Notes under the pieces: model-generated
The model's database searches: none
What the model was told of the DNA's origin: nothing
The model's input: only the letters and a program-made list of their open reading frames with translations
Made by a program: the position numbers and the translations under genes
Part shown: in pieces, positions 1 through 64,000 of the stretch
Position numbering within the stretch: position 1 is the first letter of the stretch
Layout: each line of letters starts with the position of its first letter
Virus record (IMG/VR): IMGVR_UViG_3300042542_006078
DNA from: a virus
Lineage: Duplodnaviria > Caudoviricetes
Strand: one strand, 5' to 3'
DNA length: 64,000 bases

Positions 1-495
1 AAGAAATTTTCAAAGCTTTGCTGGCATGCTGCTCACGAATTGAAGAAGAAAAACACAAACAATAATTTCATTGATGATCCTGAGGACATTAAACAAGAAT
101 TACAAATGAGCATGCTTCGTGCCGGAAGCTATTACAAGAGACAGGTTTATATTGAGAAGTGTCTTGATATTGCTAAGAAGTTCGTCGAGGACAAATTAAT
201 TTTGAAGGTTTTATTGGAACTGGAAAATCTTTGGGAAAATAGGACTAGGCATGGTGCCAATAGGCAAAAGTATGGTGCTTTCCAAGAGAATCTTCTTGAA
301 AAGATTATTCGTAATTTTGTGCCGAAGGAAAATAGGCCAAACAAGAATGCGCCTTTGAAAATGGACAGCAAGTTTGTGACTTATTGCAAGGCCATCGTAT
401 GGAATGGCCAGAAATCGATGGGCAAGAAGATCACTAGGGAAAAATCAATTCGTAGTGGTATGGTTTCTTTGAGCGAGTTTGAATTTTTGCATTGA
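1..495 (+). CDS. Sigma-factor region 2-like protein, 5'-truncated by window edge (candidate gp55-like late sigma)
   Basis: Frame is open from base 1 (KKFSKLCWHAAHELKKK...). DPEDIKQELQMSMLRA and SKFVTYCKAIVWN resemble sigma70 regions 2.2 and 2.3/2.4. Protein ends without a region 4. Confidence 0.45.
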   Translation, partial: KKFSKLCWHAAHELKKKNTNNNFIDDPEDIKQELQMSMLRAGSYYKRQVYIEKCLDIAKKFVEDKLILKVLLELENLWENRTRHGANRQKYGAFQENLLEKIIRNFVPKENRPNKNAPLKMDSKFVTYCKAIVWNGQKSMGKKITREKSIRSGMVSLSEFEFLH

Positions 496-507
496 TATCA
501 ATATAAT
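479..507 (+). promoter_or_regulatory. Sigma70-type promoter
   Basis: TTGAAT (479-484), 17 nt, TATAAT (502-507). Confidence 0.65.
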
Positions 508-511
508 ATTT

Positions 512-613
512 TGAGCGGTATAGTTTGCCATCTAATCGACAATTTATATTTTGTAACTATAATCGATAATAATCCAAATCGGTTGAGAATTATGGTGTGC
601 CGCTCATTTTTTT
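512..613 (+). ncRNA. Candidate ~100-nt structured small RNA or attenuator leader
   Basis: Starts just after the -10 box. TGAGCGGTATA (512-522) pairs with TGTGCCGCTCA (596-606); inner helices CCAT/ATGG and AATCGA/TCGGTT; T7 tract at 607-613. Confidence 0.4.
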
Positions 614-715
614 GAATTTTTTCCTCTCCCACAAAAAAATAAATTGAAAAAAAGCCTATCTTGTTTGCCATTGTTTATGGTAAGATAGTGGCATTATTGC
701 ATATGAGGTCTTGGA

Positions 716-2248
716 ATGCGTGAACTTACACCAGAAGAACAAGCTCAACTTGAGTCGATGACCGATCCAGAGGTGATCAAGCCTAAGTTTGCGTGGGATG
801 ATACATTTCAGCGCAAATTGCTTGCGATGCTTTTAACTGACGAATACATGCTTGTTCAAGCCATGGACAAAGTGAAGCCAGAGTATTTTAGCAATGAAGC
901 TCATACTCTGATCTGCAAGATACTGATTCAACATTTTACCAAGGAAAAGGTCCGTCCTAGCGAGTGGATTATTCAGCAGGAGTTGAATAATTCTTTGAAG
1001 GATAGAGACAGAACAATTCAGCTTCATTATGCGGCTGAATTGAAAAGTATTTATGATTACTACACTTCCGGTTTAGACAGTCGTGAATACCTTATTGATA
1101 AGGTGACTTACTTTGCTAAGGTTCAAGCAGTAAAGCTGGCATTTCATGCTTCTTTGGAAAAGATGCAAGAGGCACCAGAAGACGAGAAGACTTGGGGTTT
1201 TGTATACGAAAAAATGCGCCAAGCCATGCTCATTGATAGAAGTTATGAGCCCGGTCTTGAATACTTCATGAACATCGAAGAGATGTTCAAAAGAATGGAA
1301 GATGTGTTCGTAGGCAAAGAGAGGTTTACATCAGGATTTCCATCTATTGATAATGCTCTGACTGGAGGTGGTTTATTTATTGGTCAGATAGCAAGTTGGA
1401 TTGGTTTGCCCGGTACTGGAAAGTCTCTTGCTCTTGTAAAGGCTGCTGTTGAAAATGTTCTTTTGGGACACAAGGTTCTTTACATCACATTGGAAATGGA
1501 TGAACTTGGTATTGTTCAGCGTTTTACAAGTCAATTTGCGAAAAAGGACATCAATAACCTTAGGCAGATGAAAGAAGAAATCAAAGAGACGATAGAAGAA
1601 TTCAAGAAAGACAAAGTTGATCCTAACCTTTTGCATGTCAAACAATTTCCCGGTGGCCAACTTGATGTCAATGGCATCAGAGCATATATGGCACAATTAG
1701 AGCTTCGTGGATGGAAGCCAAATGTGCTTATTGTTGACTATGTTGGCGAAATGAAAGATGATCCTTCCGTCAAGAAATATGAATCTGCATATCGTATTCT
1801 TCGTGATCTAAGGGGATTTGGTGTTGAAAAAGGACATGTAACATTTACATGTGTGCAGCCAAATCAGACTGCGGCAAAGTTGGAAATTGGGCAATATATT
1901 GACGAATCCAATATCGGCACAAGCTTTGACCAGTTCAAGCCATTGGATGCTTTTTGGTCAATTAACCAGCAAGTTCTCGAAAAAGATGCCGAGGTTGGAA
2001 GAATTTTTGTCATTAAGCACAGAAATGGTCGATCAAGATTTAGCTTTAAGATTGGATTTGATTATAAGATTGGTACATTGGACATGTTTGAAATTAGCAA
2101 GGATACATATCGTGAGCGCATGAACTTAGTACAAGAGAAGAAAGCGGAAGAAGTTACTATGGACAATGTGGGCGATGCTTCATCCGGTGGAAAAAAGCAG
2201 CGCAGCAAGAAAGGTTTCAATCCAGAAAACGACACATACGAGGCTTAA
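716..2248 (+). CDS. dnaB: Replicative DNA helicase (DnaB/T4 gp41-like)
   Basis: Walker A GLPGTGKS, YITLEM, Walker B LIVDY, TCVQPN, KHRNGR. Confidence 0.9.
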   Translation: MRELTPEEQAQLESMTDPEVIKPKFAWDDTFQRKLLAMLLTDEYMLVQAMDKVKPEYFSNEAHTLICKILIQHFTKEKVRPSEWIIQQELNNSLKDRDRTIQLHYAAELKSIYDYYTSGLDSREYLIDKVTYFAKVQAVKLAFHASLEKMQEAPEDEKTWGFVYEKMRQAMLIDRSYEPGLEYFMNIEEMFKRMEDVFVGKERFTSGFPSIDNALTGGGLFIGQIASWIGLPGTGKSLALVKAAVENVLLGHKVLYITLEMDELGIVQRFTSQFAKKDINNLRQMKEEIKETIEEFKKDKVDPNLLHVKQFPGGQLDVNGIRAYMAQLELRGWKPNVLIVDYVGEMKDDPSVKKYESAYRILRDLRGFGVEKGHVTFTCVQPNQTAAKLEIGQYIDESNIGTSFDQFKPLDAFWSINQQVLEKDAEVGRIFVIKHRNGRSRFSFKIGFDYKIGTLDMFEISKDTYRERMNLVQEKKAEEVTMDNVGDASSGGKKQRSKKGFNPENDTYEA

Positions 2249-2249
2249 A

Positions 2250-2423
2250 ATGGCAAAGTTCAAGGTTTTCGAGAATATTCTCAATGAGTATGTCAATCAT
2301 CCTACTCAGGTTTTCGTAGAAGAAATTGAGGCTTCTTCTCCAGAAGAAGCAATTCAGTTTATAAGAATGATGCATCCAAACAAGGGAATGTTGACAGTTA
2401 ACGGTCAGCAATACGAGGGGTAA
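2250..2423 (+). CDS. Small hypothetical protein
   Basis: ATG 1 nt after helicase stop with GAGG upstream; operonic. Confidence 0.6.
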   Translation: MAKFKVFENILNEYVNHPTQVFVEEIEASSPEEAIQFIRMMHPNKGMLTVNGQQYEG

Positions 2424-2425
2424 AA

Positions 2426-2920
2426 ATGGCTAATGAAGCACCTATTGAAAAGGTGTCGGTTGTTGTTCAGGGTCGAAGAATTGTTCTTGACCCTGAAAAC
2501 ATGAAGTATAATGAAAATAATTTGCCTGAATACATGAGCAAGGAATACGGGTGGATAGATTATTTAGGCAAACAGCTTGAGTATGCACAGAAAGAAGTGC
2601 TTTTGGCTGAGATTGATGCCGAGTCAGTTTATAGTTCCAAATTCATGGAATCTAAGGACACCGGCAATTCAGACAATTATGCCAAGGCTTATTCCAACAG
2701 TCATGTTGATGTTGTTGCTGCCAAAAAAAATGTTGTCGAGCGCAAAGAAGCTGTTGGTCATTTGAGGGCACATCTTGCTGCTTGGAGCAAGAATCATGAA
2801 AATGCCCAGAACAGAGGTCATACAATCAGAGCCGAAATGAAGGTTTTGAATCGTGACATTTATGAAACACCAGAAGAAAACAAAAGTGTTTCTTTTGAGG
2901 AATATCTTAAATCAAATTGA
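2426..2920 (+). CDS. UvsY-like recombination mediator
   Basis: Helical protein of UvsY-like size next to the helicase; resemblance only. Confidence 0.45.
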   Translation: MANEAPIEKVSVVVQGRRIVLDPENMKYNENNLPEYMSKEYGWIDYLGKQLEYAQKEVLLAEIDAESVYSSKFMESKDTGNSDNYAKAYSNSHVDVVAAKKNVVERKEAVGHLRAHLAAWSKNHENAQNRGHTIRAEMKVLNRDIYETPEENKSVSFEEYLKSN

Positions 2921-2983
2921 CAATTATTTCCATTTTTGTCACAATCTTTCATACGCAACTGACAACCATGGAAGGGGTTAAAA

Positions 2984-3505
2984 ATGTCTGAATCCACTAT
3001 ACGCTGGCTTCGTCAAAGTGACTTAGAACAAATAGTAGAGATTGAAGAACAGACATTTCCCCATCCTTGGGATATGCAAGATTTTGAAATTTGTCTTAGA
3101 AAGAAAAATGCATTTGGAGTTGTGCAGATTCTTGATGAAAAAGTCATAGGTTATATGATTTTTCAATGCACATCCAAGTCATATAACATACTCAGCATTG
3201 CCGTTGATCCAAAACATCAAAAATGTGGAAATGGCAGGAAAATGATTGAATATGTTAAAAATAAAATAAGAGCATCAACTGAAGGTCCAAAAAATCAAAT
3301 TATTTTGATTGTAAGTGATCAAAACCTTGTTTGTCATAAATTCTTGAAGTCTCTTGATTTTGTTGCCACTAAAATAAACAAAGACTATTTTGGACCAGAT
3401 CATGATGCTTATCATTTTGTCATGGACATGAGAGATCAGAAGAAGATTAAAGTAAAAAAAAAGGGAAGGACTGGTAAGGTAAAAGATGTCGATAAAATGG
3501 AATAA
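2984..3505 (+). CDS. RimI-like GNAT N-acetyltransferase
   Basis: IRWLRQSDLEQIVEIE, FPHPW, ILSIAVDPKHQKCGNG acetyl-CoA motif, YFGPDHDAY. Confidence 0.85.
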   Translation: MSESTIRWLRQSDLEQIVEIEEQTFPHPWDMQDFEICLRKKNAFGVVQILDEKVIGYMIFQCTSKSYNILSIAVDPKHQKCGNGRKMIEYVKNKIRASTEGPKNQIILIVSDQNLVCHKFLKSLDFVATKINKDYFGPDHDAYHFVMDMRDQKKIKVKKKGRTGKVKDVDKME

Positions 3506-3914
3506 GTGGTTTTTGGGTCTAGCCGAATACATTTCGACAGCATCTAAAGACCCAAGCACCAAGGTTGGAGCGGTAATTGTCGATGATGATAGAAGAGTTG
3601 TTTCAACTGGTTACAATGGCTTTCCAAGAGGCATACAGGACACCGAAGAAAGGCTCAACAACCGTGATTTGAAATATTCCATTATTGTTCATGCTGAGAG
3701 GAATGCTCTTCTTTTCGCAAGGGGATCAGTCAAGGGATGCACAATATATACTTATCCAATGATGCCATGTTCAGTTTGTGCTTCGATGATAATTCAATCT
3801 GGAATCAAGAAGGTAGTTTCTCCAAATAGCGACAATCCAAGATGGAAGGATCATATAGAGCTTTCTTTGGTTCTTTTTAGGGAAGCGGGAGTCGAAGTGG
3901 AATTCGTTGACTAA
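3486..3914 (+). CDS. dCMP deaminase
   Basis: SKDPSTKVGA, GYNG, HAERNA and PCSVC zinc motifs. Confidence 0.95.
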   Translation: MSIKWNKWFLGLAEYISTASKDPSTKVGAVIVDDDRRVVSTGYNGFPRGIQDTEERLNNRDLKYSIIVHAERNALLFARGSVKGCTIYTYPMMPCSVCASMIIQSGIKKVVSPNSDNPRWKDHIELSLVLFREAGVEVEFVD

Positions 3915-4510
3915 CAAGACCATATTTTCATTTGTTTTTCGTATTTAACAATTTGTTTGCAGTAGAAATTAATTACTTGTTTTTTCAAGATGTTTTTCCA
4001 TTCATTTCTTCCAATTTGTGTTGTTATGATTGGCTTGTTTTTATTTGATATTTGAATTTGCCCATAACCTAAGGCACCGATGCTTAGGCAATTCCAGTCT
4101 AATTCCCAAATTGGAATAATTTTAATTTCTGCTATTTCTACTTTTCCTTCTTTTCTTTTGTAATCAATAAATATGTAATTTAATGTTAGTTCTTCATCCT
4201 TGAGTAATTTTATCAGTCTTTTGACTGAAATTAAATTAGGCATAGAAAAGCCTGATTCGTTGATGTGATGCGACTTTATGTCGAATAAGTGTTTGATTTT
4301 ATCAACAGAGATGGAAAAGTCGTCTACTGATTTTTTACTTTTTGATTTGGTGAATTGGGCCTGATATTGATTTGAGATTATTTTTGATGAAAGGTGTTCA
4401 ATCATATCTCCGACAGCACGATGAGAAAGAGATTCATCTGCCATAAAAGGAAGAAGATGAGAATGCAATAAGTTTTGTATGTCTTGATTCAAATTCATCA
4501 AATAATCCAT
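3911..4510 (-). CDS. HincII/EcoRV-like PD-(D/E)xK endonuclease
   Basis: VGDMIE...SVDD...FDIKS...MPNLISVKRL resembles the HincII DVKT...APNIISAYKL pattern (from memory). Confidence 0.55.
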   Translation of the reverse strand: MDYLMNLNQDIQNLLHSHLLPFMADESLSHRAVGDMIEHLSSKIISNQYQAQFTKSKSKKSVDDFSISVDKIKHLFDIKSHHINESGFSMPNLISVKRLIKLLKDEELTLNYIFIDYKRKEGKVEIAEIKIIPIWELDWNCLSIGALGYGQIQISNKNKPIITTQIGRNEWKNILKKQVINFYCKQIVKYEKQMKIWSC

Positions 4511-4522
4511 CTTTTTTTAATT

Positions 4523-5503
4523 TTAAGTTTTATGATTCATGAATTCCAGTTTTTTGGTTTTTTCAACAACTTTTTTGAATGATTGCATGATTTGTTGGCT
4601 TGTTAATTCAGTCATGCATGGTTTGACATTTTGCTTTGATTTTGGGCATTGTATAAACATGAAGCATGGTCCGCATTCCCAGTCGCCATTGTCTTTGTGT
4701 TTTTGAACAAGTTCAAAATCAAAGTATTTGCCGTAAACTTTTCCATTTGTGAAAGAGAAAATACCAACTAGAGGTTTTTTCAATGCTCCTGCTATGTGGA
4801 ATGTTCCTGTGTCGATTGAAATTACATATTCTGCTGCTTCAACAAGACCTACCCAAGACTCTAATTCGATGTTTATAAATTGTGGTATATTCATCATTTG
4901 GAATATTTCGATTGATGAATCATGAATTGTAAAAACAAAATATCCTTCTTCTTGTAGAAGCTTACATGTTTCGTAAATTTGTTGATCTGTAAGGCTTTTT
5001 GCTTGTCCGAATTCACAAGTTGTTGATTTGGTGACGAATAATACAGTTGGGAGTTTTTTATCGTTAATTGAATTGAGTGCTTCTTTATATATTTCAATAT
5101 TTTTTGCTTGAAGGTGACATTTGTGATTGTTCAGTTTTACTCCACAATGTCTTGCCCATATATCGCTTCTGTGTAGAGTATTTGATCCTAAGTGCATGCT
5201 TTCGTGTACTCTGCATGCGGTACTAATGTCATATATGATTCCATATTCTCGTTCTTTTATTTTTTCAATTGGGATTGTTTTTGCAAAAGGTTGATCTGAT
5301 GCCAGTTGTAAGTATTTTTGAGGACAGCAATAATGTAAATCAATTTCTGAAAATGTTGTACTAAAATCTTCAAACATCATCCTTTGCATGACGATGTCAC
5401 CATATCCTCCGTATTTTCTTTTAATTAGAACTTTATTGCGACGAATGAAGTGTTCCTTCAATGTAATTGGATTTATTTGTTTTTTCTTTACATAGCGGAA
5501 CAT
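4523..5503 (-). CDS. GT9-like (heptosyltransferase-like) glycosyltransferase
   Basis: GGYGDIV and VISIDTGTFHIAGALKKPLVGIFS. Confidence 0.85.
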   Translation of the reverse strand: MFRYVKKKQINPITLKEHFIRRNKVLIKRKYGGYGDIVMQRMMFEDFSTTFSEIDLHYCCPQKYLQLASDQPFAKTIPIEKIKEREYGIIYDISTACRVHESMHLGSNTLHRSDIWARHCGVKLNNHKCHLQAKNIEIYKEALNSINDKKLPTVLFVTKSTTCEFGQAKSLTDQQIYETCKLLQEEGYFVFTIHDSSIEIFQMMNIPQFINIELESWVGLVEAAEYVISIDTGTFHIAGALKKPLVGIFSFTNGKVYGKYFDFELVQKHKDNGDWECGPCFMFIQCPKSKQNVKPCMTELTSQQIMQSFKKVVEKTKKLEFMNHKT

Positions 5504-5698
5504 AAATATGGTGTCTCTTCCGTACTACCTCAATTTATTTCAATTATAAATGTTCAGGATGTCTGTATGGATACCAGATCATTTTGAAGTAAAAGAAAGA
5601 CCCAATACAGGAGCGGGATGCTTTATGGCAGCGTTCAAGGGAAATTCCAAAGTTTATGCAACAAACTTAGGTTGAGACAAGGGGGCCAATCGTGTTGA

Positions 5699-6835
5699 TT
5701 AAGCCCCCTGATTCATAAATGTCTTCCACTTTGACAATGCTGAACCTATAGTCTGATCTATGTCCAAATACTTGTATTCTCCTAGTCTACCTCCAAATGT
5801 AACATCGTTGTGATTTATTTTCAGATTAGCATATTTGTTGTAAATGAAACTGTTCTTTTCATCCCTTATTGGGTAGTAAGGTTCAGGATGGTCTTTGAAT
5901 GATATTGGTATGTCAAAACTCACAACTGTTTCTTCTTTTTCTTGATTTTTTGTTTCATAATGTTTTGGCGTTTCATTGTGGAAATGCTTGTGTTCAATGC
6001 TTCTGATGTATGGTTTTGATCCATCTACATGGTTGAAAACTGCCGTTCCTTGGTAGTCGCCATAGAATGTCTTGTGTTCAAAAGTTAAAGTGTTGTATTC
6101 CAAGAATCCGTACTCATAATCGTAAAATTTATCTATTGGTCCTGTGTAAACAAGATGATTGGCGTAATCTCTCCATTTGTTTCTCATGGTGAAAAAGTCA
6201 ACTCCAAGATTGATATCGATTCCATCAAGCATTTTTCTAATTGTTTGGGAATATCCTTCTTTTGGCATTCCTTGATATTTTGTTGTAAAATAATTTTCTT
6301 CGTAAGTTAGTCTTATTGGAAGTCTTTGAATGATGGAGGCAGGTAGTTCGGATGGTTCCTTTAGCCATTGCTTTTTTGTGTAGTGATAGAAAAATAAATC
6401 ATAAATTTCACGACCAACCCTGTCCAAAGCCCATTCTTCAAAGTTTCTTGGATTATCGCAAGGAATTCTTACTTCTTGCAGTTTTCTTTGAGCATCTTCT
6501 GGTGTGACAACTCCCCACAATTGGTGAAGTGTCATCATGTTGATTGGGAAAGAGAAAACTTTGCCTTGAGACAAAGCCTTGGGTTTGTTGATGTAAGGAA
6601 TTATTTTTGTGAATTTATTGATGAATTCCCAAACTTCTTCACTTTGAGTGTGGAATATATGCGCTCCATATTCGCTAACCAATATTCCGTTCTGCCATCT
6701 TTTGTCATAAGTTGCTCCAGCAATGTGGTTATTTTTGTCTATGACAAGGCATTTTTTTCCTGCATCTGTTGCCTTGCGGGCAAAGGTAGAACCGAAAAAA
6801 CCAGATCCAACTATGAGAAAATCATACTTTGCCAT
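5699..6835 (-). CDS. glf: UDP-galactopyranose mutase
   Basis: IVGSGFFG FAD motif, YGAHIFHT, GGRLGEYKYLDIDQTI; start refined to MAKYDF. Confidence 0.95.
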   Translation of the reverse strand: MAKYDFLIVGSGFFGSTFARKATDAGKKCLVIDKNNHIAGATYDKRWQNGILVSEYGAHIFHTQSEEVWEFINKFTKIIPYINKPKALSQGKVFSFPINMMTLHQLWGVVTPEDAQRKLQEVRIPCDNPRNFEEWALDRVGREIYDLFFYHYTKKQWLKEPSELPASIIQRLPIRLTYEENYFTTKYQGMPKEGYSQTIRKMLDGIDINLGVDFFTMRNKWRDYANHLVYTGPIDKFYDYEYGFLEYNTLTFEHKTFYGDYQGTAVFNHVDGSKPYIRSIEHKHFHNETPKHYETKNQEKEETVVSFDIPISFKDHPEPYYPIRDEKNSFIYNKYANLKINHNDVTFGGRLGEYKYLDIDQTIGSALSKWKTFMNQGA

Positions 6836-7707
6836 TATTTTTCCTCTCTGAGATAATCGCTTATACGACCAGCAAGGTAGGCATCGCAATATTCTTTTTG
6901 TGAACTCCATCCAAATTCATAATGTTCTTTGTTGCCTAAGAAACCTGTAACCCAAAAGTCGATATTATTTTCCATTCTGTATCCCCAAGAGGTGAATGTT
7001 TTTACTTTTGCGGCTGGTCCCCATATGGCGCTCCAACTATCACAAGCCAAAACCAAATCTGCTTCGTAAATTGTAAAAGCCAACGATTCCAGAATCGACC
7101 ATGAACCTATTTTGTTAATTGTCTTCTCTATTGTTTCTTTTTTCATGCATGATTGATATGGATCGTTTGGTCCTCCAACCATTAATATTTTGAAACCTTT
7201 TTCATGAAGAATGTTTACACATCTATCCCATGTAGGCACATACCAGTCCAAAAACTGCTGAGGCTTCATCTCAAGGCTTACTGGTTGCAGAACTGCAACT
7301 TTTTCATTTTGCTTTTTTTCTGGTATGTACTTTCTTAAATCAACCCATTCCTTGATGTCATGACTGTTGCGAAAGTTCATTGGCTGGAATATTTTACAAT
7401 TATATTTTTTACTGAAATAAAATGAACTGTCATTGTCGTAGTCGATGTCATATTCAATTTTTTTGATGAAATTACAAGAATCAAGAATTGTCTTAACATT
7501 TTGGCAACTTTTTTTCACTTTGCCGTGCGATTTGAATATTGGGGATGTGTGGACGATTGTTGATTGGAGATTTCTCTCTGTCATTGCGATATTGGCTCTG
7601 CACAGGTTAAGTCCTGTATCTCCAATCGCTCCTGTTTCAAAGTAAATATGTAGGTCTTCCATTACTCTGATAAAGTTTAGGAGTGCAAAAAGTGATACAT
7701 GAAACAA
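6835..7707 (-). CDS. GT9-like glycosyltransferase
   Basis: GAIGDTGL and ADLVLACDSWSAIWG; likely start 7662. Confidence 0.65.
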   Translation of the reverse strand: MFHVSLFALLNFIRVMEDLHIYFETGAIGDTGLNLCRANIAMTERNLQSTIVHTSPIFKSHGKVKKSCQNVKTILDSCNFIKKIEYDIDYDNDSSFYFSKKYNCKIFQPMNFRNSHDIKEWVDLRKYIPEKKQNEKVAVLQPVSLEMKPQQFLDWYVPTWDRCVNILHEKGFKILMVGGPNDPYQSCMKKETIEKTINKIGSWSILESLAFTIYEADLVLACDSWSAIWGPAAKVKTFTSWGYRMENNIDFWVTGFLGNKEHYEFGWSSQKEYCDAYLAGRISDYLREEK

Positions 7708-8325
7708 ATTGAACTCGAATATTTGAAAAAAAAAGTTGATGTCGATCTAAAAAAACAACTCATAAGCGGTCGTGTTTTGCTAGACAGATATTGCATGATT
7801 GATGAGTTATCTAGAAAATCGCCTTCTTATTGCGATCCTAATTATGCTGGATTTTACTATCATTTGGGTAAGTATATTTCTCCAAACAGTTTGATGGAAT
7901 TTGGTTTTGATTTGGGTCTTTTCTCTGCGTGTTTCATGATTTCTTGCAAGACCGTGAAGAATTATTTTGCATTTAGGGAGAGCGATGGTTCTTTCTTTTC
8001 AGAAAGAATTGGTGCTAGGAATATAAGAAGATCATACAAGGGTAATTCAAAATATCACTATGGTTCTATTCATGATGATGTTTTTGACAAAGTTTTTGAA
8101 AATAGATGGGATATGGTAATTTTTTCTGTTGAAGAAAAATACGACAAACAACTTCAGTATTTTGAATTTGTTTGGCCTCACTTAAATGAAAATGCAATAA
8201 TGGTTTGTGACAACATAAGAAGAAATCAGGCTACCAAAGATGCATTTGAGGCATTTGCGTTTAGCAAAAATAGAGAGTCTTGTTTCTTCAACACAAGGCA
8301 TGGAACAATGATTTTGCAAAAATAA
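7699..8325 (+). CDS. Class I SAM-dependent methyltransferase (Methyltransf_24-like)
   Basis: LMEFGFDLGLFS, WDMVIFS, WPHLNENAIMVCDN. Confidence 0.6.
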   Translation: MKQIELEYLKKKVDVDLKKQLISGRVLLDRYCMIDELSRKSPSYCDPNYAGFYYHLGKYISPNSLMEFGFDLGLFSACFMISCKTVKNYFAFRESDGSFFSERIGARNIRRSYKGNSKYHYGSIHDDVFDKVFENRWDMVIFSVEEKYDKQLQYFEFVWPHLNENAIMVCDNIRRNQATKDAFEAFAFSKNRESCFFNTRHGTMILQK

Positions 8326-8350
8326 ATGGCTATTAGACTAATTTATTATA

Positions 8351-9136
8351 TTGGGCAGGAGGGTTATCGTGGGATTTGAATGCATATATCACTATCATGA
8401 AAAAGTTGATGGAGATTACGATAGGCAGGAAACGAAAACCTTCAAGAAAAAGGTTGGCGATCCATTTGATGATGTTAGTTTGGAAAGGTTGGCCGCTTCA
8501 ATTATGGCTCAGATGGCAAGAAGAGACATTTGGATCACGGATGTCGAAATTTTTGAGTTGAGCAAAAAGGCCGTAAGCTTCAAAGAATCAAAAGGCGGAA
8601 TCATCATAAAGAACAAAAAGTTTTTGTTTGATGGTGGTGGAGAAGAATCTTTTATAACTGTCGAAGAAATAATTCAAACAAGTCCTTCTCAAAATCCTCA
8701 ATATACAGTTAGCGAATTTCAACAGGCATCAAATACTTCAATGCCTATTCAGCAATTATCAGCGGCTGCTGTTCATCCTCATAATCAGCAAAAACCTTCT
8801 CAACAGACAAGAAAAACAGTTGACCAGATGGTTTATTTGCCTGAACCCATGCATTTGCATACAGCCAAACAGAAAAACCTGCGTTTTACTGTCAACAAGA
8901 GGTATCCTATTTTTGAAAAGCGCCCATCACCAAATGGGGGAGAGATTTTTGTCACTCAAGATGACACAGGAAGAGAACAAATGGTTTCGGATGTTTACTT
9001 TGTTCCAGCAAACATCAACCTTATTGCGGACAGAGAGCTTGGTTTTAGTGAAACCAAAGAAGAAAAAGATGGGGGCAACCTCTATTGGGGAAACGCAGCA
9101 AGAGATCCCGGTATGCCTGATTTAAGAAGGAAATAA
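8351..9136 (+). CDS. Hypothetical protein
   Basis: 261-aa ORF in operon orientation. Confidence 0.7.
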   Translation: MGRRVIVGFECIYHYHEKVDGDYDRQETKTFKKKVGDPFDDVSLERLAASIMAQMARRDIWITDVEIFELSKKAVSFKESKGGIIIKNKKFLFDGGGEESFITVEEIIQTSPSQNPQYTVSEFQQASNTSMPIQQLSAAAVHPHNQQKPSQQTRKTVDQMVYLPEPMHLHTAKQKNLRFTVNKRYPIFEKRPSPNGGEIFVTQDDTGREQMVSDVYFVPANINLIADRELGFSETKEEKDGGNLYWGNAARDPGMPDLRRK

Positions 9137-9140
9137 TGAC

Positions 9141-9605
9141 ATGTCACTATCAAGAAAAGATATTCAAAAGAGAAAAGAGCGTGAGAACGCCGTCAGGAAG
9201 AAGGTTCTTGATAGGCGTGAAGAAATACGCAAAGAAAGGAAACTTGTAGAGGATGAAAGGAAAAAGGATAAAGAAATGTTTCTCCTAGAACATGGACATA
9301 TTCCAGCCGCTCTTCCCGGCAACCCAGAATTGGCAGAAGCCAAAAAGGCAGAAAGGGAAAAAAAAGTGAGCGAAAAATTAAAACGAAATCTAGCCATCTT
9401 GAAAAATCTTGAGCAGGAATACGAACAGGAACAAGCTGCAAGAACCAATTTGAACAGCCAACTTGAGGAAGAAGGATACCATTCCATGAAAGAAAAAATG
9501 GATGCCCTTCACGCCAAAGCCTTGAAAATGCAAAAGGTAGTGGAAGACCTCGATGAAGCAGCAAGCAAATCAGGCAAGACAGAAGACTCTTTACAACAAA
9601 AATAA
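9141..9605 (+). CDS. Coiled-coil hypothetical protein
   Basis: Charged helical 154-aa ORF. Confidence 0.7.
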   Translation: MSLSRKDIQKRKERENAVRKKVLDRREEIRKERKLVEDERKKDKEMFLLEHGHIPAALPGNPELAEAKKAEREKKVSEKLKRNLAILKNLEQEYEQEQAARTNLNSQLEEEGYHSMKEKMDALHAKALKMQKVVEDLDEAASKSGKTEDSLQQK

Positions 9606-9632
9606 AATTTTCAGATTTATATCAATTTTTGG

Positions 9633-9698
9633 GCCTCATCTGGTGATAATAGGTTTGTGACGGCATCATCACCATCACATTACTTTTTACCATGAGGC
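9633..9698 (+). promoter_or_regulatory. Structured leader sequestering the SSB ribosome-binding site
   Basis: GCCTCAT (9633-9639) pairs with ATGAGGC (9692-9698, contains GAGG); nested TGGTGAT/ATCACCA. Confidence 0.45.
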
Positions 9699-9702
9699 TA
9701 CT

Positions 9703-10695
9703 ATGTCACTCGACTTTGAACCACTTGATCTTTCTGAAATTAACAAAGAGGCACAACGAGTTTCCGAGGAGGCCACTTCCAATGCCGGAGGAGGTGATTA
9801 CCTTGAGAAATTCGTCAAGATGCCAGATAGGGATGGCTATGTCATGCTCCGCATTCTGCCTCGCAAGAAAGGCGGAAGCGTATGGTGTGCCACCCGTGTT
9901 CACACCCTTTCCAATCCAGAAACAAGGCAGAAGAAAACCTATCATTGTCCACGCAAGTTGACAGACAGCGACAGGGGTGGTCCACCACGCTGGCTTGGAG
10001 ATTGCATTATCTGCAAGTATTACAGCGACTTGTGGCAAAGGTCTGAGAGTCTTTCAGGCAAGGCTCAGGAAGAATTGCAGAATCAAGCCCGTGCAATCAA
10101 GCCTGTCGAAAGATATTACTACAATGTCATCGTTCGTTCTGAAAAGGACAAGGATGGCAATATCAAGAAGAATGTTGGACCCAAGATTTTCTCTTGCGGC
10201 AAAACCACTCATTCCAAGATTATTCGGGCTATGAAAGGTGATGAAGCTGCTGGCGAAAAGCCATTGGGAGACATCACTCATCCCAAGGATGGTCGTGACT
10301 TCCGTGTCGTTAAGAAGGTTGTCAAAGGTGGTGGTGGTATGGAATACCCCAACTACGACAACTCTAAGTTTGAAGACCAGTCTCCCGCTGGTAGCTTGGA
10401 TGAGTTGAAGAGTTGGCTTGATAGCCTTCACGATTTGCAAGCCTTAAGGGCAATCAAGTCTGCGGATGAACTCAAGCATGCTCTCAAGGTTCACTTGGGA
10501 ATGGTAAGGGAAAGCTCGAACTCAAATGACAGCGATCTGAGCGAGTTCAGAAATACAAATCCAGTTAAGGCCAAGCCTGCTGAAGCGATTCGTGAAGAAC
10601 TTGTAGTAAGCACAACTCCTGTTTCCAAGGAAGAAACTAAGGAAAACGAGGATTTGGCTGATGATGACTTCCTAAAAGAACTCAATGGTATGTAA
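9703..10695 (+). CDS. T4 gp32-like single-stranded DNA-binding protein
   Basis: GYVMLRILP; H...YHCP...DCIICKYY zinc site; acidic C-terminal tail ADDDFLKELNGM. Confidence 0.8.
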   Translation: MSLDFEPLDLSEINKEAQRVSEEATSNAGGGDYLEKFVKMPDRDGYVMLRILPRKKGGSVWCATRVHTLSNPETRQKKTYHCPRKLTDSDRGGPPRWLGDCIICKYYSDLWQRSESLSGKAQEELQNQARAIKPVERYYYNVIVRSEKDKDGNIKKNVGPKIFSCGKTTHSKIIRAMKGDEAAGEKPLGDITHPKDGRDFRVVKKVVKGGGGMEYPNYDNSKFEDQSPAGSLDELKSWLDSLHDLQALRAIKSADELKHALKVHLGMVRESSNSNDSDLSEFRNTNPVKAKPAEAIREELVVSTTPVSKEETKENEDLADDDFLKELNGM

Positions 10696-10698
10696 CCC

Positions 10699-10746
10699 AA
10701 ATAAGTACTGCCCAGATTTTTGTCTGGGCAGTACTTATTTTTTCTT
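10699..10746 (+). terminator. Intrinsic terminator
   Basis: 18-bp perfect stem AAATAAGTACTGCCCAGA/TCTGGGCAGTACTTATTT followed by T tract. Confidence 0.8.
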
Positions 10747-10773
10747 TCACTTACGAATAAAGGAAGGCAGACC

Positions 10774-11991
10774 ATGGCTAAGAAAAAGGCATCTGAAGGC
10801 GTTGATGATAGTTTCTTTTGTGATTTGGCAGAGGAAACAGGAGGCGATGTCCTTGATCAAATTGATTCAGTTAAATATTTTGTGGACACTGGTAGCCTAG
10901 CTCTGAACTATATTTGTTCGGGCAAGTTCATTACTGGTGGAATACCCGGTGGCAAACTCACCGAAATTTATGGTCCAAACAGTTCATCAAAGTCTCTTTT
11001 GGGTGCCAATATTCTTTTCGGCACACAGAAGATGAAAGGAGTTCCAGTCCTCATGGACTGCGAAAACAGTGCAAACAAGGAATTCATTCAGTTGGCAAGC
11101 CATTGCAACTTGAAGAGAATTGTGCGACACACTCCAGAAACCTTGGAAGATGTGTTTGCAAAAATGTACAAAGTAATCGAAGCCGCAAGGCAAAAGACAA
11201 GTAATGATGTTCCAATAGTCATTGTTTATGACTCGATTGGAGTAAGTCCTTCTGCCCGTGAATTGCGTGAAGTTGCTCTTCCAGAAAACTTCACGAAAGA
11301 GCAATTCAAGAAGATAGTTGGAGGTAATGAGCAACCCGGTGAAAGGGCCAAAATTTGCTCTAGAGAACTGCGAAAACTCAACACTGTCATGGAGAAACAC
11401 AACGCAACAGTTGTGATTCTCAACCAAACTCGTGATAAGATTGGAACTTACATTCCAACCAAAACCACGGCTGGTGGAGGAAACGCTCTTCCTTTCTACG
11501 CTTCTTGCCGTCTTGAAACCAAGACAATGCAGAAAATAGAAAAGAAGTTAAGCGCCAAGAAAAAGAAAATCTTGGGCATTAATGTGAAGCTCAAGAATGT
11601 AAAAAACAAGACTCACAGACCTTTTGTCGAGTCTGAAAATGTCCAGTTGTTGTTCGATAAGGGAATCAATCCAATCAGCGGACTACTTTCTTGCCTTCTT
11701 GATTCAGACAGGATCGAGATATCAGGAACTGGATCATTTAAGGTAAAGCCTGCTTTTTCCAATGGCGAGGAAGTAAAGTTCCGGGCCAGTATGGATAGAA
11801 ATGATGTCCCTATGGATATTCTTCTAAAATGCCCATCACTCATTGATGCATCCTCAACTAAGGAAGTTGAAGATTATCTTGAGCCCTACAAGGAAGCAAT
11901 CGCTGGAAGAGCAGAAGATGATTCTGATGTAGAATTGTCAGAAGTCGATTCTCTCAGCGATGATAGCATTGACGAGGAATTGGAAGGTTGA
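10774..11991 (+). CDS. recA: RecA/UvsX recombinase
   Basis: DTGSLALN, GGIPGGKLTEIYGPNSSSKS, IVYDSIG, ILNQTRDKIG, GGNALPFYASCRLE; start refined to MAKKK. Confidence 0.92.
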   Translation: MAKKKASEGVDDSFFCDLAEETGGDVLDQIDSVKYFVDTGSLALNYICSGKFITGGIPGGKLTEIYGPNSSSKSLLGANILFGTQKMKGVPVLMDCENSANKEFIQLASHCNLKRIVRHTPETLEDVFAKMYKVIEAARQKTSNDVPIVIVYDSIGVSPSARELREVALPENFTKEQFKKIVGGNEQPGERAKICSRELRKLNTVMEKHNATVVILNQTRDKIGTYIPTKTTAGGGNALPFYASCRLETKTMQKIEKKLSAKKKKILGINVKLKNVKNKTHRPFVESENVQLLFDKGINPISGLLSCLLDSDRIEISGTGSFKVKPAFSNGEEVKFRASMDRNDVPMDILLKCPSLIDASSTKEVEDYLEPYKEAIAGRAEDDSDVELSEVDSLSDDSIDEELEG

Positions 11992-12011
11992 TCGTAACCT
12001 TATGATAAATT

Positions 12012-12051
12012 AAAAAACCTCTGACTATGAAAATTAGTCAGAGGTTTTTTT
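12012..12051. terminator. Bidirectional intrinsic terminator
   Basis: AAAAAACCTCTGACTA-N7-TAGTCAGAGGTTTTTT between convergent genes. Confidence 0.85.
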
Positions 12052-12056
12052 GTTAT

Positions 12057-12524
12057 TTAAGAAATCTTGTAATTACCAGCAGAGATTTTAGTGAAATTAT
12101 AGCCTTCTTTTTTTAATTCATTTTTGACTTGATTGAAACAACTGTTGATTGCGGCTGTTCCAAATCCTTTCTTGTCGTATCTTCTTTTCAAATCTTCAAT
12201 GCTAACAGTTTTTTTTGAAAGTAGTTTTCTTCTGATATAGTTTTTTATATTTTGATTTGTTGTATTTTTATTTGTTATATTTTGATTATCTTCTCTGGTA
12301 ATCATTTTGTTTTCGATAAGAGTGTACTCATATTTTTGATTTTTTTGCTTTGGATTACAGAAGGCTGGAACTAACTCATCAAGATCGATGACATTGCCAT
12401 TTTTCATGTTTACAAGAGACATGTTGGCTTTGAAACTATTGCAGAACTCTATGAGTTGGTTGAAATTTTTTTGATGGGTGAAGAATTTGCGTTTGTCCTT
12501 GAGTTCAATTAAAAGACACTTCAT
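12057..12524 (-). CDS. Hypothetical basic protein
   Basis: 155-aa ORF with GGAG SD. Confidence 0.65.
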   Translation of the reverse strand: MKCLLIELKDKRKFFTHQKNFNQLIEFCNSFKANMSLVNMKNGNVIDLDELVPAFCNPKQKNQKYEYTLIENKMITREDNQNITNKNTTNQNIKNYIRRKLLSKKTVSIEDLKRRYDKKGFGTAAINSCFNQVKNELKKEGYNFTKISAGNYKIS

Positions 12525-12667
12525 GATTTGCTCCGTGATTTAGCTGTTTGGTGTTTGCAGCAAGTTATTTGGGTTTTAATCTTCTGCACAACACAATTAT
12601 AGGTATTTACAAACAAAATACTACTTGCCTTTTACTTTCTCTTATAATAGATGGTGGGAGGTTTTCG

Positions 12668-13690
12668 ATGGATTCATACAAAGAAAAAATCGATTTGAAT
12701 TACCTCCGCAGATTTGGCGCAGAAATCGAAATCAATGCTTTTGATTTTAGAAGTAGGCCAGTTGGGCATGGTGAAGGCAAGTTGCCAGAAGGCACATACT
12801 ATGTAGCCAACTTGGTTCAAAAATCATCAGAAAATACAGTAAAAATTCACAAATGGAGTTATGATCACAACAACACATCATGGATAATCAAGCCAGATAG
12901 TAGTTGCGGCATTGAAATCTGCACTCCAGTCCTTAAAGGCTGGATTGGTCTAATGGAAACTTGTAGGGTTATTGAGGCTCTTGGTAACGACAAGAAGGTA
13001 AATGCCGATGACCGTTGCAGTTTCCATGTTCATGTTGATGTGAGCGATTTAACTGAACAAGAAGTGGCAACAATTATTACTTGGTGGGTAAAATGCGAGC
13101 CTGTTTTCATGGATTCTGTTCCAATACTCAGGAAAAGAAATCAATATTGCCAACTTTTAGGTCAGTCGGATATATTTGAAAAAGTAGAAGATAGCTTTCA
13201 TGCAAATGATTATCTAATCAGAAGACTAGGATCTTGCAAATACTATACAATCAACACTTACCATTATCACAACAATAAAAGAAAGACAATTGAATTCCGC
13301 ATTATGGATGGAGATTGCTGTCTCGACCCATGGATTGCTAAGAATTATATTCGACTTTTGCTGCATTTCATTGAAAGGTCATTGAAATTTGGAATGCCAA
13401 ATAATTATTTTGAGGGAGATAAGTGGTCAGGTTACTGCTGGCTGGACCCCAAAGATGTTTTTGATTTCCTTGGATTCAACAAAAAGACTGATTTAAGTCT
13501 GGGAGCCAAGCAAGTTTACGAATGGTTTCTTGATAGGCTTCACTTAAATTGTAATTATTCATTGAATCATGGAATAATGGGCAATAACGCAAGGCGTTAT
13601 GCCCAGAAGGAAATAGAAGAAATGTGTTTTGAATATGGAAATATGTCGGTCGATTACGATGATATATTTAATTTCAAATATCGTATATAA
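12668..13690 (+). CDS. Putative amidoligase (Amidoligase_2-like)
   Basis: FGAEIE, WIIKPDSS, GIEICTPVL, CSFHVHV, KTIEFRI; start refined by SD GGAGG. Confidence 0.75.
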   Translation: MDSYKEKIDLNYLRRFGAEIEINAFDFRSRPVGHGEGKLPEGTYYVANLVQKSSENTVKIHKWSYDHNNTSWIIKPDSSCGIEICTPVLKGWIGLMETCRVIEALGNDKKVNADDRCSFHVHVDVSDLTEQEVATIITWWVKCEPVFMDSVPILRKRNQYCQLLGQSDIFEKVEDSFHANDYLIRRLGSCKYYTINTYHYHNNKRKTIEFRIMDGDCCLDPWIAKNYIRLLLHFIERSLKFGMPNNYFEGDKWSGYCWLDPKDVFDFLGFNKKTDLSLGAKQVYEWFLDRLHLNCNYSLNHGIMGNNARRYAQKEIEEMCFEYGNMSVDYDDIFNFKYRI

Positions 13691-13710
13691 TTAAGGCATG
13701 GCTATCATGT

Positions 13711-13736
13711 CTTGAAAATCCGTCATTAGATGGCGG
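13711..13736 (+). repeat. Solitary CRISPR-repeat-like hairpin A
   Basis: CTTGAAAAT-CCGTC-ATTAGAT-GGCGG versus repeat CTTAGAAAT-CCGTC-N7-GACGG; 7 nt before ATG 13744. Confidence 0.65.
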
Positions 13737-13743
13737 GAGGCTT

Positions 13744-14211
13744 ATGTACCCTTATAAGCAACAGGTTTTGGATGAAATCGCAAAGGAAATGAAATCCTTG
13801 GGAGAGGTTCTTGTTCCTTTTAATTATCCCAAAATGCCTGTAGGCATCTGGGAGGATGATTTGGGAATATTCAAAGCAAGACAAGTCACAATCGACGGTT
13901 ACTCTCTTTTTTTGCATTACCAAAAATCGGATTATGACAATTATTTGATTGAAACTTTGCAAATACACAACCTCAAAAGCCCATTCCTTCCTTTTAATTT
14001 GATTTGTAAAATAGGAAGAAGATTCTTGGGAAGCAAAAATCTTTCCCTTATTGAAATTTACAAAGAACACAGGAAAATATACATTTGGTCATTATGTTCA
14101 GATAGGCAAGGAAAATCTATGCCTATTCCAGAACAAAACAACACAGAATCATGTGAATTTGAGGGATTGCAATACACTTATATGCAACCTCAAAATATTG
14201 ATTTTTTCTAA
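13744..14211 (+). CDS. Hypothetical protein
   Basis: 155 aa, SD GGAGG. Confidence 0.75.
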   Translation: MYPYKQQVLDEIAKEMKSLGEVLVPFNYPKMPVGIWEDDLGIFKARQVTIDGYSLFLHYQKSDYDNYLIETLQIHNLKSPFLPFNLICKIGRRFLGSKNLSLIEIYKEHRKIYIWSLCSDRQGKSMPIPEQNNTESCEFEGLQYTYMQPQNIDFF

Positions 14212-14312
14212 ACATGTAGTTCGGTTAGAAGATTTTTTCAATCAGTATTTAATCACAATATATACCCTTGTAGCGTCAACTCAGGACGCTTTCCTTTAAC
14301 GAGGGTCTAAAC

Positions 14313-14612
14313 ATGAAAAAGAAAAAAATTCAGTCTCTTATCATAGACCATTTAATGAAACATGGTCAGATTGAAATACTTTTACCAGATGGCGTTAAAT
14401 TGGAAATTGGCACAACACAAGAAAATCAAAAAGGCGAACTTGTTAGAAAAGACGATTACTGCTGGGTTATCACATCAAGGGAAGGAAGATCGACAAGTTT
14501 GGATGCTTACAACATGGGTCTTAGGTTCAACGATGATGAAAAGGTTCTTGTTTTTGAAGACAAGTTCATTGACCAAGAAGGCGATCACATCAGAAGATTT
14601 GATGTTGTTTAA
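14313..14612 (+). CDS. Hypothetical protein
   Basis: 99 aa, SD GAGG. Confidence 0.7.
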   Translation: MKKKKIQSLIIDHLMKHGQIEILLPDGVKLEIGTTQENQKGELVRKDDYCWVITSREGRSTSLDAYNMGLRFNDDEKVLVFEDKFIDQEGDHIRRFDVV

Positions 14613-14938
14613 TTAATGTGACCATTAATGTTAATTAATTTAAGTTGACCATGATGATTCAATAAAACCTCCAATGTCCCCTCGGCATAATTATTCTTGG
14701 GGGCTATTGGAGCATTGAACTCAATCCATATAAGAAATCCATTCGGAGAATAGTAAAACCTAGATATGGTTATTCTCACTCCTTTGTTTTTGATTTGTTC
14801 GCCAGATATAATTTCAAGGTGACTGGCATTTTCTTGTACTTGTTTAAGTGCATATGCCATCAACTTTGAACTGTCAATAAAGTGTGTCCAGTTGGCAATG
14901 AGGATTTTTTCCAATTTGTCAGCATCAAAAATGTCCAC
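14609..14938 (-). CDS. Hypothetical protein
   Basis: 109-aa ORF, GGAG upstream. Confidence 0.6.
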   Translation of the reverse strand: MDIFDADKLEKILIANWTHFIDSSKLMAYALKQVQENASHLEIISGEQIKNKGVRITISRFYYSPNGFLIWIEFNAPIAPKNNYAEGTLEVLLNHHGQLKLININGHIN

Positions 14939-14962
14939 ACTATCGCTCCATAGAGGTATGTC

Positions 14963-15217
14963 ATGAAAAAGCCTGAAGTATATCTAAAAGAGTTCTGCCT
15001 TAAACTTTCCGATGACAATCTTCGTTTCCTTCACGGCAGATTAAGCCAAAGACTAGGAGGAGATCTTGCCGAAGCTGTTGATTTTCTAGGCGGTATTCGT
15101 GAGATCGATAAGTGGTTTGCAACAGCTTCGACTTGCAATGACTTCTACGATATGGTAGATCATATCTTCTTCGCAGTGAATAAAGAACATGAGAAGAGAT
15201 CAGGGGTTGCTGCTTGA
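14963..15217 (+). CDS. Hypothetical protein
   Basis: 84 aa, SD GAGG. Confidence 0.7.
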   Translation: MKKPEVYLKEFCLKLSDDNLRFLHGRLSQRLGGDLAEAVDFLGGIREIDKWFATASTCNDFYDMVDHIFFAVNKEHEKRSGVAA

Positions 15218-15435
15218 TTAAGTACGCATTGCATCTAATTCCAATGAGCCTTGCTGGCATTGCTGGCTTGGCTCTTGGTTTTTGCTGGGGAAGATTTCAC
15301 GGCTATCGTGAAGGAGCCGCAGACACCATTATTATGTTCGACAGCTTTGACCGAGAAACAAATAAAAATGATGTTCGACGATTCAAAGAAAACAAAAAAA
15401 TCCTCGATATGTTCGCAGACCAAATTCCATATTGA
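15214..15435 (+). CDS. Small membrane protein
   Basis: N-terminal hydrophobic helix; coupled to previous gene. Confidence 0.55.
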   Translation: MIKYALHLIPMSLAGIAGLALGFCWGRFHGYREGAADTIIMFDSFDRETNKNDVRRFKENKKILDMFADQIPY

Positions 15436-15481
15436 AAACCCTGATTAATTTGCTATAATCAAAAAAAATCAAGAGGTCTTC

Positions 15482-17497
15482 ATGCCACCAATCATCAAAG
15501 TTTCTGATCAAGATGTTTGCGTAGCCACATTAGAATATCCATTCGCTAAATGGAAATTTGAAAAATTCAACCCTGTCCAAAGCAGGGTTATGGAATTTTA
15601 TAACCAAGATTGCAATGCCCTTGTCGCCGCAAGAACGAGTGCTGGTAAAACAGTAGTGGCAGAGCAGTTCCTCGCTCAAGAAATCCGTGAAAGAGGAGGA
15701 AAAGGAATGTTCCTTGCCCCTCTCAGAGCCTTAGCTCGTGAAAAGGTAACAGATTGGACAAACCCAGAATATCACTTCTCTGATCAAAAAATAAGCATAT
15801 GTACAGGCGACTTCAGACTCACCAAAGAAAGAGCAAAAGAACTTAATGAAGCTAATATTATCATCATGACAAGCGAAATGCTTAGTCATAGAAGCCGATG
15901 TCATACATCAGAACAAAGTAATTTTCTTAAAGAAGTAGGCACACTCATCATCGATGAAAGCCATTTGCTCACAGTTAAAGGTCGAGGAGATCATCTTGAG
16001 GTTGGATTGATGAAATTCACACAAATCAATCCCAATTCCAGACTCGTTCTTCTCTCTGCAACAATGCCAAATGTTGAAGAAATATCAGAATGGGTTAGCT
16101 ATAGTCTAAATCAAAAGAACACTTATGTTCTGCGATCTGATTATAGACCAGTACCTTTAACAGTTCACTATGAATCTTATGATGATGATATCAGGGGATA
16201 TGATGCGTTAGAAAGAGAAAAAGTAAATAAAGCTTTGGACATCATTGATTGGTACAAAGATGATAAATTTCTTGTTTTTTCTCACACCAAGAGAACCGGC
16301 GAATTGATGAAGAAGGAATTAAAGTCAGCAGGAATTGATTGTCAATTTCATAATGCTGATCTAGAATCCTCTGAAAGAGCAAAGGTTGAAGATAGATTCA
16401 AGAACGATCCTAAGTTCAGAGTAATTGTTGCAACAAGCACATTGGCTTGGGGCCTAAATATGCCCGCTCGTCGTGTCATCATTCTTGGAGTCCATCGTGG
16501 TGTCGATGAGGTTGAATCTCACGACATCCTTCAAATGATCGGTCGATCAGGAAGATATGGTATTGATCCAATGGGAGATGCCTATATTCTTGTTCCAGAA
16601 AGCAAAGTCAATAATTACAAATCAAAATATAGCAAATCAAATAGAATCGAGTCTCAACTTTTAGAAAATGTAGGCGGAAAGTACAAAACCCTTGCTTTCC
16701 ACTTAGTAAGTGAAATTTCCTTTGGCGGAATTGAAACTACAGATGATGTCAACAAATGGTTCAAAAGGTCTCTTGCTTTTTTCCAAAACAAGGCATTGAG
16801 CGATAATGTCATTGATTCAACATTGGAATTATTGAAAAAATGTGGGGCAATTGTAGAGGAAGATGGCAAGTGGAAAGCCAAAACTATTGGTAAAGTGGCC
16901 AGTATGTTCTACATGAGTCCATTTGATGTGAGCCACTTGTATTTCAACTTTTCTAAATTATTTGATTTGAATAAGCAAGATGATGATCACGCTTTGTCTC
17001 TTGCTATTGGTAACATTGATAGCCAAATGTCAAATATTGTAAATAAATTAGAAAAGGAAGAAATGAGCCTTTACGCTAATAAGGCAAAAATGCAAAATGG
17101 TTTTCTTTTGGACGGAGCAATCAAGGCTGGTTATGCATATTATTGTCTTTTGAGCGGAACCAATTCGCAGGCTTTAGCAAGTTTTCAAAGAGGCATTCAG
17201 CAAGATTTCAATAGATTGAGTCAGGTTTTGATTGCATTGGATAGTATGAGTGGTTCTTGGAATAAGGCTGGATGGTTCAAGACATTGGAAGGGAGAATTG
17301 CTTATGGTGTTCCTGTACATTTAATTGATCTTTGCAAAATTGAAAATATTGGCAAGGTTCGTGCGAACAAGTTGTATGATGCTGGAGTTAAAACTGCCAA
17401 GGATATCGCATCATGCGATCCTCAGAAGTTGTCTAAGATTATCAATATGAAAATCGATGCAGTCAACAAAATGATCAAACAGGCTCAAGGTTTGTAA
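15482..17497 (+). CDS. Ski2/Hel308-like SF2 helicase with C-terminal HhH
   Basis: FNPVQ Q-motif, ARTSAGKT, DESH, LSAT, TSTLAWGLNMPA, QMIGRSGR, IENIGKVRA. Confidence 0.9.
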   Translation: MPPIIKVSDQDVCVATLEYPFAKWKFEKFNPVQSRVMEFYNQDCNALVAARTSAGKTVVAEQFLAQEIRERGGKGMFLAPLRALAREKVTDWTNPEYHFSDQKISICTGDFRLTKERAKELNEANIIIMTSEMLSHRSRCHTSEQSNFLKEVGTLIIDESHLLTVKGRGDHLEVGLMKFTQINPNSRLVLLSATMPNVEEISEWVSYSLNQKNTYVLRSDYRPVPLTVHYESYDDDIRGYDALEREKVNKALDIIDWYKDDKFLVFSHTKRTGELMKKELKSAGIDCQFHNADLESSERAKVEDRFKNDPKFRVIVATSTLAWGLNMPARRVIILGVHRGVDEVESHDILQMIGRSGRYGIDPMGDAYILVPESKVNNYKSKYSKSNRIESQLLENVGGKYKTLAFHLVSEISFGGIETTDDVNKWFKRSLAFFQNKALSDNVIDSTLELLKKCGAIVEEDGKWKAKTIGKVASMFYMSPFDVSHLYFNFSKLFDLNKQDDDHALSLAIGNIDSQMSNIVNKLEKEEMSLYANKAKMQNGFLLDGAIKAGYAYYCLLSGTNSQALASFQRGIQQDFNRLSQVLIALDSMSGSWNKAGWFKTLEGRIAYGVPVHLIDLCKIENIGKVRANKLYDAGVKTAKDIASCDPQKLSKIINMKIDAVNKMIKQAQGL

Positions 17498-18555
17498 TGC
17501 ACTTTCTTTATTCTTGAAAGGACTTGCTTTTCTAGCATTCTTCTGCGAAAAGCTGGCGGTGTTGGATTGCCACCAGAGCATGCTTTTTTTGCTTGAAAAA
17601 TATCACGCTGACCTGCTAAACCACCATAGCCATAAAAATATCCAAAATATCCACCTGAACAACCACCTTGAGAGCCCATATACATCCAAATAGCGCAATC
17701 TACATCGAAACTACAGTCTGTCGTAAAAGGTAATGTTTGTGCTGGATAAGTATAATCGGCACCAATGCCAAAACTATATGCTGTAAAGCTTGGAATACTT
17801 GTTGGTAAAATGTTATAGTGAAATGCTAAAAAATCACCACCATTTACCGGAATTTCATTATGGCCATAGTAAAATTTTTGGTTGCAATTGGTTTCTGTTT
17901 TGAGTACAACAAAAACAAAAGCTTGTCTACCTGCTCCATCCAGTAAACAATTTTCATCAGGATCAGACGATCTACAATTCCAGCCGCAGTAAGGTATTGT
18001 GGGTTTTCCACACCCTTCTGGCCACGGACCAACACTTGGATCAGTTAAATAACTAGATAAAAATCCAACTTCAGTTAAAGATGCAGGCGGGGCAAAATAC
18101 CCGTACCACCATAAATCTTTACGAGTCCATTCTCCCATTTTTATTTTTACGGTCCCAGAATTAGCTACTACTCCCCCCAAAGAGCAGCAGCATTCCTCAA
18201 AATTAATTTCAACGCTATATATTGATGCTTGATAAAAGCGACAAAAGTAAAAGGGAACGCCGCTAATAAGTGGATTAAAAGGAAAATCATCATTTTCAAG
18301 TGGAGGATTATAATTACTAGTTCCTCCAAGGGCAATTCTACTGAAACATTGATTATTAGCTGGGTTATACGATGGTTCCGTAGGCAAGGTGCAAGGAGTG
18401 CAGCAATTTGTAAATGTATTGTATAAATTGTAATAGTTGCTATAAATATAACTATTGCAAGTTGAATACGGGCAAAAACAACCACCTAGTCCTAAAGTTC
18501 CCGGCTGTAATCCTCCATTGGTAAATGGAGTTCTATAAGGGGGATTACAAGGCAT
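17485..18555 (-). CDS. Cys/Gly/Tyr/Pro-rich protein, possibly a virion component
   Basis: 356 aa, many Cys pairs, SD AAGGA. Confidence 0.65.
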   Translation of the reverse strand: MPCNPPYRTPFTNGGLQPGTLGLGGCFCPYSTCNSYIYSNYYNLYNTFTNCCTPCTLPTEPSYNPANNQCFSRIALGGTSNYNPPLENDDFPFNPLISGVPFYFCRFYQASIYSVEINFEECCCSLGGVVANSGTVKIKMGEWTRKDLWWYGYFAPPASLTEVGFLSSYLTDPSVGPWPEGCGKPTIPYCGWNCRSSDPDENCLLDGAGRQAFVFVVLKTETNCNQKFYYGHNEIPVNGGDFLAFHYNILPTSIPSFTAYSFGIGADYTYPAQTLPFTTDCSFDVDCAIWMYMGSQGGCSGGYFGYFYGYGGLAGQRDIFQAKKACSGGNPTPPAFRRRMLEKQVLSRIKKVHYKP

Positions 18556-18825
18556 TTATTTCCTTTCTTGTCCGAAAAATTCGGTTGGGTATTCGACTTT
18601 TACAATTCCATTTCCATCAACTTTATTTCCATTTTCATCTTCTACCCACCATCTAACTTGATTGACGGGTATATTTAGTTCATCGAGATGGCATTTGTCA
18701 CGGGTGAGGACAGGCATGTGATATTCTTGTCCTTCAATTAAGACTGCAACTTTACATTCTTTTTTTTCATTGTTGTAAAGGAGGCAGTTTCCGCAAATTT
18801 TCTCTATTTCTTTTTTCTTGGCCAT
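18556..18825 (-). CDS. Hypothetical protein with CxxC
   Basis: ICGNCLLY...ECKV...KC. Confidence 0.65.
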   Translation of the reverse strand: MAKKKEIEKICGNCLLYNNEKKECKVAVLIEGQEYHMPVLTRDKCHLDELNIPVNQVRWWVEDENGNKVDGNGIVKVEYPTEFFGQERK

Positions 18826-18865
18826 CGTGTAAACTCCATTTATAATTTATTATAGGGAGAATGCT

Positions 18866-19513
18866 ATGAAAGTTATTGGATGTACATCGCAACTTGCCAT
18901 GGGAAAAGACACTTTTTGTGACTATCTGGCAATAAAACTCAATCAATATGACATAAAGTGGACTAGGGGAGCATTTGCCAATGCTGTCAAAGAAACATTT
19001 TGCAATGCTTTTGGGGTTGACCGTGATTTTATAGAAAAATGGAAAAGAATTCCAGAAAATCCTCCCGGTTTCCTTATGCCAATTCGTCAATGTCTTCAAT
19101 TTATTGGAGATGGATATCGCAAGATTCGTGATGAAATTTGGATTGAAATTGCTTTAAGGGATAATGGTCAAAACCTCATCATTAGTGATGGAAGATATTT
19201 CAATGAAGCCAAGAGAATAAAGGAAAAAGATGGAATTATGTTTTTGATTTATAGGCCGGGTTATTTGAATAATGATCCTAATCCTAGTGAATCGCAGATA
19301 AGACCTTTGTTGGATTGGGCGAAAAATAATTTGAATGAAGGTCCAATTGACCATCAACAAATCCTAATGCATCATCATGTTTCGACACCTTCAGAATTGA
19401 TGTATTTTGATTATTATTTAGTCAATGATGGTTCTATAGAGGATTTTTATGAAAAGATTCAAGAGAAAGTAGTTCCATATATTTTGCAGACTAAAATGTA
19501 TCAAAAAAAATGA
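18866..19513 (+). CDS. Deoxynucleoside monophosphate kinase (T4 gp1-like)
   Basis: SQLAMGKDT P-loop, FANAVK, RQCLQFIGD, IISDGRYFNE. Confidence 0.8.
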   Translation: MKVIGCTSQLAMGKDTFCDYLAIKLNQYDIKWTRGAFANAVKETFCNAFGVDRDFIEKWKRIPENPPGFLMPIRQCLQFIGDGYRKIRDEIWIEIALRDNGQNLIISDGRYFNEAKRIKEKDGIMFLIYRPGYLNNDPNPSESQIRPLLDWAKNNLNEGPIDHQQILMHHHVSTPSELMYFDYYLVNDGSIEDFYEKIQEKVVPYILQTKMYQKK

Positions 19514-19983
19514 TTGTATTTGAAGAAAAAGATGATCGTTTTTACATTTCGGCATCAAAAATAGTTGGTGCTGGAAGGGGTGTATTTGCTGCCAGAGATA
19601 TTTTGGCAGGAGAATATATGCCTATTACTGGAGTTTTGGTTGAGAGAGGTTCTGAGTCTGACAGAACAACATGTTTTTTGGATCGTTACAAGTTTGCTTC
19701 TGAAATAAAGGTTGAAAACAACAAGATTGAATTGGGTAATTATTTAATTTGTCCATTGGGATATGGAGCTTTGGTGAATCACACTAACAGCAGAAGGAAG
19801 CAAAATGTTGAGATAAGGTATGTTGATGAGAGTTTGTGTGGAAGCAAGGCTGTTTATTGGTTTATAAGGGATGTTTTCAGGTTTGAGGAGATATTGGGCA
19901 ATTATGGTCCTTGTGGACATAGCCTTGAGAATACCAAAAACAATCCAGTTAAGTTGTTTAGGCCATTTTTGAAAAAAAAATAG
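19510..19983 (+). CDS. SET-domain protein
   Basis: SKIVGAGRGVFAARDI, LVNH, EEILGNYG. Confidence 0.8.
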   Translation: MIVFEEKDDRFYISASKIVGAGRGVFAARDILAGEYMPITGVLVERGSESDRTTCFLDRYKFASEIKVENNKIELGNYLICPLGYGALVNHTNSRRKQNVEIRYVDESLCGSKAVYWFIRDVFRFEEILGNYGPCGHSLENTKNNPVKLFRPFLKKK

Positions 19984-20132
19984 TTAGAATTTATATCTTG
20001 AGAATTTTTGTACTGTTTCGTAACCATGTTGGCCTTGGATAATTGCTCCTAGTTGTGGATGAGCGCCTTGTAGCCATCTGATGCCAAATTCTCTTTCTTG
20101 GCATTGGTGAACGATATGTTCGTCTAGGATTT

Positions 20133-20804
20133 TTATTGAACTATATTTTTCAATCTTTGTTTGAGCTTTCCCATCCCGACTTCCGTCAATACCATAAATC
20201 CTAATCCTCTCTGCTGGCAATACTGGTTGCATGCTGTCCATTTCGCATTATTCCTTGGCAATGTTGTTTGGTTTGCCGGTTTGATTTCCCAAATTTCGAT
20301 TCTTCCGTCATCGAATGCAACCTTTAGATCAGGGTTGTATTCATGAATGTTTCCTTCAAATGTATATTGGACCTTAAGTGGTTCTACTTCGTATCCAATA
20401 ACTTCTGGCATTGCTTCCAAGCATTCGTAGACATCGCATTCCATTCCTGATCGATAGTGCATTTCCTTGCCTCCGTTTTTGTTGGATATCATGTATCCTT
20501 CACGGAACTTGGGCTTGCGTTTTTTCAGACCTCCGCCCTTGGCTGACTGGTCTTTCCATATAATAGCCTTCATCTGTCCGATTTTCGGCGTAATTTTTTC
20601 ATGCGGATGCTTTGTTTTGTAGTGTGTTCGTACACAACGAACGGGAGCGCCACAACGAGCAAGAGGACATAGAACATAATCTCTGCCTTCTTCGTGAGAT
20701 TCGATAATATGATTTTTATAGTTTTCAAAATCATCATGCCCCACCCCGCACACAAAGCATGTGTAGATTCTTTTCCCGTTATCTTTTGGAAATGGAAGTG
20801 TCAT
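20133..20804 (-). CDS. Zinc-finger plus TnsA_N/T4 gp4-like endonuclease
   Basis: CFVC..HIIESH and CPLARC..HYKTKH fingers; YRSGME, YNPDL, EIWEIKP, KWTAC..YC..GFMVLTE. Confidence 0.75.
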   Translation of the reverse strand: MTLPFPKDNGKRIYTCFVCGVGHDDFENYKNHIIESHEEGRDYVLCPLARCGAPVRCVRTHYKTKHPHEKITPKIGQMKAIIWKDQSAKGGGLKKRKPKFREGYMISNKNGGKEMHYRSGMECDVYECLEAMPEVIGYEVEPLKVQYTFEGNIHEYNPDLKVAFDDGRIEIWEIKPANQTTLPRNNAKWTACNQYCQQRGLGFMVLTEVGMGKLKQRLKNIVQ

Positions 20805-21202
20805 TTTTTCTTTGATTTCTTTTTGGCAAATTTCATGATGTTATCGATTGCATCTTCCCTGCTGCAAACATTGATTTTTGGTAAATCTCTGATGCTGAAT
20901 ACTGATTCTGTTGAGTTTTCAGGATCATCATTGATTATTTTGGCTAAATTAATTGCTGGGAATCTTGCTTCTTGTCTGAATCCGGGCATCATTGGATCAT
21001 CTTCTGTGTCTGTTTTGAGTTTTGCAAAGATGACTCTGCTATCTTCGGGCGCACCAAAGTAGTCATCTCCTTTTTTGAAGAATAGAATTAGTTCATGTTT
21101 ATCAAAGATATTGTTGATTGAGTCAATATTTTCCTTGATTTTAAGTTGGTTATCCCAACGATCAAGCAAATCACGAAAAGATGAAAAACAGGGAGATTGC
21201 AT
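20801..21202 (-). CDS. Hypothetical protein
   Basis: 133 aa, SD GGAG. Confidence 0.65.
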   Translation of the reverse strand: MQSPCFSSFRDLLDRWDNQLKIKENIDSINNIFDKHELILFFKKGDDYFGAPEDSRVIFAKLKTDTEDDPMMPGFRQEARFPAINLAKIINDDPENSTESVFSIRDLPKINVCSREDAIDNIMKFAKKKSKKK

Positions 21203-21243
21203 TTTTTATTCTCCATATATCATTACAAAACATATATAGGTTT

Positions 21244-21672
21244 ATGGAACACAGTTTAAGTGGATTTAGAAAATTCTTGGAGGAAACAGATTCTCCAGAG
21301 AAAGGCAAGAAGCAAGACTATTGGGATAGTCTTGAGGACGAAGAGGGTATTTCTTTTCCAATGTTGAAGAAATCTTTTACTGTTGAGCCATGGGTTTCTT
21401 CTCATTTTGCTCTTGGCCCACAGGGGAAAGAAACATGGCATAAGTTACAGCCTTGGAAAATTGTTAAGGGATCAATGAGTCCTGCTGGCGCTGACATCAG
21501 GATGGTTAACACAGGTACTGAAAAAACATATCTTCAAGGAAATAGGCCTGATAAAGGTCCAAAAATTAGAAAAAGATATTTTATGAAAAGGCCAGACTTG
21601 CAGAATTTTCAGACAGGTGGATGGCAACCTGCAATTCAAGGTGGAGGCGGTGGCGGTGGCCCACCTATGTGA
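21244..21672 (+). CDS. Candidate virion internal protein (capsid-targeting N-terminus)
   Basis: MEHSLSGFRKFLEE; TATATA 5 nt before ATG. Confidence 0.6.
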   Translation: MEHSLSGFRKFLEETDSPEKGKKQDYWDSLEDEEGISFPMLKKSFTVEPWVSSHFALGPQGKETWHKLQPWKIVKGSMSPAGADIRMVNTGTEKTYLQGNRPDKGPKIRKRYFMKRPDLQNFQTGGWQPAIQGGGGGGGPPM

Positions 21673-21848
21673 TGATGAAAAATTTATCTTTCAGAGAATG
21701 GCTTAAACTTACAGAAGTTGGAACAAGTACAGCTAGTGTGGCAACATTTGCGATGCCTTTATTTGGAGGTCCATTCGCAAGACAATATCCAGAAATAATT
21801 GGCGGCAGAGAAGTTAAGCGCAAAAAGAAAAGCAAAAAACACTTATGA
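21672..21848 (+). CDS. Small candidate virion internal protein
   Basis: MMKNLSFREWLKLTE; coupled to previous stop. Confidence 0.55.
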   Translation: MMKNLSFREWLKLTEVGTSTASVATFAMPLFGGPFARQYPEIIGGREVKRKKKSKKHL

Positions 21849-21938
21849 CTTTTGGTGACAAAACAATTAATTAAGAAGCCTTTTAAGCATACATACTATG
21901 GCTGGATGGAATTCAGCTAGTTCCTATCAAGGAGGTAT

Positions 21939-22277
21939 ATGGAATGGTGGTTTTTGCTTTTAGCAGGCATGGTTTATTTTTCTTATGCATATATTGCTTT
22001 TAGTGAACATTTCAATAAAAATAGTTACACTTATTTTTCACTTTGCATGTTAATAGGTGTTTTCTATAATCTTCTTTGGTATTGGTCAACAAGAATAACA
22101 AAAGATAAGGAAGACTTTTTTGTTTTGGTACTAATGTGGGATGTTGTCTATATGGCAGTATTCTACTTTGTACCTGTTTTTTTATTTGATGTTAAGGTGG
22201 ATAAGTGGGGAATCATAGGAATGATTACTATGGTTATTGGCATTCTTATCATGAAAATTGGTCATCATTCTGGTTGA
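21939..22277 (+). CDS. Small 4-TM membrane protein (SMR/DMT-like)
   Basis: Four hydrophobic segments, C-terminal WGIIGMITMVIGILIMK; SD AAGGAGG. Confidence 0.65.
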   Translation: MEWWFLLLAGMVYFSYAYIAFSEHFNKNSYTYFSLCMLIGVFYNLLWYWSTRITKDKEDFFVLVLMWDVVYMAVFYFVPVFLFDVKVDKWGIIGMITMVIGILIMKIGHHSG

Positions 22278-22286
22278 TTTTTTGCA

Positions 22287-22316
22287 TTGAATTTTGATTG
22301 TTTGGTGTGTTATAAT
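22287..22316 (+). promoter_or_regulatory. Sigma70 extended -10 promoter of thyX
   Basis: TTGAAT, 18 nt, TGn-TATAAT. Confidence 0.6.
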
Positions 22317-22358
22317 CACTTGGATTGTGGAACAAAATAATCGCAAGGTGATGAGATC

Positions 22359-23288
22359 ATGCCCGATATTATGGATTCTATAAGCCAGAAATCAATTAAT
22401 TGCCTTGACAAAGGGCATGTCACCTTAGTGGATGTCATGCCTAGAGTCGTTCCTGAAGGAAAGACGGCAGATTATGCCATTGTTCAGGCTGCTAGAGTGA
22501 GTTATGGAGATGGCACTAAAACTGTCAACGAAGATCGTGGTCTGATTCGTTACCTTCTCAGGCATTCTCACACGACTCCTTTAGAGATGATTGAATTTAA
22601 GTTTCATGTAAAGATGCCTATTTTCGTTTGTCGTCAATGGGCAAGGCATCGCATGAGTTCAACGAATGAAATTTCAGCTAGGTATTCAATTCTGAAGGAT
22701 GATTTTTATTTTCCTGCAAGTGGCGATTTGAGAAAACAATCTTCAATAAACAAGCAGGGAGGAGATGGCAGCATTGATGAATCAAGTGCTTCTTCTTCCT
22801 ATTGTATTAAAAAGATAGTTGATGATGCAAACAATAATTATAATTTTTACGAATATATGATTAAATCTGGGGTTGCGAGAGAGCAAGCCAGAATGGTTTT
22901 GCCTCTTAATATTTACACAGAGTTTTATTGGAAGATTGATCTTCACAACTTGTTTCATTTTTTGGCATTGAGAGCAGACAGTCATGCTCAAAAAGAGATT
23001 AGGGTTTACGCTGATGCTATTCTTGTTTTATTGAGGCAGATTGTGCCTATTGCCGTTGAGGCTTGGGAAGATTACCACCACATGCGTGGTGCAATTAAGC
23101 TAACTAGATTAGAAGTCGAGTCTTTGAGAGATTATATTCAGCAATTCCAATCTTTTGCTAAAGCTGAATTCAAGCAGGTCAATAGTGAAAACAAGCGTGA
23201 GCAAGCTGAATGGCTTGATAAGGCTTCTATTTTAGGCATTAATTTACCTTTACCGACACAGCAGGGGCCTGAGGGTCAATCATCTTGA
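22359..23288 (+). CDS. thyX: Flavin-dependent thymidylate synthase
   Basis: AARVSY, RHSHTTPLE, RQWARHR, NEISARY, NLFHFLALRADSHAQKEIR. Confidence 0.95.
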   Translation: MPDIMDSISQKSINCLDKGHVTLVDVMPRVVPEGKTADYAIVQAARVSYGDGTKTVNEDRGLIRYLLRHSHTTPLEMIEFKFHVKMPIFVCRQWARHRMSSTNEISARYSILKDDFYFPASGDLRKQSSINKQGGDGSIDESSASSSYCIKKIVDDANNNYNFYEYMIKSGVAREQARMVLPLNIYTEFYWKIDLHNLFHFLALRADSHAQKEIRVYADAILVLLRQIVPIAVEAWEDYHHMRGAIKLTRLEVESLRDYIQQFQSFAKAEFKQVNSENKREQAEWLDKASILGINLPLPTQQGPEGQSS

Positions 23289-23364
23289 ATCCTAAGCCGT
23301 TTATAATTTGAAAAGACAAAAGAATGAAAGTAATCATGTTTCCTCCTAAAGGTCACTATATCTC

Positions 23365-24759
23365 ATGGAAAATATTTTGCAATTCTTAGAAAGAGACAAA
23401 AATGGCCCAAGATTGAAAATTGCAGTCTTGGGTGATTCTATGATTGATGAATATTTTGATGTGCAAGTTAAGAGGATATCGCCGGAATATCCGATACCAA
23501 TACTTCAATCAGAGTGCAATGATCCACAAGTTGTTCCCGGTGGAGCAGCTAATGTTGCATGTCAGTTTGGCAATTTTAACGCAGATGTCAGCCTTGTTTC
23601 CTTGATTGATCAGGAAGCGGTTAAGATTTTTGCAAAATCAGGAATAGAAATCAACTCTGCTTCTCAGATCGTACAAAATAAAATTCCACGCAAGAAAAGG
23701 TTTTTCTCAGACAATTTTCAGGTATCCAGAATTGATTTTGAAAAACAGAATTATGGGTTGACTGATGATAATCTTCAAAATGCCGTAAAGAATTTGTTAT
23801 CTTATTTCGGGCAGCAGCACTATCAGGCTGTTATTTTTTCTGATTACGGTAAGGGTATTTTTAATTATTTTGACAATTCAATCTTGAAGAAATTTCCAAT
23901 CACAATTGTTGATCCTAAGAATGGCGATATTGCAAAGTGGCGTGGATGTACGGTATTCAAGCCAAATCGTGAAGAGGCTCTGCGTTTGAGTGGCAAAAAG
24001 ACAGTTTTTGATGCTGGAATTTACTTGTCTGAATTTCTTGGTTCATCTGTTGTTATAACAGAAGCTTCTAAAGGTGTAAGCGTATTTGAGAATGGTGTTT
24101 TTCGTGAAATAAGACCAGATATAAGTCCAGCAGTTGCTGAGTCGGTCATAGGAGCGGGAGACTGTTTTGTTGCATTCTTGACTATGTTCCTTCTAAGAGG
24201 TTTTAGTCTTATTGATTCCTCAGAAATGGCATTTAAGGCTGGAACATTGTATGTTTTGAACAAAAAGAACAAACCTATAACTAAGCATGATCTTTTATTT
24301 TCAATTGATCATGTTGGTTCAAAAATAATTTCTTTTGATGATTGTGGCTTTTTGTGTGACAGAAAGTTCAAACTTGTTTTCACGAATGGATGTTTTGACA
24401 TTTTGCACAGGGGCCATATTGAATCATTTAAGTTTGCCAAAAGTCAGGGAGATAAACTTGTTGTTGGTGTTAATTCAGATGCAAGTGTTGGCAAGTTAAA
24501 GGATGGAAGGCCCATCAATTCGATTAATGATCGAATTTCGCTCTTAGCTTCTTGTGAGTATGTCGATTATGTCATTGTTTTTGATGATGATACACCTTTG
24601 GAACTTATCAAGAAAATAAGTCCCGATGTTTTGGTTAAGGGAGAGGATTACAGGGAAGAAGATATTATCGGACATGGAATAGTGCCGGAAATTAAAAGAT
24701 GCCCTCTAGTTGAGGGCATCAGCACAACAAAAATCATCGAGAAAATCAAGAAAATTTAG
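23365..24759 (+). CDS. hldE: Bifunctional ADP-heptose synthase (kinase plus adenylyltransferase)
   Basis: LGDSMIDEY, PGGAANVA, DYGKG, VIGAGDCF, FTNGCFDILHRGH. Confidence 0.92.
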   Translation: MENILQFLERDKNGPRLKIAVLGDSMIDEYFDVQVKRISPEYPIPILQSECNDPQVVPGGAANVACQFGNFNADVSLVSLIDQEAVKIFAKSGIEINSASQIVQNKIPRKKRFFSDNFQVSRIDFEKQNYGLTDDNLQNAVKNLLSYFGQQHYQAVIFSDYGKGIFNYFDNSILKKFPITIVDPKNGDIAKWRGCTVFKPNREEALRLSGKKTVFDAGIYLSEFLGSSVVITEASKGVSVFENGVFREIRPDISPAVAESVIGAGDCFVAFLTMFLLRGFSLIDSSEMAFKAGTLYVLNKKNKPITKHDLLFSIDHVGSKIISFDDCGFLCDRKFKLVFTNGCFDILHRGHIESFKFAKSQGDKLVVGVNSDASVGKLKDGRPINSINDRISLLASCEYVDYVIVFDDDTPLELIKKISPDVLVKGEDYREEDIIGHGIVPEIKRCPLVEGISTTKIIEKIKKI

Positions 24760-24998
24760 CAAGAACACTTGGTCTTGCCGCATTCCTTGCAGCACTTGCA
24801 ATCTTTGCAGCATTCGCCTTTAAGTGTGCAAGAATTGTTGTCGCAGCATTTGCACACGCATTTGCATGGCACATGACAATCGCAAGTTCCTTTGCAGCAT
24901 TCGCAAGAACAGCATTTCTTACTCATGCCGCATCCGACAAAGAATCCAATGATGATAACAGCTATGATGCCCAGAATGTTTTCATAAAAGTTGTTCAT
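24756..24998 (-). CDS. Membrane-anchored metallothionein-like Cys-rich protein
   Basis: Start refined by SD AGAAGGAG; TM helix then 22 Cys in about 58 aa. Confidence 0.65.
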   Translation of the reverse strand: MNNFYENILGIIAVIIIGFFVGCGMSKKCCSCECCKGTCDCHVPCKCVCKCCDNNSCTLKGECCKDCKCCKECGKTKCSC

Positions 24999-25041
24999 GT
25001 TTGTTTCTCCTTCTAAAATATATAGTTGAGAACAAACAAAC

Positions 25042-25332
25042 ATGCCAAGAAGAAAAAACAATATAGACAAAAAAGCAAAAAAGAAGGGAAAAGGCAAATG
25101 TAGATTTTGTCCTTGTGACACTTATGAATTGTTGGATTTGCATAGGATAACTGAGGGAAATGAGGGAGGAATCTATTCCGACCAGAATACAGTTGTGGTT
25201 TGTGCGAACTGTCACAGGAAGATTCATGCCGGAATAATCAAAATAGACAGACAATATTCAACCATGTCAGGAAGATGGTGTTTGCATTATTGGATTGATG
25301 ATGAGGAATATTGGTCAGTAGATGATAGATAA
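25042..25332 (+). CDS. HNH endonuclease
   Basis: CRFC...LDLHRI...NTVVVCANCHRKIH. Confidence 0.85.
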   Translation: MPRRKNNIDKKAKKKGKGKCRFCPCDTYELLDLHRITEGNEGGIYSDQNTVVVCANCHRKIHAGIIKIDRQYSTMSGRWCLHYWIDDEEYWSVDDR

Positions 25333-25335
25333 TTC

Positions 25336-25515
25336 ATGCTTACATTTCAAAGTTTTTTAGAGAATAAGCTGAGAAAAGGTACATTTGACTTTGGAACAGT
25401 CCGTAGTCCTGCGAGGTTGATTGCCAAGGGGACAGCAAAACCGGCAAAACCAGTAAGACCAAATTTTTCATTCAAGGCTAGAGATGAAATTCAGGCATTT
25501 TTTAGAAACAAATGA
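25336..25515 (+). CDS. 59-aa candidate virion internal protein (below ORF-track cutoff)
   Basis: Translated by hand: MLTFQSFLENKLRKGTFDFG...; TAGATA 4 nt before ATG. Confidence 0.5.
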   Translation: MLTFQSFLENKLRKGTFDFGTVRSPARLIAKGTAKPAKPVRPNFSFKARDEIQAFFRNK

Positions 25516-25732
25516 AAATATTCAAAATCTTGCTGACAGGGGCGGAGTTGATATTAAAGGATTGAAAACCAATCAGCTTTCCGTTGGTTTGAGGGTAGAG
25601 AAAGAACACAAGGGAAAAATGGGAAGAGATACAGAAGTTGCCAAAAATGATGTTGATGTTCTTAAAATTGCTGTTGCTCATTTGAGGGAAGGCCCATATT
25701 ATTATTTCAAGCTAATTAAAGCAGGTCTTTAA
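25484..25732 (+). CDS. Candidate virion internal protein
   Basis: MKFRHFLE N-terminus. Confidence 0.6.
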   Translation: MKFRHFLETNENIQNLADRGGVDIKGLKTNQLSVGLRVEKEHKGKMGRDTEVAKNDVDVLKIAVAHLREGPYYYFKLIKAGL

Positions 25733-25754
25733 TTTAACTCTAGGAGTTTGAAAT

Positions 25755-26159
25755 ATGCGTAGTTTTAATGAATTTATGGAATCCAAGATTTTCAATGAAA
25801 ATGACTTGGATCATTATGCTCAAGTAAGTGATGAGGCTTTGGACAATGCTTATCATTATGGCCGTTCAAAGCCCGGAACATTTGGATATGAGGCCAATAA
25901 GGGTAGCGCCAAGTTCGCTCTTAATTTGATGCAAAATGGCGAAACAGACATTGAGAAAATTTCTGATGCTATTCATAAAGGCTGGGCCAGTGTGGCGACC
26001 ACATATGATGATCCCATTTATGCGACCAAGCCTGAGAAGAAGGAAAACAGGATGAAGTTGGCAAATACTTCTTACTCTGACTTGTCAGAAGACGAGAAAG
26101 AAAAGGACAGAGTTGTTGCCAGATCTTTGCTACAAGCATACCAGCAAAATAATACTTAA
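25755..26159 (+). CDS. Candidate virion internal protein
   Basis: MRSFNEFME N-terminus, SD GGAG. Confidence 0.65.
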   Translation: MRSFNEFMESKIFNENDLDHYAQVSDEALDNAYHYGRSKPGTFGYEANKGSAKFALNLMQNGETDIEKISDAIHKGWASVATTYDDPIYATKPEKKENRMKLANTSYSDLSEDEKEKDRVVARSLLQAYQQNNT

Positions 26160-26181
26160 AAAAATCATACTACCTTAGTTT

Positions 26182-26772
26182 ATGATTTCTTCACTTGGCA
26201 ATGGTTTGACGATTGCCATTAATTGTGATTATTTGCCACATCATGACTGGATGTCTTTTTTGACATATTGGTCAATAGCCAAGACTTTGCCGGATTGCAA
26301 GGTCTTGGCTACATGTGTTAGGCAAAAAATGAATATGGATATTTTTAATTGGCCAAGAAAATGCAATGTACAATTCGCATATCACAAGCCAATGGTTGAT
26401 GAAGAGTTGTATAATTTTATAATGACAAGTCCGAAATTTGAAAAGACAAAGTCTTTATTGTTTGTCAAACCCGAAATTATTTTCATAAGGGATTTTGAGG
26501 AAGCAAATTTTCCAGTTGAAAAAATTCATGATTTTAAGGGTATTTCTGAGATCGATGGTTTGGTAAGTGATTCAAAATCTGAAAATTCTACCGTTTGCTG
26601 TGATTATTCAAATGGTTGGGGTAAGTTTGTGACTTCCAAGTGGATAAATAAAACAAGCATACCTTTTTCAAGAATTGATTTTTCTTGCATGGGAATGACT
26701 GTGAATGAAAACAGAATTGCAGGGATTTGGAAATCAGCATCAAAGATATACCCAAGTTTATCAAGGGGATAA
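26182..26772 (+). CDS. Hypothetical protein
   Basis: 196-aa ORF. Confidence 0.65.
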   Translation: MISSLGNGLTIAINCDYLPHHDWMSFLTYWSIAKTLPDCKVLATCVRQKMNMDIFNWPRKCNVQFAYHKPMVDEELYNFIMTSPKFEKTKSLLFVKPEIIFIRDFEEANFPVEKIHDFKGISEIDGLVSDSKSENSTVCCDYSNGWGKFVTSKWINKTSIPFSRIDFSCMGMTVNENRIAGIWKSASKIYPSLSRG

Positions 26773-26773
26773 A

Positions 26774-27058
26774 ATGAGAAATTTTAACTACGACGAAAAT
26801 GAAGATTTTCGTGAAGATATCGACAAGTTTTTTGAGCAAGACGGAGAGTCTGGAGACAATTATGACGATTTCTTGAAAGAAGAATTTGCAATTCAAGAGG
26901 CAAAAATTGCTCTTCAGAGCAGGGATATTAATCTTCGTTTGATGAGGACGGCTGTAAGAGTTTGTGAAAAAACTTTTCTTTGGTCTTTTTATTCAATCGT
27001 TACTCGTATGAAAATGATTTCCGAAACATATAAAAAACTTAAGAAACTAGAGGATTGA
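26774..27058 (+). CDS. Hypothetical protein
   Basis: Start refined to MRNFNY. Confidence 0.6.
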   Translation: MRNFNYDENEDFREDIDKFFEQDGESGDNYDDFLKEEFAIQEAKIALQSRDINLRLMRTAVRVCEKTFLWSFYSIVTRMKMISETYKKLKKLED

Positions 27059-27059
27059 T

Positions 27060-27395
27060 ATGCCTTTTTATGAATTTTCCTGCAAGAAATGTAATCACCG
27101 TTATGAGGAGCTTACTTCTCACGATCCTTCGGGCAAATACAAGGATGTAACATGCCCGAATTGCAAAAGCAAATCAAAGAAGAAGCTTATGTCTGCTTGC
27201 AAGTACCAATTTGCAAATCCAGAAGGAACAGACCGCTGGAATAGCGAAAGCAGCGGACATGATTATAGATTCAACCATAATTTACCAAAAGTAATTACAG
27301 AAAGACAAAGAGCAGAAGAAGCAGGAAAAAATCCCGATCCATATAATAAGATAAATGACTTAGAAAGTGACAATTCATGGGGCGAAGTTAAGTAA
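27060..27395 (+). CDS. FmdB-family zinc-ribbon protein
   Basis: MPFYEFSCKKC...CPNCKS. Confidence 0.8.
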   Translation: MPFYEFSCKKCNHRYEELTSHDPSGKYKDVTCPNCKSKSKKKLMSACKYQFANPEGTDRWNSESSGHDYRFNHNLPKVITERQRAEEAGKNPDPYNKINDLESDNSWGEVK

Positions 27396-27411
27396 AAAAT
27401 AATTAATTCAA

Positions 27412-27447
27412 AAAAAATTCCTCGGTTTTTACAACCGGGGTTTTTTT
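27412..27447 (+). terminator. Intrinsic terminator
   Basis: CCTCGGTT-TTTAC-AACCGGGG followed by T7. Confidence 0.7.
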
Positions 27448-27523
27448 ATGTCAAATTCTGGCTTATAATGTAATCGGGTAAGTCTGTGTCATATGCAAAC
27501 ATCCGTAGGCCGGAGGCAATATA

Positions 27524-29599
27524 ATGAACAAGCTGCAAAAAGTGATTTCAAATTTCAATCGTGAACAGTTCAAGGCAATCAATACTGAAATTTCTTTCTC
27601 AGAATATATTGATCTTTGCTATCAAAATCCAAAACTCATCCGTAATTCATGGCAGACCATCTATGACATGATCATGGAAAAGGGAAGTTATCCTGTTGAG
27701 GAATACCGCAAGACATATGTCAATTACAAGTTTTTTGATGATCCAGATTGTCCAATCGTTGGCTTGACCCCGATGAAGGACTCTCTCGTCAAGTTTATCA
27801 AGGGAGCGGCAGGCGGATACGGGACAGAACGCAGAATTCTTCTTCTTCATGGACCTGTTGGCAGTTCAAAGTCAACTATTCTCAGACTTATCAAGAGAAG
27901 TCTTGAGAAATACAGCAAGACTGATGCTGGAGCTTGGTATAGCTTCAAATGGGTGAATCTTCCTACAGGCGCTGATGGGATCTACAACAACCCAGAATGC
28001 GAATGCCCAATGCACGAACAACCTCTTAAGTTGCTCCCCAAGGAAGTTCGTGGACAAATCATTGCAGATATCAACAGGATTCATGAAGAAATCGCAACTC
28101 CACAAGAGAGGAGCGATATTTACACTCTTAAATGCAATGACGAACTTGATCCTCTTTGCAATTTCTTTATGAACGAACTTCTGAAGAGATACGAGGGTGA
28201 CCTTCAAAAAGTTCTTGACAACCATATTAAGGTCGTCAGAAAGGTCCATTCTGAAGCCAATCGTTGTGGAATCGCAACATTCCAGCCCAAAGATGAAAAG
28301 AATCAAGACAGCACAGAGCTAACAGGTGATATTAACTTCCGTAATATCGGAAACTTTGGTTCAGACAGCGATCCAAGATCATTCTCTTTTGATGGAGAAT
28401 TCTGTGCTGGCAACAGAGGAATAATCGAGTTTATTGAAGCACTTAAGCTCGATACTGCATTCCTTTATGACCTTCTTGGTGCATCCCAAGAACAAAGCAT
28501 CAAGCCAAAGAAGTTTGCTCAAGTAAGCATTGACGAGGCAATTTTTTCGCACACAAACGATCCAGAATTTCAGAAGCTCAAGAGCAACCAATATATGGAA
28601 GCTTTCCGTGATCGTACAACCAAGATTGATGTTCCTTACACCCTTAGATGGAACGAAGAGCTAAGGATTCTTGAAAAGGACTATGGTCCCGGTAAAGTTC
28701 GCCAACACATTGCTCCTCACACTCTTGAAATTGCCGCTTTGTGGAGTGTATTGACTCGTCTTGCTGACGATAAAGATGGCAAGATTAGCCTTGTCGAGAA
28801 GGCAGAACTTTATGATGGCAGGCTTCTTGCAGGATGGACTGAAGATTCTGTCAAGGAACTAAAAGACAAGTATCCCGAAGAGGGCATGAGTGGTGGGATT
28901 TCAGTTCGATATCTACAGGACAAGATTTCCAACTGCCTTGCCAACAATCATGACTATGTCAACATGTTCATGGTTCTCAATGAATTGCGTGACGGCCTTG
29001 ACCATTGCAGCTTGCTTACCAATAAGGAGCAAGTTGGCCGTTACATCACTTGTATCGATCTTGCAGTCAAGAAGTTGACTGAAATCTTGAAAGCGGAGGT
29101 TCAGAAGGCTTTGGTCGGCGATAAGGAAGCGATTAAGCGTCTTTGCTCAAACTACATCGATAACCTCATGGCATATATCAACAAGAGCAAGATTAAGGAT
29201 CAGATCACTGGCCAAGACCGCAAGCCAGACGAAAGGCTGATGCGTCAGATTGAGGAAAAGATTCAGATTCCAGATACTGGATGTGATGATTTCCGCCGTC
29301 AGATTGCCGCCTTCATCGGCCATCTTGCTCATGAGGGCAAGAGTTTTCAATGGGATTCCAATCCTAAGCTTCGCAAGGCTCTTGAGGCGAAACTTTTCGA
29401 GGATGTCAAGGACACCATCAAGTTAAGCGCACTCAATATGAGCGGAGCGAGTGTTGTTGACAAAGACTTGCAAGAAAAGATTGATGCAGTCAAGACAAGA
29501 CTCGTTAAAGAGTTTGGATACAACGAGAGAAGTGCAACGGATGTTCTAGAATTTGTTGGCGGAATTTTCTCCCGTGGCGATCTAGCCGAAGACGAGTGA
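27524..29599 (+). CDS. prkA: PrkA/YeaG-family AAA+ ATPase/serine kinase
   Basis: LLHGPVGSSKST, PMHEQPL, PKDEKNQDSTELTG, NRGIIEFIE, EAFRDR. Confidence 0.93.
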   Translation: MNKLQKVISNFNREQFKAINTEISFSEYIDLCYQNPKLIRNSWQTIYDMIMEKGSYPVEEYRKTYVNYKFFDDPDCPIVGLTPMKDSLVKFIKGAAGGYGTERRILLLHGPVGSSKSTILRLIKRSLEKYSKTDAGAWYSFKWVNLPTGADGIYNNPECECPMHEQPLKLLPKEVRGQIIADINRIHEEIATPQERSDIYTLKCNDELDPLCNFFMNELLKRYEGDLQKVLDNHIKVVRKVHSEANRCGIATFQPKDEKNQDSTELTGDINFRNIGNFGSDSDPRSFSFDGEFCAGNRGIIEFIEALKLDTAFLYDLLGASQEQSIKPKKFAQVSIDEAIFSHTNDPEFQKLKSNQYMEAFRDRTTKIDVPYTLRWNEELRILEKDYGPGKVRQHIAPHTLEIAALWSVLTRLADDKDGKISLVEKAELYDGRLLAGWTEDSVKELKDKYPEEGMSGGISVRYLQDKISNCLANNHDYVNMFMVLNELRDGLDHCSLLTNKEQVGRYITCIDLAVKKLTEILKAEVQKALVGDKEAIKRLCSNYIDNLMAYINKSKIKDQITGQDRKPDERLMRQIEEKIQIPDTGCDDFRRQIAAFIGHLAHEGKSFQWDSNPKLRKALEAKLFEDVKDTIKLSALNMSGASVVDKDLQEKIDAVKTRLVKEFGYNERSATDVLEFVGGIFSRGDLAEDE

Positions 29600-29646
29600 T
29601 GATTGAATTAACTTTATAAAAAGGTGACGATCAGTAAGGAGGATTC

Positions 29647-29868
29647 ATGACCATTCAGAACCATTGGTTACAGTCTGCTCAAGTCAAGCAACTCATGAAA
29701 GAAATTGATGAGATTGCTATGGATATTTGGTCACAAGATGGAACTCTTGGCGATCTGTTTTCTGCCTTGAATGACGATCATACTGATCTTCTTTTCTCGA
29801 TGAAGATCAAGGACTTTGCAAGCGATCCAAATGACATGTCATGCGGTATCGAGCTTGTTTCTCCTTAA
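29647..29868 (+). CDS. Hypothetical protein inserted in the prkA operon
   Basis: 73 aa, SD AAGGAGG. Confidence 0.65.
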   Translation: MTIQNHWLQSAQVKQLMKEIDEIAMDIWSQDGTLGDLFSALNDDHTDLLFSMKIKDFASDPNDMSCGIELVSP

Positions 29869-29874
29869 CCAGAA

Positions 29875-29897
29875 AGGAATCCGTCACAAGATGACGG
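29875..29897 (+). repeat. Solitary CRISPR-repeat-like hairpin B
   Basis: AGGAAT-CCGTC-ACAAGAT-GACGG, perfect stem with 7-nt loop, 7 nt before ATG 29905. Confidence 0.7.
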
Positions 29898-29904
29898 TTA
29901 AGCT

Positions 29905-31122
29905 ATGCCTCGTCGCATTCATGAAGATTGGCAGCATTTCCGTGATGTAATTTCAGGGCGAATCAGAAAAGCCCTGAAAAAATTCATCAAGAGCGGACAG
30001 ATCGTCAAAAATCGTGGAAAAAATGGCAAGATTTCCATTAACATCCCGAAAATTGACATTCCTCATATTGTTTATGGAAATAGTGGCGAGGGAGTTGGAA
30101 GAGGGGATGGTAAAGAAGGAGATGTCATAGGCAAAGATCCGCAAAATGGCAAGGGAAAAGGCAATGGAGCAGGTCAAGGAGAGGCTGAAGGAATCACAAT
30201 CAATCTTGATTTGGAAGATGTCCTGAGGTTTATGCAGGACGAACTTCAACTCCCAAATCTAAAGAAAAAGCCAAATGAAATTTACGATGAAATTAAAATC
30301 AAGTATAACAATATCAGTCTGATAGGACCAGAATCTCTTAGGCACAATAGAAGAACTCTCATGCAGACCTTGAAGCGTCAGGCTGCTGAGGGAACTCTTG
30401 AAAAACTAAATCATGTTGCTGGAATTAAAGACCCAGTCAGAGTTCTACAGCCAATCAATGAAGATAAGAGATACAGACAATTTAACGAAATTAAAATACC
30501 AAGCAGTAATGCTTTGATTGTCTTTGCCCGTGACGGATCTGGTTCCATGGATCAGGCCAAGTGTGAAATCGTCAGTGATATGGCTTGGTGGATCGATGTT
30601 TGGATTCGTCGTTTCTATGATCGTGTTGATCGCCTCTATGTTTGGCATGATAGTGAGGCCATGGAGGTTGATGAAAATAAATTTTATAAATATCGATTCG
30701 GAGGAGGAACAAATTGCTCCTCTGCTCTTAAATTTATTTCCAAGCAATTTGAGAACAGATATCCTCCAGAAAAGTGGAACATTTATGTTTTCTACTTTAC
30801 AGATGGCGACAACTGGGGAGAAGACAATCAGATTTTCATTGATACTCTTGCCAATGATTTTAAGCCTAATGTAGTCAATTTTACGGGTATCACACAGATT
30901 CTCGCATCATCCTATTCTGATTCAATCAAGCATCATGTTGATGAAGCGATTAAACAAGGCAAGCTTGACAAGGATTGCGTCAGGACTGTTGCAATAGGTG
31001 GTAGTCCAGATGGAAGGTCTTTGTGGACAGCGCCAAGTTTGAGCGATGATAATAGGAATGAGCAAATCATGGAAGCAATTCAACAACTTCTAGGAAACCC
31101 AAGTAAACTATCAAGGGAATGA
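29905..31122 (+). CDS. yeaH: YeaH/YhbH (DUF444) vWA-domain protein
   Basis: MIDAS DGSGS, GGGTNCSSAL, YFTDGDN; DKRYR motif. Confidence 0.9.
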   Translation: MPRRIHEDWQHFRDVISGRIRKALKKFIKSGQIVKNRGKNGKISINIPKIDIPHIVYGNSGEGVGRGDGKEGDVIGKDPQNGKGKGNGAGQGEAEGITINLDLEDVLRFMQDELQLPNLKKKPNEIYDEIKIKYNNISLIGPESLRHNRRTLMQTLKRQAAEGTLEKLNHVAGIKDPVRVLQPINEDKRYRQFNEIKIPSSNALIVFARDGSGSMDQAKCEIVSDMAWWIDVWIRRFYDRVDRLYVWHDSEAMEVDENKFYKYRFGGGTNCSSALKFISKQFENRYPPEKWNIYVFYFTDGDNWGEDNQIFIDTLANDFKPNVVNFTGITQILASSYSDSIKHHVDEAIKQGKLDKDCVRTVAIGGSPDGRSLWTAPSLSDDNRNEQIMEAIQQLLGNPSKLSRE

Positions 31123-31123
31123 T

Positions 31124-32719
31124 ATGAGCAGTAAATTTTTTCATGGTTCTAGCCTGCTTATGGGTGACAATACCGTTCCCGGTGTTCAACTTTCAAAAGA
31201 ACTTAAAGAATACATACCCAAAATTCTTCAAGCATGTCGTGATTGGGGCCTTGATTTCTATCCCACAGTTGTCCAGTTGTTGACATATGACGAAATTAGC
31301 GAAGTTGCCGCTTATGGTGGTTTCCCTGTCCGTTTTCCACATTGGTCATTTGGGATGGAGTACGAAGAGCTACAGCGTGGATATGAATTCGGTGGACACA
31401 AGATATACGAAATGGTTGTCAATTGTAATCCATGTTACATTTATAATCTTGCTTCAAACACTCTTGCTGACCATCTGACTGTTGTTGCACATGCGACAGG
31501 ACACAATGACTTTTTCAAGAACAATATTCATTTCAGCGCAACTGACACGAATATGATGAATAAAATGGCGAATCATTCTGCTAGGATTCGCAATTATATG
31601 AGCAGATGGGGCAAAGAAAGAGTAACTGAATTCCTTGATCATGTTATGCGTTTAGAAACACTTATTGATGGTTCAGATGCTTGGACAGATAGGGTTATAA
31701 AAGATAGGAATATTCGTGATGAAAGAAAGTACAATAAGCCTCAATTATTGAATGTTGATAAGCAAAGGCTTTACATGGAGCCTTTCATCAATACTACTGC
31801 ATTTCGTAAGAAGCAGAATGAAGATGTTCATGAGAGAGACATAGCAGACGAAATTGGCTTATTCAAGGAACCAACTAAGAACATTTTGGGATTTATTCGT
31901 GATAATGCTCCATTAAAGCCTTGGCAAGCCGATATTGTCTCTATGCTTTATGAGGAGGCGATTTATTTCTTCCCTCAAAGACAAACTAAGGTTGGGAACG
32001 AAGGATGGGCCTCCTTAACGGACTCTGTAATCATGGCAGAGCAGGGATTCATAAGCCTTGGTCAAAAGTCTGATGATTGCGGCATTGTTGAATACGCTGA
32101 TCATAAAATGGGTGTTCTTGGTGGGAAATACAGTATGAATCCTTACAAGTTGGGATTCTACTTATTTTCTGATATTCGTGAGCGTTGGGACAAGGGAAGA
32201 TTTGGGCAAGAGTACGAAGAATGCACGGACATGCACAAGAAAGAGAATTGGGATACAGGTGCTATGCTCGGCAAGGAAAAAATCTTTGAAGTCAGGAAGT
32301 ATTATGATGACCTGACTATGATCCATGAATTCTTTACAGAAGAGTTTTGCCGAAAACAGGAATATTTCCATTGGAAACATTATCCAAACGGAGAATACAG
32401 GCTTGAATCCCGTGATTATCAAAAGATCAAGAAGGGTTTGATGCAGAGGCATGTTAATGGTGGACTTCCAGACATTAGACTCATGGAGCCAAATTACGGT
32501 GGTCGTGGAATCATGATGCTTCAACATTTTTCTGACGGAAGGCCTCTTCACGATCCTTACATTGGTGATGTTTTAAGTTCAATCCGTTTTATTTGGAATA
32601 ATGATGTTATTCTTTCAACAAACTCCGATGATGGTAAGGAAAGGGTTTATTGGCAAAGAGCCAATTACCTTGATATCACGGATAGGTCTAAATTCGACAA
32701 ATCTTTGAATAATTTCTGA
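31124..32719 (+). CDS. spoVR: SpoVR/YcgB-family protein
   Basis: GGFPVRFPHWSFG, KIYEMVVN, VVAHATGHNDFFKNN, NEGWAS, NPYKLG. Confidence 0.93.
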   Translation: MSSKFFHGSSLLMGDNTVPGVQLSKELKEYIPKILQACRDWGLDFYPTVVQLLTYDEISEVAAYGGFPVRFPHWSFGMEYEELQRGYEFGGHKIYEMVVNCNPCYIYNLASNTLADHLTVVAHATGHNDFFKNNIHFSATDTNMMNKMANHSARIRNYMSRWGKERVTEFLDHVMRLETLIDGSDAWTDRVIKDRNIRDERKYNKPQLLNVDKQRLYMEPFINTTAFRKKQNEDVHERDIADEIGLFKEPTKNILGFIRDNAPLKPWQADIVSMLYEEAIYFFPQRQTKVGNEGWASLTDSVIMAEQGFISLGQKSDDCGIVEYADHKMGVLGGKYSMNPYKLGFYLFSDIRERWDKGRFGQEYEECTDMHKKENWDTGAMLGKEKIFEVRKYYDDLTMIHEFFTEEFCRKQEYFHWKHYPNGEYRLESRDYQKIKKGLMQRHVNGGLPDIRLMEPNYGGRGIMMLQHFSDGRPLHDPYIGDVLSSIRFIWNNDVILSTNSDDGKERVYWQRANYLDITDRSKFDKSLNNF

Positions 32720-32769
32720 AAAAAAACTATAATATTTCATTGCCAGACACCACTTAATAAGGAGAAAAA

Positions 32770-32979
32770 ATGGACGATACAAGTTTTCTTTTGACAGACG
32801 AGTTCATAGTTTTTTCACTAAAGATCAAATCTCTTTTCGACCACAAGAAGGTCAAAAAGGCTGAACTTAAAGCCTTTTATGATAAGACACAAGCAGAAAT
32901 TAAGGAAATCGATTTACAAGCAAAGTCTCTGGAAGAAGAATTTGCTAAATGGAAGGCATCACAAAAGAATGTTGAATAA
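32770..32979 (+). CDS. Small coiled-coil protein
   Basis: SD AAGGAG. Confidence 0.65.
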   Translation: MDDTSFLLTDEFIVFSLKIKSLFDHKKVKKAELKAFYDKTQAEIKEIDLQAKSLEEEFAKWKASQKNVE

Positions 32980-33256
32980 TGAAATTAAAGAAACAAACGA
33001 AATTGCAGGAATTGAATTCTTCGCCCTTTGGTTTTCTATTTCTTTAGGCATTGCTATATTTTTATTTCCCAATACAATTATTTTTAAGTCAATTATATGG
33101 ACTGGGTGCATAATTGTTTGTTCTTTATATAGTTTTATATCACTTGTTAAGTGGCTGAATTATAAAAAGATAGATTATTCTTTGGTTGCTATGTTGTTGT
33201 GGACATTGAACTTAGTCTTGCAGAGTTTAAGTCTTTTTTTCTTTAGTCCTTTTTGA
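32969..33256 (+). CDS. Small 3-TM membrane protein
   Basis: Three hydrophobic segments; start uncertain. Confidence 0.55.
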   Translation: MLNNEIKETNEIAGIEFFALWFSISLGIAIFLFPNTIIFKSIIWTGCIIVCSLYSFISLVKWLNYKKIDYSLVAMLLWTLNLVLQSLSLFFFSPF

Positions 33257-33257
33257 C

Positions 33258-33286
33258 TTTACAATCAAAATTTTTCGGTGTAGTTT
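33258..33286 (+). promoter_or_regulatory. Candidate cas12i promoter
   Basis: TTTACA, 17 nt, TAGTTT; -10 departs from consensus. Confidence 0.45.
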
Positions 33287-33321
33287 CCTTTTGTCGATGA
33301 TAGTATCGGCATGAGGAAACT

Positions 33322-36300
33322 ATGATGTCTGATAATATTATTCTGCCTTACAACTCTAAACTTGCCCCCGATGAGCGTAAGCAAAGGCTTCTGAACGACA
33401 CATTCAATTGGTTTGATATGTGTAACGAAGTTTTTTTTGACTTCGTGAAGAATCTGTATGGCGGAGTGAAGCATGAACATTTGATTCTTGTGAATTTTGC
33501 CGAGAAACCCAAGAAGGTTAGCAATAGTAAAAAGCCTAAGAAAAAAGATCAGGAAGTCAACATTCATGTTGAGCCCAATCAAGCCGAATGGGTTGACAAT
33601 GCTTGTGCCACATTCTGGTTTCGATTGCAGGCAAAATCAACAGTACAATTAGACCAATCAGTCCAGACAGCAGAAGAGCGTATTCGACGATTTCGGGATT
33701 ATGCTGGTCACGAGCCATCATCATTTGCCAAATCTTATCTAAATGGTAATTATGATCCAGAGAAGACTGAATGGGTTGATTGCAGGCTTCTTTATGTCAA
33801 TTTTTGCCGTAATCTGAATGTCAACCTTGATGCGGACATTCGCACAATGGTCGAACACAATCTTCTTCCTGTTCTCCCCGGTCAGGATTTCAAAACCAAC
33901 AATGTATTCTCCAACATTTTTGGAGTAGGCAATAAGGAAGACAAGGGTCAAAAAACGAACTGGCTTAACACGGTCGCAGAAGGCCTTCAGTCCAAGGAAA
34001 TTTGGAATTGGGATGAGTATCGTGATTTGATATCAAGATCTACTGGATGCTCTACGGCAGCAGAACTGAGGTCTGAGTCGATTGGCAGGCCAAGCATGCT
34101 TGCAGTTGATTTTGCATCTGAGAAATCAGGCCAAATATCACAGGAATGGCTTGCAGAAAGGGTTAAGTCTTTTAGGGCAGCAGCTTCTCAAAAAAGCAAA
34201 ATCTATGACATGCCTAATCGTCTTGTTTTGAAGGAATACATTGCTTCAAAAATCGGGCCTTTCAAACTTGAAAGGTGGTCTGCTGCTGCCGTTTCTGCTT
34301 ATAAGGATGTCCGCAGCAAGAATAGTATCAATTTGCTTTATTCCAAGGAAAGATTGTGGCGATGCAAGGAAATTGCTCAGATTTTGGTTGATAATCCGCA
34401 GGTTGCTGAAGCCCAACAGATTCTTGTTAATTATTCTTCTGGTGATACCAATTCATTCACAGTTGAAAATCGTCACATGGGCGATTTGACTGTTCTTTTC
34501 AAGATTTGGGAAAAGATGGATATGGATTCTGGCATAGAACAGTATTCCGAAATTTATCGTGATGAATATAGTCGTGATCCAATTACAGAGTTGCTACGCT
34601 ATCTCTACAATCATAGGCATATTTCGGCAAAAACTTTTAGGGCTGCTGCAAGGTTGAATTCTCTTTCGCTGAAGAATGATCGTAAGAAAATTCACCCGAC
34701 TATCAGTGGTAGGACTAGCGTTTCTTTCGGCCATTCAACAATCAAGGGATGCATTACTCCTCCCGATCATATTGTCAAAAATCGAAAAGAGAATGCTGGA
34801 AGCACTGGCATGATCTGGGTTACAATGCAGCTTATCGATAATGGTCGATGGGCGGATCATCATATTCCTTTCCACAATTCTCGCTACTATCGTGATTTTT
34901 ATGCTTATCGTGCCGATCTACCGACTATTTCTGATCCTCGTCGTAAATCTTTTGGACATAGGATCGGCAATAATATTAGCGATACAAGGATGATTAATCA
35001 TGATTGCAAAAAAGCATCAAAAATGTATCTTCGCACAATCCAGAATATGACGCACAATGTGGCATTCGACCAGCAGACTCAGTTCGCTGTTCGTCGTTAT
35101 GCTGATAATAATTTCACGATTACGATCCAAGCTAGGGTTGTAGGGAGGAAATATAAAAAGGAAATATCAGTTGGTGATCGTGTGATGGGTGTTGACCAGA
35201 ATCAGACCACAAGTAACACATATTCTGTTTGGGAAGTAGTTGCTGAAGGGACTGAAAATTCTTACCCATATAAGGGCAATAATTATCGTCTCGTTGAGGA
35301 TGGATTTATTCGCAGCGAATGCAGTGGTCGAGATCAGCTTTCCTATGATGGTCTTGATTTTCAGGACTTTGCTCAATGGCGCAGGGAAAGATACGCATTT
35401 TTATCTTCTGTTGGATGTATTCTCAATGACGAAATCGAGCCTCAAATCCCTGTTAGTGCCGAAAAGGCAAAAAAGAAGAAGAATTTTTCTAAGTGGCGTG
35501 GTTGTTCTCTTTATAGTTGGAACCTCTGTTATGCATATTATCTTAAGGATTTGATGCATGAGAACTTGGCAAATAATCCTGCTGGATTCCGACAGGAAAT
35601 TCTGAATTTTATTCAGGGTTCTAGGGGCGTGAGGCTTTGTTCCCTTAATCACACTAGCTTCCGACTTCTCTCTAAAGCCAAGTCTCTAATTCATTCATTT
35701 TTTGGTCTAAACAATATCAAAGATCCTGAATCTCAAAGGGATTTTGATCCAGAAATTTATGACATAATGGTCAATCTGACACAAAGGAAGACCAACAAGA
35801 GGAAGGAAAAAGCTAATCGCATCACTTCTTCAATTTTGCAAATTGCCAATAGGCTGAATGTCAGTCGTATTGTGATTGAGAACGATTTGCCGAATGCAAG
35901 TTCCAAAAACAAGGCATCAGCCAATCAAAGGGCAACTGATTGGTGTGCTAGAAATGTATCTGAGAAATTAGAATATGCCTGCAAGATGCTTGGTATCAGC
36001 TTATGGCAGATTGATCCAAGGGACACATCGCACCTTGATCCATTTGTTGTGGGCAAGGAGGCTAGATTTATGAAAATAAAGGTTTCTGATATTAACGAAT
36101 ACACTATCAGTAATTTCAAAAAGTGGCATGCAAACATTGCTACAACAAGTACTACAGCACCTCTTTATCATGATGCTTTGAAGGCATTTTCTTCTCATTA
36201 TGGAATTGATTGGGACAATTTGCCAGAAATGAAGTTTTGGGAATTGAAGAATGCCTTGAAAGACCATAAAGAGGTGTTTATCCCAAATCGTGGTGGTCGC

Positions 36301-36423
36301 TGCTATTTATCGACATTGCCGGTGACTTCTACATCTGAAAAGATTGTTTTCAATGGAAGAGAGAGATGGTTGAACGCAAGTGATATTGTGGCAGGAGTTA
36401 ACATTGTGCTAAGATCAGTATGA
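33322..36423 (+). CDS. cas12i: Type V-I CRISPR effector Cas12i
   Basis: 1033 aa adjacent to the array; RuvC-I RVMGVDQNQ, RuvC-II IVIENDLP, RuvC-III ASDIVAGVNI; DQLSYDG and RGGRCYLST motifs; repeat 3' end has Cas12i2-type architecture (from memory). Confidence 0.93.
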   Translation: MMSDNIILPYNSKLAPDERKQRLLNDTFNWFDMCNEVFFDFVKNLYGGVKHEHLILVNFAEKPKKVSNSKKPKKKDQEVNIHVEPNQAEWVDNACATFWFRLQAKSTVQLDQSVQTAEERIRRFRDYAGHEPSSFAKSYLNGNYDPEKTEWVDCRLLYVNFCRNLNVNLDADIRTMVEHNLLPVLPGQDFKTNNVFSNIFGVGNKEDKGQKTNWLNTVAEGLQSKEIWNWDEYRDLISRSTGCSTAAELRSESIGRPSMLAVDFASEKSGQISQEWLAERVKSFRAAASQKSKIYDMPNRLVLKEYIASKIGPFKLERWSAAAVSAYKDVRSKNSINLLYSKERLWRCKEIAQILVDNPQVAEAQQILVNYSSGDTNSFTVENRHMGDLTVLFKIWEKMDMDSGIEQYSEIYRDEYSRDPITELLRYLYNHRHISAKTFRAAARLNSLSLKNDRKKIHPTISGRTSVSFGHSTIKGCITPPDHIVKNRKENAGSTGMIWVTMQLIDNGRWADHHIPFHNSRYYRDFYAYRADLPTISDPRRKSFGHRIGNNISDTRMINHDCKKASKMYLRTIQNMTHNVAFDQQTQFAVRRYADNNFTITIQARVVGRKYKKEISVGDRVMGVDQNQTTSNTYSVWEVVAEGTENSYPYKGNNYRLVEDGFIRSECSGRDQLSYDGLDFQDFAQWRRERYAFLSSVGCILNDEIEPQIPVSAEKAKKKKNFSKWRGCSLYSWNLCYAYYLKDLMHENLANNPAGFRQEILNFIQGSRGVRLCSLNHTSFRLLSKAKSLIHSFFGLNNIKDPESQRDFDPEIYDIMVNLTQRKTNKRKEKANRITSSILQIANRLNVSRIVIENDLPNASSKNKASANQRATDWCARNVSEKLEYACKMLGISLWQIDPRDTSHLDPFVVGKEARFMKIKVSDINEYTISNFKKWHANIATTSTTAPLYHDALKAFSSHYGIDWDNLPEMKFWELKNALKDHKEVFIPNRGGRCYLSTLPVTSTSEKIVFNGRERWLNASDIVAGVNIVLRSV

Positions 36424-36601
36424 TGCGAGTGATTGGGTGCCGTAGCAAATTCAGCACCCTCTCGCAATTCGTAAATCTTTAACTTGATTCGTTTTAAGCG
36501 AATCTGCTCTTTGACAAGTAGGTGATTATGGGGATTTGCGGGTGACCCTCTCGCAAAGAATGGCGTAATCTTTTATGCAGTATGGCTTTGTGAGGTGAGC
36601 C
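36424..36601 (+). other. CRISPR leader region
   Basis: Between cas12i and repeat 1; degenerate repeats lie at the opposite end; contains hairpins and ACCCTCTCGCAA twice. Confidence 0.6.
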
Positions 36602-37293
36602 CTCTCAATGCCTTAGAAATCCGTCCAAAGTTGACGGGGCAGAATTGCTGTGAGTATCCAAAATGGATTTGAGGCTCGCAATGCCTTAGAAATCCGTCCT
36701 TGGTTGACGGTGTCCTTCAGAGCGAGCAAAGTTTCCCAAGAAATACTCTCAATGCCTTAGAAATCCGTCCAAAGTTGACGGCGTGATTCCCTTGTGCAGA
36801 TTGGGCGGCACGGGCACTCTCAATGCCTTAGAAATCCGTCCAAAGTTGACGGCTGATCTCCATTTCTGATTGACGGGCATCAGCGGCACTCGCAATGCCT
36901 TAGAAATCCGTCCAAAGTTGACGGGACAGCGGACCTAAAGCGATGGCGAAAAACTTACAAACTCGCAATGCCTTAGAAATCCGTCCAAAGTTGACGGTCG
37001 TAATAGAGGGGGACTGTTGCCCCGTCCTCAATTGCTCGCAATGCCTTAGAAATCCGTCCTTGGCTGACGGGAAACTGGTTGATATGCTATCGATTCGAGT
37101 GTATTTCTCGCAATGCCTTAGAAATCCGTCCAAAGTTGACGGGTTAGGTGTCATCCCGATCCATCCTACAGGTTGGAGACCTCTCAATGCCTAAGAAATC
37201 CGTCCATAGTTGACGGACGGTACTCTGATAAGGACTGCCAGAACCCAACCGATAGTACTCTCAATGCCTAAGAAATCCGTTCAAAGTTGACGG
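36602..37293 (+). CRISPR. CRISPR array: 10 repeats of 36 nt, 9 spacers of 35-41 nt
   Basis: Consensus CTC(T/G)CAATGCCTTAGAAATCCGTCCAAAGTTGACGG; repeats start at 36602, 36675, 36746, 36817, 36889, 36962, 37035, 37107, 37181, 37258. Confidence 0.99.
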
Positions 37294-37333
37294 ATAGACG
37301 GAAGAAATGTGGCAAAATTATTTTATTTGCAAT

Positions 37334-37388
37334 TGTAAATAATTTTTTATTACAAGTGTAAATAATTTTTTATTACAAGTGTAAATAA
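37334..37388 (+). repeat. 23-bp tandem repeat carrying three TAAATA motifs
   Basis: TGTAAATAATTTTTTATTACAAG x2 plus partial third copy. Confidence 0.85.
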
Positions 37389-37419
37389 ATCATACATCCC
37401 CTTACGCTTGGAGAAAAAA

Positions 37420-38046
37420 ATGCAGAGTTTTAGTGAATTCTTAAATAGAAAAAAAGGCAACTCTCTTGCGGAATCAATTGTTCGCAGTGGAATTGATTCA
37501 GAATTTTTTTGCGAGACTGTCACGAACGCAGCTAGAAGAGTGAATCCCAGAGATCCTCGTGCTGTTGACAGAATTGTTGAAACTGTTTACAACGAGTTCC
37601 TCGGCAGGATGCTAGGTGGTCTTGGAAATGTTCTGGGAAAGAGTGCTGCTCAATCAACATTCGGCACAAAAACCGCCGCTGCTGCTGGTAGCAAGGCCCT
37701 TCAAGCTGGTCAGTATCTTGGCGGCAAGGCCCTTCAAGCTGGTCAGTATCTTGGCGACAAGGCCGTTCAAGCTGGTCAGGCAATCAAGCAAAGCGCCCAA
37801 AATATTGGCGACAATTACATGCAAGGCGCTCAAGTTGCTCAATTGAATAAGGTCAAAGGTCAAGTTGAAAACATGAAGCAAAACTTGGTACAAATTTTAG
37901 GAAACTATGGTATGACATCAGGATTTACCGACAATATTAACAAACAACTCGACTCACTGTCTAAAAAGCTTCAGCAAATTCTTGATCAAGTTTCCCAAGA
38001 CGCAACTCTCCGTGCTGGTCCCGGTGGAGTTAAGCCTGTAAGGTAA
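37420..38046 (+). CDS. Candidate virion internal protein with 11-aa repeats
   Basis: MQSFSEFL...SLAE; KALQAGQYLGG-type repeats (33-bp units, 37692-37779). Confidence 0.7.
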   Translation: MQSFSEFLNRKKGNSLAESIVRSGIDSEFFCETVTNAARRVNPRDPRAVDRIVETVYNEFLGRMLGGLGNVLGKSAAQSTFGTKTAAAAGSKALQAGQYLGGKALQAGQYLGDKAVQAGQAIKQSAQNIGDNYMQGAQVAQLNKVKGQVENMKQNLVQILGNYGMTSGFTDNINKQLDSLSKKLQQILDQVSQDATLRAGPGGVKPVR

Positions 38047-38101
38047 TATTCGTTAATTTGACAGAAAAATACATATACATTTATAACAATCTATATTAAT
38101 T

Positions 38102-38137
38102 AGTAAAGCCGTCATCTAGGTGACGGCTTTACTTTTT
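38102..38137 (+). terminator. Intrinsic terminator
   Basis: AGTAAAGCCGTCA-TCTAGG-TGACGGCTTTACT followed by T tract. Confidence 0.8.
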
Positions 38138-38211
38138 GGCCAATTCGATGTAATTTGCTTTTGTTCATTTTTTAAGAAACAAGTTTCCGATTAGCGGTTA
38201 GGAGCAAATTA

Positions 38212-38616
38212 ATGTTGTCAATCATCAATAGAATTGCCTTTTTTGCTGGTCAAATTAGTTCTCGTTTGGGTTTGGCTTCCTTTCCATCTGCCAATTCACA
38301 AAAATCACCGTTAGAATCTGATAGCAAGATTGATGTTAATATTCCTGATTACGGTAAGGATTCCATCTTAAATCCTGAAGCTCAAATGAATGATATTGCT
38401 TATAAAACTAAAATTCTGGTTGATGAAATCAATGAAGAAAAAAACAAGTTGATGTCACAAGTTTATTGTTCAGATTCTGATAAAATTAGAATTCAAGATT
38501 TGGATCAAAAGGAAAGGGAAGTAATGCAAGAGCGCAGGAGGATCATGGAATTGATCCGAAATGATTTTGGCATGCCTTCTAGTTGTGATTTATCTTCTGT
38601 TAATTGGAGGATTTAG
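38212..38616 (+). CDS. Hypothetical protein
   Basis: 134 aa, SD AGGAG. Confidence 0.65.
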   Translation: MLSIINRIAFFAGQISSRLGLASFPSANSQKSPLESDSKIDVNIPDYGKDSILNPEAQMNDIAYKTKILVDEINEEKNKLMSQVYCSDSDKIRIQDLDQKEREVMQERRRIMELIRNDFGMPSSCDLSSVNWRI

Positions 38617-38628
38617 AAAAAAAGTTGT

Positions 38629-40092
38629 TTGAAAGATTTAGAAAATAGCAATAAGATGACTGGAAGGGTTATTGGCATGGACATGAAAGAAGTGTCAATG
38701 AAGATGGAGATTACCGGCTACGAACATCTTCATCTTCATTCGGATTTTTCAACCTTGGATGGATTCGGCCAAGTTGAAGAGTATTGTGTCCGTGCGCCGA
38801 AAATTAATCAAAATTTTCTTACTATTTCTGATCACGGGATGATGGGAGCGGTTCCTCGTCAAATTAAAGGATGTGAAAAGATCAATGACAAACTTGGTAA
38901 GGATACTTTGTCCCCAATTTTTGCAGTTGAGTTATATGTAAATCGCTTGCAAACTGAGATGACGGAAGAGAATGAAGGTAAGAAAATATATTCAAGCCTT
39001 ACTGAAATAGAACAAAACGAGTTCAAAAGTAGCAGCCATCTTCTTGCTATAGCTACAAATCAAGAAGGATATAAGAACCTTGTTCGCTTGTCGTCATGGG
39101 GTTGGACAAAAGGATTTTATCGTCGCCCCAGAGTCAATTATGAACAAATTAAAAAATACAAGGAAGGAATTATTTTTACTTCTTGCTGTTATGCAAGCGA
39201 GATAGGAAGAGCATTTGAAAGAGGTGGGGAAGACGAAGCGAACAATATGATTGAAAGATATATTGAAATGTTCGGTAAGGAACATTTTTATCTTGAGATT
39301 ATGCTTCTCGATTTTAAGAAGCAAAAGCCTTATGACAAATTTATTGTTAAGGCAAAAGAGCGATATGGATTGAAAATTATACTTTCAAATGATGTCCATT
39401 ATTGCAACAAAGAGGATAGTCATTATCAAAGATTGATGCTGATGATTCAGACAAATCGTACAATTGCTGAAATTGAAAAGGCATTAAAAGAAGATTCGGA
39501 TCAAGATTTTTTTGAGTTGCAGGATGCCAATCTTTGGATGAAGAGTGAAGAAGAATTAAATGCAAAGTGGTTGTCAGATTATGCGGACACTATTCCTTAT
39601 GAAATATTCTGCGAGGCAAAGAGAACTACTGTTGATATTTGCAGGAAAGCAAAAGGTGTTCAGCTTGATAGGAGCTTAAAGTTGCCTGTCATTCCTGATG
39701 GTGATGATAAGCTTAAAGAGGAAATTATGATTGGTTTCCAAAGTCGTGGATTGCCTAAAAATAGAGAATATTTAGATAGAATAAAAGAAGAATATAGTCT
39801 TATTACGAGGAAGGGATTTACAAGTTACTTTCTAATACAAAAGATGATGACAGATGAGGCTAGAAGGGTTTGTCGTGATATTTTGGGTTTTGGTGATGGT
39901 TCACAGGCTGTTGGTCCGGGTCGTGGGAGTTGTTGTGGTTCCCTTATTTGTTATTGTCTTGGAATCACAAGTGTTGATCCAGTTCGTGAAGGATTGCTTT
40001 TCAGTCGCTTTATGAGTGAAGCTCGTGGAGGCAGAAGTCTTAAATTGGAGTTCAGCAATATTGACCCCTTGCCTCCTGATGAGTTGTCTTAA
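38629..40092 (+). CDS. dnaE: DNA polymerase III alpha, N-terminal part (PHP domain plus GS-motif segment)
   Basis: HLHLHS, SDHG, AVELY, SNDVHY, SYFL, GPGRGS, LGITSVDP, LLFSRF; ends before the PDxDxD motif. Confidence 0.9.
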   Translation: MKDLENSNKMTGRVIGMDMKEVSMKMEITGYEHLHLHSDFSTLDGFGQVEEYCVRAPKINQNFLTISDHGMMGAVPRQIKGCEKINDKLGKDTLSPIFAVELYVNRLQTEMTEENEGKKIYSSLTEIEQNEFKSSSHLLAIATNQEGYKNLVRLSSWGWTKGFYRRPRVNYEQIKKYKEGIIFTSCCYASEIGRAFERGGEDEANNMIERYIEMFGKEHFYLEIMLLDFKKQKPYDKFIVKAKERYGLKIILSNDVHYCNKEDSHYQRLMLMIQTNRTIAEIEKALKEDSDQDFFELQDANLWMKSEEELNAKWLSDYADTIPYEIFCEAKRTTVDICRKAKGVQLDRSLKLPVIPDGDDKLKEEIMIGFQSRGLPKNREYLDRIKEEYSLITRKGFTSYFLIQKMMTDEARRVCRDILGFGDGSQAVGPGRGSCCGSLICYCLGITSVDPVREGLLFSRFMSEARGGRSLKLEFSNIDPLPPDELS

Positions 40093-40886
40093 ACGCCAAT
40101 TCCAGTTATTGTAACTTCACCAGTAGATGAGTTAAAATTAACTACGAGTCTTTTCTCGCTGGCCTTTCTATTTATTGTTTTTAATTTTTCTTCAATTGAT
40201 TTTTTGTTTCCCGTAACTGTCAATTTGCCAACTTTTCCTTCAAGTGCGTCATCGATTGCAATATCGACTGCTGATTTTTGAAGATTTGGTCGAATTACGG
40301 CAGATGGAATTGGTGGAGATTCGGTTTGTTCTCCGCATTGCAGTCTTAACATTTCTGATTCATCTCTTCTGATTTTGACATTCATGTCGTCATCTATGAT
40401 GTTTTTTATTTCTGGAGCAGTTGTTATGTCTTCTTCATTTGGCAACATCCAATAATTGGGCATATTTGCCAATATGGTATTTGCTGTTAGTTTCATTTGT
40501 TTCCATAGTTCAACAAGAAGACTAAGACTTTTGCATCTGCTGATATTTCCAATTCGTTGATTCTCTTCGATTGCTTGCCATACTGCGTCATAGTTTGTAA
40601 GCTGATGTCTTATTGAGGTGGCAAAAACCCTGTTTGGTCTTCCTATTCCTCTTTTCTTTTTTTTCATTTGTTCTGCAAGTTCTTTTTTGTATTGTTCCAT
40701 TGCGTGATTGTGAATATTTTTTACAGATATATCTTGATATCTGCTTGTGTCGATGCTAAGTCTTTTGGCAATCTTGAAATCTGGTATTGGTTTTACGGAT
40801 TCTCTGGACCCAGTTCTTGCTTCATGAAGAAGCATGTTGAAATCAAGGGTTTCCCTTACTGCCAGCCATTCTATAAAGCTTTTCAT
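40089..40886 (-). CDS. Candidate virion internal protein
   Basis: MKSFIEWL...LHEA; TAAATA 4 nt before ATG. Confidence 0.65.
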   Translation of the reverse strand: MKSFIEWLAVRETLDFNMLLHEARTGSRESVKPIPDFKIAKRLSIDTSRYQDISVKNIHNHAMEQYKKELAEQMKKKKRGIGRPNRVFATSIRHQLTNYDAVWQAIEENQRIGNISRCKSLSLLVELWKQMKLTANTILANMPNYWMLPNEEDITTAPEIKNIIDDDMNVKIRRDESEMLRLQCGEQTESPPIPSAVIRPNLQKSAVDIAIDDALEGKVGKLTVTGNKKSIEEKLKTINRKASEKRLVVNFNSSTGEVTITGIGV

Positions 40887-40893
40887 GTCATAT

Positions 40894-41733
40894 TTAGAAG
40901 CTTTGTTTGATTTTTTTTACAACATATTTTGGATCAACAGTTTGATTGAATGTAATGATTCTGAAATTATTTGGGTCACAACATGGCGCACTTGATGGAT
41001 TATATTCAAGTATTTCTTGAATTTTATAAATGAAATTAATTGCGTATCTTTGCCACATGATCACTTTTAGCACATTGTTATCAGATGGATAAAGTAAAAT
41101 CATTCTTGGATGATTTATCGATCCTGCATAGTGAGTTGTTCCTGTATCGCATCCGATATAATATTTAGATTTTTCTATGTATTTGAAAGTTGTGTAAATA
41201 TTGTCGCTAAAGACGACTCGTCTGTCTTTTAATTTGAATTCATTTTTTTTATTGGAGTCAATGATACAAATTGAATTTGGAAAATTAAGTAGAATTTGTT
41301 GAAAAACTTCTTCGGAATTTTTCAATTCTCTTTCAAAGTAATAATTTGGTTTTATGTATGGAATAAACACACAGTCAAATTCAATTTTTGAATTGTCATA
41401 TTTTATTTGGCTTTCAGTATAAAACTTATTTGCTCTAAGGAATGGTGCCCAATTCCAGACACCGACAAGATCGATAGTTGTATTTTCCTCAGAATTATTT
41501 CTTACAAAATTGACTATGTTTTCTGGAAAAACATTAAGCATGGAAATGTAACGGTTTCCGTCTTGATAATTTATATTTATTTTTTTTGTTTTAAGATATT
41601 TGTAGAGTGCGCTTAGTTGTATTTCGTCGCCAATTCTATTTGCAGTATTACATTCAAATATTTTGCCTTTGATGATTGCGCTTTCCCACGCTTCTTTTTG
41701 ATCTTTGAATCTTTGTTCTATGATTTCTAGCAT
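40894..41733 (-). CDS. GT9-like glycosyltransferase
   Basis: NRIGDEIQL, YIGCDTGTTHYAG. Confidence 0.7.
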   Translation of the reverse strand: MLEIIEQRFKDQKEAWESAIIKGKIFECNTANRIGDEIQLSALYKYLKTKKININYQDGNRYISMLNVFPENIVNFVRNNSEENTTIDLVGVWNWAPFLRANKFYTESQIKYDNSKIEFDCVFIPYIKPNYYFERELKNSEEVFQQILLNFPNSICIIDSNKKNEFKLKDRRVVFSDNIYTTFKYIEKSKYYIGCDTGTTHYAGSINHPRMILLYPSDNNVLKVIMWQRYAINFIYKIQEILEYNPSSAPCCDPNNFRIITFNQTVDPKYVVKKIKQSF

Positions 41734-41744
41734 GATTAAAAATT

Positions 41745-41783
41745 AAAAAAATAAGGGGGAAATTAATCTTCTCCCCCTTATTT
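41745..41783 (-). terminator. Intrinsic terminator
   Basis: AAATAAGGGGGA/TCCCCCTTATTT stem with T tract on the minus strand. Confidence 0.75.
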
Positions 41784-41814
41784 AAGTAATTAAATTTTTT
41801 TTGTCAACATTAAT

Positions 41815-42591
41815 TTACTCGTCTTCATCTTCGTCTTCGTCTTCTTCCTCATCTTCCTCATCTTCGTCTTCATATTCTTCGTCTTCTTCCTCATCTTCCT
41901 CATCTTCCTCATCTTCGTCTTCTTCTTCATCTTCGTCATCTTCATCTGATGCCACTACTTCAAAGATGGATTGGTTAAGTTTGCGATTGAAAGATTCGTT
42001 TTGAGTGATGAGTTCGGCAATAAAGTTGATAGTTTCTGGTTGTTCGGCCATTACAGCTATGAATGTTTCGAGAAGTCCACATCTTTTCATTTCCAAGACT
42101 GCATCAAGGACATACTGTGAATTGTCTTTGCAAACTGCGAATGTTTCTTTTAATGCTGCATATGCGTTGGATGGTGATGTTGTGAGTCCCGACAATCTTT
42201 CGTTGCGAATTTTCTTGGTGAATTCGGCCAAGCTAAGATTTTTGTTCTTATTGAGCCACTCCATGGTTGTTTTCTTGGGATAATCGCTGACAACTTTATT
42301 GTCTACTCCGTGTGCAGTTTTTGGCATGTTTTCGTAGCCCTTGCCGCCTTTATAGCCAAGACCATCAGAAGCGAATCCTTTATTTGGATCAGGAGCATCT
42401 TTGCCTCCCTTATAAGGTGATACAGATCCTGATTGTTTTACTCCACCTGCATTGGTGGGGAAAGCGCCAAGTTTGGGAGATGATCCATATGGTCCTTCAT
42501 AGTCTGGGACAAGTTGTGTTTTTGCTTTAGTGCCTTTTTCATTGGCTTTTTCACGCATGGATTCAATATAACGCTGAAAATTTTGTCTCAT
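41815..42591 (-). CDS. Protein with poly-Asp/Glu C-terminal tail (candidate internal/core protein)
   Basis: MRQNFQRYIE N-terminus; about 40-residue D/E tail; SD CGGAG. Confidence 0.75.
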   Translation of the reverse strand: MRQNFQRYIESMREKANEKGTKAKTQLVPDYEGPYGSSPKLGAFPTNAGGVKQSGSVSPYKGGKDAPDPNKGFASDGLGYKGGKGYENMPKTAHGVDNKVVSDYPKKTTMEWLNKNKNLSLAEFTKKIRNERLSGLTTSPSNAYAALKETFAVCKDNSQYVLDAVLEMKRCGLLETFIAVMAEQPETINFIAELITQNESFNRKLNQSIFEVVASDEDDEDEEEDEDEEDEEDEEEDEEYEDEDEEDEEEDEDEDEDE

Positions 42592-42607
42592 GTGATTTTT
42601 CTCCGTC

Positions 42608-42636
42608 TGAATACCGTCATCTTATGATGGGTTTAT
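42608..42636. repeat. Degenerate repeat-like hairpin C
   Basis: Plus strand TGAATA-CCGTC-ATCTTAT-GATGG; minus strand ATAAAC-CCATC-ATAAGAT-GACGG, 22 nt before ATG 42591. Confidence 0.45.
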
Positions 42637-42684
42637 AAAACTATATAATGTTTAATTTTCAAAAATTTAACTAAATAATCTTAC

Positions 42685-43038
42685 GGGGCCGTATTTAGAA
42701 TTCGATTCGGATGGACGGCTTGCAAGTGGCATGTAGAGGTTGGTTAGAAGGCCTCTTAAAAATCTAACCAAAGCCTTAACTGGCGAAACTGTTTACTCTT
42801 TGGCTGCATAAGTGCAACCACAGACTTAGGTAGCAATGCTAGTAGCGACCGAAAGTTTGATGTAAAATCTGGCTGGTCACATGTAGTTCAACGGGCAAGT
42901 GACGAGATTAAGTTGATAGAGCTTGGATGGGGTTTATTTGTTGTTCCCTTCAAGTCCACAATAAACAATAAGATAAACATGTAGATGCTTGCAGACAGTT
43001 ATGCGAAGACAGCGGGGCAGGTCCGCTCGGCTCCACCA
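42685..43038 (+). ncRNA. ssrA: tmRNA (transfer-messenger RNA), 354 nt
   Basis: GGGGCCG/CGGCTCC-A-CCA acceptor with G3.U; helix 2; pseudoknot 1 (AGAGG/CCTCT with TGGTTAGA/TCTAACCA); tag ORF 42782-42811 = (A)GETVYSLAA*. Confidence 0.93.
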
Positions 43039-43097
43039 TATACTTGCTTATTATTCTATGTTGGTCTAAAATTGATTAGGCCAACATGGAATAAAAA

Positions 43098-44318
43098 ATG
43101 AAAATATCTCTTTTCACGCCAACTCATGACACCAAGTATATCCAGAGACTCTATCAGACAATTCGTCGTCAAACTTATCATGATTGGGAATGGGTTATTT
43201 GCCCCAATAATGGCGCTGTTGTTGATATAAAGGATGATCCAAGAGTAAAGATTTATCCTTGTTCTGGATCAACGAATATTGGATATCTGAAAAAATATGC
43301 ATGTTCTAAATCAAAAGGTGATATTGTCATGGAAGTTGACCATGATGATGAATTGTTTCCAACAGCACTTGAAGAGTGCGCCAAGGCATTTGAAGATTCA
43401 ACTGTTGACTTCGCTTATTCTAATTGTTGTGATGTGCAGGAAAATTATGAGCCAAGATTTTTCAGTGAAAAGTTTGGCTGGGTCAATAGACCTTGTTTGT
43501 ACGAAGGAAAACAACTGGTTGAAATGGTAGCTTTTTCTCCAGATCCTGCAAGTATAAGTAAAATCTGGTACGCTCCCAATCATTTTAGGGCATGGAGAAA
43601 ATCATTTTATGATCGAATTGGTGGTCACGATGAAACAATGGATGTTTTAGATGATCAGGACATAATGTGCAGAACTTACATTGAAGGAAAAATGTTTCAC
43701 ATAGATAAGCCTCTCTATGTTTACCACCTTCATCCTCAGAACACTTGCTATGGCGAAAAAAATGCTAAAATTCAAGATTTATGCGTTGAATTACATGATA
43801 AGTATATTTACAAATTGGTTGAAAAATGGTGCGATAATAACAACTTGAAGAAGATCGACCTTTGTGGCGGTTTTGATAAGCCATTTGGGTATGAGAGTGT
43901 CGATTTGTCTAGCGCCGATATTACAGCCGATTTGAATGAAAGATGGCCTTTTGAGGATGGTAGCGTTGGTGTTTTTAGGGCTCACGATGCTTTGGAACAT
44001 CTTAAAGACCCGATTCATGCCATGAAGGAAGCATATCGTTGCCTTGCTCCAAATGGTTGGTTTTTGACCCAAACACCAAGCACAGATGGGCGTGGGGCTT
44101 TTCAAGACCCGACTCATGTTTCTTTCTGGAATAGCAATAGTTTCTGGTATTACACTCGGGCAGAACAGGCCAAATATATTGGAACTCCAGTTAGGTTTCA
44201 GTTAAACAGAATTAAGAATTTCTATCCAAGTGATTGGCATAAATTTCATCAAATATTGTATGTCAAGGCGGATTTGTTGAAGTTTGATGGTCGTGTTGCT
44301 GGCGGTGTTGAAATATAA
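43098..44318 (+). CDS. GT2 glycosyltransferase fused to a SAM-dependent methyltransferase
   Basis: SLFTPTH, EVDHDD, LDDQD; IDLCGG, AHDALEHL, PSTDGRGAFQDPTH. Confidence 0.88.
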   Translation: MKISLFTPTHDTKYIQRLYQTIRRQTYHDWEWVICPNNGAVVDIKDDPRVKIYPCSGSTNIGYLKKYACSKSKGDIVMEVDHDDELFPTALEECAKAFEDSTVDFAYSNCCDVQENYEPRFFSEKFGWVNRPCLYEGKQLVEMVAFSPDPASISKIWYAPNHFRAWRKSFYDRIGGHDETMDVLDDQDIMCRTYIEGKMFHIDKPLYVYHLHPQNTCYGEKNAKIQDLCVELHDKYIYKLVEKWCDNNNLKKIDLCGGFDKPFGYESVDLSSADITADLNERWPFEDGSVGVFRAHDALEHLKDPIHAMKEAYRCLAPNGWFLTQTPSTDGRGAFQDPTHVSFWNSNSFWYYTRAEQAKYIGTPVRFQLNRIKNFYPSDWHKFHQILYVKADLLKFDGRVAGGVEI

Positions 44319-44341
44319 TTTTTTGTTTAGGACATATTTTT

Positions 44342-45322
44342 ATGAGGCAAGTGGACATTCCTATGTACAAACCAAATAGTCAAGCTTCTTCTTCTCTTAA
44401 GAAATTGTTTGAATATAGATCAGATGGAGATTTTGATGCTTTTGATGATGAAAAAATATCATATTATAATCAATGGTCTACTTCTGATAGCATTCATTTT
44501 TTGCCAACTGCTACAACTGTAAAGCAATTGGTGCCCGGAACATATGATATAAAAAGCAGTCAGGCAAATGGCATTTACTTTGAGAAAATACCAGTAGTAA
44601 CTCATGGTATTATTCGATTTCCAGAAACAAACTCAGAAAAAATTGTGTTGGAGATTCAAAAGTTTTGGGAAAGGGAAAAGCTATTCCGTGATTATAGGCT
44701 CACCTATAAAAGGGGAGTGATGCTTTATGGGCCTCCCGGTTCTGGCAAGACTTCAGCCATACAACTTGTTATGCGTGATGTCATCGAGAGAGGTGGAGTT
44801 GTAATTAATTTCTTGAGTCCCGGTCTTTTTCTGGCTGGGATTAGGAAGTTCAGGGAAATACAGCCAGAAACTCCAATTGTAGTCTTGATGGAGGACATAG
44901 ATTCGATTATAGAGATAAACTCCGAGAGTGAAGTTTTGAATGTTTTGGACGGTGTGAATCAAATAGAAAAGGCAGTATTTCTTGCGACAACTAATTATCC
45001 TGAGAGATTGGGAGATAGGATAATTAATCGTCCAAGTCGATTTGACAAAAGATTCAAAATAGGACATCCCAACCCCGAGAGCCGACATCTTTATCTTGAG
45101 TTCATCATGGGAGGATCTGAAAAAGTAAAGGAAATGCAAATTAATTTGGAAAAATGGGTTGAGGATACGGAAGATTTTTCTCTTGCTCATCTCAAGGAAT
45201 TGTTTGTTGCTGTCGTGATTCTTGGCGATCATTATGATGATGCTTTACAAACATTAATGTTGATGCGTGAAGAGAATTTGTCGTCTAGTGATGACAACAC
45301 AAGAAAGAAAATGGGGTTTTGA
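44342..45322 (+). CDS. AAA+ ATPase (single domain, BCS1-like)
   Basis: LYGPPGSGKT, LMEDID, LNVLDGV, ATTNYPERL, RPSRFD. Confidence 0.9.
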   Translation: MRQVDIPMYKPNSQASSSLKKLFEYRSDGDFDAFDDEKISYYNQWSTSDSIHFLPTATTVKQLVPGTYDIKSSQANGIYFEKIPVVTHGIIRFPETNSEKIVLEIQKFWEREKLFRDYRLTYKRGVMLYGPPGSGKTSAIQLVMRDVIERGGVVINFLSPGLFLAGIRKFREIQPETPIVVLMEDIDSIIEINSESEVLNVLDGVNQIEKAVFLATTNYPERLGDRIINRPSRFDKRFKIGHPNPESRHLYLEFIMGGSEKVKEMQINLEKWVEDTEDFSLAHLKELFVAVVILGDHYDDALQTLMLMREENLSSSDDNTRKKMGF

Positions 45323-45852
45323 GCATGACTGATAACATTATTTTGTTGCAGCAAGAATATGTTGTTGTTATTGACACAAACAAACCATCATTTGATTTTG
45401 CAACACAGCTTTGTGCATATTGCACAGGCCATGATGATGAAAATTCAAAAGACCATAAGATGGTCGATAAGTTTTATGATCAAGTCATGCCTCATTTTTC
45501 TGACAACTTGAAAGACAGAATTCGTGATAATCCTTTTTGCGGATTCCTAACAGACAAGATGGATCAGTATGGTTTTTATTCTCCTTGTACGGTTTGGTTG
45601 AACAAGAATTACGGCTGCAACGATGAAGGCGAATATGATATTTTAACTGAAAATAATTTTGATAATTTTAGTCTTCCCGCCCCATTGAGCGTTGGTTTTT
45701 TCTTTGAGAATGAACCAAACTCGGAATTACTCGCCTTGTTGAAAAACAGAATAAATAAGTTTTTCGCCGAGGAGTGGAAATCTCCTGTAAGATTTGAAGG
45801 CATGAGGCTGATCACCAAAACTCTTTATGGTTCTGAAAGGGAAATTGACTAA
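45319..45852 (+). CDS. Hypothetical protein
   Basis: 177 aa, coupled. Confidence 0.65.
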   Translation: MSMTDNIILLQQEYVVVIDTNKPSFDFATQLCAYCTGHDDENSKDHKMVDKFYDQVMPHFSDNLKDRIRDNPFCGFLTDKMDQYGFYSPCTVWLNKNYGCNDEGEYDILTENNFDNFSLPAPLSVGFFFENEPNSELLALLKNRINKFFAEEWKSPVRFEGMRLITKTLYGSEREID

Positions 45853-45906
45853 TTTTTGAAAGACTTGAAAAGAGTGGTCTTTTAATGTAAACTGACCAGA
45901 GATTCC

Positions 45907-48660
45907 ATGCTTCATCTCTGGCAGATAAAAATGATTAATGATAAGGCAAGGTTTGTTGATCTTCTTGATTCTGCCATGAAGTCTAGAGGACTTTCTGGCA
46001 AAAAGTTATATGAAAAAAGGCTTAAGTGGGAAACAGAAGAAATCCTTGCAAAGGATAAGCAAAGTTATTTTCTTGATCTTTTTGACAGGAAGATTAAGTA
46101 TCCATCCAATCAAAATAATTTACTGGTTTGTTGGCTTCTAGGCATAGTTCAAGACTTTGATATTAATGATGAGCCAGCGAATCATTTTACGGGTGATTTG
46201 CCTGATGTGGACATTGATTATATTCCCATGGTCAGGGATTATTTGAAAAATGAATGGGCACCTAAAACATTTGGCGAAGAATATGTTTGCAACATTGGCA
46301 ACTATACCACATTCGGGATTAAGTCGGCTTTAATTGACATGGCAAGGGTTCATGGTGAGAGTCGTGAAGAGGTTATGGCTGTCACTAAAAACCTTGACGC
46401 TAAGGACGACGAAGGAAATCCAATCACATGGGATGCCGCCATAAGACTCGATCCTGATTTCAAATCTTATGTTGAAAAGTATCCTTCTGTGGCAGAGGCA
46501 ACTAAAAAACTAATCAATCGTAATCGTGGAATGGGAGTTCATGCAGGAGGCTTGATTATATCAAGAAATCCAATTCACGATCTTGTTCCTCTAGTGAAAA
46601 GAAAGGATAACCCGCAAGCAAGTGCTTGGGTAGAGGGTCTTCATGGACAAGACTTGCAACCTGTGGGTTTGGTTAAATTTGATTTATTAGTTATTTCAAA
46701 CCTTTTACAAATTGCTCGTTGTTGTGAGATGGTAAAGAGCAGGCGTGGAATAACCAGTATTTGTGGAAGGCCGGGAGAGCCTGATTGGTCTGATGTCGAT
46801 TCTTGGAGAAATGACGCAGATTCTTTGGCCATGGCCAATTCCGCTGATCTCAAGTGCATATTCCAATTTGATTCGGAAGGTATTCGTGGCCTTGTGAGAG
46901 CAGGAGGAGTAGATCGATTTGAGGATTTGGTGGTTTACTCAGCGATTTTTCGTCCCGGCTGTTTGAAAGTTTTAATGGACAAGCGTTATGTTGAGCGCAA
47001 GAAAGGTCGTGAAAAATTTGAATTGCATCCACTAATCAAGCCAATCCTTGAAAAAACTTATGGAGTCATGGTTTATCAAGAACAAATCATGAAAATATTG
47101 CATGTCGTTGGTAATATTCCTCTTAAAGATTGTGAGGCTGTAAGAAAGGCGATTAGTAAGAAGAAAATTGAATCAATTGCAAAATATAAAGACATGTTCA
47201 TTGAAAATGGAATGAAAAATTTAAGTTACACCAAAGAACAAATGGAGGAATTTTTTGCACAGATACTTTCTTTCAGCGAATACGGATTTAATTTATCGCA
47301 TGCCGTGGCTTACAATTACATAAGCATGTATCTTTTGTATCTCAAATCTCATTATCCTCCTGAATTTTATGCAAGCATGCTGTCATGTGAGACAGTGAGT
47401 GATAAAATAAAAGATTTCAAAATGGAGGCAAAGATACATGGCGTTAACATGCACAGGCTTGATATCAATAAGTCAAAAGTGAATTTTGAGTTAGTTGGCG
47501 ACATGATTTATTATGGTTTTTCAAATGTAAAGGGAATTGGAGAAGGTCCGGCTCAAAAGATAGTTTCCAATCAACCTTATTCATCTTTTGAAGATTTTCT
47601 TTATAGATGCAGCACGGACTCTTCAATACTTAAACCAATTTTAGGACTGCGTTGTTTTAGGGATCGTGATCCTATTACATTGTGGAAGTTTGCTGAACAT
47701 TTCAAGGATTGCTTGAAGAAAAATGAAGACAGGAGAAAAAGGTTTGAGGCTATTTTGCAGAAGTACGAGGAAGATTTGAAGATTTTGTTGCCAGAATGTG
47801 GTTTTAAGTTATCTGATCTTAAAGGTGAATCTCCATTTGATGGAAGAGAATATCAAGAAAAATATGATATTAATGAAGAAATTGAGGTTTTGAAAGAATA
47901 TGAATGTGATCCTAGTGAGGGTGTTGGCCGAATTGAAATGGAAACTATGATAGTAGATGGTACTGATGTGACAATTGAAAGAGAAGTGATGAGGCACTAT
48001 AAAAAAATTGTTACAAAGAGGCCTTGGAATAGATGGAATGAGTTGAAGAAGTTGTGGGTCAAGAGACTTAGGTCAATTCAGAAATTTTCCGAAACTGAAA
48101 TGAGATCTTTGCCGAAGCTAATTGGATTCGACGCAGACAAATATGATGTTCCTAAAGAACTTGAGAAGGATTTTAGGAATCCTATTCTTTGTGAGGAAAA
48201 GTATTATGGTTTTGCTTGGATACATGAGCTTGAAAGAAGTCCTGATTATAAAGGCAATCTGACTTTTGATGCTATTCGTAGCAATCATGATGGATCAAGT
48301 GGTCCTGTTGAGTTGAAAATTAAGAAAGTTGAAGAAAAGACTAGCAAGAAGGGATCAAGTTATTGGCAGATTGCAGCGGAAGATGTGACGGGCCAAGAAA
48401 ATAAAATAAATATTTGGGCTGATGATTGGAATAGGTGGAGCAAGGAATTTGTCAAAGGTAACTTACTTAGGGTAAGGCTTCAGCCTCCAAATGGGGGATT
48501 TCCAACATTTTTGTTGGAATCAAATCAGGGTAGTGGAAGATTCCGATTCCAGAAAAAATATCATGATAAGGAAGACGATCCTAGAGTCATTATTATGAGG
48601 TTTGGTAAGGCTGAAGAAGAAAAGCATATGACTGATGAGGAAGTGTTGAATTTGCTTTAA
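45907..48660 (+). CDS. dnaE: DNA polymerase III alpha, C-terminal part (catalytic Asp, thumb, fingers, HhH, OB)
   Basis: LPDVDIDY, GVHAGG, VKFDLL, IFQFDS, YGVMVYQEQ, YGFNLSHA, NVKGIG. Confidence 0.92.
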   Translation: MLHLWQIKMINDKARFVDLLDSAMKSRGLSGKKLYEKRLKWETEEILAKDKQSYFLDLFDRKIKYPSNQNNLLVCWLLGIVQDFDINDEPANHFTGDLPDVDIDYIPMVRDYLKNEWAPKTFGEEYVCNIGNYTTFGIKSALIDMARVHGESREEVMAVTKNLDAKDDEGNPITWDAAIRLDPDFKSYVEKYPSVAEATKKLINRNRGMGVHAGGLIISRNPIHDLVPLVKRKDNPQASAWVEGLHGQDLQPVGLVKFDLLVISNLLQIARCCEMVKSRRGITSICGRPGEPDWSDVDSWRNDADSLAMANSADLKCIFQFDSEGIRGLVRAGGVDRFEDLVVYSAIFRPGCLKVLMDKRYVERKKGREKFELHPLIKPILEKTYGVMVYQEQIMKILHVVGNIPLKDCEAVRKAISKKKIESIAKYKDMFIENGMKNLSYTKEQMEEFFAQILSFSEYGFNLSHAVAYNYISMYLLYLKSHYPPEFYASMLSCETVSDKIKDFKMEAKIHGVNMHRLDINKSKVNFELVGDMIYYGFSNVKGIGEGPAQKIVSNQPYSSFEDFLYRCSTDSSILKPILGLRCFRDRDPITLWKFAEHFKDCLKKNEDRRKRFEAILQKYEEDLKILLPECGFKLSDLKGESPFDGREYQEKYDINEEIEVLKEYECDPSEGVGRIEMETMIVDGTDVTIEREVMRHYKKIVTKRPWNRWNELKKLWVKRLRSIQKFSETEMRSLPKLIGFDADKYDVPKELEKDFRNPILCEEKYYGFAWIHELERSPDYKGNLTFDAIRSNHDGSSGPVELKIKKVEEKTSKKGSSYWQIAAEDVTGQENKINIWADDWNRWSKEFVKGNLLRVRLQPPNGGFPTFLLESNQGSGRFRFQKKYHDKEDDPRVIIMRFGKAEEEKHMTDEEVLNLL

Positions 48661-48704
48661 TAAACTCATCATATATTAAAAAAACGGTATAAATAGGAAA
48701 ATAT

Positions 48705-49208
48705 ATGACAGATGACATTGTGATTGATGAATCAAATTTCAATCAATATTTTAGAGATTGTCGCATGCATCGCCCTGAGAGGGGTGATGTGATGGCACGA
48801 TATTCTGCGATTGCTGAATTTGTTGATGGAAAGATGAAAAAAGACATCATTGATTTATTGACGAATTATGACAATAAAGCTTTAGCGGCAACTCAAGTTA
48901 TGCGTAAGCTTGGATGCGCCACAGAAAATGAATCAATCAGAATTTGCAAAGAAATTGCAGAGGACTTGGATTCTGGGATGACTAATGAAGATGTTGAAAA
49001 CAAGGTTTATAAGTATAAAATGGAAGTTATATATTACACAAAAAGAGAATATATTCCAGAAAACGACCCGCATTGGACTGTAATTAGTATTGCAAATTTG
49101 GACAAATTCTTGGATAAAGCTAATCAGATGGTAAGCATCAGGACCAAGATATGTGACCAGACTGGAATGGAGAAATCCGATGGAGACGAAAAACAAGAAT
49201 TGTCGTGA
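48705..49208 (+). CDS. Hypothetical protein
   Basis: TATAAATA at 48688-48695 upstream. Confidence 0.7.
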   Translation: MTDDIVIDESNFNQYFRDCRMHRPERGDVMARYSAIAEFVDGKMKKDIIDLLTNYDNKALAATQVMRKLGCATENESIRICKEIAEDLDSGMTNEDVENKVYKYKMEVIYYTKREYIPENDPHWTVISIANLDKFLDKANQMVSIRTKICDQTGMEKSDGDEKQELS

Positions 49209-49752
49209 AACTATTCTGGTAGACATTTGTTATTCTCCTTCTGCTGGTAATTTTGCCAGAACTCATAAAATAATTGGCGAGCGCCACAAGATTGGCAATT
49301 GGTTCTATTGTCGTGATATATTTCATAATATTTTGTGGAATTTGAAATTATTTTTTTTCACCACCAATATTGGCAGGGTTTCAGCAGTTATCAAGTTCAT
49401 GGAAATAATTGAAGAAAAGTTGGATGTTCAGCCTAGATCGCAGTTTGGCCCCACACAAATGAAGAAAGTAATGTGGATTAAGCCAAGTTCTTGGTGGACT
49501 TCCTTGGGAATGAGAAGATCGTTATTCACAATTTTGTTGAGGGCTGGTTTGAAATATGTGCCATCAAAAGACAATTTTGATGAAGCCATTCAACTTGAAA
49601 AGTATTTGTCTAAAACGCCATATGCATTTCAAAGATTTATGATGGGATATACGAAGTATGCTGGTCGTAAAAGAGGATGGTATAGGCAATTTTACGATTT
49701 GAAATTAAGCGACGAACAAATAGATAAACTTCTTGTAAAACCTGAGAAATAG
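49153..49752 (+). CDS. Hypothetical protein
   Basis: 199-aa ORF; likely start 49180. Confidence 0.6.
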   Translation: MTRLEWRNPMETKNKNCRETILVDICYSPSAGNFARTHKIIGERHKIGNWFYCRDIFHNILWNLKLFFFTTNIGRVSAVIKFMEIIEEKLDVQPRSQFGPTQMKKVMWIKPSSWWTSLGMRRSLFTILLRAGLKYVPSKDNFDEAIQLEKYLSKTPYAFQRFMMGYTKYAGRKRGWYRQFYDLKLSDEQIDKLLVKPEK

Positions 49753-49844
49753 TTTTGTTTGTCATATATAAATTAATATTTGAATATTCTTTTTGGAATA
49801 TTAAAGGCAACTGAAAAATATTGTCATAATAAAAGGAAAGCAAC

Positions 49845-50453
49845 ATGAGCGACATGATGGACGATATCAACAAGTATGCAGCTATATGGGATAAAGCTTT
49901 GGCTAAGGGAATTTTCAATAACGCTCCCAAACCACCTACCCCATCAGAGCCACAATCAACTGCTGATTTCTTTGGTCAATATAATTCTGATGATTATGAC
50001 ATCAATGGTTCTATGAATTTGAATGAATCTGAAGTAAAATATTGGTCCCAAATGGCCAAGATTGCTTCAAACCGATCTGCATATCACATGCCTTTGAATG
50101 AAGAGCGTCAAAATGATGTTCCGACTATCAAGAAGATGTCCAATCGTTTAGGAAGCACTTTTAATCCTGTTTATCCGAACACGGTTGGTAAGGATCAAGA
50201 CTTGGGCACTCCAGTCAAGGTCACTCAGAATTGGGGAGTTGGAGGCAAGGAACTCAATGATCTTGCCGATTTGAAAAAGAGGCTTCATGAGCTTGAAGTT
50301 AAATTGAATCAATCTGGAATTCTTAAAAGCGAAAAGGGCAAAAAGAAGAAGGATTCTGATGAAAGCACCATTATCAAGGGGATGGATGATTTGAAGAAGC
50401 AAATTGATGATTTGTCTGACCGCTTGAACGGTAACAATAGTGATGCAAACTAA
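49845..50453 (+). CDS. Hypothetical coiled-coil protein
   Basis: SD AAGGA. Confidence 0.7.
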   Translation: MSDMMDDINKYAAIWDKALAKGIFNNAPKPPTPSEPQSTADFFGQYNSDDYDINGSMNLNESEVKYWSQMAKIASNRSAYHMPLNEERQNDVPTIKKMSNRLGSTFNPVYPNTVGKDQDLGTPVKVTQNWGVGGKELNDLADLKKRLHELEVKLNQSGILKSEKGKKKKDSDESTIIKGMDDLKKQIDDLSDRLNGNNSDAN

Positions 50454-51402
50454 TCTTACATTCGTACAATTTCTTGAAAATCGTGATCCTGAACTTTTCT
50501 CTCAAATCCTGACAGAGGCTCAATACGACGAATTTTTCAAGGATATGAGTGGCAGAGCTAGAAGAATTATTGGAAGTATTGGTGCTGCTTTGGCGTTAGG
50601 CAGTGCATCTCCTAAGCGTATGGATGTAGATTTAGCACCCAAACCAGCAATTGTTAGGTCTGCAACTAGCCCAGTTATTCAAGCTGTTATTGATCACATC
50701 AGACAAAAAACTGGATTGAACATCAACTTTAATGATGTTCAAATGATAAAACCGAGTGAAGCTATTTCTTCTGAATATGGAAAAGATTACGAAAAAGTGC
50801 GTGATATGTCAGCCAAGGCTTATGATTCTCCTGATAAAATTGGCGACTTGGAATTTCCTAGAACTCCTTCTGCTGCCGACATGAGGACCAGTGAATTAGA
50901 CAAACCTATTCCAGTTGTTTTTATGGACCCAAATAAGTATCCCGGTGCCGAACCGGGTAGTACAGGTTTTTGCTCTTCAATACCCGGTGGTCAAAAGTTT
51001 TGTGTTGTAAATAACCGTTCAAATTTGAGAACTTTGCGTCACGAATTATCTCATTCAACTCAAAACATGTTGTTCCAGTCGAGTCTTTCTAATGAAGATC
51101 CCGGCTTAAAATATCTCACTGATAGTGCTGAAATTGGTGTTCGTTTGGGTGAACTAAAGCGCAATTGGTACAAGAAAACAGGTGAGATATTGACGAAAGA
51201 AAATTTTGGGGAGGCTCTCAAGGATTTGATAATGAATCCAGAAAATTATAGTGTTGATGTACAAGACCTGAGGCAAGTTTATTTGCATTATTATCATAAT
51301 AATGATAAATCTAAATTACATGATTTTATTAGATTTATGGCTAGCCACATTGATACCGTTGTTAAAAATGATGGTGGCGATCAAAGAACAGCACAAGCTT
51401 AG
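50440..51402 (+). CDS. HExxH zinc-metallopeptidase-like protein with capsid-targeting-like N-terminus
   Basis: LTFVQFLE...ILTEA; TLRHELSH; downstream SAE. Confidence 0.6.
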   Translation: MMQTNLTFVQFLENRDPELFSQILTEAQYDEFFKDMSGRARRIIGSIGAALALGSASPKRMDVDLAPKPAIVRSATSPVIQAVIDHIRQKTGLNINFNDVQMIKPSEAISSEYGKDYEKVRDMSAKAYDSPDKIGDLEFPRTPSAADMRTSELDKPIPVVFMDPNKYPGAEPGSTGFCSSIPGGQKFCVVNNRSNLRTLRHELSHSTQNMLFQSSLSNEDPGLKYLTDSAEIGVRLGELKRNWYKKTGEILTKENFGEALKDLIMNPENYSVDVQDLRQVYLHYYHNNDKSKLHDFIRFMASHIDTVVKNDGGDQRTAQA

Positions 51403-51480
51403 TGTCAACTACTCCCAAGATTTGATTTGTACTTTTTTTTTATGCAATTTTTGCATATAATTGATTCATCTTTCATTTAG

Positions 51481-52047
51481 ATGGAGAAAGCAATGTCAAA
51501 TCCTTGGAAAGCGCCAGATGAAATCATGCAATTGTTGTCATTAGTTAAGTCAAAGCATCATTCGCCAAGACTTGATGATTGTCGTATTGCCATTTGTCTT
51601 GATGAAGGCAAAGCTTTTGTAAAAAATAAGTGGAATCTTGGTAAACTTAGCAAGTTCAGCCCAACAGCAAAGCTTTATCAAAGGGAGAAGTATGACTTCT
51701 GTCTTATAGTCCCTTTGGAATTATGGTCATCAGCTTTGCAGCCTGATGCCAAAGAAGCCTATATTGATCTAATGCTCACAAGACTCGATATGGAATACAT
51801 TCCTGAAGTTATTGAGGAAAATGGCAAAAAAATAAAAGTGATTGATGAATTTGGCAGGATTCAGTATAGCAAAGTTCCCAAGACCGACAAAGAAGGTAAT
51901 ATAAAGTGGAAGGTTGACCCTCTTGATCTTGAGGTTTTTGCCAAGAATGTTCGTAAATATGGTTTATGGCAAGATGATTTGTTGGATATGAAAGAAGCCA
52001 TTCTTGCTGTTGACGGAGGAAAAGGTGTTCAAGTCAAAAATAATTGA
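51481..52047 (+). CDS. Phage metallopeptidase-like protein lacking HExxH
   Basis: DFCLIVPLELW...AYIDLML and DLEVF..NVRKYGLW resemble the putative phage metallopeptidase family, with His ligands absent. Confidence 0.5.
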   Translation: MEKAMSNPWKAPDEIMQLLSLVKSKHHSPRLDDCRIAICLDEGKAFVKNKWNLGKLSKFSPTAKLYQREKYDFCLIVPLELWSSALQPDAKEAYIDLMLTRLDMEYIPEVIEENGKKIKVIDEFGRIQYSKVPKTDKEGNIKWKVDPLDLEVFAKNVRKYGLWQDDLLDMKEAILAVDGGKGVQVKNN

Positions 52048-52456
52048 AATCGTTGTTTTGGGTTTGTGGTTGCTCATAGCTTTGGTTTTGATTTTTAGAT
52101 CTAAAGAATCAACTCAATTTGTTCCTCCAATAAGTGAGCAACCATCAAACCTTTTGTCAAAGAAATATGATGTCAAGAAGATAACTGTTATTGATGGAAA
52201 CACATTTGATTTGAGCATTAGAAATTCTCTTTCTGAAGATTTAATGGCAAGAATTTTGGGAGAAATTCCTCTCAAGGCCACTATTGATGCGAAGAAGAAG
52301 GTGATTGAATTATTGAACAAAGTAGAAAATCCAATTGTTTTTCTTGATAAGAAATTAGATAATGGCAAATGGATTATTGAAATAAGTTTTTCTTTGGAAG
52401 GTAAAGATATTCAATTAACTTCATGGATGAAAGAAAACAATCTTGTTTACAATTAA
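52004..52456 (+). CDS. Membrane-anchored SNase-like OB-fold protein
   Basis: N-terminal TM; ITVIDGNTF. Confidence 0.4.
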   Translation: MLLTEEKVFKSKIIEIVVLGLWLLIALVLIFRSKESTQFVPPISEQPSNLLSKKYDVKKITVIDGNTFDLSIRNSLSEDLMARILGEIPLKATIDAKKKVIELLNKVENPIVFLDKKLDNGKWIIEISFSLEGKDIQLTSWMKENNLVYN

Positions 52457-52468
52457 CTCTAATGCATT

Positions 52469-52657
52469 ATGGAACAAAATTTTATAATTAGATGTCACAA
52501 ATGTCGTTGGGCCAGACTTTCTACTGGCCTGACTGATGATCTCAAGGATTTGGCTGAAATTAAAAAGTGTGAAACATGTGGTTTTACTCGTACATTCAAG
52601 TGTCCTAGATGTGGTCTTCCTGCAAAGATGACAAGAATTAAGAGAAACAATGCATGA
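52469..52657 (+). CDS. Zinc-ribbon protein
   Basis: CHKC, CETC, CPRC. Confidence 0.7.
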   Translation: MEQNFIIRCHKCRWARLSTGLTDDLKDLAEIKKCETCGFTRTFKCPRCGLPAKMTRIKRNNA

Positions 52658-53826
52658 ATCTGATAACCTCTTGTAGGCGTAATCCCGGTGATGGAGTTTT
52701 ACTGCCAAAAGAGATTTTACTCCTTCAGGCCAAGTTCAAGGTTTTCAAGAACAATAATCGTCCAAAGCCAGAAAACAAAAAGAAAATATTAATTGTGTGT
52801 TGTTTTTCTGAGTTTGGCTGTGAAACTATTGGTTTGATGTATTGCATACCAAAGATTATAGCCAATAATCCCGGTGCTTATGTTATATGTGCTGGATGGT
52901 ATGGAAGAGAATATTTATACAGGCATCTTGTTGACGAATTTTGGGAGATAGAACAAAGTTGCATGAATTTGCGTGAATATTCCAACGCATTTACCAACTC
53001 ATCAAAAAATATCAAAAGAATAGAAAAAAATCTTGAAGAACATGGTTCTGTTTTTGCCACTAATAAAATGGGTTATTTATGTGTTGTTAACACTTGTGAG
53101 TTGTGCAAAAAAACTTGGTGTGCTGCCGAGGTTGAGAAGGGATGTCCTAGTTGTTTTTCTGAGAATGTTGTAAGAGGATTTCTATCTGATATTTCACATC
53201 ATAGAAAATTTGCCGTCAATGTTCCAAGGCCTTCGATCAAGATGCAGTCAAAGGCGAGGGAATTACTGAAGCCTAATTCGGTTGGAATCTTTGCTAGGGG
53301 AAGAAAGATATACGGCAGGAATTTGAGTTCTGAATTTTATGTAAAGTTGATAAGTACACTTGAGGAAATGGGTTATAACCCAATATGGCTTGGAGAAAAA
53401 CAAAGTGTGCAGCCATGCCCAGTTGATCATATTGTTGATTTTAGCAGGATGGAAGAATCAAGGGATTTGGAATTAACTTTAGCTATAATGACAAATTTGC
53501 AATTTACGATTCAGTTTTGGACAGCATCTACTCGATTGGCAAGCATGATGGGCGTTCCTTGGATTCTTTTTGAGAGTCCTGATCAGATTGCTGGAAATGG
53601 CCAAGAAGGCAAAAGAATTGCTTTAACTACAGATTATAATAAGAAAAAGTTGGTTTTGGCTCATTATTTTAGTGTTGTTGAGAATCACGATCTTGCCTTG
53701 GATGTTTTGAAAAAGGCAATTAAAGAAATGAATGAAGATAATTGGGAAGACATATTGGGTTTGGTTGAAGATCAAGGAATAGTTTCCGAAATGGTACAAA
53801 AACAAAAAGAGTGGAGGAACATGTGA
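52654..53826 (+). CDS. GT-B/GT9-like glycosyltransferase
   Basis: PIWLGE, FTIQFWTASTRLASMMGVPWILF. Confidence 0.55.
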   Translation: MNLITSCRRNPGDGVLLPKEILLLQAKFKVFKNNNRPKPENKKKILIVCCFSEFGCETIGLMYCIPKIIANNPGAYVICAGWYGREYLYRHLVDEFWEIEQSCMNLREYSNAFTNSSKNIKRIEKNLEEHGSVFATNKMGYLCVVNTCELCKKTWCAAEVEKGCPSCFSENVVRGFLSDISHHRKFAVNVPRPSIKMQSKARELLKPNSVGIFARGRKIYGRNLSSEFYVKLISTLEEMGYNPIWLGEKQSVQPCPVDHIVDFSRMEESRDLELTLAIMTNLQFTIQFWTASTRLASMMGVPWILFESPDQIAGNGQEGKRIALTTDYNKKKLVLAHYFSVVENHDLALDVLKKAIKEMNEDNWEDILGLVEDQGIVSEMVQKQKEWRNM

Positions 53827-54977
53827 TTTCTGTAGTTGATTTTTTGAAGAGAGCCGCTGATCGAAATGGATTCATAAGGGATCGCTACGAAGAGAAGAAG
53901 ATTCCTACTGATTTCACAGGGATTAGTGTTCTTCCTTTCTTTGGCGACTTAAGAAATTTGACAGTTCTTTCTTCTTATCTTTTGCATCGTTACCGCAATG
54001 AGGTTAGAGGCTCAAAGTACTTTATAGTAGCATCGTGGCCGGGATTCCAAGGCCTTTTTCCTTACGCTGACGAGTATTGGTCATTGAACGATGATTCAAT
54101 AATAAGGAAATTTTATGAACGATCAGAAGGCATGAGAAACAAGTCAGATTTCTCATCAACCTTTATTCGCAATTTCAATGAATTCTTCAGGGATGTAATT
54201 GATGCCAACGAATTGCAAAAATATTATAAAAATGGCTTCACAAATCAATATTTTGAAAAGTTTACTGACACTAAGAGATTTTTGCCATTTATTCCCAGTT
54301 CAACAATTATAGGCAGAGATTTCAATAAGTTTTTAATGACAAAGTCGGGATACAAGGTTTTTATACATCCTTCAATTTACGGAAAATTTTGGCACAATGG
54401 AATAAGTGATAATGTAAAGGCAAACAAAGATTTTTATATTGGATTGGCTAAATTCCTTCTTAAGAAAAACATCACTCCTGTTATTTGGCAAAATTACTTG
54501 TCCTATGACATATCTGACGAGCTTGACGACAAATGTATTTATATTAAGGAAAATGATATTGTTAAAGTTTTGTCTGCAATGAGGTCTTCTGATTGTGTTT
54601 TGGATATATTTAATGGAATATCAAGACTTGCGATGATTGCTAGGAGTCCTTTTGTTTGTGTCGATGAAAGGTCTAGGTATTTTGGAACCAAAGAGTTAGA
54701 AATAGACAGTTTGAGCGGAAGCAAGATACCCAAGCAATATATTTTTTCGTTTTCTACTATCATAACAAGTGGCGATATTGGTTTGTGGACGAGTGATATT
54801 TATCAGACGATTTATCAAAAGATGGAATCGTTTCTTCCAGAACTAAATCGAGACGATTGGCCTTCTACTGCGGAATCTTATGAAAATGTGCCTTATGGAG
54901 AATTTGTGCAGCCGCAGAAGACCAAGAAATTAGGAACAAGGTTTATAAAGGTTTCGTCTGAAGACGAAATAAGATAG
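53811..54977 (+). CDS. GT-B/GT9-like glycosyltransferase
   Basis: FGDLRNL, SDCVLDIFNGISRLAMIARSPFV. Confidence 0.55.
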   Translation: MEEHVISVVDFLKRAADRNGFIRDRYEEKKIPTDFTGISVLPFFGDLRNLTVLSSYLLHRYRNEVRGSKYFIVASWPGFQGLFPYADEYWSLNDDSIIRKFYERSEGMRNKSDFSSTFIRNFNEFFRDVIDANELQKYYKNGFTNQYFEKFTDTKRFLPFIPSSTIIGRDFNKFLMTKSGYKVFIHPSIYGKFWHNGISDNVKANKDFYIGLAKFLLKKNITPVIWQNYLSYDISDELDDKCIYIKENDIVKVLSAMRSSDCVLDIFNGISRLAMIARSPFVCVDERSRYFGTKELEIDSLSGSKIPKQYIFSFSTIITSGDIGLWTSDIYQTIYQKMESFLPELNRDDWPSTAESYENVPYGEFVQPQKTKKLGTRFIKVSSEDEIR

Positions 54978-54988
54978 AGGACAAAAAA

Positions 54989-55276
54989 ATGGCTTGTAAA
55001 GTTGAATTGCGTGATCTTCCTTCTAATCCGAGTTGGTACGAGAAGGAGATTGCATTCAAAAAAATGTTCACTGCATTTAAGAAACAGGTTGCAGAAGCTG
55101 GAATTCTGCATGACTACAAGGCTAGGGAATTTTATGAAACTCCCGGCGAAGAGAGAAGAAGAAAGAAAAGAGAGGCCGAAAATGTGCGCCTAAAGGAAAA
55201 GTTGCGTGAGAACTTTCCTGAGAGACGCAAGCCCAAGAAGTCCGACAATAAGAAAGCAAAAACTAAAGGTGAATAA
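54989..55276 (+). CDS. rpsU: Ribosomal protein bS21
   Basis: FKKQVAEAGILHDYKAREFYETPGEERRRK. Confidence 0.85.
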   Translation: MACKVELRDLPSNPSWYEKEIAFKKMFTAFKKQVAEAGILHDYKAREFYETPGEERRRKKREAENVRLKEKLRENFPERRKPKKSDNKKAKTKGE

Positions 55277-55539
55277 TGACTGCTAAAAAAGGAACCATTA
55301 TGAGCTTGAGTGTCGATCTCGACATTCAGGAAAAAATGAAGGCTGTTGCTAAAAAAAGGAATATTAGTGTTTCTAAATTAATTCGTGATTTGGTTGAAAA
55401 GAATTTGCCAAATGTCGATGAAGATGTTGATGTCGTTGTATTCAAGGTTCCTGTTGAAATGAGAGTTTCTTCTGAAAGTCTAAAGCAATGGCTATCAGTT
55501 CGTGTTGATGCTGTAGTTAAGGCGCTTACCACTCCATAA
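55276..55539 (+). CDS. Ribbon-helix-helix DNA-binding protein
   Basis: MSLSVDLDIQEKMKAVAKKRNISVSKLIRDLV. Confidence 0.75.
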   Translation: MTAKKGTIMSLSVDLDIQEKMKAVAKKRNISVSKLIRDLVEKNLPNVDEDVDVVVFKVPVEMRVSSESLKQWLSVRVDAVVKALTTP

Positions 55540-55561
55540 TAAGAGGCAGTTAAATTCCGTC

Positions 55562-56074
55562 ATGACTCAATCAAGCATGAAATTTTCCGACCCGTTAAAA
55601 ATAGTCGCAGTCGCAGATATTCCAAAGGCCATGGATGTGCCTTTGGATAATCTAATGGCGATTTTTCGATTGTGTAATAAAATGGAAAAAATCTGCGACG
55701 AAAATAATGGCATAGGACTGTCCGCAAACCAATTGGGCATTCCTTGGAAATTATTTATTGTAAAAAGAAACAGGACTTTTGAATATTATTTGAATTGCGA
55801 TTATATCGGAGAAGGCGAAAAGATGAGATCAGTTGAAGGATGCCTTTCTCTAAGAAGCGAATCTGGTGAATTTAGAAGATTTGAAGTTGAGCGTTTTTCC
55901 AAAATAAAGCTTAATGGCAAACAGTTGATTATATCTGGAATGCCTTCTTTGGTTTTGCACGATGTCAGCAGGCAAGAAAAAGATTTGTTTGCAGTTGTTT
56001 TTCAGCATGAAATCGATCATGGTTCTGATAAACTAATTTCGGATATTGGGAAAGAAGTTGAAATTTCTGATTGA
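55562..56074 (+). CDS. def: Peptide deformylase
   Basis: GIGLSANQLG, EGCLS, QHEIDH. Confidence 0.92.
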   Translation: MTQSSMKFSDPLKIVAVADIPKAMDVPLDNLMAIFRLCNKMEKICDENNGIGLSANQLGIPWKLFIVKRNRTFEYYLNCDYIGEGEKMRSVEGCLSLRSESGEFRRFEVERFSKIKLNGKQLIISGMPSLVLHDVSRQEKDLFAVVFQHEIDHGSDKLISDIGKEVEISD

Positions 56075-56094
56075 AATCTCGGAGTGAATGAGCG

Positions 56095-56373
56095 ATGTTG
56101 AGTTTGAAGCAGCTAAAGGATGTTTGTCTTGTTGACGATGTAACACATCGTCGCTGCCGCTATTTGTCACAGGACGACAACGATAGAAACAAATTTTATT
56201 GCATGAAAATTTCTGCCAAAGCCGAAAAGATTGATGAAGAAATTGACTCGTATGTGCATTCAATGCACATGAAAGGCAAGAATATTCATGCCGACAATCT
56301 GCCTTTGGGAGATAATTGTGGTGGCTATCCATTGCTCAGGCATATCGAGCAAGGTTACGATCAAAAAAATTAA
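56095..56373 (+). CDS. Hypothetical Cys-containing protein
   Basis: 92 aa. Confidence 0.65.
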   Translation: MLSLKQLKDVCLVDDVTHRRCRYLSQDDNDRNKFYCMKISAKAEKIDEEIDSYVHSMHMKGKNIHADNLPLGDNCGGYPLLRHIEQGYDQKN

Positions 56374-56861
56374 TTTGATTGAAGTCTTTGCTTAATTAAT
56401 TCATAGATGTCTTTTGCTCTATTCTCTTCGGCAGCAATAGACAATATTTCGGTTTCAAATTTCGGGCTGTTAAAACGGGCAATTTCTCTTGCCATGAGTT
56501 CGCCAGTCTTTTCGCTCTTAATTGCCCTGTCACGATAATAGAATAAAAACATACCGACGACAACTATTGCGAATACAAAAATTAATGCACCATCTCCTTG
56601 AATTATTTGAATTCCTGTATTTTCATTGCGTGAAATTGCAGAGTTGATGTTCACCAAGCCGCTTTGAATTTCTTTGAGTTTACTGTTATTGACTTCCATT
56701 TCTTGACGCAATTTACCAATTTCAGCCATTATACCATTTTGATTTGTTCGTATATCCTCTATTTTACCGCTTTTATTTTCAATCTTTGGATTATTCCGTG
56801 GATTGAAGTTTGCACATCCTGACAAAAATATCAGAGCGATCAAAAAAATGAATTTTTTCAT
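56370..56861 (-). CDS. Lipoprotein with coiled coil and downstream TM (candidate unimolecular spanin)
   Basis: Lipobox LSGC at residue 16; TM ALIFVFAIVVVGMFLFYY. Confidence 0.6.
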   Translation of the reverse strand: MKKFIFLIALIFLSGCANFNPRNNPKIENKSGKIEDIRTNQNGIMAEIGKLRQEMEVNNSKLKEIQSGLVNINSAISRNENTGIQIIQGDGALIFVFAIVVVGMFLFYYRDRAIKSEKTGELMAREIARFNSPKFETEILSIAAEENRAKDIYELIKQRLQSN

Positions 56862-56977
56862 GTTAATTCTCCATTTTATGTATCGTCATGTAAGGGTTTT
56901 TATGATATTTGGATGGTAGTTGAAAAGATTTTTTACTTTGGCACGATAACGGGGTACTTGTCATTTTGGATGGGTAA

Positions 56978-56997
56978 AGCAATCCGTCACAAGATGG
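56978..56997 (+). repeat. Degenerate repeat-like hairpin D
   Basis: AATCCGTCACAAGATG is identical to site B, then G; equals B minus GAC; 16 nt before ATG 57014. Confidence 0.45.
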
Positions 56998-57013
56998 AAG
57001 TATAGAGGTAATC

Positions 57014-57508
57014 ATGAGCAAGGATGTTCTTATGTTTCCTTTTAATTCACGCAATGAGTCATCAAAAGTTGTCCACAGCTTGCTTGATGGGCTTGTGGAT
57101 TATTCTGAGTCATCAAAAGATGATGATCTTGTCAACAATCAAATTGTCGAAGAATTTAAGCAGAATGCAAAAAATTTGGCTATAAAGTATGCCTCTGAGT
57201 ATTTCAAAGGCAAGAGTCTTTATGTTGGCGGCAAAATTACGGAACAGATTTTGATTAACGATAAAATAATTTCCACCATACTGAACTCAGATATGTTGAG
57301 CAGCATCGACAAAGCGCATGGTGGCATAAATGGTAACGAGGACTTGGTTTTCAAGACAAGTCTTGATGGTGTTGATGGTGGGGCAAAAATGATCATTGAT
57401 ATTTTGAATGATATTTCACTATCCCCTTTTCGCATACCCAAGGAATTCGCTGGTGGCATTTTGTTGTTGCATTTAGAATTAGTTGAGGGGGTTGTTTTTG
57501 AATCGTGA
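57014..57508 (+). CDS. Hypothetical protein
   Basis: SD GAGG. Confidence 0.7.
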   Translation: MSKDVLMFPFNSRNESSKVVHSLLDGLVDYSESSKDDDLVNNQIVEEFKQNAKNLAIKYASEYFKGKSLYVGGKITEQILINDKIISTILNSDMLSSIDKAHGGINGNEDLVFKTSLDGVDGGAKMIIDILNDISLSPFRIPKEFAGGILLLHLELVEGVVFES

Positions 57509-57812
57509 CTTATTGCTTCTCAGCAGAGAATTTGACAATTATCAGCTTCCAAAGGAAAAGAAATACCTCCTGAATTATTTTGATTCGGTTATTCAGGAGG
57601 CATTTCTCAAATATTATTTTGTATTTCATGATTTTAAGAATTTCACGGATCATACTGGTATTTCTGTTCAGCCAAAGTGGTTGAAGAATTTGCATGAAAA
57701 ATTGCAAATTATTGAAAAAGCCCACAAAGAAGCAAAATTAAATTTTGATATGGCTGGTGTTTTAGAAATAGAAAATGGAAATTATAAATTTAACAAGCAT
57801 CGTAGTAAATAA
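57483..57812 (+). CDS. Hypothetical protein
   Basis: 109-aa ORF. Confidence 0.55.
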   Translation: MRGLFLNRDLLLLSREFDNYQLPKEKKYLLNYFDSVIQEAFLKYYFVFHDFKNFTDHTGISVQPKWLKNLHEKLQIIEKAHKEAKLNFDMAGVLEIENGNYKFNKHRSK

Positions 57813-57815
57813 TTT

Positions 57816-58046
57816 ATGGCACTTATATCATTCAAAGACTGGCGTAATAAATTTGACGAGGCTAGTCCCACAACTCGTTTGAGGGATGAGATCATGAGGG
57901 GCAATCACCCCATGTCAGCCGGTGTTGCGATGTCAAGATCAACTCCACATCCTGAATTTGTTAAGAAGGCAATTAAGGAATTTGGCACACCAGATCATCC
58001 TAAGAAAAAACGAAAAAGTAAGCGCAAAAAGAAAAAAGGTCAATAA
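57816..58046 (+). CDS. Candidate virion internal protein
   Basis: MALISFKDWR..FDEA; TAAATA 4 nt before ATG. Confidence 0.6.
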   Translation: MALISFKDWRNKFDEASPTTRLRDEIMRGNHPMSAGVAMSRSTPHPEFVKKAIKEFGTPDHPKKKRKSKRKKKKGQ

Positions 58047-58456
58047 TGCTGTCTTTTCACGAATGGAGAGCAAAAAGGCTTGATGAAGCTGCCAAAAAAG
58101 GTAAGCCAAAAAAGGCTCCTGTGGCAAGGCATGACATTGAAACATGGCTTAAGGAAATAGAAAGTCTTAAGAAAGACCTAGAAGAACTTAAAAAAGCCAA
58201 GAAAATAGCCGCTCAAAAACTCGCTAGACTGGCAGATATTGAAAAGCTTGATTCTAAGAAACCCGATTCTAAGAAACCCGATTCTAAGAAACCCGATTCT
58301 AAGAAACCCGATTCTAAGAAACCTGATTCTAAGAAACCTGATTCTAAGAAACCTGATTCTAAGAAACCTCTTAAAAAATATGTTTCTAAGAAGATTAAGA
58401 AAAAAGGCGACACAAGATTAAAAAATCCGTCAGAAATTGACAAAGAGAAAAAATGA
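58046..58456 (+). CDS. Lys-rich candidate virion internal protein with DSKKP repeats
   Basis: MLSFHEWR..LDEA. Confidence 0.7.
   Translation: MLSFHEWRAKRLDEAAKKGKPKKAPVARHDIETWLKEIESLKKDLEELKKAKKIAAQKLARLADIEKLDSKKPDSKKPDSKKPDSKKPDSKKPDSKKPDSKKPDSKKPLKKYVSKKIKKKGDTRLKNPSEIDKEKK
58250..58369 (+). repeat. 15-bp tandem repeat x8 (DSKKP)
   Basis: GATTCTAAGAAACCC x4 then GATTCTAAGAAACCT x4. Confidence 0.95.
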
Positions 58457-58497
58457 TGATTATTGCAAATGCGTATAATGTCTAAGATAACCAACGC

Positions 58498-59007
58498 TTG
58501 TTAGAAAGAAGATACTCTCTAAGAGCGAAAATAAGGGGCTATCTTATGTCAGAAGAATCTAGAATATCATCACAAGAAGATATAATTAACGATGTTGAAA
58601 AACAGAGTTTGAAAAATGCTCGGGAAGTTCATGGTAGTATTTCCATAATTCAAGCAGAACAAGAAACATATGTGATTGCAGTCGCAATTTGCTTAGATAA
58701 AAGCAAGAATTTTATCAATAAAATTAATTGCAAGCGTGGAGTACCCATTCAGGGTTATGTCTACGATGCCCAATCAGACAGTTACTTTTTAGAATGTAGT
58801 GATTTCTTGCATATTGGAATTATACCTGCATCATTTGTTGCAACATTCAAAAACTATAGTGGCTGGAAAATGTTTGTCCCAATGCCAGAAAGTGTAATTA
58901 AAAGGCACCTGAATGATTCTCAAAAGAAAGATTTGAAACAATTTAAGAATCATTTCAAGGCTGATGAATTCATTATAAATTTTATTCAAATGGTAAATCC
59001 AAATTAA
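58498..59007 (+). CDS. Hypothetical protein
   Basis: 169-aa ORF. Confidence 0.6.
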   Translation: MLERRYSLRAKIRGYLMSEESRISSQEDIINDVEKQSLKNAREVHGSISIIQAEQETYVIAVAICLDKSKNFINKINCKRGVPIQGYVYDAQSDSYFLECSDFLHIGIIPASFVATFKNYSGWKMFVPMPESVIKRHLNDSQKKDLKQFKNHFKADEFIINFIQMVNPN

Positions 59008-59031
59008 TTCCTCAATAAAATTCCAAAAAAT

Positions 59032-59481
59032 ATGAATTGCTTCCAGAAAAAAAATCTGCAAGAGAAAATAGAAAACCATGATTATTGGATGACCATGGCT
59101 TTTATGTTTGCTGTAAAATCTAAAACCAACCGTGCTTGCGTATTAGTCAACAATGCTAATAGATTGATATCTTATGGCATTGAAAATCCCCCTGAGTTTG
59201 CGGAATCAACCAAAATATTGATTCCAGCAGAAATACAAGCGATTATTGGATGCAAGAACGAAATCATAAATGCTAATCTTTATATAACCAGCCCTCCAAC
59301 TAGGGATTCTGCAATGACCATAATTGCATGTACGGGAATAAAATCTGTTTATTACTACCCAAAAGAAAACATAGATTTGGATGCAAAAAATAAAATACAA
59401 TGCGTCTTTGTAGATGTAAATGAATTGGAAACTAATTTGAATTGGACAAGAGATTATTTTGATTCCTTAGAACATAAATAA
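59032..59481 (+). CDS. dCMP-deaminase-fold protein without zinc ligands
   Basis: YWMTMA..AVKS, IPAEIQAI (HAE becomes PAE), PPTRDSA (PCxxC lost), GIKSVYY. Confidence 0.65.
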   Translation: MNCFQKKNLQEKIENHDYWMTMAFMFAVKSKTNRACVLVNNANRLISYGIENPPEFAESTKILIPAEIQAIIGCKNEIINANLYITSPPTRDSAMTIIACTGIKSVYYYPKENIDLDAKNKIQCVFVDVNELETNLNWTRDYFDSLEHK

Positions 59482-59485
59482 TTCC

Positions 59486-60310
59486 ATGGCATGTACATCT
59501 ACTGGTATTGGTTGTGGCTCCTCTTCTGTGCAAACTTGTCCTGATGAGTATGGTTGCATAAGCGGCAAATGCCCTGATTTTACAATAAGAAGACATGATA
59601 CCAAGCCTTTTTTCAAGGTGAAGGTCGAGGATTGTGACGGACCTCTTGATCTAACTGACTTGGTTTTAGAAGCAACTATGTGGGCCAAGGGCAAGCTTAA
59701 GGTTGCATTGGATCAGGATGATACTGTTTTGGCTTTCGCCGATAATATTGGTTTTAACCAAGTAATGCAGGGTGATGTGCTGATTATGGATCAGGCTAGG
59801 TTGCCGGAAAAAATGTTGGTCACAGGATTTGATGAAGTAAATCGCTTAGTTCATGTTCAAAGAGGTTATCACGGAACTCCAGTTCAAAACTGGAAGCGTG
59901 GAAATTCTGTTAAAATTATCAAGTTTACAAATGCTTCTTCTTCGACAGAAATGGTTTATCAAGATGTGATCAACATAGATGGAACTACTACAGAAAATGT
60001 TCTGACAGAAAGCTTTCTTGTTTATGAGTGGCACTCAGAGGATACATGTTTGCCGGGCTGCTACTATCTTGAGTTTAAGCTCATGAAAATGTTGGTTTTG
60101 GGAATAAACATGCAAACAACTGTTCCTAGCAATCAAATTCCAAGCAATCTCCTTCCTGATGGTGTTGTTCCAAGTTTCACAGACCCTTCTTTCACACCAA
60201 GTACATTTTCTTGTAGTATGGGAACTGGAATTGATTGGATAAGAAGATTCCCAGTTGATAAAGAAGGATTTTACATAAAAATCGTTGACACTATTACAAT
60301 TAATGATTGA
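59486..60310 (+). CDS. Probable virion structural protein (baseplate/tail, BppU-N-like)
   Basis: RRHDTKPFFKVKVEDCDGPLDLT; TAAATA 5 nt before ATG. Confidence 0.5.
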   Translation: MACTSTGIGCGSSSVQTCPDEYGCISGKCPDFTIRRHDTKPFFKVKVEDCDGPLDLTDLVLEATMWAKGKLKVALDQDDTVLAFADNIGFNQVMQGDVLIMDQARLPEKMLVTGFDEVNRLVHVQRGYHGTPVQNWKRGNSVKIIKFTNASSSTEMVYQDVINIDGTTTENVLTESFLVYEWHSEDTCLPGCYYLEFKLMKMLVLGINMQTTVPSNQIPSNLLPDGVVPSFTDPSFTPSTFSCSMGTGIDWIRRFPVDKEGFYIKIVDTITIND

Positions 60311-60335
60311 CATGAGAATTTTGTGGTGTTACATT
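60307..60335 (+). promoter_or_regulatory. Strong sigma70 promoter of infC
   Basis: TTGACA, 17 nt, TGn-TACATT. Confidence 0.75.
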
Positions 60336-60354
60336 TTTTTGGGGTCTATCTTTA

Positions 60355-60380
60355 CTTAGAAATCCGTCAATATTAGACGG
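60355..60380 (+). repeat. Solitary CRISPR-repeat-like hairpin E
   Basis: CTTAGAAATCCGTC (14-nt exact match to the repeat)-AATATTA-GACGG, 3 nt before ATG 60384. Confidence 0.8.
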
Positions 60381-60383
60381 GAA

Positions 60384-60944
60384 ATGAATATGAATCAAAA
60401 CAAGTTTACAAACGCAAATAATCGTCGTGAAGATCAAAACAGAGTGAACTGGCAGATAAGAGTGCCACAAGTTCGTGTTGTTCGTGACGAAGAACAACTC
60501 GGAATAATGCCGACTGATCAAGCACGAAAATTAGCAATGGACGAAGGTTTGGATTTGGTGGAAATAGCTCCAACAGCCAAGCCTCCAGTTTGCAGAATTA
60601 TGGATTATGGTCGCTTCAAATATGAACAGAATATCAAGAAGAAGGAAGCTTCTAAAAAACAGCGTGAGTCGCAAGTTCAACTTAAGGAAATAAGGCTTCG
60701 CCCTGCAATTCAGGAACATGATATTGAAACAAAATTGAATCAAGCGAAAAAGTTTTTGGAAGAAAAATGTAAGGTTCAGTTCAATTTAATTTTCAAGGGA
60801 TTCCGTGAGATGAACAATAAAGAGCAAGGCCACACGGTCATGCGGAAGATTGTTGAGCAAATTCAACAAGTAGCGATCATAGAGAAGTCACCTTCTATGG
60901 AAGGCAATAGAATAATATGCATAGTGTCACCGAAGGTTTCTTGA
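60384..60944 (+). CDS. infC: Translation initiation factor IF-3
   Basis: VRVVRDEEQLGIM, GLDLVEIAP, PPVCRIMDYGRFKYE, KEIRLRP, PSMEG. Confidence 0.95.
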   Translation: MNMNQNKFTNANNRREDQNRVNWQIRVPQVRVVRDEEQLGIMPTDQARKLAMDEGLDLVEIAPTAKPPVCRIMDYGRFKYEQNIKKKEASKKQRESQVQLKEIRLRPAIQEHDIETKLNQAKKFLEEKCKVQFNLIFKGFREMNNKEQGHTVMRKIVEQIQQVAIIEKSPSMEGNRIICIVSPKVS

Positions 60945-60959
60945 ATAAGGAATTAATTG

Positions 60960-60982
60960 TAATGTCCGTCATTTGTGGGCGG
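60960..60982 (+). repeat. Solitary repeat-like hairpin F
   Basis: TAATGT-CCGTC-ATTTGTG-GGCGG directly before ATG 60984/60996. Confidence 0.5.
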
Positions 60983-62198
60983 AATGGACAATCATATGAG
61001 TAATGATATTTTGTCAGAAAAGATAAACGACCTTCAGAATGAGTTCATTCGTCGTCTCCATGTCCATGGAAACGCTTCTTCGTCTAATCCTCCTCTTCTT
61101 CTGAGGTTGATACACGATTCTAGTCAAGATCTTCTTGAGTATGCATTTGGTCAATTTGGAACCAATCTTCTCCAATTGACAAAAGTTCTGGATATGAGCC
61201 ATCCAGACTTGGCTACTATTTTTGATGGTAATTTTTCAGACAATCAAAATTTCGCCAAAAAATGCATGCAATTTTTGGCCATGGCAGAATACGCTAAAAA
61301 CAATCAATTAAACGAGATATTTCCTTGGATTGGCAGCTTGTTTGTCAAAGAGTCTCTCGATAAAACCGTAATTAAAAAAATAGACAATGCAAATTACAAT
61401 AAGTCTTATGTTAGATTGATATTGGACTCTGAGGAAAGAGAAGCAATTAGATTTTGCAAGAAAATGCAAATTATTGATTTGCAAAATTTTTATAAGAAGA
61501 GTGATGAATTATGGAATGCACAAACTGACAACTTCAAACAATTCATCAGGTATGATTCTGCTTATATGCGTGAGTTAAAACAAGCAGAAAAGAAAATGAA
61601 AAGGTATCAGGAGTTAGGATGTCATAGTCTTGCTTCAGAGATAGCCAAGAGCATTGGAGTTTTCCGTGAAAACATGGAACAAACATATTATGGTTTCAAC
61701 AGAATCACAATGACCAATGCCGCAATTATTCTCGCAAAGTGTTTGGGTTACACATATAGCCCAGCATACCAGCTACATGCTGGTGGACATATTATGAGGA
61801 TGGATGCACAAATTAAGGTTCCAAGGATTTTCTTCAAAAATTATTTTTTTGATCATTCCTTGGACTTGAATACCGTTTATGATTATGAGCCAAAGGTTTA
61901 TCCTTTTCATGAAGTTGTTGACATTGCGCCAGAACAAGTAATGCAAACAATTAAGTTGTTGGAGAGTTTTCCAGAGGCAAACGACAAGCCTATTTTTGAT
62001 CATTTTGGGGTTATTGTTCCATCAATATCTTACAAAAATCATATTTTCAAAAACGAATCAGGTTTGTTGCAGGATTGTGGTTCTCAAGAAGAGTGTTCTA
62101 AAGAACTAGATAAAGTTTTCATTAAAAACAAGTATATTTATCCTATCATAATTGGAGAAAAAGACGGAAAGTGTTTCTTCATATGTTATTGGGCTTGA
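60975..62198 (+). CDS. Hypothetical protein
   Basis: 407-aa ORF; likely start 60984 or 60996. Confidence 0.75.
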   Translation: MGGMDNHMSNDILSEKINDLQNEFIRRLHVHGNASSSNPPLLLRLIHDSSQDLLEYAFGQFGTNLLQLTKVLDMSHPDLATIFDGNFSDNQNFAKKCMQFLAMAEYAKNNQLNEIFPWIGSLFVKESLDKTVIKKIDNANYNKSYVRLILDSEEREAIRFCKKMQIIDLQNFYKKSDELWNAQTDNFKQFIRYDSAYMRELKQAEKKMKRYQELGCHSLASEIAKSIGVFRENMEQTYYGFNRITMTNAAIILAKCLGYTYSPAYQLHAGGHIMRMDAQIKVPRIFFKNYFFDHSLDLNTVYDYEPKVYPFHEVVDIAPEQVMQTIKLLESFPEANDKPIFDHFGVIVPSISYKNHIFKNESGLLQDCGSQEECSKELDKVFIKNKYIYPIIIGEKDGKCFFICYWA

Positions 62199-62466
62199 GG
62201 TTTCTTTTATGACATACAATCTTACTAGAGAAGAGTTGCTGGATTTTGCTAAAATCGTTTATGAACAATCAATTCATGGCTATCTTGACTTGAAAGATGG
62301 TGCCTGCGAAAGAATGCTTGTGAATTTTTTGTCTGACAAGAAAACTTTATTACCACATACTAATGTAACCATGAGCGCCATCGGCTCTGCTATAGCAAGT
62401 CAGACATTCAATGCTGATATTTTCACTATTTCAGAGAGTTTTATCGGTGGCCAGAACTTAAATTAA
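62152..62466 (+). CDS. Hypothetical protein
   Basis: Likely start at MTYNL with GAGG. Confidence 0.55.
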   Translation: MEKKTESVSSYVIGLEVSFMTYNLTREELLDFAKIVYEQSIHGYLDLKDGACERMLVNFLSDKKTLLPHTNVTMSAIGSAIASQTFNADIFTISESFIGGQNLN

Positions 62467-62501
62467 ATTCATCATTAGATGATTTAACGGGAAAGGCAAC
62501 A

Positions 62502-62864
62502 ATGTCAAAGAATAAGATTCTCACACCAGCGGGCACGGTTTTTAATTCAGCCGTACCTGTTCCAAAGATCAAGTCAGTGAAGCCTTGTGGCTCACAGGTT
62601 TTGATTGAGTTCCTCACGCAACAGGAAATGTTGGGCACAACTCTTGTTGTTAATGAAAAGATCGATTTGAAAGTTCCTCTTCAGGGATATGTTCGTGCAG
62701 TTGGTCCCAATTTCAAGCCTAGCGATTATGGATTCGATATTGGAGATAGAGTAACGGTTTCCGGCGCTGGAATTCATGTTCCTAATTGGGACGGGATAAA
62801 TCGTGATCGTTTCTTGATGGAGCCCACATCAGTCAAGGGCGTGATTGTCGAAGAAACAGTTTGA
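62502..62864 (+). CDS. GroES-like co-chaperonin (T4 gp31-like)
   Basis: VKPCGSQVLIE, GYVRAVGP, IGDRV. Confidence 0.7.
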   Translation: MSKNKILTPAGTVFNSAVPVPKIKSVKPCGSQVLIEFLTQQEMLGTTLVVNEKIDLKVPLQGYVRAVGPNFKPSDYGFDIGDRVTVSGAGIHVPNWDGINRDRFLMEPTSVKGVIVEETV

Positions 62865-62901
62865 ATCATTACTAATTGAAAATGGATGAAATACCCGATT
62901 A

Positions 62902-63969
62902 ATGAAAGACCCATATTCTGTTCTTGGCGTTGCAAAAAATGCCACTAAAGAAGAGATCGTAAAGGCTTATCGGAAAGGCGCTCAGACACATCATCCAGAT
63001 CGCAATCCCGGCGATAGTGAAGCTGAGGCCCGATTTAGGGAAATTCAAGAAGCATATGACATTCTAAGCGATGATTCTAAGAGATCCCAATATGATAGCA
63101 ACGGATTCTCCATGCACTTCCGAAATAGGGGAAGCGAAGGTAACCCCTTCGGCCCCGATTTCGGGGATGTAATGAATGAAATATTTGGCAAGAGTACATT
63201 CCGTGGCAGGAATATGACTGTCAGGTTAGAAATCGATCTTGAAGAAGCCTATAGCGGCTGTACCAAAGAGATTTCCCTGAAGCTTAAAAATACCTGCAAT
63301 ACTTGCAAGGGTTTGGGTCAATTAAGTAGTGAAGTTTGCGGTTCATGCCAAGGACAGGGATTCACGAAGGTTAACAATGCGCCATTTGAATTTAGAACAA
63401 ATTGCCCAGTTTGTAATGGACTTGGTAAGATAAATCCAATTCCATGTGATGATTGCAATGCCAATGGATTTCTGGCTGGACACAAAGAAAAGAAAATCCA
63501 GATACAAATACCTTGCGGCATAGATGATGCGATGAATCTCAAGTTGGTTGGAGAAGGAGAAGAGTCTGTTCGTGGAGGAAGGCCGGGAGATCTTATTGTT
63601 CATGTCCTTGTTCGTGAACATGCTATTTTTACCAGAGATGGAATCGATCTTTTAATTGATGTGCCAATGACTTATTCACAGCTTGTATTCGGTTGTGATA
63701 TTGATGTGGTAACTATCGGAAAAGAAGTTGTAACTGTTAAGATTCCAGAAGGAACTCAAAGTCACGCCAAGTTCAAAATACGAGGCAAGGGTATGATTAT
63801 GCCGAATGGAGTTTACGGTGATCTTTTCATTACTGTGAAAATAGAAATTCCCAAGAATATTTCTCTTGATTATAAAGAAAATATCAAAAAATTGATGCCT
63901 TTTGAAATGAATAACTTGGGATTCAAGAGAGAACAATGGCTCAAAAATGTAAATAAAAACAGTAAATAA
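62902..63969 (+). CDS. dnaJ: DnaJ chaperone (type I)
   Basis: J-domain HPD; G/F region; four CxxCxGxG-type repeats; PGDL. Confidence 0.95.
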   Translation: MKDPYSVLGVAKNATKEEIVKAYRKGAQTHHPDRNPGDSEAEARFREIQEAYDILSDDSKRSQYDSNGFSMHFRNRGSEGNPFGPDFGDVMNEIFGKSTFRGRNMTVRLEIDLEEAYSGCTKEISLKLKNTCNTCKGLGQLSSEVCGSCQGQGFTKVNNAPFEFRTNCPVCNGLGKINPIPCDDCNANGFLAGHKEKKIQIQIPCGIDDAMNLKLVGEGEESVRGGRPGDLIVHVLVREHAIFTRDGIDLLIDVPMTYSQLVFGCDIDVVTIGKEVVTVKIPEGTQSHAKFKIRGKGMIMPNGVYGDLFITVKIEIPKNISLDYKENIKKLMPFEMNNLGFKREQWLKNVNKNSK

Positions 63970-64000
63970 AATACATCATAATTGGAGTTTTTATGAACAA

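Follow-up and report, generated by a model that had tools for sequence, protein, structure and literature searches.

The window analysed here, a stretch of 64,000 nucleotides (IMG/VR record IMGVR_UViG_3300042542_006078), belongs to a huge freshwater phage which carries its own CRISPR effector, Cas12i. Single copies of the CRISPR repeat are found outside the array, in front of genes, and the question is what they do there. Decoy activity against host CRISPR systems is known for solitary repeats in phages. What is new here is that the matching effector is phage-encoded and that, in several huge phages related to each other, the copies appear to lie within transcripts of the phage itself. If they act as decoys, RNA decoys in the warfare between CRISPR-armed phages would be new; if they act in cis, the recruitment of a CRISPR nuclease for phage mRNA control would be new. 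Cas12i is a well-studied genome-editing enzyme, and at stake is the sequence outside the stem that is needed for handle recognition.

The Cas12i Locus and Its Repeat

The cas12i gene (33322..36423, plus strand) encodes a Cas12i2-like protein of 1033 amino acids, which aligned with Cas12i2 (PDB 6LTP/6LTU) over residues 6–1030 with an E value of 1e-96, indicating full-length homology; the E value was 1e-52 with Cas12i1. Residues K18, H485, and H486, needed by Cas12i2 for pre-crRNA cutting (PMC7567891), were kept in the alignment as the motifs ERK (K18) and HH (H485/H486). The RuvC D (in GxDQNQT) and, in the second RuvC motif, the E were also aligned, the alignment shown ending before the third RuvC D. 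Judged by these processing and RuvC residues, the enzyme is probably competent. The type V-I array (36602..37293, plus strand) is composed of 10 repeats of 36 nt, separated by spacers of 35–41 nt. All 10 repeats contain AGAAAT-CCGTC/T-C..G-TT-GACGG, with CT instead of TT in one repeat and CCGTT in the stem of the last. The sequence-only reading was thus correct in that the repeat ends in AGAAAT-CCGTC-N7-GACGG, and the array adjoins the Cas12i2-like gene. This end corresponds to a 23-nt Cas12i2-type handle made of a 6-nt tail, a stem, a sixth pair, and a 2-nt bulge, the same architecture as described for Cas12i2 (PMC7567891).

Solitary Copies in the Window

The sequence-only reading had reported six solitary copies of this element, each 1–22 nt upstream of a start codon. 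Its count of five occurrences of AATCCGTC on the plus strand outside the array was confirmed, for approximately 1.45 expected on both strands. A search for AGAAATCCGTC-N7-GACGG with up to three mismatches gave five non-array matches, and shuffled sequences gave 0.28 for all matches. Two covariance models were applied, of which R2 was trained on the relatives only, the other being R1.

Two copies are far beyond chance in the window. The best one, at 60355..60380 on the plus strand, consists of CTT followed by AGAAAT-CCGTC-N7-GACGG without any mismatch, the 23-nt handle beginning at 60358 (R1 score of 26.9 bits, E 8e-4; R2 E 0.003). Its hairpin was present in the minimum-energy fold and ended 3 nt before the ATG of the phage IF3 gene (60384..60944, plus strand; Pfam IF3_N 4.5e-30, IF3_C 5e-28). 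A sigma70-like promoter, TTGACA-17-TACATT with TG (60307..60335, plus strand, 10 of 12 consensus matches), placed the predicted transcription start approximately 16 nt upstream of the handle. The second copy, at 29875..29897 on the plus strand, shows an AGGAAT handle and a 6-bp stem, CCGTCA/TGACGG, with one mismatch (R2 E 0.1, hairpin supported by the fold); by simple arithmetic, about 0.0015 matches as good would be expected in 128 kb. It lies in the gap between PrkA and DUF444, 7 nt 5' of the ATG at 29905 and without a separate Shine-Dalgarno sequence. The DUF444 gene (YeaH-like by Pfam, 29905..31122, plus strand) belongs to a PrkA-DUF444-SpoVR operon spanning 27524–32719. No copy was found at the orthologous site of the three relatives G003, G004, and G005.

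The other sites were of lower quality. The copy at 13711..13736 (plus strand, three mismatches), with a GAAAAT handle starting at 13714 and a CCGTC/GGCGG stem, is located 7 nt 5' of the ATG at 13744. It is plausibly a diverged copy of the repeat, with an R2 E value of 1.6 that is not significant alone. In its handle, a G is in place of A-23, the base required by Cas12i2 for cutting (PMC7567891). The site at 56978..57000 (plus strand), before gene 57014, is a decayed relic which has kept the 5' half and lost the 3' arm; it has 16 nt in common with the sequence at 29878, a hairpin was sought in its predicted fold and none formed, and the orthologous gene in G004 and G005 carries an intact copy. 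Between IF3 and the next gene, a weak hairpin without handle, CCGTC-N7-GGCGG (60960..60982, plus strand), was unmatched by either covariance model at E values up to 10 and was absent in G004 and G005. The doubtful site at 42608..42636 is flanked by two divergent genes, gene 42591-41815 (minus strand) and the tmRNA gene (42685–43038, plus strand). Read on the minus strand, it stands 22 nt before gene 42591-41815, with three mismatches and an A.C mispair; on the plus strand, it precedes the tmRNA promoter, and the "ATG" belongs to the TATAATG of this promoter and opens no ORF. The sites at 60960, 42608, and 58421 do not exceed chance. The six-site recurrence is thereby reduced to two strong copies, a plausible one, and a relic, and the proximity to a start codon stands for five of the six sites. 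The U.G wobbles reported to preserve the RNA stem were confirmed at 13714; at 60960 the stem, with a U.G wobble, is present and the handle absent.

The copies retain 23–26 of the 36 nt of the repeat (64–72%). Those of the window have diverged from the loop and the bulge of the array repeat, and among the bases read or required by Cas12i2, namely A-23, G-22, A-21, and the UU bulge, some are missing in most of them. Binding of Cas12i to the copies may be weak.

Copies in Related Phages

Ten further copies were present in relatives approximately 75% identical to the source phage. In the phage and its relatives (626 kb), 18 non-array matches were observed with up to two mismatches and none with the reversed pattern; the exact core occurred 11 times, for approximately 0.5 expected by simple arithmetic. 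The strong copies thus appear to derive from the CRISPR repeat, beyond chance. There were approximately 4–10 copies per genome fragment, nearly all of them located between genes and on the same strand as the next gene. A copy was common to lineages at only three orthologous genes, most positions being lineage-specific; the turnover of copy positions is fast.

Several copies stand alone. The copy at 145196 in G005 has a predicted promoter of its own and is directed, in antisense, toward the inside of an mscL-like gene. Those at 341 and 58853 in G003 are bordered by a stop codon on the 5' side and a hairpin on the 3' side, the second one resembling a handle followed by 41 nt and a terminator hairpin. 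A comparison with relatives devoid of cas12i had been suggested as a check. G003 keeps two well-formed, perfect copies without cas12i at the syntenic site, in a fragment estimated to be 21% complete; the gene may be elsewhere in the genome. A natural variant 99.4% identical to the source phage, in which cas12i is deleted, has kept the 29875 copy.

Orientation, Pairing, and Promoters

The flank formed by the handle is one-sided and agrees with the gene strand in all five decidable cases. Pairing is kept via G.U in seven of the nine singly substituted stems. The copies of the relatives keep the Cas12i2-type sixth pair as CG, UG, UA, or AU, and one terminal pair has changed from C-G to U-A, a compensatory change. 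The copies are oriented elements, not symmetric ones, and are probably RNA elements. In six of 21 copies, a sigma70-like promoter was observed with a −10 box ending 4–7 nt before A-23 (background 1.3%, P 3e-7), which places the predicted transcription start on the first base of the handle. The copies would thus lie in transcript leaders, and the transcripts probably carry the fold bound by the enzyme.

A Model for the Solitary Copies

We tentatively propose that the copies are mimics of the crRNA handle, derived from the phage's own repeat and acting in trans from within phage transcripts. They would represent a Racr-like variant of the viral solitary repeat units. In this model, the strong sites provide phage transcripts with the 3' 23 nt of the repeat, corresponding to the mature crRNA handle, in sense orientation. 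The RNA would present the Cas12i-binding stem-loop, onto which Cas12i would load. In a copy with A-23, G-22, A-21, and some upstream extension, such as that of IF3, the enzyme would cut just 5' of the handle, after which the downstream 20–30 nt would stay bound as a pseudo-guide. Phage DNA itself would be spared because the repeat, and not TTN, occupies the PAM position. The selected role would be mainly a competition for Cas12i loading, as with RNA anti-CRISPRs (Racrs). The opponents would likely be related phages armed with Cas12i and having a common handle, and the phage's own Cas12i might perhaps be tuned as well. The hairpin directly adjoins the start codon at IF3 and DUF444; there, an effect in cis on translation is plausible, and the translation block would likely be a side effect or a secondary function.

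A role in trans is favoured because stand-alone copies exist in G005 and G003, because copies shared by different lineages are limited to three orthologous genes, because G003 keeps well-formed copies without a syntenic cas12i, and because viral solitary repeats located directly after promoters have a precedent (PMC10651486). Against decoys, the cognate Cas12i is the phage's own, and this enzyme would be drained too. The replacement of the Shine-Dalgarno region by the two best copies would be better explained by a role in cis than by decoys alone. To our knowledge, the known Racrs are directed at host systems; the matching CRISPR system is here that of the phage itself and of its relatives. 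The matches listed for this repeat were single matches only, with no bacterial array among them, and a search for a rival's spacer against the source phage found none.

Viral solitary repeat units have been reported (Faure 2019, as cited in PMC10651486), and they were found directly after promoters, one Racr being co-transcribed with an acr gene (Camara-Wilpert 2023, PMC10651486). Like them, the present copies are single phage-borne repeats, located between genes and frequently just downstream of a promoter; RacrIC1 is on one transcript with the gene behind it (PMC10651486), and in both cases the Cas protein would be bound by repeat mimicry. They differ in that both the cognate effector and its array belong to the phage, and in their type, V-I, which goes unmentioned in the main text and the available supplements of PMC10651486. 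They also differ by their number of approximately 4–10 per genome fragment, by the restriction to the 3' 23–26 of 36 nt, and by the overlap of the best copies with translation-initiation regions, inhibition being only a candidate function here. SRUfinder (PMC10651486) calls a match at a repeat coverage of at least 90% and a partial match at 50–90%; the present copies, at 64–72%, miss the full-match level and would be partial matches. As SRUfinder also demands, they are intergenic, on a mobile element, and without a second repeat within 100 bp, except for a tandem pair in G004 (49391/49423) with a spacing of 9 nt.

Alternative Explanations

The sequence-only reading had proposed a control of chosen genes, in which the binding or cutting of their leaders by Cas12i represses, stabilises, or uncouples translation. 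We consider this possible and rather unlikely; decoys, which it had named as an alternative, are at least as likely. Its expected enrichment near start codons was found, the hairpin ending 3–30 nt before a start codon in 12 of 25 matches (background 5%, P 1e-9). IF3 and DUF444 have no separate Shine-Dalgarno sequence left and their copy-less orthologues have one. Because the hairpin replaces this region, ribosome access would very likely be blocked once Cas12i is bound. The conservation at three orthologous genes among phages approximately 75% identical, the presence of IF3 and a sigma factor among the downstream genes, and the predicted transcription start on the handle in six of 21 copies also argue for a role in cis. 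However, in a gene-dense phage nearly any sense intergenic element closely precedes a start codon, the downstream genes share no functional theme, and the lineage-specific positions, the stand-alone copies without a start codon behind them, and the DUF444 copy in the variant lacking cas12i do not fit. With only two window copies close to the repeat, the needed bases missing in most, and positions mostly unconserved, a window-wide, six-site regulon is not tenable; what stands is that the elements are apparently repeat-derived, oriented, and located in leaders, and that the cutting residues of Cas12i are kept.

T4 RegA is a small dedicated RNA-binding translational repressor with degenerate, AU-rich operators. 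By analogy, one phage protein could shut several mRNAs at their ribosome-binding regions; unlike RegA, the presumed binder here would be a CRISPR nuclease and the operator its crRNA handle. A moonlighting Cas12i that cuts, marks, and silences mRNAs (IF3, the DUF444 stress module, a sigma factor) in a RegA-like manner across a clade of freshwater huge phages has some, rather low, likelihood. For repeat-like units such as CreR/CreA/crlRNA and tracr-L, a role in directing Cas effectors to regulation instead of immunity has been proposed or shown (PMC10120712), and a solitary repeat is frequent in type V-A loci, next to cas12a (Shmakov 2023, PMC10120712). These units also lie outside arrays; in contrast with the present copies, which are up to tens of kilobases from cas12i, they sit in the cas locus and work by a partial match of guide and promoter beside a PAM, of which none was found here in 131 kb. 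Pseudo-spacer targets beside TTN were limited to seeds of 9–10 nt, none extending, in 131, 226, and 168 kb.

The copies could also be functionless relics, left over from array recombination or from old decoys and tolerated between genes, the weak sites being due to chance. The clear decay at 56978, the chance-level sites at 60960, 42608, and 58421, the divergent loop and bulge, and the fast turnover would agree with this. It is nevertheless improbable in view of the sense orientation in all decidable cases, the promoter at a fixed distance, the wobble or compensatory changes maintaining the stems, and three positions conserved over approximately 25% nucleotide divergence.

In type V systems, one repeat and the sequence following it make a complete crRNA. 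The copies might then produce single-repeat guides against copy-less alleles in rival phages or other targets. The 5' handle suffices for Cas12i (PMC7567891), the layout at 58853 in G003 fits such a unit, and virus-borne mini-CRISPR arrays directed against relatives are known (Medvedeva 2019, as reviewed in PMC11656645). According to this review, mini-arrays are likewise minimal viral CRISPR parts, serving conflicts between related viruses; they are made of repeat-spacer-repeat with spacers matching relatives, whereas a single repeat and no match were found here. The IF3 and DUF444 pseudo-guides and the G003 unit had no target in the viral collection or the loci searched, two 20-nt matches were in unrelated contigs, the orthologous sites of the relatives are too divergent for a pseudo-guide match, and the tandem pair in G004 is only 9 nt apart, so that guides of this kind are very doubtful.

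A palindromic DNA operator, CCGTCA-N5-TGACGG, bound by a dimeric protein at or after promoters and only secondarily resembling the repeat, was another suggestion of the sequence-only reading and is the least credible. In the window genome, eight sites do fit GTCA-N5-TGAC, with a distance of 11 bp between the half-sites, and several of them are positioned from +1 to +23 relative to predicted promoters. Against such an operator, the conserved flank, AGAAAT or AAT, is one-sided and always on the upstream side of the gene, the substitutions favour G.U, which pairs in the RNA of one strand only, and the match of the best copies to the repeat covers 14 nt that are not palindromic.

A marginal repeat-like hairpin was also visible in antisense orientation at 14273..14298 (minus strand; R2 score of 15.1 bits, E 0.63), in the gap before gene 14313, with a GCGTC/GACGC stem, a C-G sixth pair, and a TT bulge.

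The cas12i Gene and Its Array

The 1033-aa product of the ORF at 33322-36423 gave a full-length match to Cas12i2 (E 1e-96) and a weaker one to Cas12i1. In the alignment to Cas12i2, the pre-crRNA-cutting residues K18, H485 and H486, whose roles have been described (PMC7567891), were found in the phage protein together with two RuvC acidic residues. A CRISPR array of ten 36-nt repeats lies 178 nt beyond cas12i, at 36602-37293. The 3' 23 nt of the repeat read AGAAAT-CCGTC-N7-GACGG, with CCGTT in the last repeat, and by their sequence are the mature Cas12i2 crRNA handle. The loop was C-N3-G followed by a two-base bulge in all ten repeats (TT in nine, CT in one), which fits the solved Cas12i2 crRNA (PMC7567891), where the fold has six pairs, with a loop of 3 nt and a bulge of 2 nt.

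No array spacer found a target in the relatives analysed; two spacers had zero matches in the viral collection, and nothing in the GenBank phage collection matched the locus. The adjacent spacers 3 and 4 (36782-36888) were roughly two-thirds alike, as if aimed at variants of one protospacer, and the G+C content of the first nine spacers exceeded that of the phage (37%). Three tandem 23-nt AT-rich units (37316-37388) followed straight after the last, degenerate repeat.

Solitary Handles in the Window

The sequence-only reading had placed six solitary copies of the hairpin in front of start codons, at 13711, 29875, 42608, 56978, 60355 and 60960. Mismatch counts, covariance scoring, folding and an ORF check left two of these certain, one plausible, one a relic and two at chance level. 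The word AATCCGTC, said to occur at least five times on the plus strand apart from the array, was indeed counted five times there, with about 1.45 expected over both strands. The 16 specified handle bases, with up to three mismatches, gave five non-array matches, compared to 0.28 for all matches in shuffles. Covariance scores came from a model (R2) trained solely on the relatives' copies and then run on the window; it replaced a model of the array repeats alone (R1), which over-weighted the loop and scored diverged copies poorly.

The copy at 60358 (60355 with the CTT ahead of the cut site) was a perfect match (R2 E 0.003), its hairpin ending 3 nt ahead of the IF3 ATG. The copy at 29875, with one mismatch (R2 hit at 29872, E 0.1), sits in a 305-nt gap 3' of prkA and ends 7 nt ahead of the DUF444 ATG. 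These genes belong to a complete PrkA-DUF444 (YeaH)-SpoVR (YcgB) module (27524-32719, plus strand), conserved in the relatives G003, G004 and G005. The R2 E-values of 56975 and 13711 were 1.3-1.6, and the scan of the window with this model did not recover 60960 or 42608. Site 56978 had 16 nt in common with 29878; its 3' arm was gone and it did not fold. Eight near-perfect 15-nt tandem repeats were seen nearby (58250-58368), coding a pentapeptide repeat in the ORF 58046-58456.

At 42608 the supposed start codon was part of TATAATG and opened no ORF; the site precedes a tmRNA gene's promoter. Read on the minus strand, it is upstream of the gene 42591-41815 but has three mismatches and one A.C mispair. 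The tmRNA gene (42685-43038, plus strand; Rfam RF00023, 97 bits, full length) was absent from the ARAGORN output and has a TATAAT box about 35 nt upstream.

The copies of this phage mostly deviated from its own repeat at the bases that Cas12i2 reads (PMC7567891). Among them, AGA at -23 to -21 was kept only in 60358 and in the copy on L007, another contig from the same sample. The TT bulge was kept in none, and most read CCGTCA-N5-TGACGG.

Copy Numbers in Related Phages

G002 (IMG/VR, 80 kb) was 99.7% identical to window positions 51361-64000 and added 67 kb, so that counts for this phage cover 131 kb of its genome. Two further contigs, G004 (225 kb) and G005 (168 kb), both from one related phage, are syntenic at about 75% identity; they encode a Cas12i with 42% identity to that of the window (tblastn) and have an array whose handle is the same. 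G003 (101 kb), also syntenic, has 2.5 kb of other genes in place of cas12i and the array. In the search for Cas12i phages, a single-protein query found no relatives and a two-sequence alignment retrieved only G004 and G005; a protein search gave nine homologues, all on contigs of at most 11 kb, too short to count solitary copies.

Over this phage and its relatives there were 18 non-array matches at up to two mismatches and 25 at up to three, with two sites counted twice where G004 and G005 overlap; a reversed-pattern control gave 0 and 4, respectively. The related phage had 10 unique sites with up to two mismatches in about 276 kb; this phage had 4 in its 131 kb and a further one on L007. The exact palindromic core occurred 11 times, with about 0.5 expected by arithmetic. 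In bacterial genomes, the matches listed were all single, and about 280 chance matches were expected by arithmetic. A metagenome scan returned chance singles for the most part.

Anatomy and Predicted Promoters of the Copies

In 12 of the 25 matches, the start of the longest ORF lay between -6 and +29 nt from the hairpin end (background 5%, P 1e-9). Of nine stems with a single substitution, seven still paired by way of a G.U wobble; this gave P 1e-4 relative to all substitutions and 0.09 relative to transitions alone. Among stem cells of the relatives' copies, 95% were paired; the sixth pair varied between CG, UG, UA and AU, and C-G had become U-A at one terminal pair. ACGG(A) directly follows several relatives' copies (L008 301, G005 123596, G004 213404, L214 and G003 58853), echoing the 3' arm as GACGG-ACGG; it may be a trace of copy origin or an alternative pairing.

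At 6 of 21 copies (background 1.3%, P 3e-7), the -10 box of a sigma70-like promoter, scored at 9 or more of 12 matches, ended 4-7 nt ahead of A-23, the first handle base. Transcripts from these predicted promoters would have A-23 of the mature handle as their 5' end. For IF3, a strong promoter-like site lies 22 nt upstream of the copy instead, and the RNA is predicted to keep an extension of about 16 nt with the U|A cut site intact. In four metatranscriptome runs (contigs only), seven short pieces fell on 44001-64000 and none covered a solitary copy, and no RNA data set came up for the IF3 region; this has no bearing on expression. The phage was seen in sequencing runs of 15 studies. In the 67-kb extension, a sigma-70 family gene (L052 17320-18231) lies behind a diverged copy placed exactly after a TTGACA-17-TATTCT promoter.

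Turnover and Stand-Alone Copies

A gene-by-gene orthologue comparison found a copy common to lineages at only three genes: 57014, about 93147 in the extended sequence, and a gene on L007. The IF3, DUF444 and 13744 copies were absent from G003, G004 and G005, and several G004/G005 copies were absent here. The downstream genes (IF3, DUF444, a sigma factor, an amidoligase, small unknowns) had no common theme.

By their position, some of the relatives' copies cannot act on a start codon. The perfect copy at G005 145196 has its own promoter and is encoded antisense at the 3' end of a channel gene like mscL (L079 5160-5630, minus strand), within the last 20 codons of that gene. Those at G003 341 and 58853 follow stop codons, with hairpins next downstream. 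The segment G003 58853-58950 (L056 18853-18950), a copy with a compensated stem, 41 nt and a strong terminator-like hairpin, has the look of a one-guide unit.

Both G003 copies were well formed, with the loop of the published Cas12i2 crRNA, and there was no cas12i at the syntenic site of this fragment, although the gene may lie elsewhere in that genome. In the 99.4%-identical metagenome contig L244 (Ga0114976_10011172), a natural variant, a 3.7-kb deletion against window 33395-37112 fuses cas12i codon 25 to the eighth array repeat and leaves the 29875 copy undamaged. Identity falls to 96% beyond the deletion junction. The variant shows that lineages losing cas12i do arise.

Possible Roles

Solitary repeats after promoters in viruses and RNA anti-CRISPRs (Racrs) are established (PMC10651486, PMC11656645), and so too are solitary repeats next to cas12a and, within cas loci, regulators that resemble crRNAs (PMC10120712); type V-I systems have been reported on phages (PMC7162821). 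In this literature we found no description of type V-I solitary repeats, nor of many copies in transcripts of a phage encoding the cognate effector.

Under all readings, the predicted RNAs likely present a Cas12i handle. We tentatively rank first a Racr-like selected role in trans, in which the solitary copies would compete for Cas12i loading. It is placed first because some copies stand alone, positions turn over quickly and copies persist in G003, and because viral solitary repeats have an experimental precedent; one such repeat shares a transcript with the gene that follows it (PMC10651486).

The regulon first proposed, in which Cas12i would act in cis on the leaders of downstream genes, comes second; it is possible though rather doubtful, and is not exclusive with competition in trans. 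The IF3 and DUF444 copies took over the Shine-Dalgarno region that orthologues have and end at 3-9 nt (IF3) and 7 nt (DUF444) from their start codons, where a 120-kDa protein on the leader hairpin would almost certainly exclude the ribosome. However, copy positions are mostly lineage-specific, downstream genes share no theme, and this phage's copies mostly depart from its repeat at bases that Cas12i2 reads. The stand-alone copies of G005 and G003, and those kept in G003 and L244, also weigh against it.

It is unlikely that the copies are relics. Still less probable is their use as targeting crRNAs against rivals. The 20-mer pseudo-guide behind the IF3 copy had two matches, both in unrelated contigs (one preceded by TTG) and both judged to be chance, and that behind the DUF444 copy had none in the viral collection. 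The G003 58853 unit matched only itself, and partial PAM-flanked targets within the genomes gave nothing beyond 9-10-nt seeds. Least probable of all is a palindromic DNA operator: a core-only search, blind to the flank, found the AGAAAT-like flank on a single strand, which was the strand of the following gene in all five decidable cases, and this one-sidedness argues against a symmetric operator.

Follow-up and report, generated by a model that had tools for sequence, protein, structure and literature searches.

A type V-I CRISPR-Cas12i locus of a huge phage with leader-end spacer gain and a spacer matching hsdR

Results

Identity of the Cas12i effector

The locus lies on the plus strand of a 64-kb stretch of DNA (hereafter the window) and consists of cas12i (33322..36423), a leader (36424..36601), and a CRISPR array (36602..37293). 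cas12i encodes a protein of 1033 residues. With this open reading frame as the query, phmmer searches of the PDB matched Cas12i2 full-length at E = 1e-96 and Cas12i1 at E = 9e-53, and the next-best Cas12 was a Cas12j-like protein at E = 0.1. The PADLOC Cas12i and CAS-V-I models both returned E = 0. Thus, the similarity and profile searches proposed in the initial annotation upheld its assignment to type V-I, with Cas12i2 and Cas12i1 as the best matches and no other subtype.

The three intact RuvC motifs that had been read from the sequence were borne out by alignment. D625, E853, and D1021 aligned with the acidic RuvC triad of Cas12i2 and were invariant in 10 orthologs; E853 is the counterpart of Cas12i2 E833, the residue mutated in 6LTR. 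Likewise, K20, H513, and H514 aligned with K18, H485, and H486, the pre-crRNA processing residues of Cas12i2. The roles of these residue types in Cas12i2 and a processing site between U(-24) and A(-23) have been described (PMC7567891). As judged from these alignments, the effector is a Cas12i in which the RuvC triad and the pre-crRNA processing residues are intact. Identity to Cas12i1 amounted to only 24% in the alignment; Cas12i2 is closer, yet still a distant ortholog. The protein falls in one of four subclades, which are about 55% apart. Its exact sequence is already present in public databases, in line with the earlier suspicion that the protein was not new. The contig with the structurally solved Cas12i1 is related to that of this phage and is classed as viral by IMG/VR.

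Leader and CRISPR array

Both the 178-nt leader and the 10-repeat array noted in the initial annotation were recovered. The array comprises ten 36-nt repeats, of which the two at the trailer end are degenerate, and nine spacers of 35-41 nt. Each repeat closes with a Cas12i2-type handle of 23 nt that has an AGAA start, a 5-bp stem, and a 7-nt loop; the chance expectation for such matches was 0 (100 shuffles). AGAA occupied positions -23 to -20 in all ten repeats, and U was found at position -24 in eight of them (A in the two trailer repeats). The orientation of the handle puts the spacers 3' of it, and the strand of the array is that of cas12i. Rfam gave no matches.

Within the leader, a small hairpin (36486-36504) is followed by a block (36505-36527) that varied at one position only across three Cas12i lineages. 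This conserved block is probably the array promoter or a leader signal. A sigma-70 promoter scan of the cas12i/array locus gave nothing above chance. The end of the leader (36584-36594) and the initial 11 nt of repeat 1 (36602-36612) can form an 11-pair stem (36584..36612, plus strand). Two to three of these pairs were changed on both sides across the three lineages, and the fold had z = -4.7 and -3.2 in two relatives and -1.1 in the window. The leader end was the sole stretch complementary to the repeat, and it pairs with the 5' part of repeat 1 that is discarded.

Phage context of the cas12i slot

The window encodes DnaB, a RecA-like protein, a split Pol III alpha subunit, ThyX, and IF3, and it yielded strong PHROG matches. 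Its genomic backbone is common to many large contigs. The relatives whose cas12i occupies this slot are listed as viral in IMG/VR, and one of them, a syntenic record of 225 kb, contains a tail sheath gene (E = 5e-17); a more distant Cas12i adjoins a GpA-type terminase gene. Searches of the relatives' viral fragments for Gp23 capsid, Terminase_6C, and T4 prohead protease gave no match, and two of these three families were silent in control genomes too. The synteny with huge-phage records supports a phage origin of the system, as had been proposed.

The slot holding the cassette has a fixed position in the phage replication module and hypervariable content. Its variants included a catalytically intact Cas12i without an adjacent array (L009), an array with a single remaining repeat, and a deletion of cas12i. 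On occasion, the cassette is exchanged, loses its array, or is deleted.

Ongoing spacer gain and search for adaptation genes

Three strain variants (L028, L027, and L022) were compared with the window. Their flanks were about 99.4% identical, and their Cas12i proteins were 99.5-99.7% identical. Only trailer spacers 9, 8, and sometimes 4 were common to the window and these variants; spacers 8 and 9 and the intervening repeat (37143..37257, plus strand) lie at the trailer end. In addition, each variant possessed two to six unique leader-end spacers. Because the leader end differs between nearly identical strains, spacers are still being gained, and this gain is polar at the leader end. The same array was also present in four other samples, which had raised the alternative of a static array. 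It was rejected, since those contigs proved to be clonal, with 100% identity across as much as 23 kb; the slightly diverged strains with different arrays also speak against it.

Cas1, Cas2, and Cas4 were not found with PADLOC models among the 83 non-overlapping open reading frames of at least 55 residues in the window, in agreement with the initial annotation, nor at E <= 0.01 among the 70 that were otherwise unassigned. Within the phage's own genome, this search covered 64 kb of a 434,573-bp contig. Adaptation genes were likewise not found in relatives' records of 80, 168, 225, 48, and 59 kb, and the short flanks of cas12i on four further contigs lacked cas1, cas2, and cas4. When 185,579 species genomes were scanned with a pattern for the repeat and two peptide patterns specific to the clade, neither this repeat nor this Cas12i clade turned up in a cellular genome, which is weak evidence limited by the patterns. 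The earlier proposal of spacer acquisition in trans was thus upheld by the strain comparison as far as acquisition is concerned, whereas the supply in trans is deduced from the lack of adaptation genes in the window and in the relatives' 168- to 225-kb records.

Spacers related to type I restriction genes

Spacer 6 (36998..37034, plus strand) matched hsdR on four plasmids in a blastn search of PLSDB; the hit genes were identified as HsdR by annotation and Pfam architecture. Its reverse complement reads in frame as IEDGATVPLYY, a motif of the HsdR motor domain, and all 11 residues were identical to those of bona fide HsdR. The five mismatches to the Sinomonas hsdR were all synonymous third-codon positions. 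tblastx gave E = 7e-5, compared with best values of 0.003-0.018 for shuffled spacers. These matches are homologues in distant bacteria rather than exact protospacers, and their location on plasmids reflects a library that consists of plasmids and does not tell chromosome from mobile element. TTC precedes the match in the Sinomonas homologue, a mere hint of a TTN motif.

A spacer of the sister phage L013 encodes RSQYDTLALNM, identical to the DEAH-box region of HsdR (tblastx E = 1e-4 to 2e-4). A tentative third case is a spacer of L006, for which 8 of 12 residues were identical and all 12 similar to HsdM (E = 0.001). Taken together, the residue-level matches indicate that at least one spacer is a copy of part of the type I restriction gene hsdR. 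Two or three phage lineages appear to have taken type I restriction genes as targets independently of one another. The matches suggest that the phage points its CRISPR system at a host defense system.

About 77 other spacers, including those of four further arrays, had no PLSDB match at E <= 1. Window spacers 1, 2, and 7 and the first spacer of L028 had no exact match in IMG/VR, and a scan of JGI metagenome contigs for spacer 1 was likewise negative. No INPHARED phage was hit when four arrays were searched by blastn; five viral records did not match the window array, and Escherichia coli genomes did not match spacer 6. None of 139 spacers matched 435 kb of related phage DNA, and the back-translated HsdR motif had 0 matches in 2.9 million viral contigs. 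Because only very conserved genes can be detected through distant homologues, an enrichment for defense genes is not measurable. Spacer GC was 48.8% versus 37.5% for the window; mean spacer GC was 47-49% versus 37% for these phages. Use against host genes or competing elements had been proposed in the initial annotation. The part concerning host genes is supported, via homologues, by the HsdR-derived spacer 6; the part concerning competing elements is not, as no spacer matched any phage or related phage loci in these searches.

Discussion

In our view, the locus probably represents a working minimal type V-I interference cassette of a freshwater huge phage of about 435 kb, which is directed at the host, including type I restriction-modification, and acquires spacers through non-adjacent integrases. 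The array would be transcribed from the conserved leader block, and Cas12i would cleave the resulting RNA 23 nt upstream of every spacer. Guided by these crRNAs, Cas12i may then reach double-stranded DNA beside a TTN motif. Targets would mainly lie in the DNA of the host or of elements residing in it, including a type I restriction-modification locus, and the cassette would serve counter-defense or host takeover rather than competition between phages. The benefit of counter-defense is unclear, since cutting hsdR would leave the restriction enzyme present at phage entry. New spacers would be inserted by integrases not encoded beside the array, with the host as their most likely source. A bolder and decidedly more tentative view is that V-I is essentially a huge-phage subtype, which this freshwater clade uses as an updatable counter-defense aimed time and again at host hsdR, perhaps also hsdM. 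Spacers would then be captured by a heterologous host system or an undescribed phage mechanism, without a V-I-linked Cas1-Cas2.

Competition with co-infecting viruses has been put forward for many arrays of huge phages and demonstrated for the mini-arrays of archaeal viruses (PMC7162821, PMC11656645), and the spacers of L017 and L018 are AT-rich and phage-like in composition. Nevertheless, we consider it improbable that this is the main role of the cassette, because spacer matches were missing from IMG/VR (4 spacers), INPHARED (4 arrays), and related phage loci, the GC content of the spacers is well above that of these phages, and the sole spacers of identifiable origin come from restriction genes of the cellular type. 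Somewhat less probable still is that Cas12i mainly binds or cuts RNAs of the phage itself, at solitary repeat hairpins within mRNA leaders, the array being secondary. Repeat-like hairpins do lie just upstream of a DUF444 gene (29881-29897) and of infC (60364-60380), and the L009 phage has kept its intact Cas12i without an adjacent array. However, the turnover of leader-end spacers and the hsdR-derived spacers point to an array that is used as an array; moreover, the RuvC DNase triad is invariant, and a natural cas12i deletion retains the DUF444 hairpin.

Cas1, Cas2, Cas4, or another integrase might also be encoded elsewhere in the same 434-kb genome and serve the array in cis. The spacer turnover is real, the search covered 64 of 434 kb, and the cellular genomes of 185,579 species gave no match to this repeat, all of which would fit such an arrangement; we regard it as rather unlikely given that the window and the relatives' five records (48-225 kb) contained no such genes. 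Very improbable, finally, is a bacterial or plasmid-borne locus on a contig miscalled as phage. This idea draws on the unmatched capsid, terminase, and prohead protease families in the relatives' fragments and on a window with replication and metabolism genes only, but it conflicts with the tail sheath gene on the syntenic record, the viral classification of the relatives, the PHROG matches, the widely shared backbone, and the terminase gene beside a distant Cas12i.

Type V-I with Cas12i1 and Cas12i2 was reportedly described by Yan et al. in 2019. The present system resembles these two (6W5C, 6LTU) in its single effector of about 1030-1090 residues, the RuvC triad, the K/H/H processing site, a 36-nt repeat that ends in a 23-nt crRNA handle starting with AGAA, the array adjoining the effector, and the lack of adaptation genes. 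It differs in its low identity to Cas12i1 and in the leader end that pairs with the first repeat. The Vibrio phage ICP1 is said to use a type I-F CRISPR-Cas system against the PLE defense island (Seed et al., 2013). Common to both are a phage CRISPR system aimed, here putatively, at a host defense element and a variable anti-defense slot that other strains fill differently. ICP1, however, has its own adaptation module, a class 1 effector, and a target that replicates during infection, whereas the phage studied here has a class 2 effector, no adaptation genes nearby, and a restriction-gene target linked through homologues only.

Type V-I systems of huge phages without acquisition genes, as invoked in the initial annotation, have already been published (Al-Shayeb 2020; PMC7162821). 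These systems, including cas12i of LP_PHAGE_36_12, share with ours the conserved catalytic residues, a compact array, the lack of Cas1, Cas2, and Cas4, and some host-gene spacers. The host targets reported there belong to transcription and translation (PMC7162821); in contrast, the identifiable spacers found here come from type I restriction-modification genes, and polar spacer gain was seen by strain comparison. According to the part of PMC11656645 that cites Benz et al. (2024), type IV-A3 plasmid CRISPR systems gain spacers in trans via host Cas1-Cas2. That example likewise concerns a mobile-element CRISPR system that lacks adaptation genes and still gains spacers; as presented there, a host I-E system and compatible repeats are known, whereas neither this repeat nor this Cas12i clade was seen in any cellular genome scanned here. 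ICP1 is the only phage with tested CRISPR counter-defense (PMC11656645).

The general claim and the protein were thus already known; new are the strain-level spacer gain, the restriction-gene spacers, the variation of the slot, and the context of Cas12i1. These observations address two open questions, namely the targets of huge-phage CRISPR systems and the source of spacers for arrays without Cas1-Cas2. The locus points to type I restriction genes as a concrete class of targets open to testing, and it provides a natural strain series that displays leader-end spacer gain. The cas12i deletion, the Cas12i without an array, and the one-repeat array offer natural controls. Since the prototype Cas12i1 lies on a related phage-like contig, the locus bears on the natural role of a family of genome-editing enzymes.

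The cas12i Effector and Its Array

The cas12i ORF (33322-36423, + strand) encodes a protein of 1033 aa. A phmmer search of this protein against all PDB chains returned Cas12i2 (E 1e-96) and Cas12i1 (E 9e-53), each matched over the full length, and the next best Cas12 type followed at E 0.1. The PADLOC Cas12i and CAS-V-I models detected the effector with E = 0; Pfam held no model for it, and NCBIfam recognized only its TnpB-like RuvC core. As evident from the alignment, RuvC residues D625, E853, and D1021 are the counterparts of the active-site residues of Cas12i2, among them E833, which is mutated in entry 6LTR. All three residues were unchanged in 10 of 10 orthologs including Cas12i1. Furthermore, K20, H513, and H514 pair with Cas12i2 K18, H485, and H486, which catalyze the processing of pre-crRNA at the U(-24)|A(-23) junction (PMC7567891).

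The CRISPR array (36602-37293, + strand) consists of ten 36-nt repeats and nine spacers of 35-41 nt. The repeats start with AGAA, preceded by U in eight of ten, and continue into a 5-bp stem capped by a 7-nt loop; because of this start and stem-loop, the array is read on the + strand with the spacers 3' of the handle. Nine copies of the repeat handle were found in the window at ≤3 mismatches and none in shuffled sequences. Both trailer repeats are degenerate, in line with their position at the leader-distal end. The leader measures exactly 178 nt. Thus, the initial annotation was confirmed in its 1033-aa effector with three RuvC acidic motifs, its 178-nt leader, and its 10-repeat array, and the best matches of the effector were Cas12i2 and Cas12i1 rather than another Cas12 type. 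On every feature that can be tested in sequence, the locus conformed to type V-I. The repeat hairpin (5-bp stem, 7-nt loop) also occurs singly at two sites, just 5' of the DUF444 gene (29881-29897) and just 5' of infC (60364-60380).

Within the leader, a 23-nt block (36505-36527) is invariant at all but one position across three lineages. The leader end (from 36584) repeats, in inverted orientation, the 11 nt with which repeat 1 opens (to 36612), and the two pair. In three Cas12i lineages, two to three pairs of this stem are altered on both sides with the stem kept. The stem may serve RNA processing, transcription, or as an integration signal. Directly 3' of the array and 5' of the next gene, three tandem 23-nt AT-rich units are present (37321-37389). 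They are probably a phage promoter motif because L009, a related contig, has a similar unit ahead of the homologous gene. A 33-nt tandem repeat (37682-37832) lies within a 212-aa ORF 3' of the array and differs in length by 44 nt between the window and L002 from another sample.

Phage Context and Adaptation Genes

Proteins encoded in the window include a DnaB-like helicase, a RecA-like protein, a Holliday-junction-type helicase, ThyX, dCMP deaminase, IF3, and peptide deformylase, as well as a PrkA/DUF444/SpoVR triad (27524-32719) and a Pol III α subunit split in two. In the same slot, cas12i is also found in relatives, which are viral records in IMG/VR (168 and 225 kb, with an estimated completeness of 39 and 52%); a tail sheath gene was detected on the larger one (E 5e-17). 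No match to capsid, terminase, or protease families was obtained in the viral fragments of the relatives. Given the gene content, the viral relatives, and the tail sheath gene, a phage origin of the locus is very probable, as judged from the window and the records of its relatives.

The two Pol III α parts, a PHP-domain gene (38629-40092) and the remainder (45907-48660), are 5.8 kb apart, and related phages have the same split. The interval holds three minus-strand genes that are much less conserved between relatives (32-64%) than the flanks (88%), together with a glycosyltransferase/methyltransferase gene, an AAA gene, and a 177-aa ORF. In two related phages, the SpoVR gene (L006:6049-8847 and L009:5852-8752) carries an intein with a LAGLIDADG endonuclease that is absent from the window.

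As the initial annotation had stated, cas1, cas2, and cas4 are missing from the 64 kb: PADLOC found no adaptation genes among the 83 window ORFs. Cas1, Cas2, and Cas4 Pfam models had no match in six related viral records, and the short flanks of four more distant Cas12i contigs held no adaptation genes; on one of these four, a GpA-type terminase gene adjoins cas12i.

The Cas12i Slot and the Wider Family

In related phages, the slot flanked by SpoVR and the PHP part of Pol III is hypervariable and holds orthologs of only 42-47% identity. Flanking proteins of L009 are 92-96.5% identical to those of the window, whereas the figure for its Cas12i, which lacks an array, is 42-45%. The Cas12i of L006 is found again on contigs L007 and L008, each of which has a single repeat against 30 in L006; assembly collapse may account for these two. 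In the close strain variant L022, 3.7 kb (window 33396-37111) have been lost by deletion, and 26 codons of cas12i remain.

At E ≤ 1e-30, the Cas12i family comprised only 41 cluster representatives among 1.84 billion proteins. Four deep subclades share 45-49% mutual identity, with the catalytic residues kept in all. A 48.6-kb IMG/VR contig classed as viral (locus L019:8509-12982) encodes a protein that matches crystallized Cas12i1 (PDB chain) with 100% identity across 1093 aa; an 11-repeat array lies upstream and tRNA-Pro downstream. Because this contig is classed as viral and is syntenic with window 15-25 kb (helicase 50% identical), prototype Cas12i1 appears to stem from a related huge phage.

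Spacer Turnover between Strains

The identical array occurs in four other samples; the contigs concerned, however, are clones that show no difference over up to 23 kb. A static array was ruled out, as strains that are ~99.4% identical differ in their arrays. Three such strains (L022, L027, and L028) were recovered by a metagenome scan with the repeat; their flanks are ~99.4% and their Cas12i 99.5-99.7% identical. The L028 array holds two unique spacers followed by window spacers 4, 8, and 9 (numbered from leader to trailer), that of L027 six unique spacers followed by window spacer 9, and that of L022 window spacers 8 and 9 only. Such a pattern, in which trailer spacers are common and leader-end spacers unique, is the hallmark of polarized acquisition plus internal deletions, and spacer acquisition thus operates in the window lineage. 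The window repeat and Cas12i clade were absent among 185,579 species genomes in pattern-limited tests.

A ~21-nt spacer is common to the L006 and L017 arrays (L006:13477-13497, L006:15342-15362, and L017:13673-13693) and is duplicated inside L006; these arrays otherwise share almost no spacer. Several arrays contain 19-27-nt spacers among the usual 35-41-nt ones.

Spacers Matching Type I Restriction Genes

Exact protospacers were not found in the searches run. Spacers have a GC content of 48.8% versus 37.5% for the window. When the array was compared by blastn with the plasmid library PLSDB, all four matches fell within spacer 6 (36998-37034), and all lay in genes annotated as type I restriction endonuclease subunit R, on a Sinomonas and three Geobacillus plasmids. 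These genes have full HsdR architecture and adjoin hsdS. The reverse complement of spacer 6 translates as IEDGATVPLYY, which is the sequence of Sinomonas HsdR residues 462-472, and all five nucleotide mismatches are at synonymous third-codon positions. A tblastx comparison of all 139 spacers from related arrays against the Sinomonas type I locus followed. In L013, whose array is of the sister repeat type, one spacer reads RSQYDTLALNM, identical to a segment beside the DEAH box of this Sinomonas HsdR despite seven nucleotide differences. Spacer 6 and the L013 spacer scored E 7e-5 and 2e-4, against a best of 0.003-0.018 in five shuffled-spacer sets. Tentatively, an L006 spacer matched the hsdM frame of this Sinomonas locus (8/12 residues identical, 12/12 similar, E 0.001). 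Approximately 77 other spacers had no PLSDB match at E ≤ 1; distant homologues reveal very conserved segments only. The back-translated HsdR motif had zero matches in 2.9 million viral contigs and, among the loci compared, matched only arrays and the Sinomonas gene.

From these sequence comparisons and controls, we conclude that spacer 6 derives from an hsdR gene carried by a cell or by an element resident in one, and that spacers of this kind recur in the phage group. Cutting the hsdR gene leaves already-made restriction enzyme in place. In a limited literature search, restriction genes were not named among the targets of phage CRISPR systems in a 2024 review on CRISPR in mobile elements.

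A type V-I system on a huge phage without adaptation genes is an already known kind of system. The protein itself, suspected in the initial annotation not to be new, is already publicly present, and an identical one was found on a 434,573-bp contig. The new leads are strain-level spacer gain, restriction-gene spacers, and cassette dynamics, which are worth following up at the bench and in metagenomes.

Follow-up and report, generated by a model that had tools for sequence, protein, structure and literature searches.

A Cas12i-type repeat handle next to the start codon of a phage infC gene, a candidate operator for the phage's own CRISPR effector

The huge lake phage described here, of which a window of 64 kb (the whole stretch to which the coordinates refer) is presented, encodes its own Cas12i and carries a near-complete copy of the corresponding guide-RNA handle that ends 3 nt 5' of the infC ATG. 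We favour the view that this handle is a cis-acting site for Cas12i binding and cleavage that controls infC translation, a reading to which we give, on the basis of the sequence, a little less than an even chance. If Cas12i does bind and cut the infC leader, this CRISPR effector would serve the virus in a further native role, regulating viral genes post-transcriptionally and in cis. A phage-borne CRISPR system would then be tied to translation control via IF3 and CsrA. This would help to explain why huge phages retain compact Cas12 systems that lack adaptation genes, and a natural minimal Cas12i operator would be available to copy.

Promoter and handle in the infC leader

The infC gene (60384–60944, plus strand) encodes an IF3 of 186 amino acids (Pfam IF3_N, 4.5e-30; IF3_C, 5.1e-28). 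It is preceded by a sigma-70-type promoter at 60307–60335 on the same strand, composed of TTGACA (60307–60312), a 17-nt spacer ending in TGT, and TACATT (60330–60335). In a promoter scan this was the top promoter-like site of the region, with 10 of 12 matches and a TG 5' of the −10 element, in agreement with the initial annotation, where the same promoter had been noted at these coordinates. The −35 element shares bases with the stop codon that ends the preceding gene, and the position of the promoter predicts a transcript start near 60342.

The solitary Cas12i repeat handle is located at 60355–60380 (plus strand) and consists of CTT followed by the equivalent of the 23-nt mature handle (60358–60380), which reads AGAAAT CCGTC A ATA T TA GACGG. 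Following the anatomy described for Cas12i2 (PMC7567891), these are the AGAAAT tail, the CCGTC/GACGG stem with A:T as sixth pair, the loop ATA and the bulge TA. The segment CTTAGAAATCCGTC at 60355–60368 is identical to the array repeat and is followed by AATATTA (60369–60375) and GACGG (60376–60380), after which come GAA and two ATGs in the same frame, at 60384 and 60390; the 14-nt repeat match, the 7-nt loop, the GACGG and the two possible start codons that had been reported earlier are thus all present where they were placed. In a scan of the window, the exact 14-mer occurred in eight array copies and in the infC leader, and nowhere else. When up to two mismatches were allowed, 12 matches were found against 0.35 expected from shuffles, and for AATCCGTC-N5-9-GACGG the expectation was 0.00. 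A covariance model built from the array repeats only gave the infC handle a score of 30.6 bits (E ~1e-5), as compared to 40–46 bits for the array repeats, and this was its sole significant non-array match in the 64 kb. Comparison of the leader and the array with Rfam yielded chance-level matches only.

The identity to the repeat starts 3 nt 5' of the Cas12i2 cut site and stops exactly at the repeat end, and the 10 repeat nucleotides that are trimmed from the mature crRNA are not kept. The processing bases are present as T60357, A60358, G60359 and A60360, which correspond to U(-24)|A(-23), G(-22) and A(-21), and so are the stem bases G(-15) and U(-14). According to mutational data, A(-23), G(-22) and A(-21) are needed for processing by Cas12i2 and set the cut site and its efficiency, and the enzyme reads G(-15) and U(-14) in the stem and contacts the bulge bases (PMC7567891). 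In an alignment of natural repeats (A2), 13 of the 16 invariant columns are kept by the infC handle. The changes C15→A and G19→T are compensatory, converting the sixth stem pair from C:G to A:T with preservation of the 6-bp stem, the 3-nt loop and the 2-nt bulge, and T21→A introduces A as second bulge base, a position at which U was found in every natural repeat examined (11 aligned repeats, the Cas12i2 repeat and lineage B). The handle thus resembles the type V-I (Cas12i2) crRNA repeat (PMC7567891) in its 23-nt architecture, its U|AGA cut context and the presence of a cognate effector in the same genome. It differs from that repeat in its second bulge base (A for U) and sixth pair (A:U), and also in being solitary, 24 kb from the array, and followed by a start codon and coding sequence instead of a spacer and repeat.

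The hairpin is the minimum free energy fold of the leader, and its z-scores of −0.3 to −1.7 are unremarkable, a measure that is uninformative for a 5-bp stem. These z-scores would suit a hairpin that is independent of Cas12i or functionless, be it recent repeat debris, a copied leader module, or an element that adjusts the access of ribosomes either as a simple RNA hairpin or through another factor, in which case the likeness to crRNA would reflect origin only. We consider such an explanation unlikely. It sits poorly with the retention of only that part of the repeat which is held by Cas12i, and with the compensated sixth pair; further evidence on both sides comes from related phages and from the other hairpins of this phage, as discussed below. 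The initial observation that no clear Shine-Dalgarno sequence lies outside the hairpin holds, with GGGA alone straddling the 3' arm, but the point is a weak one since only about one third of the crude gene calls in the phage have a canonical Shine-Dalgarno core.

Possible action of Cas12i on the infC mRNA

The cognate effector is a Cas12i2-like protein of 1033 amino acids encoded at 33322–36423 on the plus strand (PDB 6LTP, E 1e-96). In alignment columns it keeps the RuvC D/E/D triad and the equivalents of K18 and H485/H486, which are the residues for pre-crRNA processing. The CRISPR array (36602–37293, plus strand) has 10 repeats of 36 nt, ending in ...CTTAGAAATCCGTC-C-AAA-G-TT-GACGG, and spacers of 35–41 nt, for which no targets were found by local BLAST or in one exact scan each of viral and genome contigs. 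Cas12i relatives were sought in viral contigs as well, where an alignment query found three and a single protein query none. A near-identical mature handle is used by every Cas12i relative with a fully readable array (42–100% identity).

If the infC mRNA begins near 60342, the phage's own Cas12i may recognise the 23-nt handle at 60358–60380 like a pre-crRNA, cut between U60357 and A60358, and remain bound. With a transcript start set by the promoter and a cut at the Cas12i2 site U(-24)|A(-23), the cleavage would remove a 5' leader piece at 60342–60357 (plus strand), which begins GGGTCT.T..TTTA, a start that is shared by the leader of lineage B. Some 20 nt past the handle would then take the place of a spacer, with the two ATGs at guide positions 4–6 and 10–12; positions 4–6 fall in the part of the crRNA that is held by Cas12i2. 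The handle stem ends 3 nt 5' of the ATG, at the place of the Shine-Dalgarno sequence in the relatives L004, L009 and G010. Bound Cas12i would be expected to block 30S binding, so that IF3 synthesis would drop with rising free Cas12i. Since Cas12i is a single-turnover enzyme, titration effects could outweigh the regulation of any one mRNA. Translational operators bound by proteins are known from phages, as with T4 RegA and the MS2 coat protein, and such natural operators use dedicated repressors. These operators share with the infC leader, and with the synthetic CARTRIDGE system (PMC10115826), the motif of an RNA-binding protein at or beside the ribosome-binding region, Cas12i binding being predicted in our case; unlike the infC handle, CARTRIDGE is engineered in mammalian cells. 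It offers a synthetic precedent for modulation of translation by Cas-binding motifs in 5' UTRs (PMC10115826), and another is the reported use of Cas12a processing for mRNA degradation in yeast (PMC9943656). In the literature searched, no account was found of a phage whose own mRNAs carry a natural Cas12 operator.

Cleavage of the leader could also serve maturation or stabilisation in cis, if removal of the 16-nt 5' piece left an mRNA that is protected by bound Cas12i or by the 5'-OH hairpin end, with a positive effect or one on timing only. The same sequence evidence would apply as for the cis binding and cleavage that we favour, and two weaker hairpins of the phage, at 29872 and 60966, lie between cistrons, where cleavage would split transcripts. 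The idea nevertheless strikes us as very unlikely because the ATG is only 3 nt from the stem and, given the footprint of the ribosome, a 120-kDa protein that occupies −4 to −26 should leave no room for the 30S subunit.

The infC handle is present in single copy, without the periodicity of spacer plus repeat, and the next similar hairpin is 602 nt off, past infC. A promoter followed by a solitary repeat is also the layout of viral solitary repeat units, and the RNA anti-CRISPRs (Racrs) of type V-A inhibit Cas12a (PMC10651486). The likeness extends to a single viral repeat copy just downstream of a predicted promoter, here about 16 nt past the predicted start. The handle and its weaker relatives might accordingly act as a sponge that titrates Cas12i, either the phage's own, by which nuclease activity or autoimmunity would be limited, or that of co-infecting relatives with the same handle, and would then control Cas12i and not infC. 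Since the Cas12i relatives with fully readable arrays use nearly the same handle, a decoy would act across lineages. However, Racrs mimic host repeats, are small non-coding RNAs, usually occur without linked cas genes and inhibit immunity (PMC10651486), whereas the infC handle lies in an mRNA leader of a phage that has the cognate Cas12i and array in the same genome and several copies at start codons. Moreover, the infC coding sequence follows on from it without a terminator in between, an acr-like neighbourhood was looked for around it and none was seen, and a decoy would not need the steady placement at 1–30 nt 5' of start codons. On balance, a sponge seems quite unlikely.

Natural crRNA-like regulators and non-canonical guides derived from mRNA are known (10.1101/2023.03.03.530964; 10.1101/2023.03.10.532045; 10.1101/2024.12.27.630466), and by analogy to CreR, CreA and crlRNA the handle with the first 20–30 nt of infC might steer Cas12i to DNA with a TTN PAM, be it that of the phage itself, of a competitor or of the host. 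Self-cleavage would be avoided since the infC 'protospacer' has CGG in place of a PAM at its own locus. With CreR, CreA, crlRNA, mini-arrays and scaRNA/tracr-L (10.1101/2023.03.03.530964; 10.1101/2023.03.10.532045; 10.1101/2024.12.27.630466; 10.1101/2024.10.29.618823), the infC handle would share the co-option of a repeat-derived RNA for gene regulation by a Cas effector. Those RNAs control promoters in trans, at the DNA level, by means of partial, PAM-flanked spacer matches and are mostly found in or beside cas loci, unlike the infC handle with its position 24 kb downstream of cas12i, its proposed cis action on RNA, and no target found in 131 kb of the phage or in IMG/VR. In these 131 kb, out of a phage genome of 435 kb, a PAM-flanked match of more than 11 nt was absent for all eight 'guides'. 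A query of the PAM with 15 nt of the infC guide matched 53 times in IMG/VR, with a longest run of 20 nt; by rough estimate, this count is close to that expected by chance for such an AT-rich word. In relatives, TAA stands in the place of the 'PAM' at the homologous site and guide positions 1 and 3 are mismatched, and overlap with a start codon is not needed for a guide, which together make an mRNA-borne guide highly improbable. If the cis-acting Cas12i site that we favour is real, it would be distinct from crRNA-like regulators, by which Cas proteins are guided to promoters on DNA, and also from RNA anti-CRISPRs, the latter being decoys that counter the immunity of the host.

infC leaders in related phages

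The infC start ATGAATATGAAT is conserved in the closer relatives L003–L009, and TTGACW-17-TAnnTT is found at the same place in relatives with 74–78% identical IF3. In every more distant infC relative examined, the promoter and the start region are retained and an ordinary leader is found in place of the handle, with a Shine-Dalgarno sequence (GAGGTG or GGAG) in L004, L009 and G010. The same infC handle occurs in the near-identical record G002, and among the relatives compared none was found beyond this species-level lineage. Since distant relatives have the promoter but an ordinary leader, the handle is best regarded as a recent, species-level replacement, in which a repeat-derived element took over the start-proximal part of the leader that is the Shine-Dalgarno site in several relatives. 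Comparison of infC leaders had been suggested in the initial annotation, and it did not reveal conservation of the element in phages that lack Cas12i. Because the handle is young and confined to one species-level lineage, it carries no signal of purifying selection or conservation for function, and its youth would also suit a hairpin without a role for Cas12i. As a test case for regulation by Cas12i the infC leader is a clean one, since its promoter can be predicted, its handle is intact, no Shine-Dalgarno sequence competes with it, and close relatives offer ordinary leaders as controls.

There are two Cas12i-bearing relatives without a handle at infC, namely lineage B, which has an array, and G004, in which Cas12i is a RuvC mutant. 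The coupling of Cas12i to IF3 that had been proposed initially is partly supported, in that every sequence-level prediction holds for this phage (handle, processing bases, effector residues, position), but it is not a general one. The only strain variants in the leader fall at its predicted start, with G>A at 60342 and loss of 1 nt at 60341 in one strain, and there are none within the handle; with only about 12 differences in 4 kb, these say nothing on selection. The stretch is contained in 20 public runs, and two RNA runs (metatranscriptomes) contain small parts of it, with contigs spanning 58515–58681, 59502–59796 and 61366–61640, i.e. outside the infC leader.

Handle-like hairpins at other start codons

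About ten weaker handle-like hairpins are situated 5' of other start codons in the phage, including that of csrA, and the infC handle is the best-preserved member of this dispersed set at translation start regions. Every strict solitary hairpin of the form CCGTC-N7-GRCGG, of which there are eight in 131 kb of phage sequence, precedes a start codon by 30 nt or less (P = 5e-11 when compared with random positions and 3e-4 when compared with intergenic ones). The U.G-wobble variants, four out of four, pair only on the mRNA-sense strand, for which reason a palindromic operator CCGTCA-N5-TGACGG at the DNA level was ranked low. The csrA leader has CTTAGAAAACCGT... with a score of 17.7 bits. On the plus strand, a wobble member CCGTC-ATTTGTG-GGCGG (60966–60982) is located directly 5' of the gene that follows infC (ATG 60984 or 60996), CTTGAAAATCCGTC-ATTAGAT-GGCGG (13711–13736; 11.8 bits, not significant alone) 7 nt before the ATG at 13744 of a 155-aa ORF, and AATCCGTC-ACAAGAT-GACGG (29872–29897; 15 bits, E 0.08) 7 nt before the ATG at 29905 of a DUF444/YeaH gene. 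Compared with the collinear phage G004, the latter hairpin is inserted sequence. A truncated copy, AATCCGTC-ACAA-GATGG (56981–56997, plus strand), precedes the ATG at 57014 by 16 nt. A divergent-intergenic hairpin at 42614–42630, to which no strand is assigned, reads CCATC-ATAAGAT-GACGG on the minus strand, 22 nt before the ATG at 42591, and has full stem pairing on the plus strand only. A further candidate at 38109–38126 was rejected because its stem is extended and a T-run comes after it, which marks it as a terminator.

In most of the weaker members A(-23)G(-22)A(-21) is missing, the stems are bulge-less and 6–7 bp long, and the covariance scores are at noise level, and as judged from these features most may not be Cas12i sites. 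A hairpin independent of Cas12i would be in line with this prevalence of bulge-less CCGTCA..TGRCGG elements without processing bases. The same holds for the 16 nt that the leaders at 56981 and 29872 have in common, which suggests leader-to-leader copying, and for G004, a phage with a Cas12i homologue (the RuvC mutant) in which no handle-like hairpin was found in 58 kb. On the other hand, across the family the stem sequence is invariant and the loops are variable, which fits the base-specific reading of the stem by Cas12i2 (PMC7567891). Furthermore, start-region handles recur in two Cas12i-bearing lineages, and handle-like hairpins were not enriched in a 340-kb relative without detectable Cas12i. 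Returning to the reading in which Cas12i acts in cis, a broader proposal would be that Cas12i-bearing huge phages reuse the nuclease as a sequence-specific RNA-binding regulator, with fast-evolving handle operators on their own mRNAs (IF3, CsrA, possibly a sigma factor, and others). The expression of translation and transcription factors would then be linked to the pool of free Cas12i, as the natural counterpart of engineered switches in which Cas proteins act on 5' UTRs. Extrapolated from sequence patterns in this way, the proposal is doubtful, though it may hold.

The second lineage with Cas12i plus array comprises G010 and G011, together with G003, which has the same handle type. Two candidates were discarded as solitary handles, i.e. 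CCGTCCAGAAATGACGG in G003, G008, G009, G010 and G011, which lies inside conserved coding sequence, and GAAATCCGTC at position 32107 of G010, which lies inside a collagen-like coding repeat. This lineage has six to seven solitary handles with scores of 19–26 bits. Five of these are followed by a start codon at a distance of 11–30 nt and another at 58 nt, and no ORF lies downstream of the remaining one. They occur at other genes than in the phage with the infC handle, and their loops resemble those of the lineage's own array.

The repeat-like element in the infC leader

The gene at 60384-60944 encodes IF3 (Pfam IF3_N and IF3_C), and the initial annotation had described a Cas12i repeat handle in its leader, placed such that bound Cas12i would cover the start codon. 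The observation itself is confirmed: the promoter consists of TTGACA (60307-60312), a spacing of 17 nt and TACATT (60330-60335) preceded by TGT, and downstream of it come CTTAGAAATCCGTC (60355-60368), AATATTA and GACGG (60376-60380), with GAA, ATG (60384), AAT and ATG (60390) after the hairpin. The interpretation, in which Cas12i acts at the infC start, is partly supported by the comparisons described here.

The source of this DNA is an uncultured huge lake phage, and public metagenome runs of 16 studies on lakes and other fresh waters contain the stretch. Its ORF at 33322-36423 is a Cas12i2-like effector (PDB 6LTP, E 1e-96) that has kept the equivalents of Lys18 and His485/486 as well as the RuvC Asp/Glu/Asp triad; 3' of it lies a CRISPR array of 10 repeats (36602-37293), of which the repeat 3' end reads CTTAGAAATCCGTC-C-AAA-G-TT-GACGG. 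The mature repeat of Cas12i2 has 23 nt, from A(-23) to G(-1), with a 5' tail of 6 nt and a stem-loop in which the stem has 6 bp, the bulge 2 nt and the loop 3 nt (PMC7567891). The pre-crRNA is cut at U(-24)|A(-23), which is abolished by mutation of A(-23) and lowered by mutation of G(-22) or A(-21); processing requires His485, His486 and Lys18, Lys537 reads G(-15) and U(-14) of the stem, and the spacer of the mature crRNA is 31 nt long (PMC7567891).

When the infC element is laid out in the same way (T|AGAAAT-CCGTC-A-ATA-T-TA-GACGG), every tail and stem base of a Cas12i2-type repeat is preserved, except that the sixth stem pair is A:T instead of the C:G of the arrays, a compensatory change. 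The ATA loop is found in natural repeats too, and only one invariant position differs: the second base of the bulge is an A where all natural repeats examined have U. The similarity extends from 3 nt 5' of the cut site to the end of the 36-nt repeat, whose initial 10 nt, lying outside the mature crRNA, are missing.

The exact 14-mer occurs elsewhere only in the array, and with up to two mismatches there are 12 matches (0.35 expected); for the tail-plus-stem pattern the expectation in shuffles is 0.00. In a covariance model for which 11 array repeats were taken from this phage and two other Cas12i loci, leaving out solitary elements (those outside an array), the infC element scored 30.6 bits (E about 1e-5), as compared to 40-46 bits for array repeats and 15 bits for the second-best solitary match in the window. 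Minimum-energy folding of the leader also predicts this hairpin; in stability alone it is unremarkable.

The nine array spacers are, by eye, markedly higher in GC than the phage (37% GC), and gave no match in the phage, the relatives examined, or IMG/VR and GTDB genomes (one spacer scanned in each database); the last 'spacer' is AT-rich flank. Directly 5' of cas12i (27524-32719), a 691-aa ORF, DUF444/YeaH and SpoVR stand in a row, an unusual phage cargo; the 691-aa ORF is possibly PrkA. Near infC, a full-length DnaJ with J, zinc-finger and C-terminal domains is encoded at 62902-63969; together with IF3 and CsrA it forms a cluster of genes for proteostasis and translation proteins of host-like type. 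A perfect 15-nt tandem repeat of 7.9 copies (58250-58368), coding for (KPDSK)n, is located in a lysine-rich 136-aa ORF (58046-58456).

Hairpins in other leaders of the phage

Joining the window to G002, a near-identical record that reaches 67 kb further, yields 131 kb, in which eight strict solitary CCGTC-N7-GRCGG hairpins are present: at 13720, 29881, 60364 and 60966 in the window, and at 40769, 41743, 72253(-) and 78386(-) in G002. All eight are in sense orientation with a start codon at most 30 nt downstream, a placement with P = 0.052 per random position (5e-11 for all eight) or 0.37 per random intergenic position (3e-4). In the GGCGG variants (4/4) the U.G pairing survives on the mRNA-sense strand only, which speaks for an RNA-level element rather than a DNA palindrome.

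Relaxed members occur as well. The one at 56981-56997 copies 16 nt of the 29872 element; the 16-mer common to the two leaders, AATCCGTCACAAGATG (29875-29890 and 56981-56996), suggests copying of handle-like leader modules from one gene to another. On L032, a piece of the same phage, a csrA homologue (10376-10630, minus strand; Pfam 6e-15) lies 38 kb past the window's end, and 28 nt before its ATG stands CTTAGAAAACCGT-catat-ACGG (10654-10675, minus strand; 17.7 bits), a second element in which the CTT|AGA cut-site context is kept. Another hairpin on L032, AAAT-CTGTC-ATAAAAT-GACGG (17276-17292), in which a U.G wobble pair holds on the sense strand, is found 27 nt before the gene of a sigma-70-like factor (17320-18234, plus strand; Pfam regions 2 and 4), and an element starting with TAGAAATTCGTCA precedes an ORF of no assigned function. 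A(-23)G(-22)A(-21), kept by the infC copy, is missing from most other members, which have bulge-less stems of 6-7 bp (CCGTCA..TGRCGG) and model scores near noise. These are candidate Cas12i sites and may not function as such.

Possible mode of action

From its sequence the infC element is classed as a solitary repeat unit inside an mRNA leader, with the cognate effector in the same phage. The best-supported reading is that Cas12i would handle this leader as pre-crRNA, cleave it at 60357|60358 and then stay on the RNA, so that the start region would occupy the guide channel and initiation would be prevented. The two ATGs correspond to positions 4-6 and 10-12 of the 'guide', the nucleotides following the handle, and in the target-bound Cas12i2 complex the protein contacts guide bases 1-19. 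Among the remaining family members, the distance from stem to start codon is 1-28 nt, inside the 31-nt spacer length. The effect could also have the other direction, with maturation and stabilisation instead of repression, and a sponge role would look the same in sequence as either of these. A role of the 'guides' in trans has no support, since none of the eight has a PAM-flanked match of more than 11 nt in the 131 kb, and in IMG/VR 53 matches (longest 20 nt) were obtained for the PAM joined to 15 nt of the infC guide, by rough estimate about the number expected by chance.

The known systems that come closest are the solitary repeat units of viruses and the Racr class of RNA anti-CRISPRs (PMC10651486), regulators resembling crRNA that direct Cas proteins to promoters (for example 10.1101/2023.03.03.530964) and engineered Cas-in-5'-UTR switches (PMC10115826, PMC9943656). 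In a full-text literature search of incomplete coverage, no account turned up of a phage whose own mRNAs are acted on in cis by a natural Cas12 handle.

Handles and Cas12i in related phages

The infC leader was compared with those of L004-L009 (IMG/VR), of G010 and G011, and of L123 (metagenomes), in which IF3 is 74-78% identical. In these relatives the promoter (TTGACW-17-TAnnTT), overlapping the upstream stop codon, and the order of the genes are preserved, and in L004-L009 and L123 also the start ATGAATATGAAT, but none of the leaders compared contains a handle. Instead there is GAGGTG in L004 and L009, GGAG in G010 and a G-rich run in L005-L008 and L123. Since the first leader part (GGGTCT.T..TTTA) is common to the window and G010, the start-proximal part has been replaced by the handle. 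Rather than being conserved in phages without Cas12i, the infC handle is limited to same-species assemblies (G002, 99.7% identical, L121 and L122); Cas12i-bearing relatives, namely lineage B with its array and G004, lack it at infC. The element is thus evolutionarily young, and conservation provides no argument for function.

Lineage B (G010, 168 kb; G011, 225 kb) has a Cas12i of 42% identity, a 12-repeat array and solitary handles of its own, which score 19-26 bits and have loops (xTCCGTT) resembling those of its array. G003, of which the 84-kb fragment contains handles and no Cas12i, was assigned to this lineage by handle type. Five handles sit 11-30 nt upstream of start codons (G011 40665, G010 123602, G010 106118, G003 50802 and the tandem pair G011 49369/49401); that at G003 44964 is 58 nt from one, and G010 145202 has no downstream ORF. 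None is at a gene orthologous to a handle-bearing gene of the window, which indicates fast turnover. The two tandem hairpins (G011 49369-49417; L045:1501-1549, minus strand), 15 nt apart and 30 nt before a 120-aa ORF, look like a degenerate mini-array within a leader.

In G005 (340 kb, IF3 70% identical) Cas12i is not detectable, and one stem hairpin was found versus three for a control pattern. G004, a 58-kb contig collinear with the window, has no model match at E <= 1, no handle-like hairpin and no array adjoining its Cas12i homologue (L012:1501-4503, IMGVR_UViG_3300047481_002095 16393-19395); at the position of the 29872 element it has a short ordinary spacer. The homologue is 39-42% identical, whereas flanking genes are 80-90% identical. 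It preserves the Lys/His-His processing residues and carries Asp to Asn in RuvC motif I and Glu to Thr in motif II, and may be a nuclease-dead Cas12i. The SpoVR match in G004 is split, with about 1.1 kb in between, suggesting an insertion.
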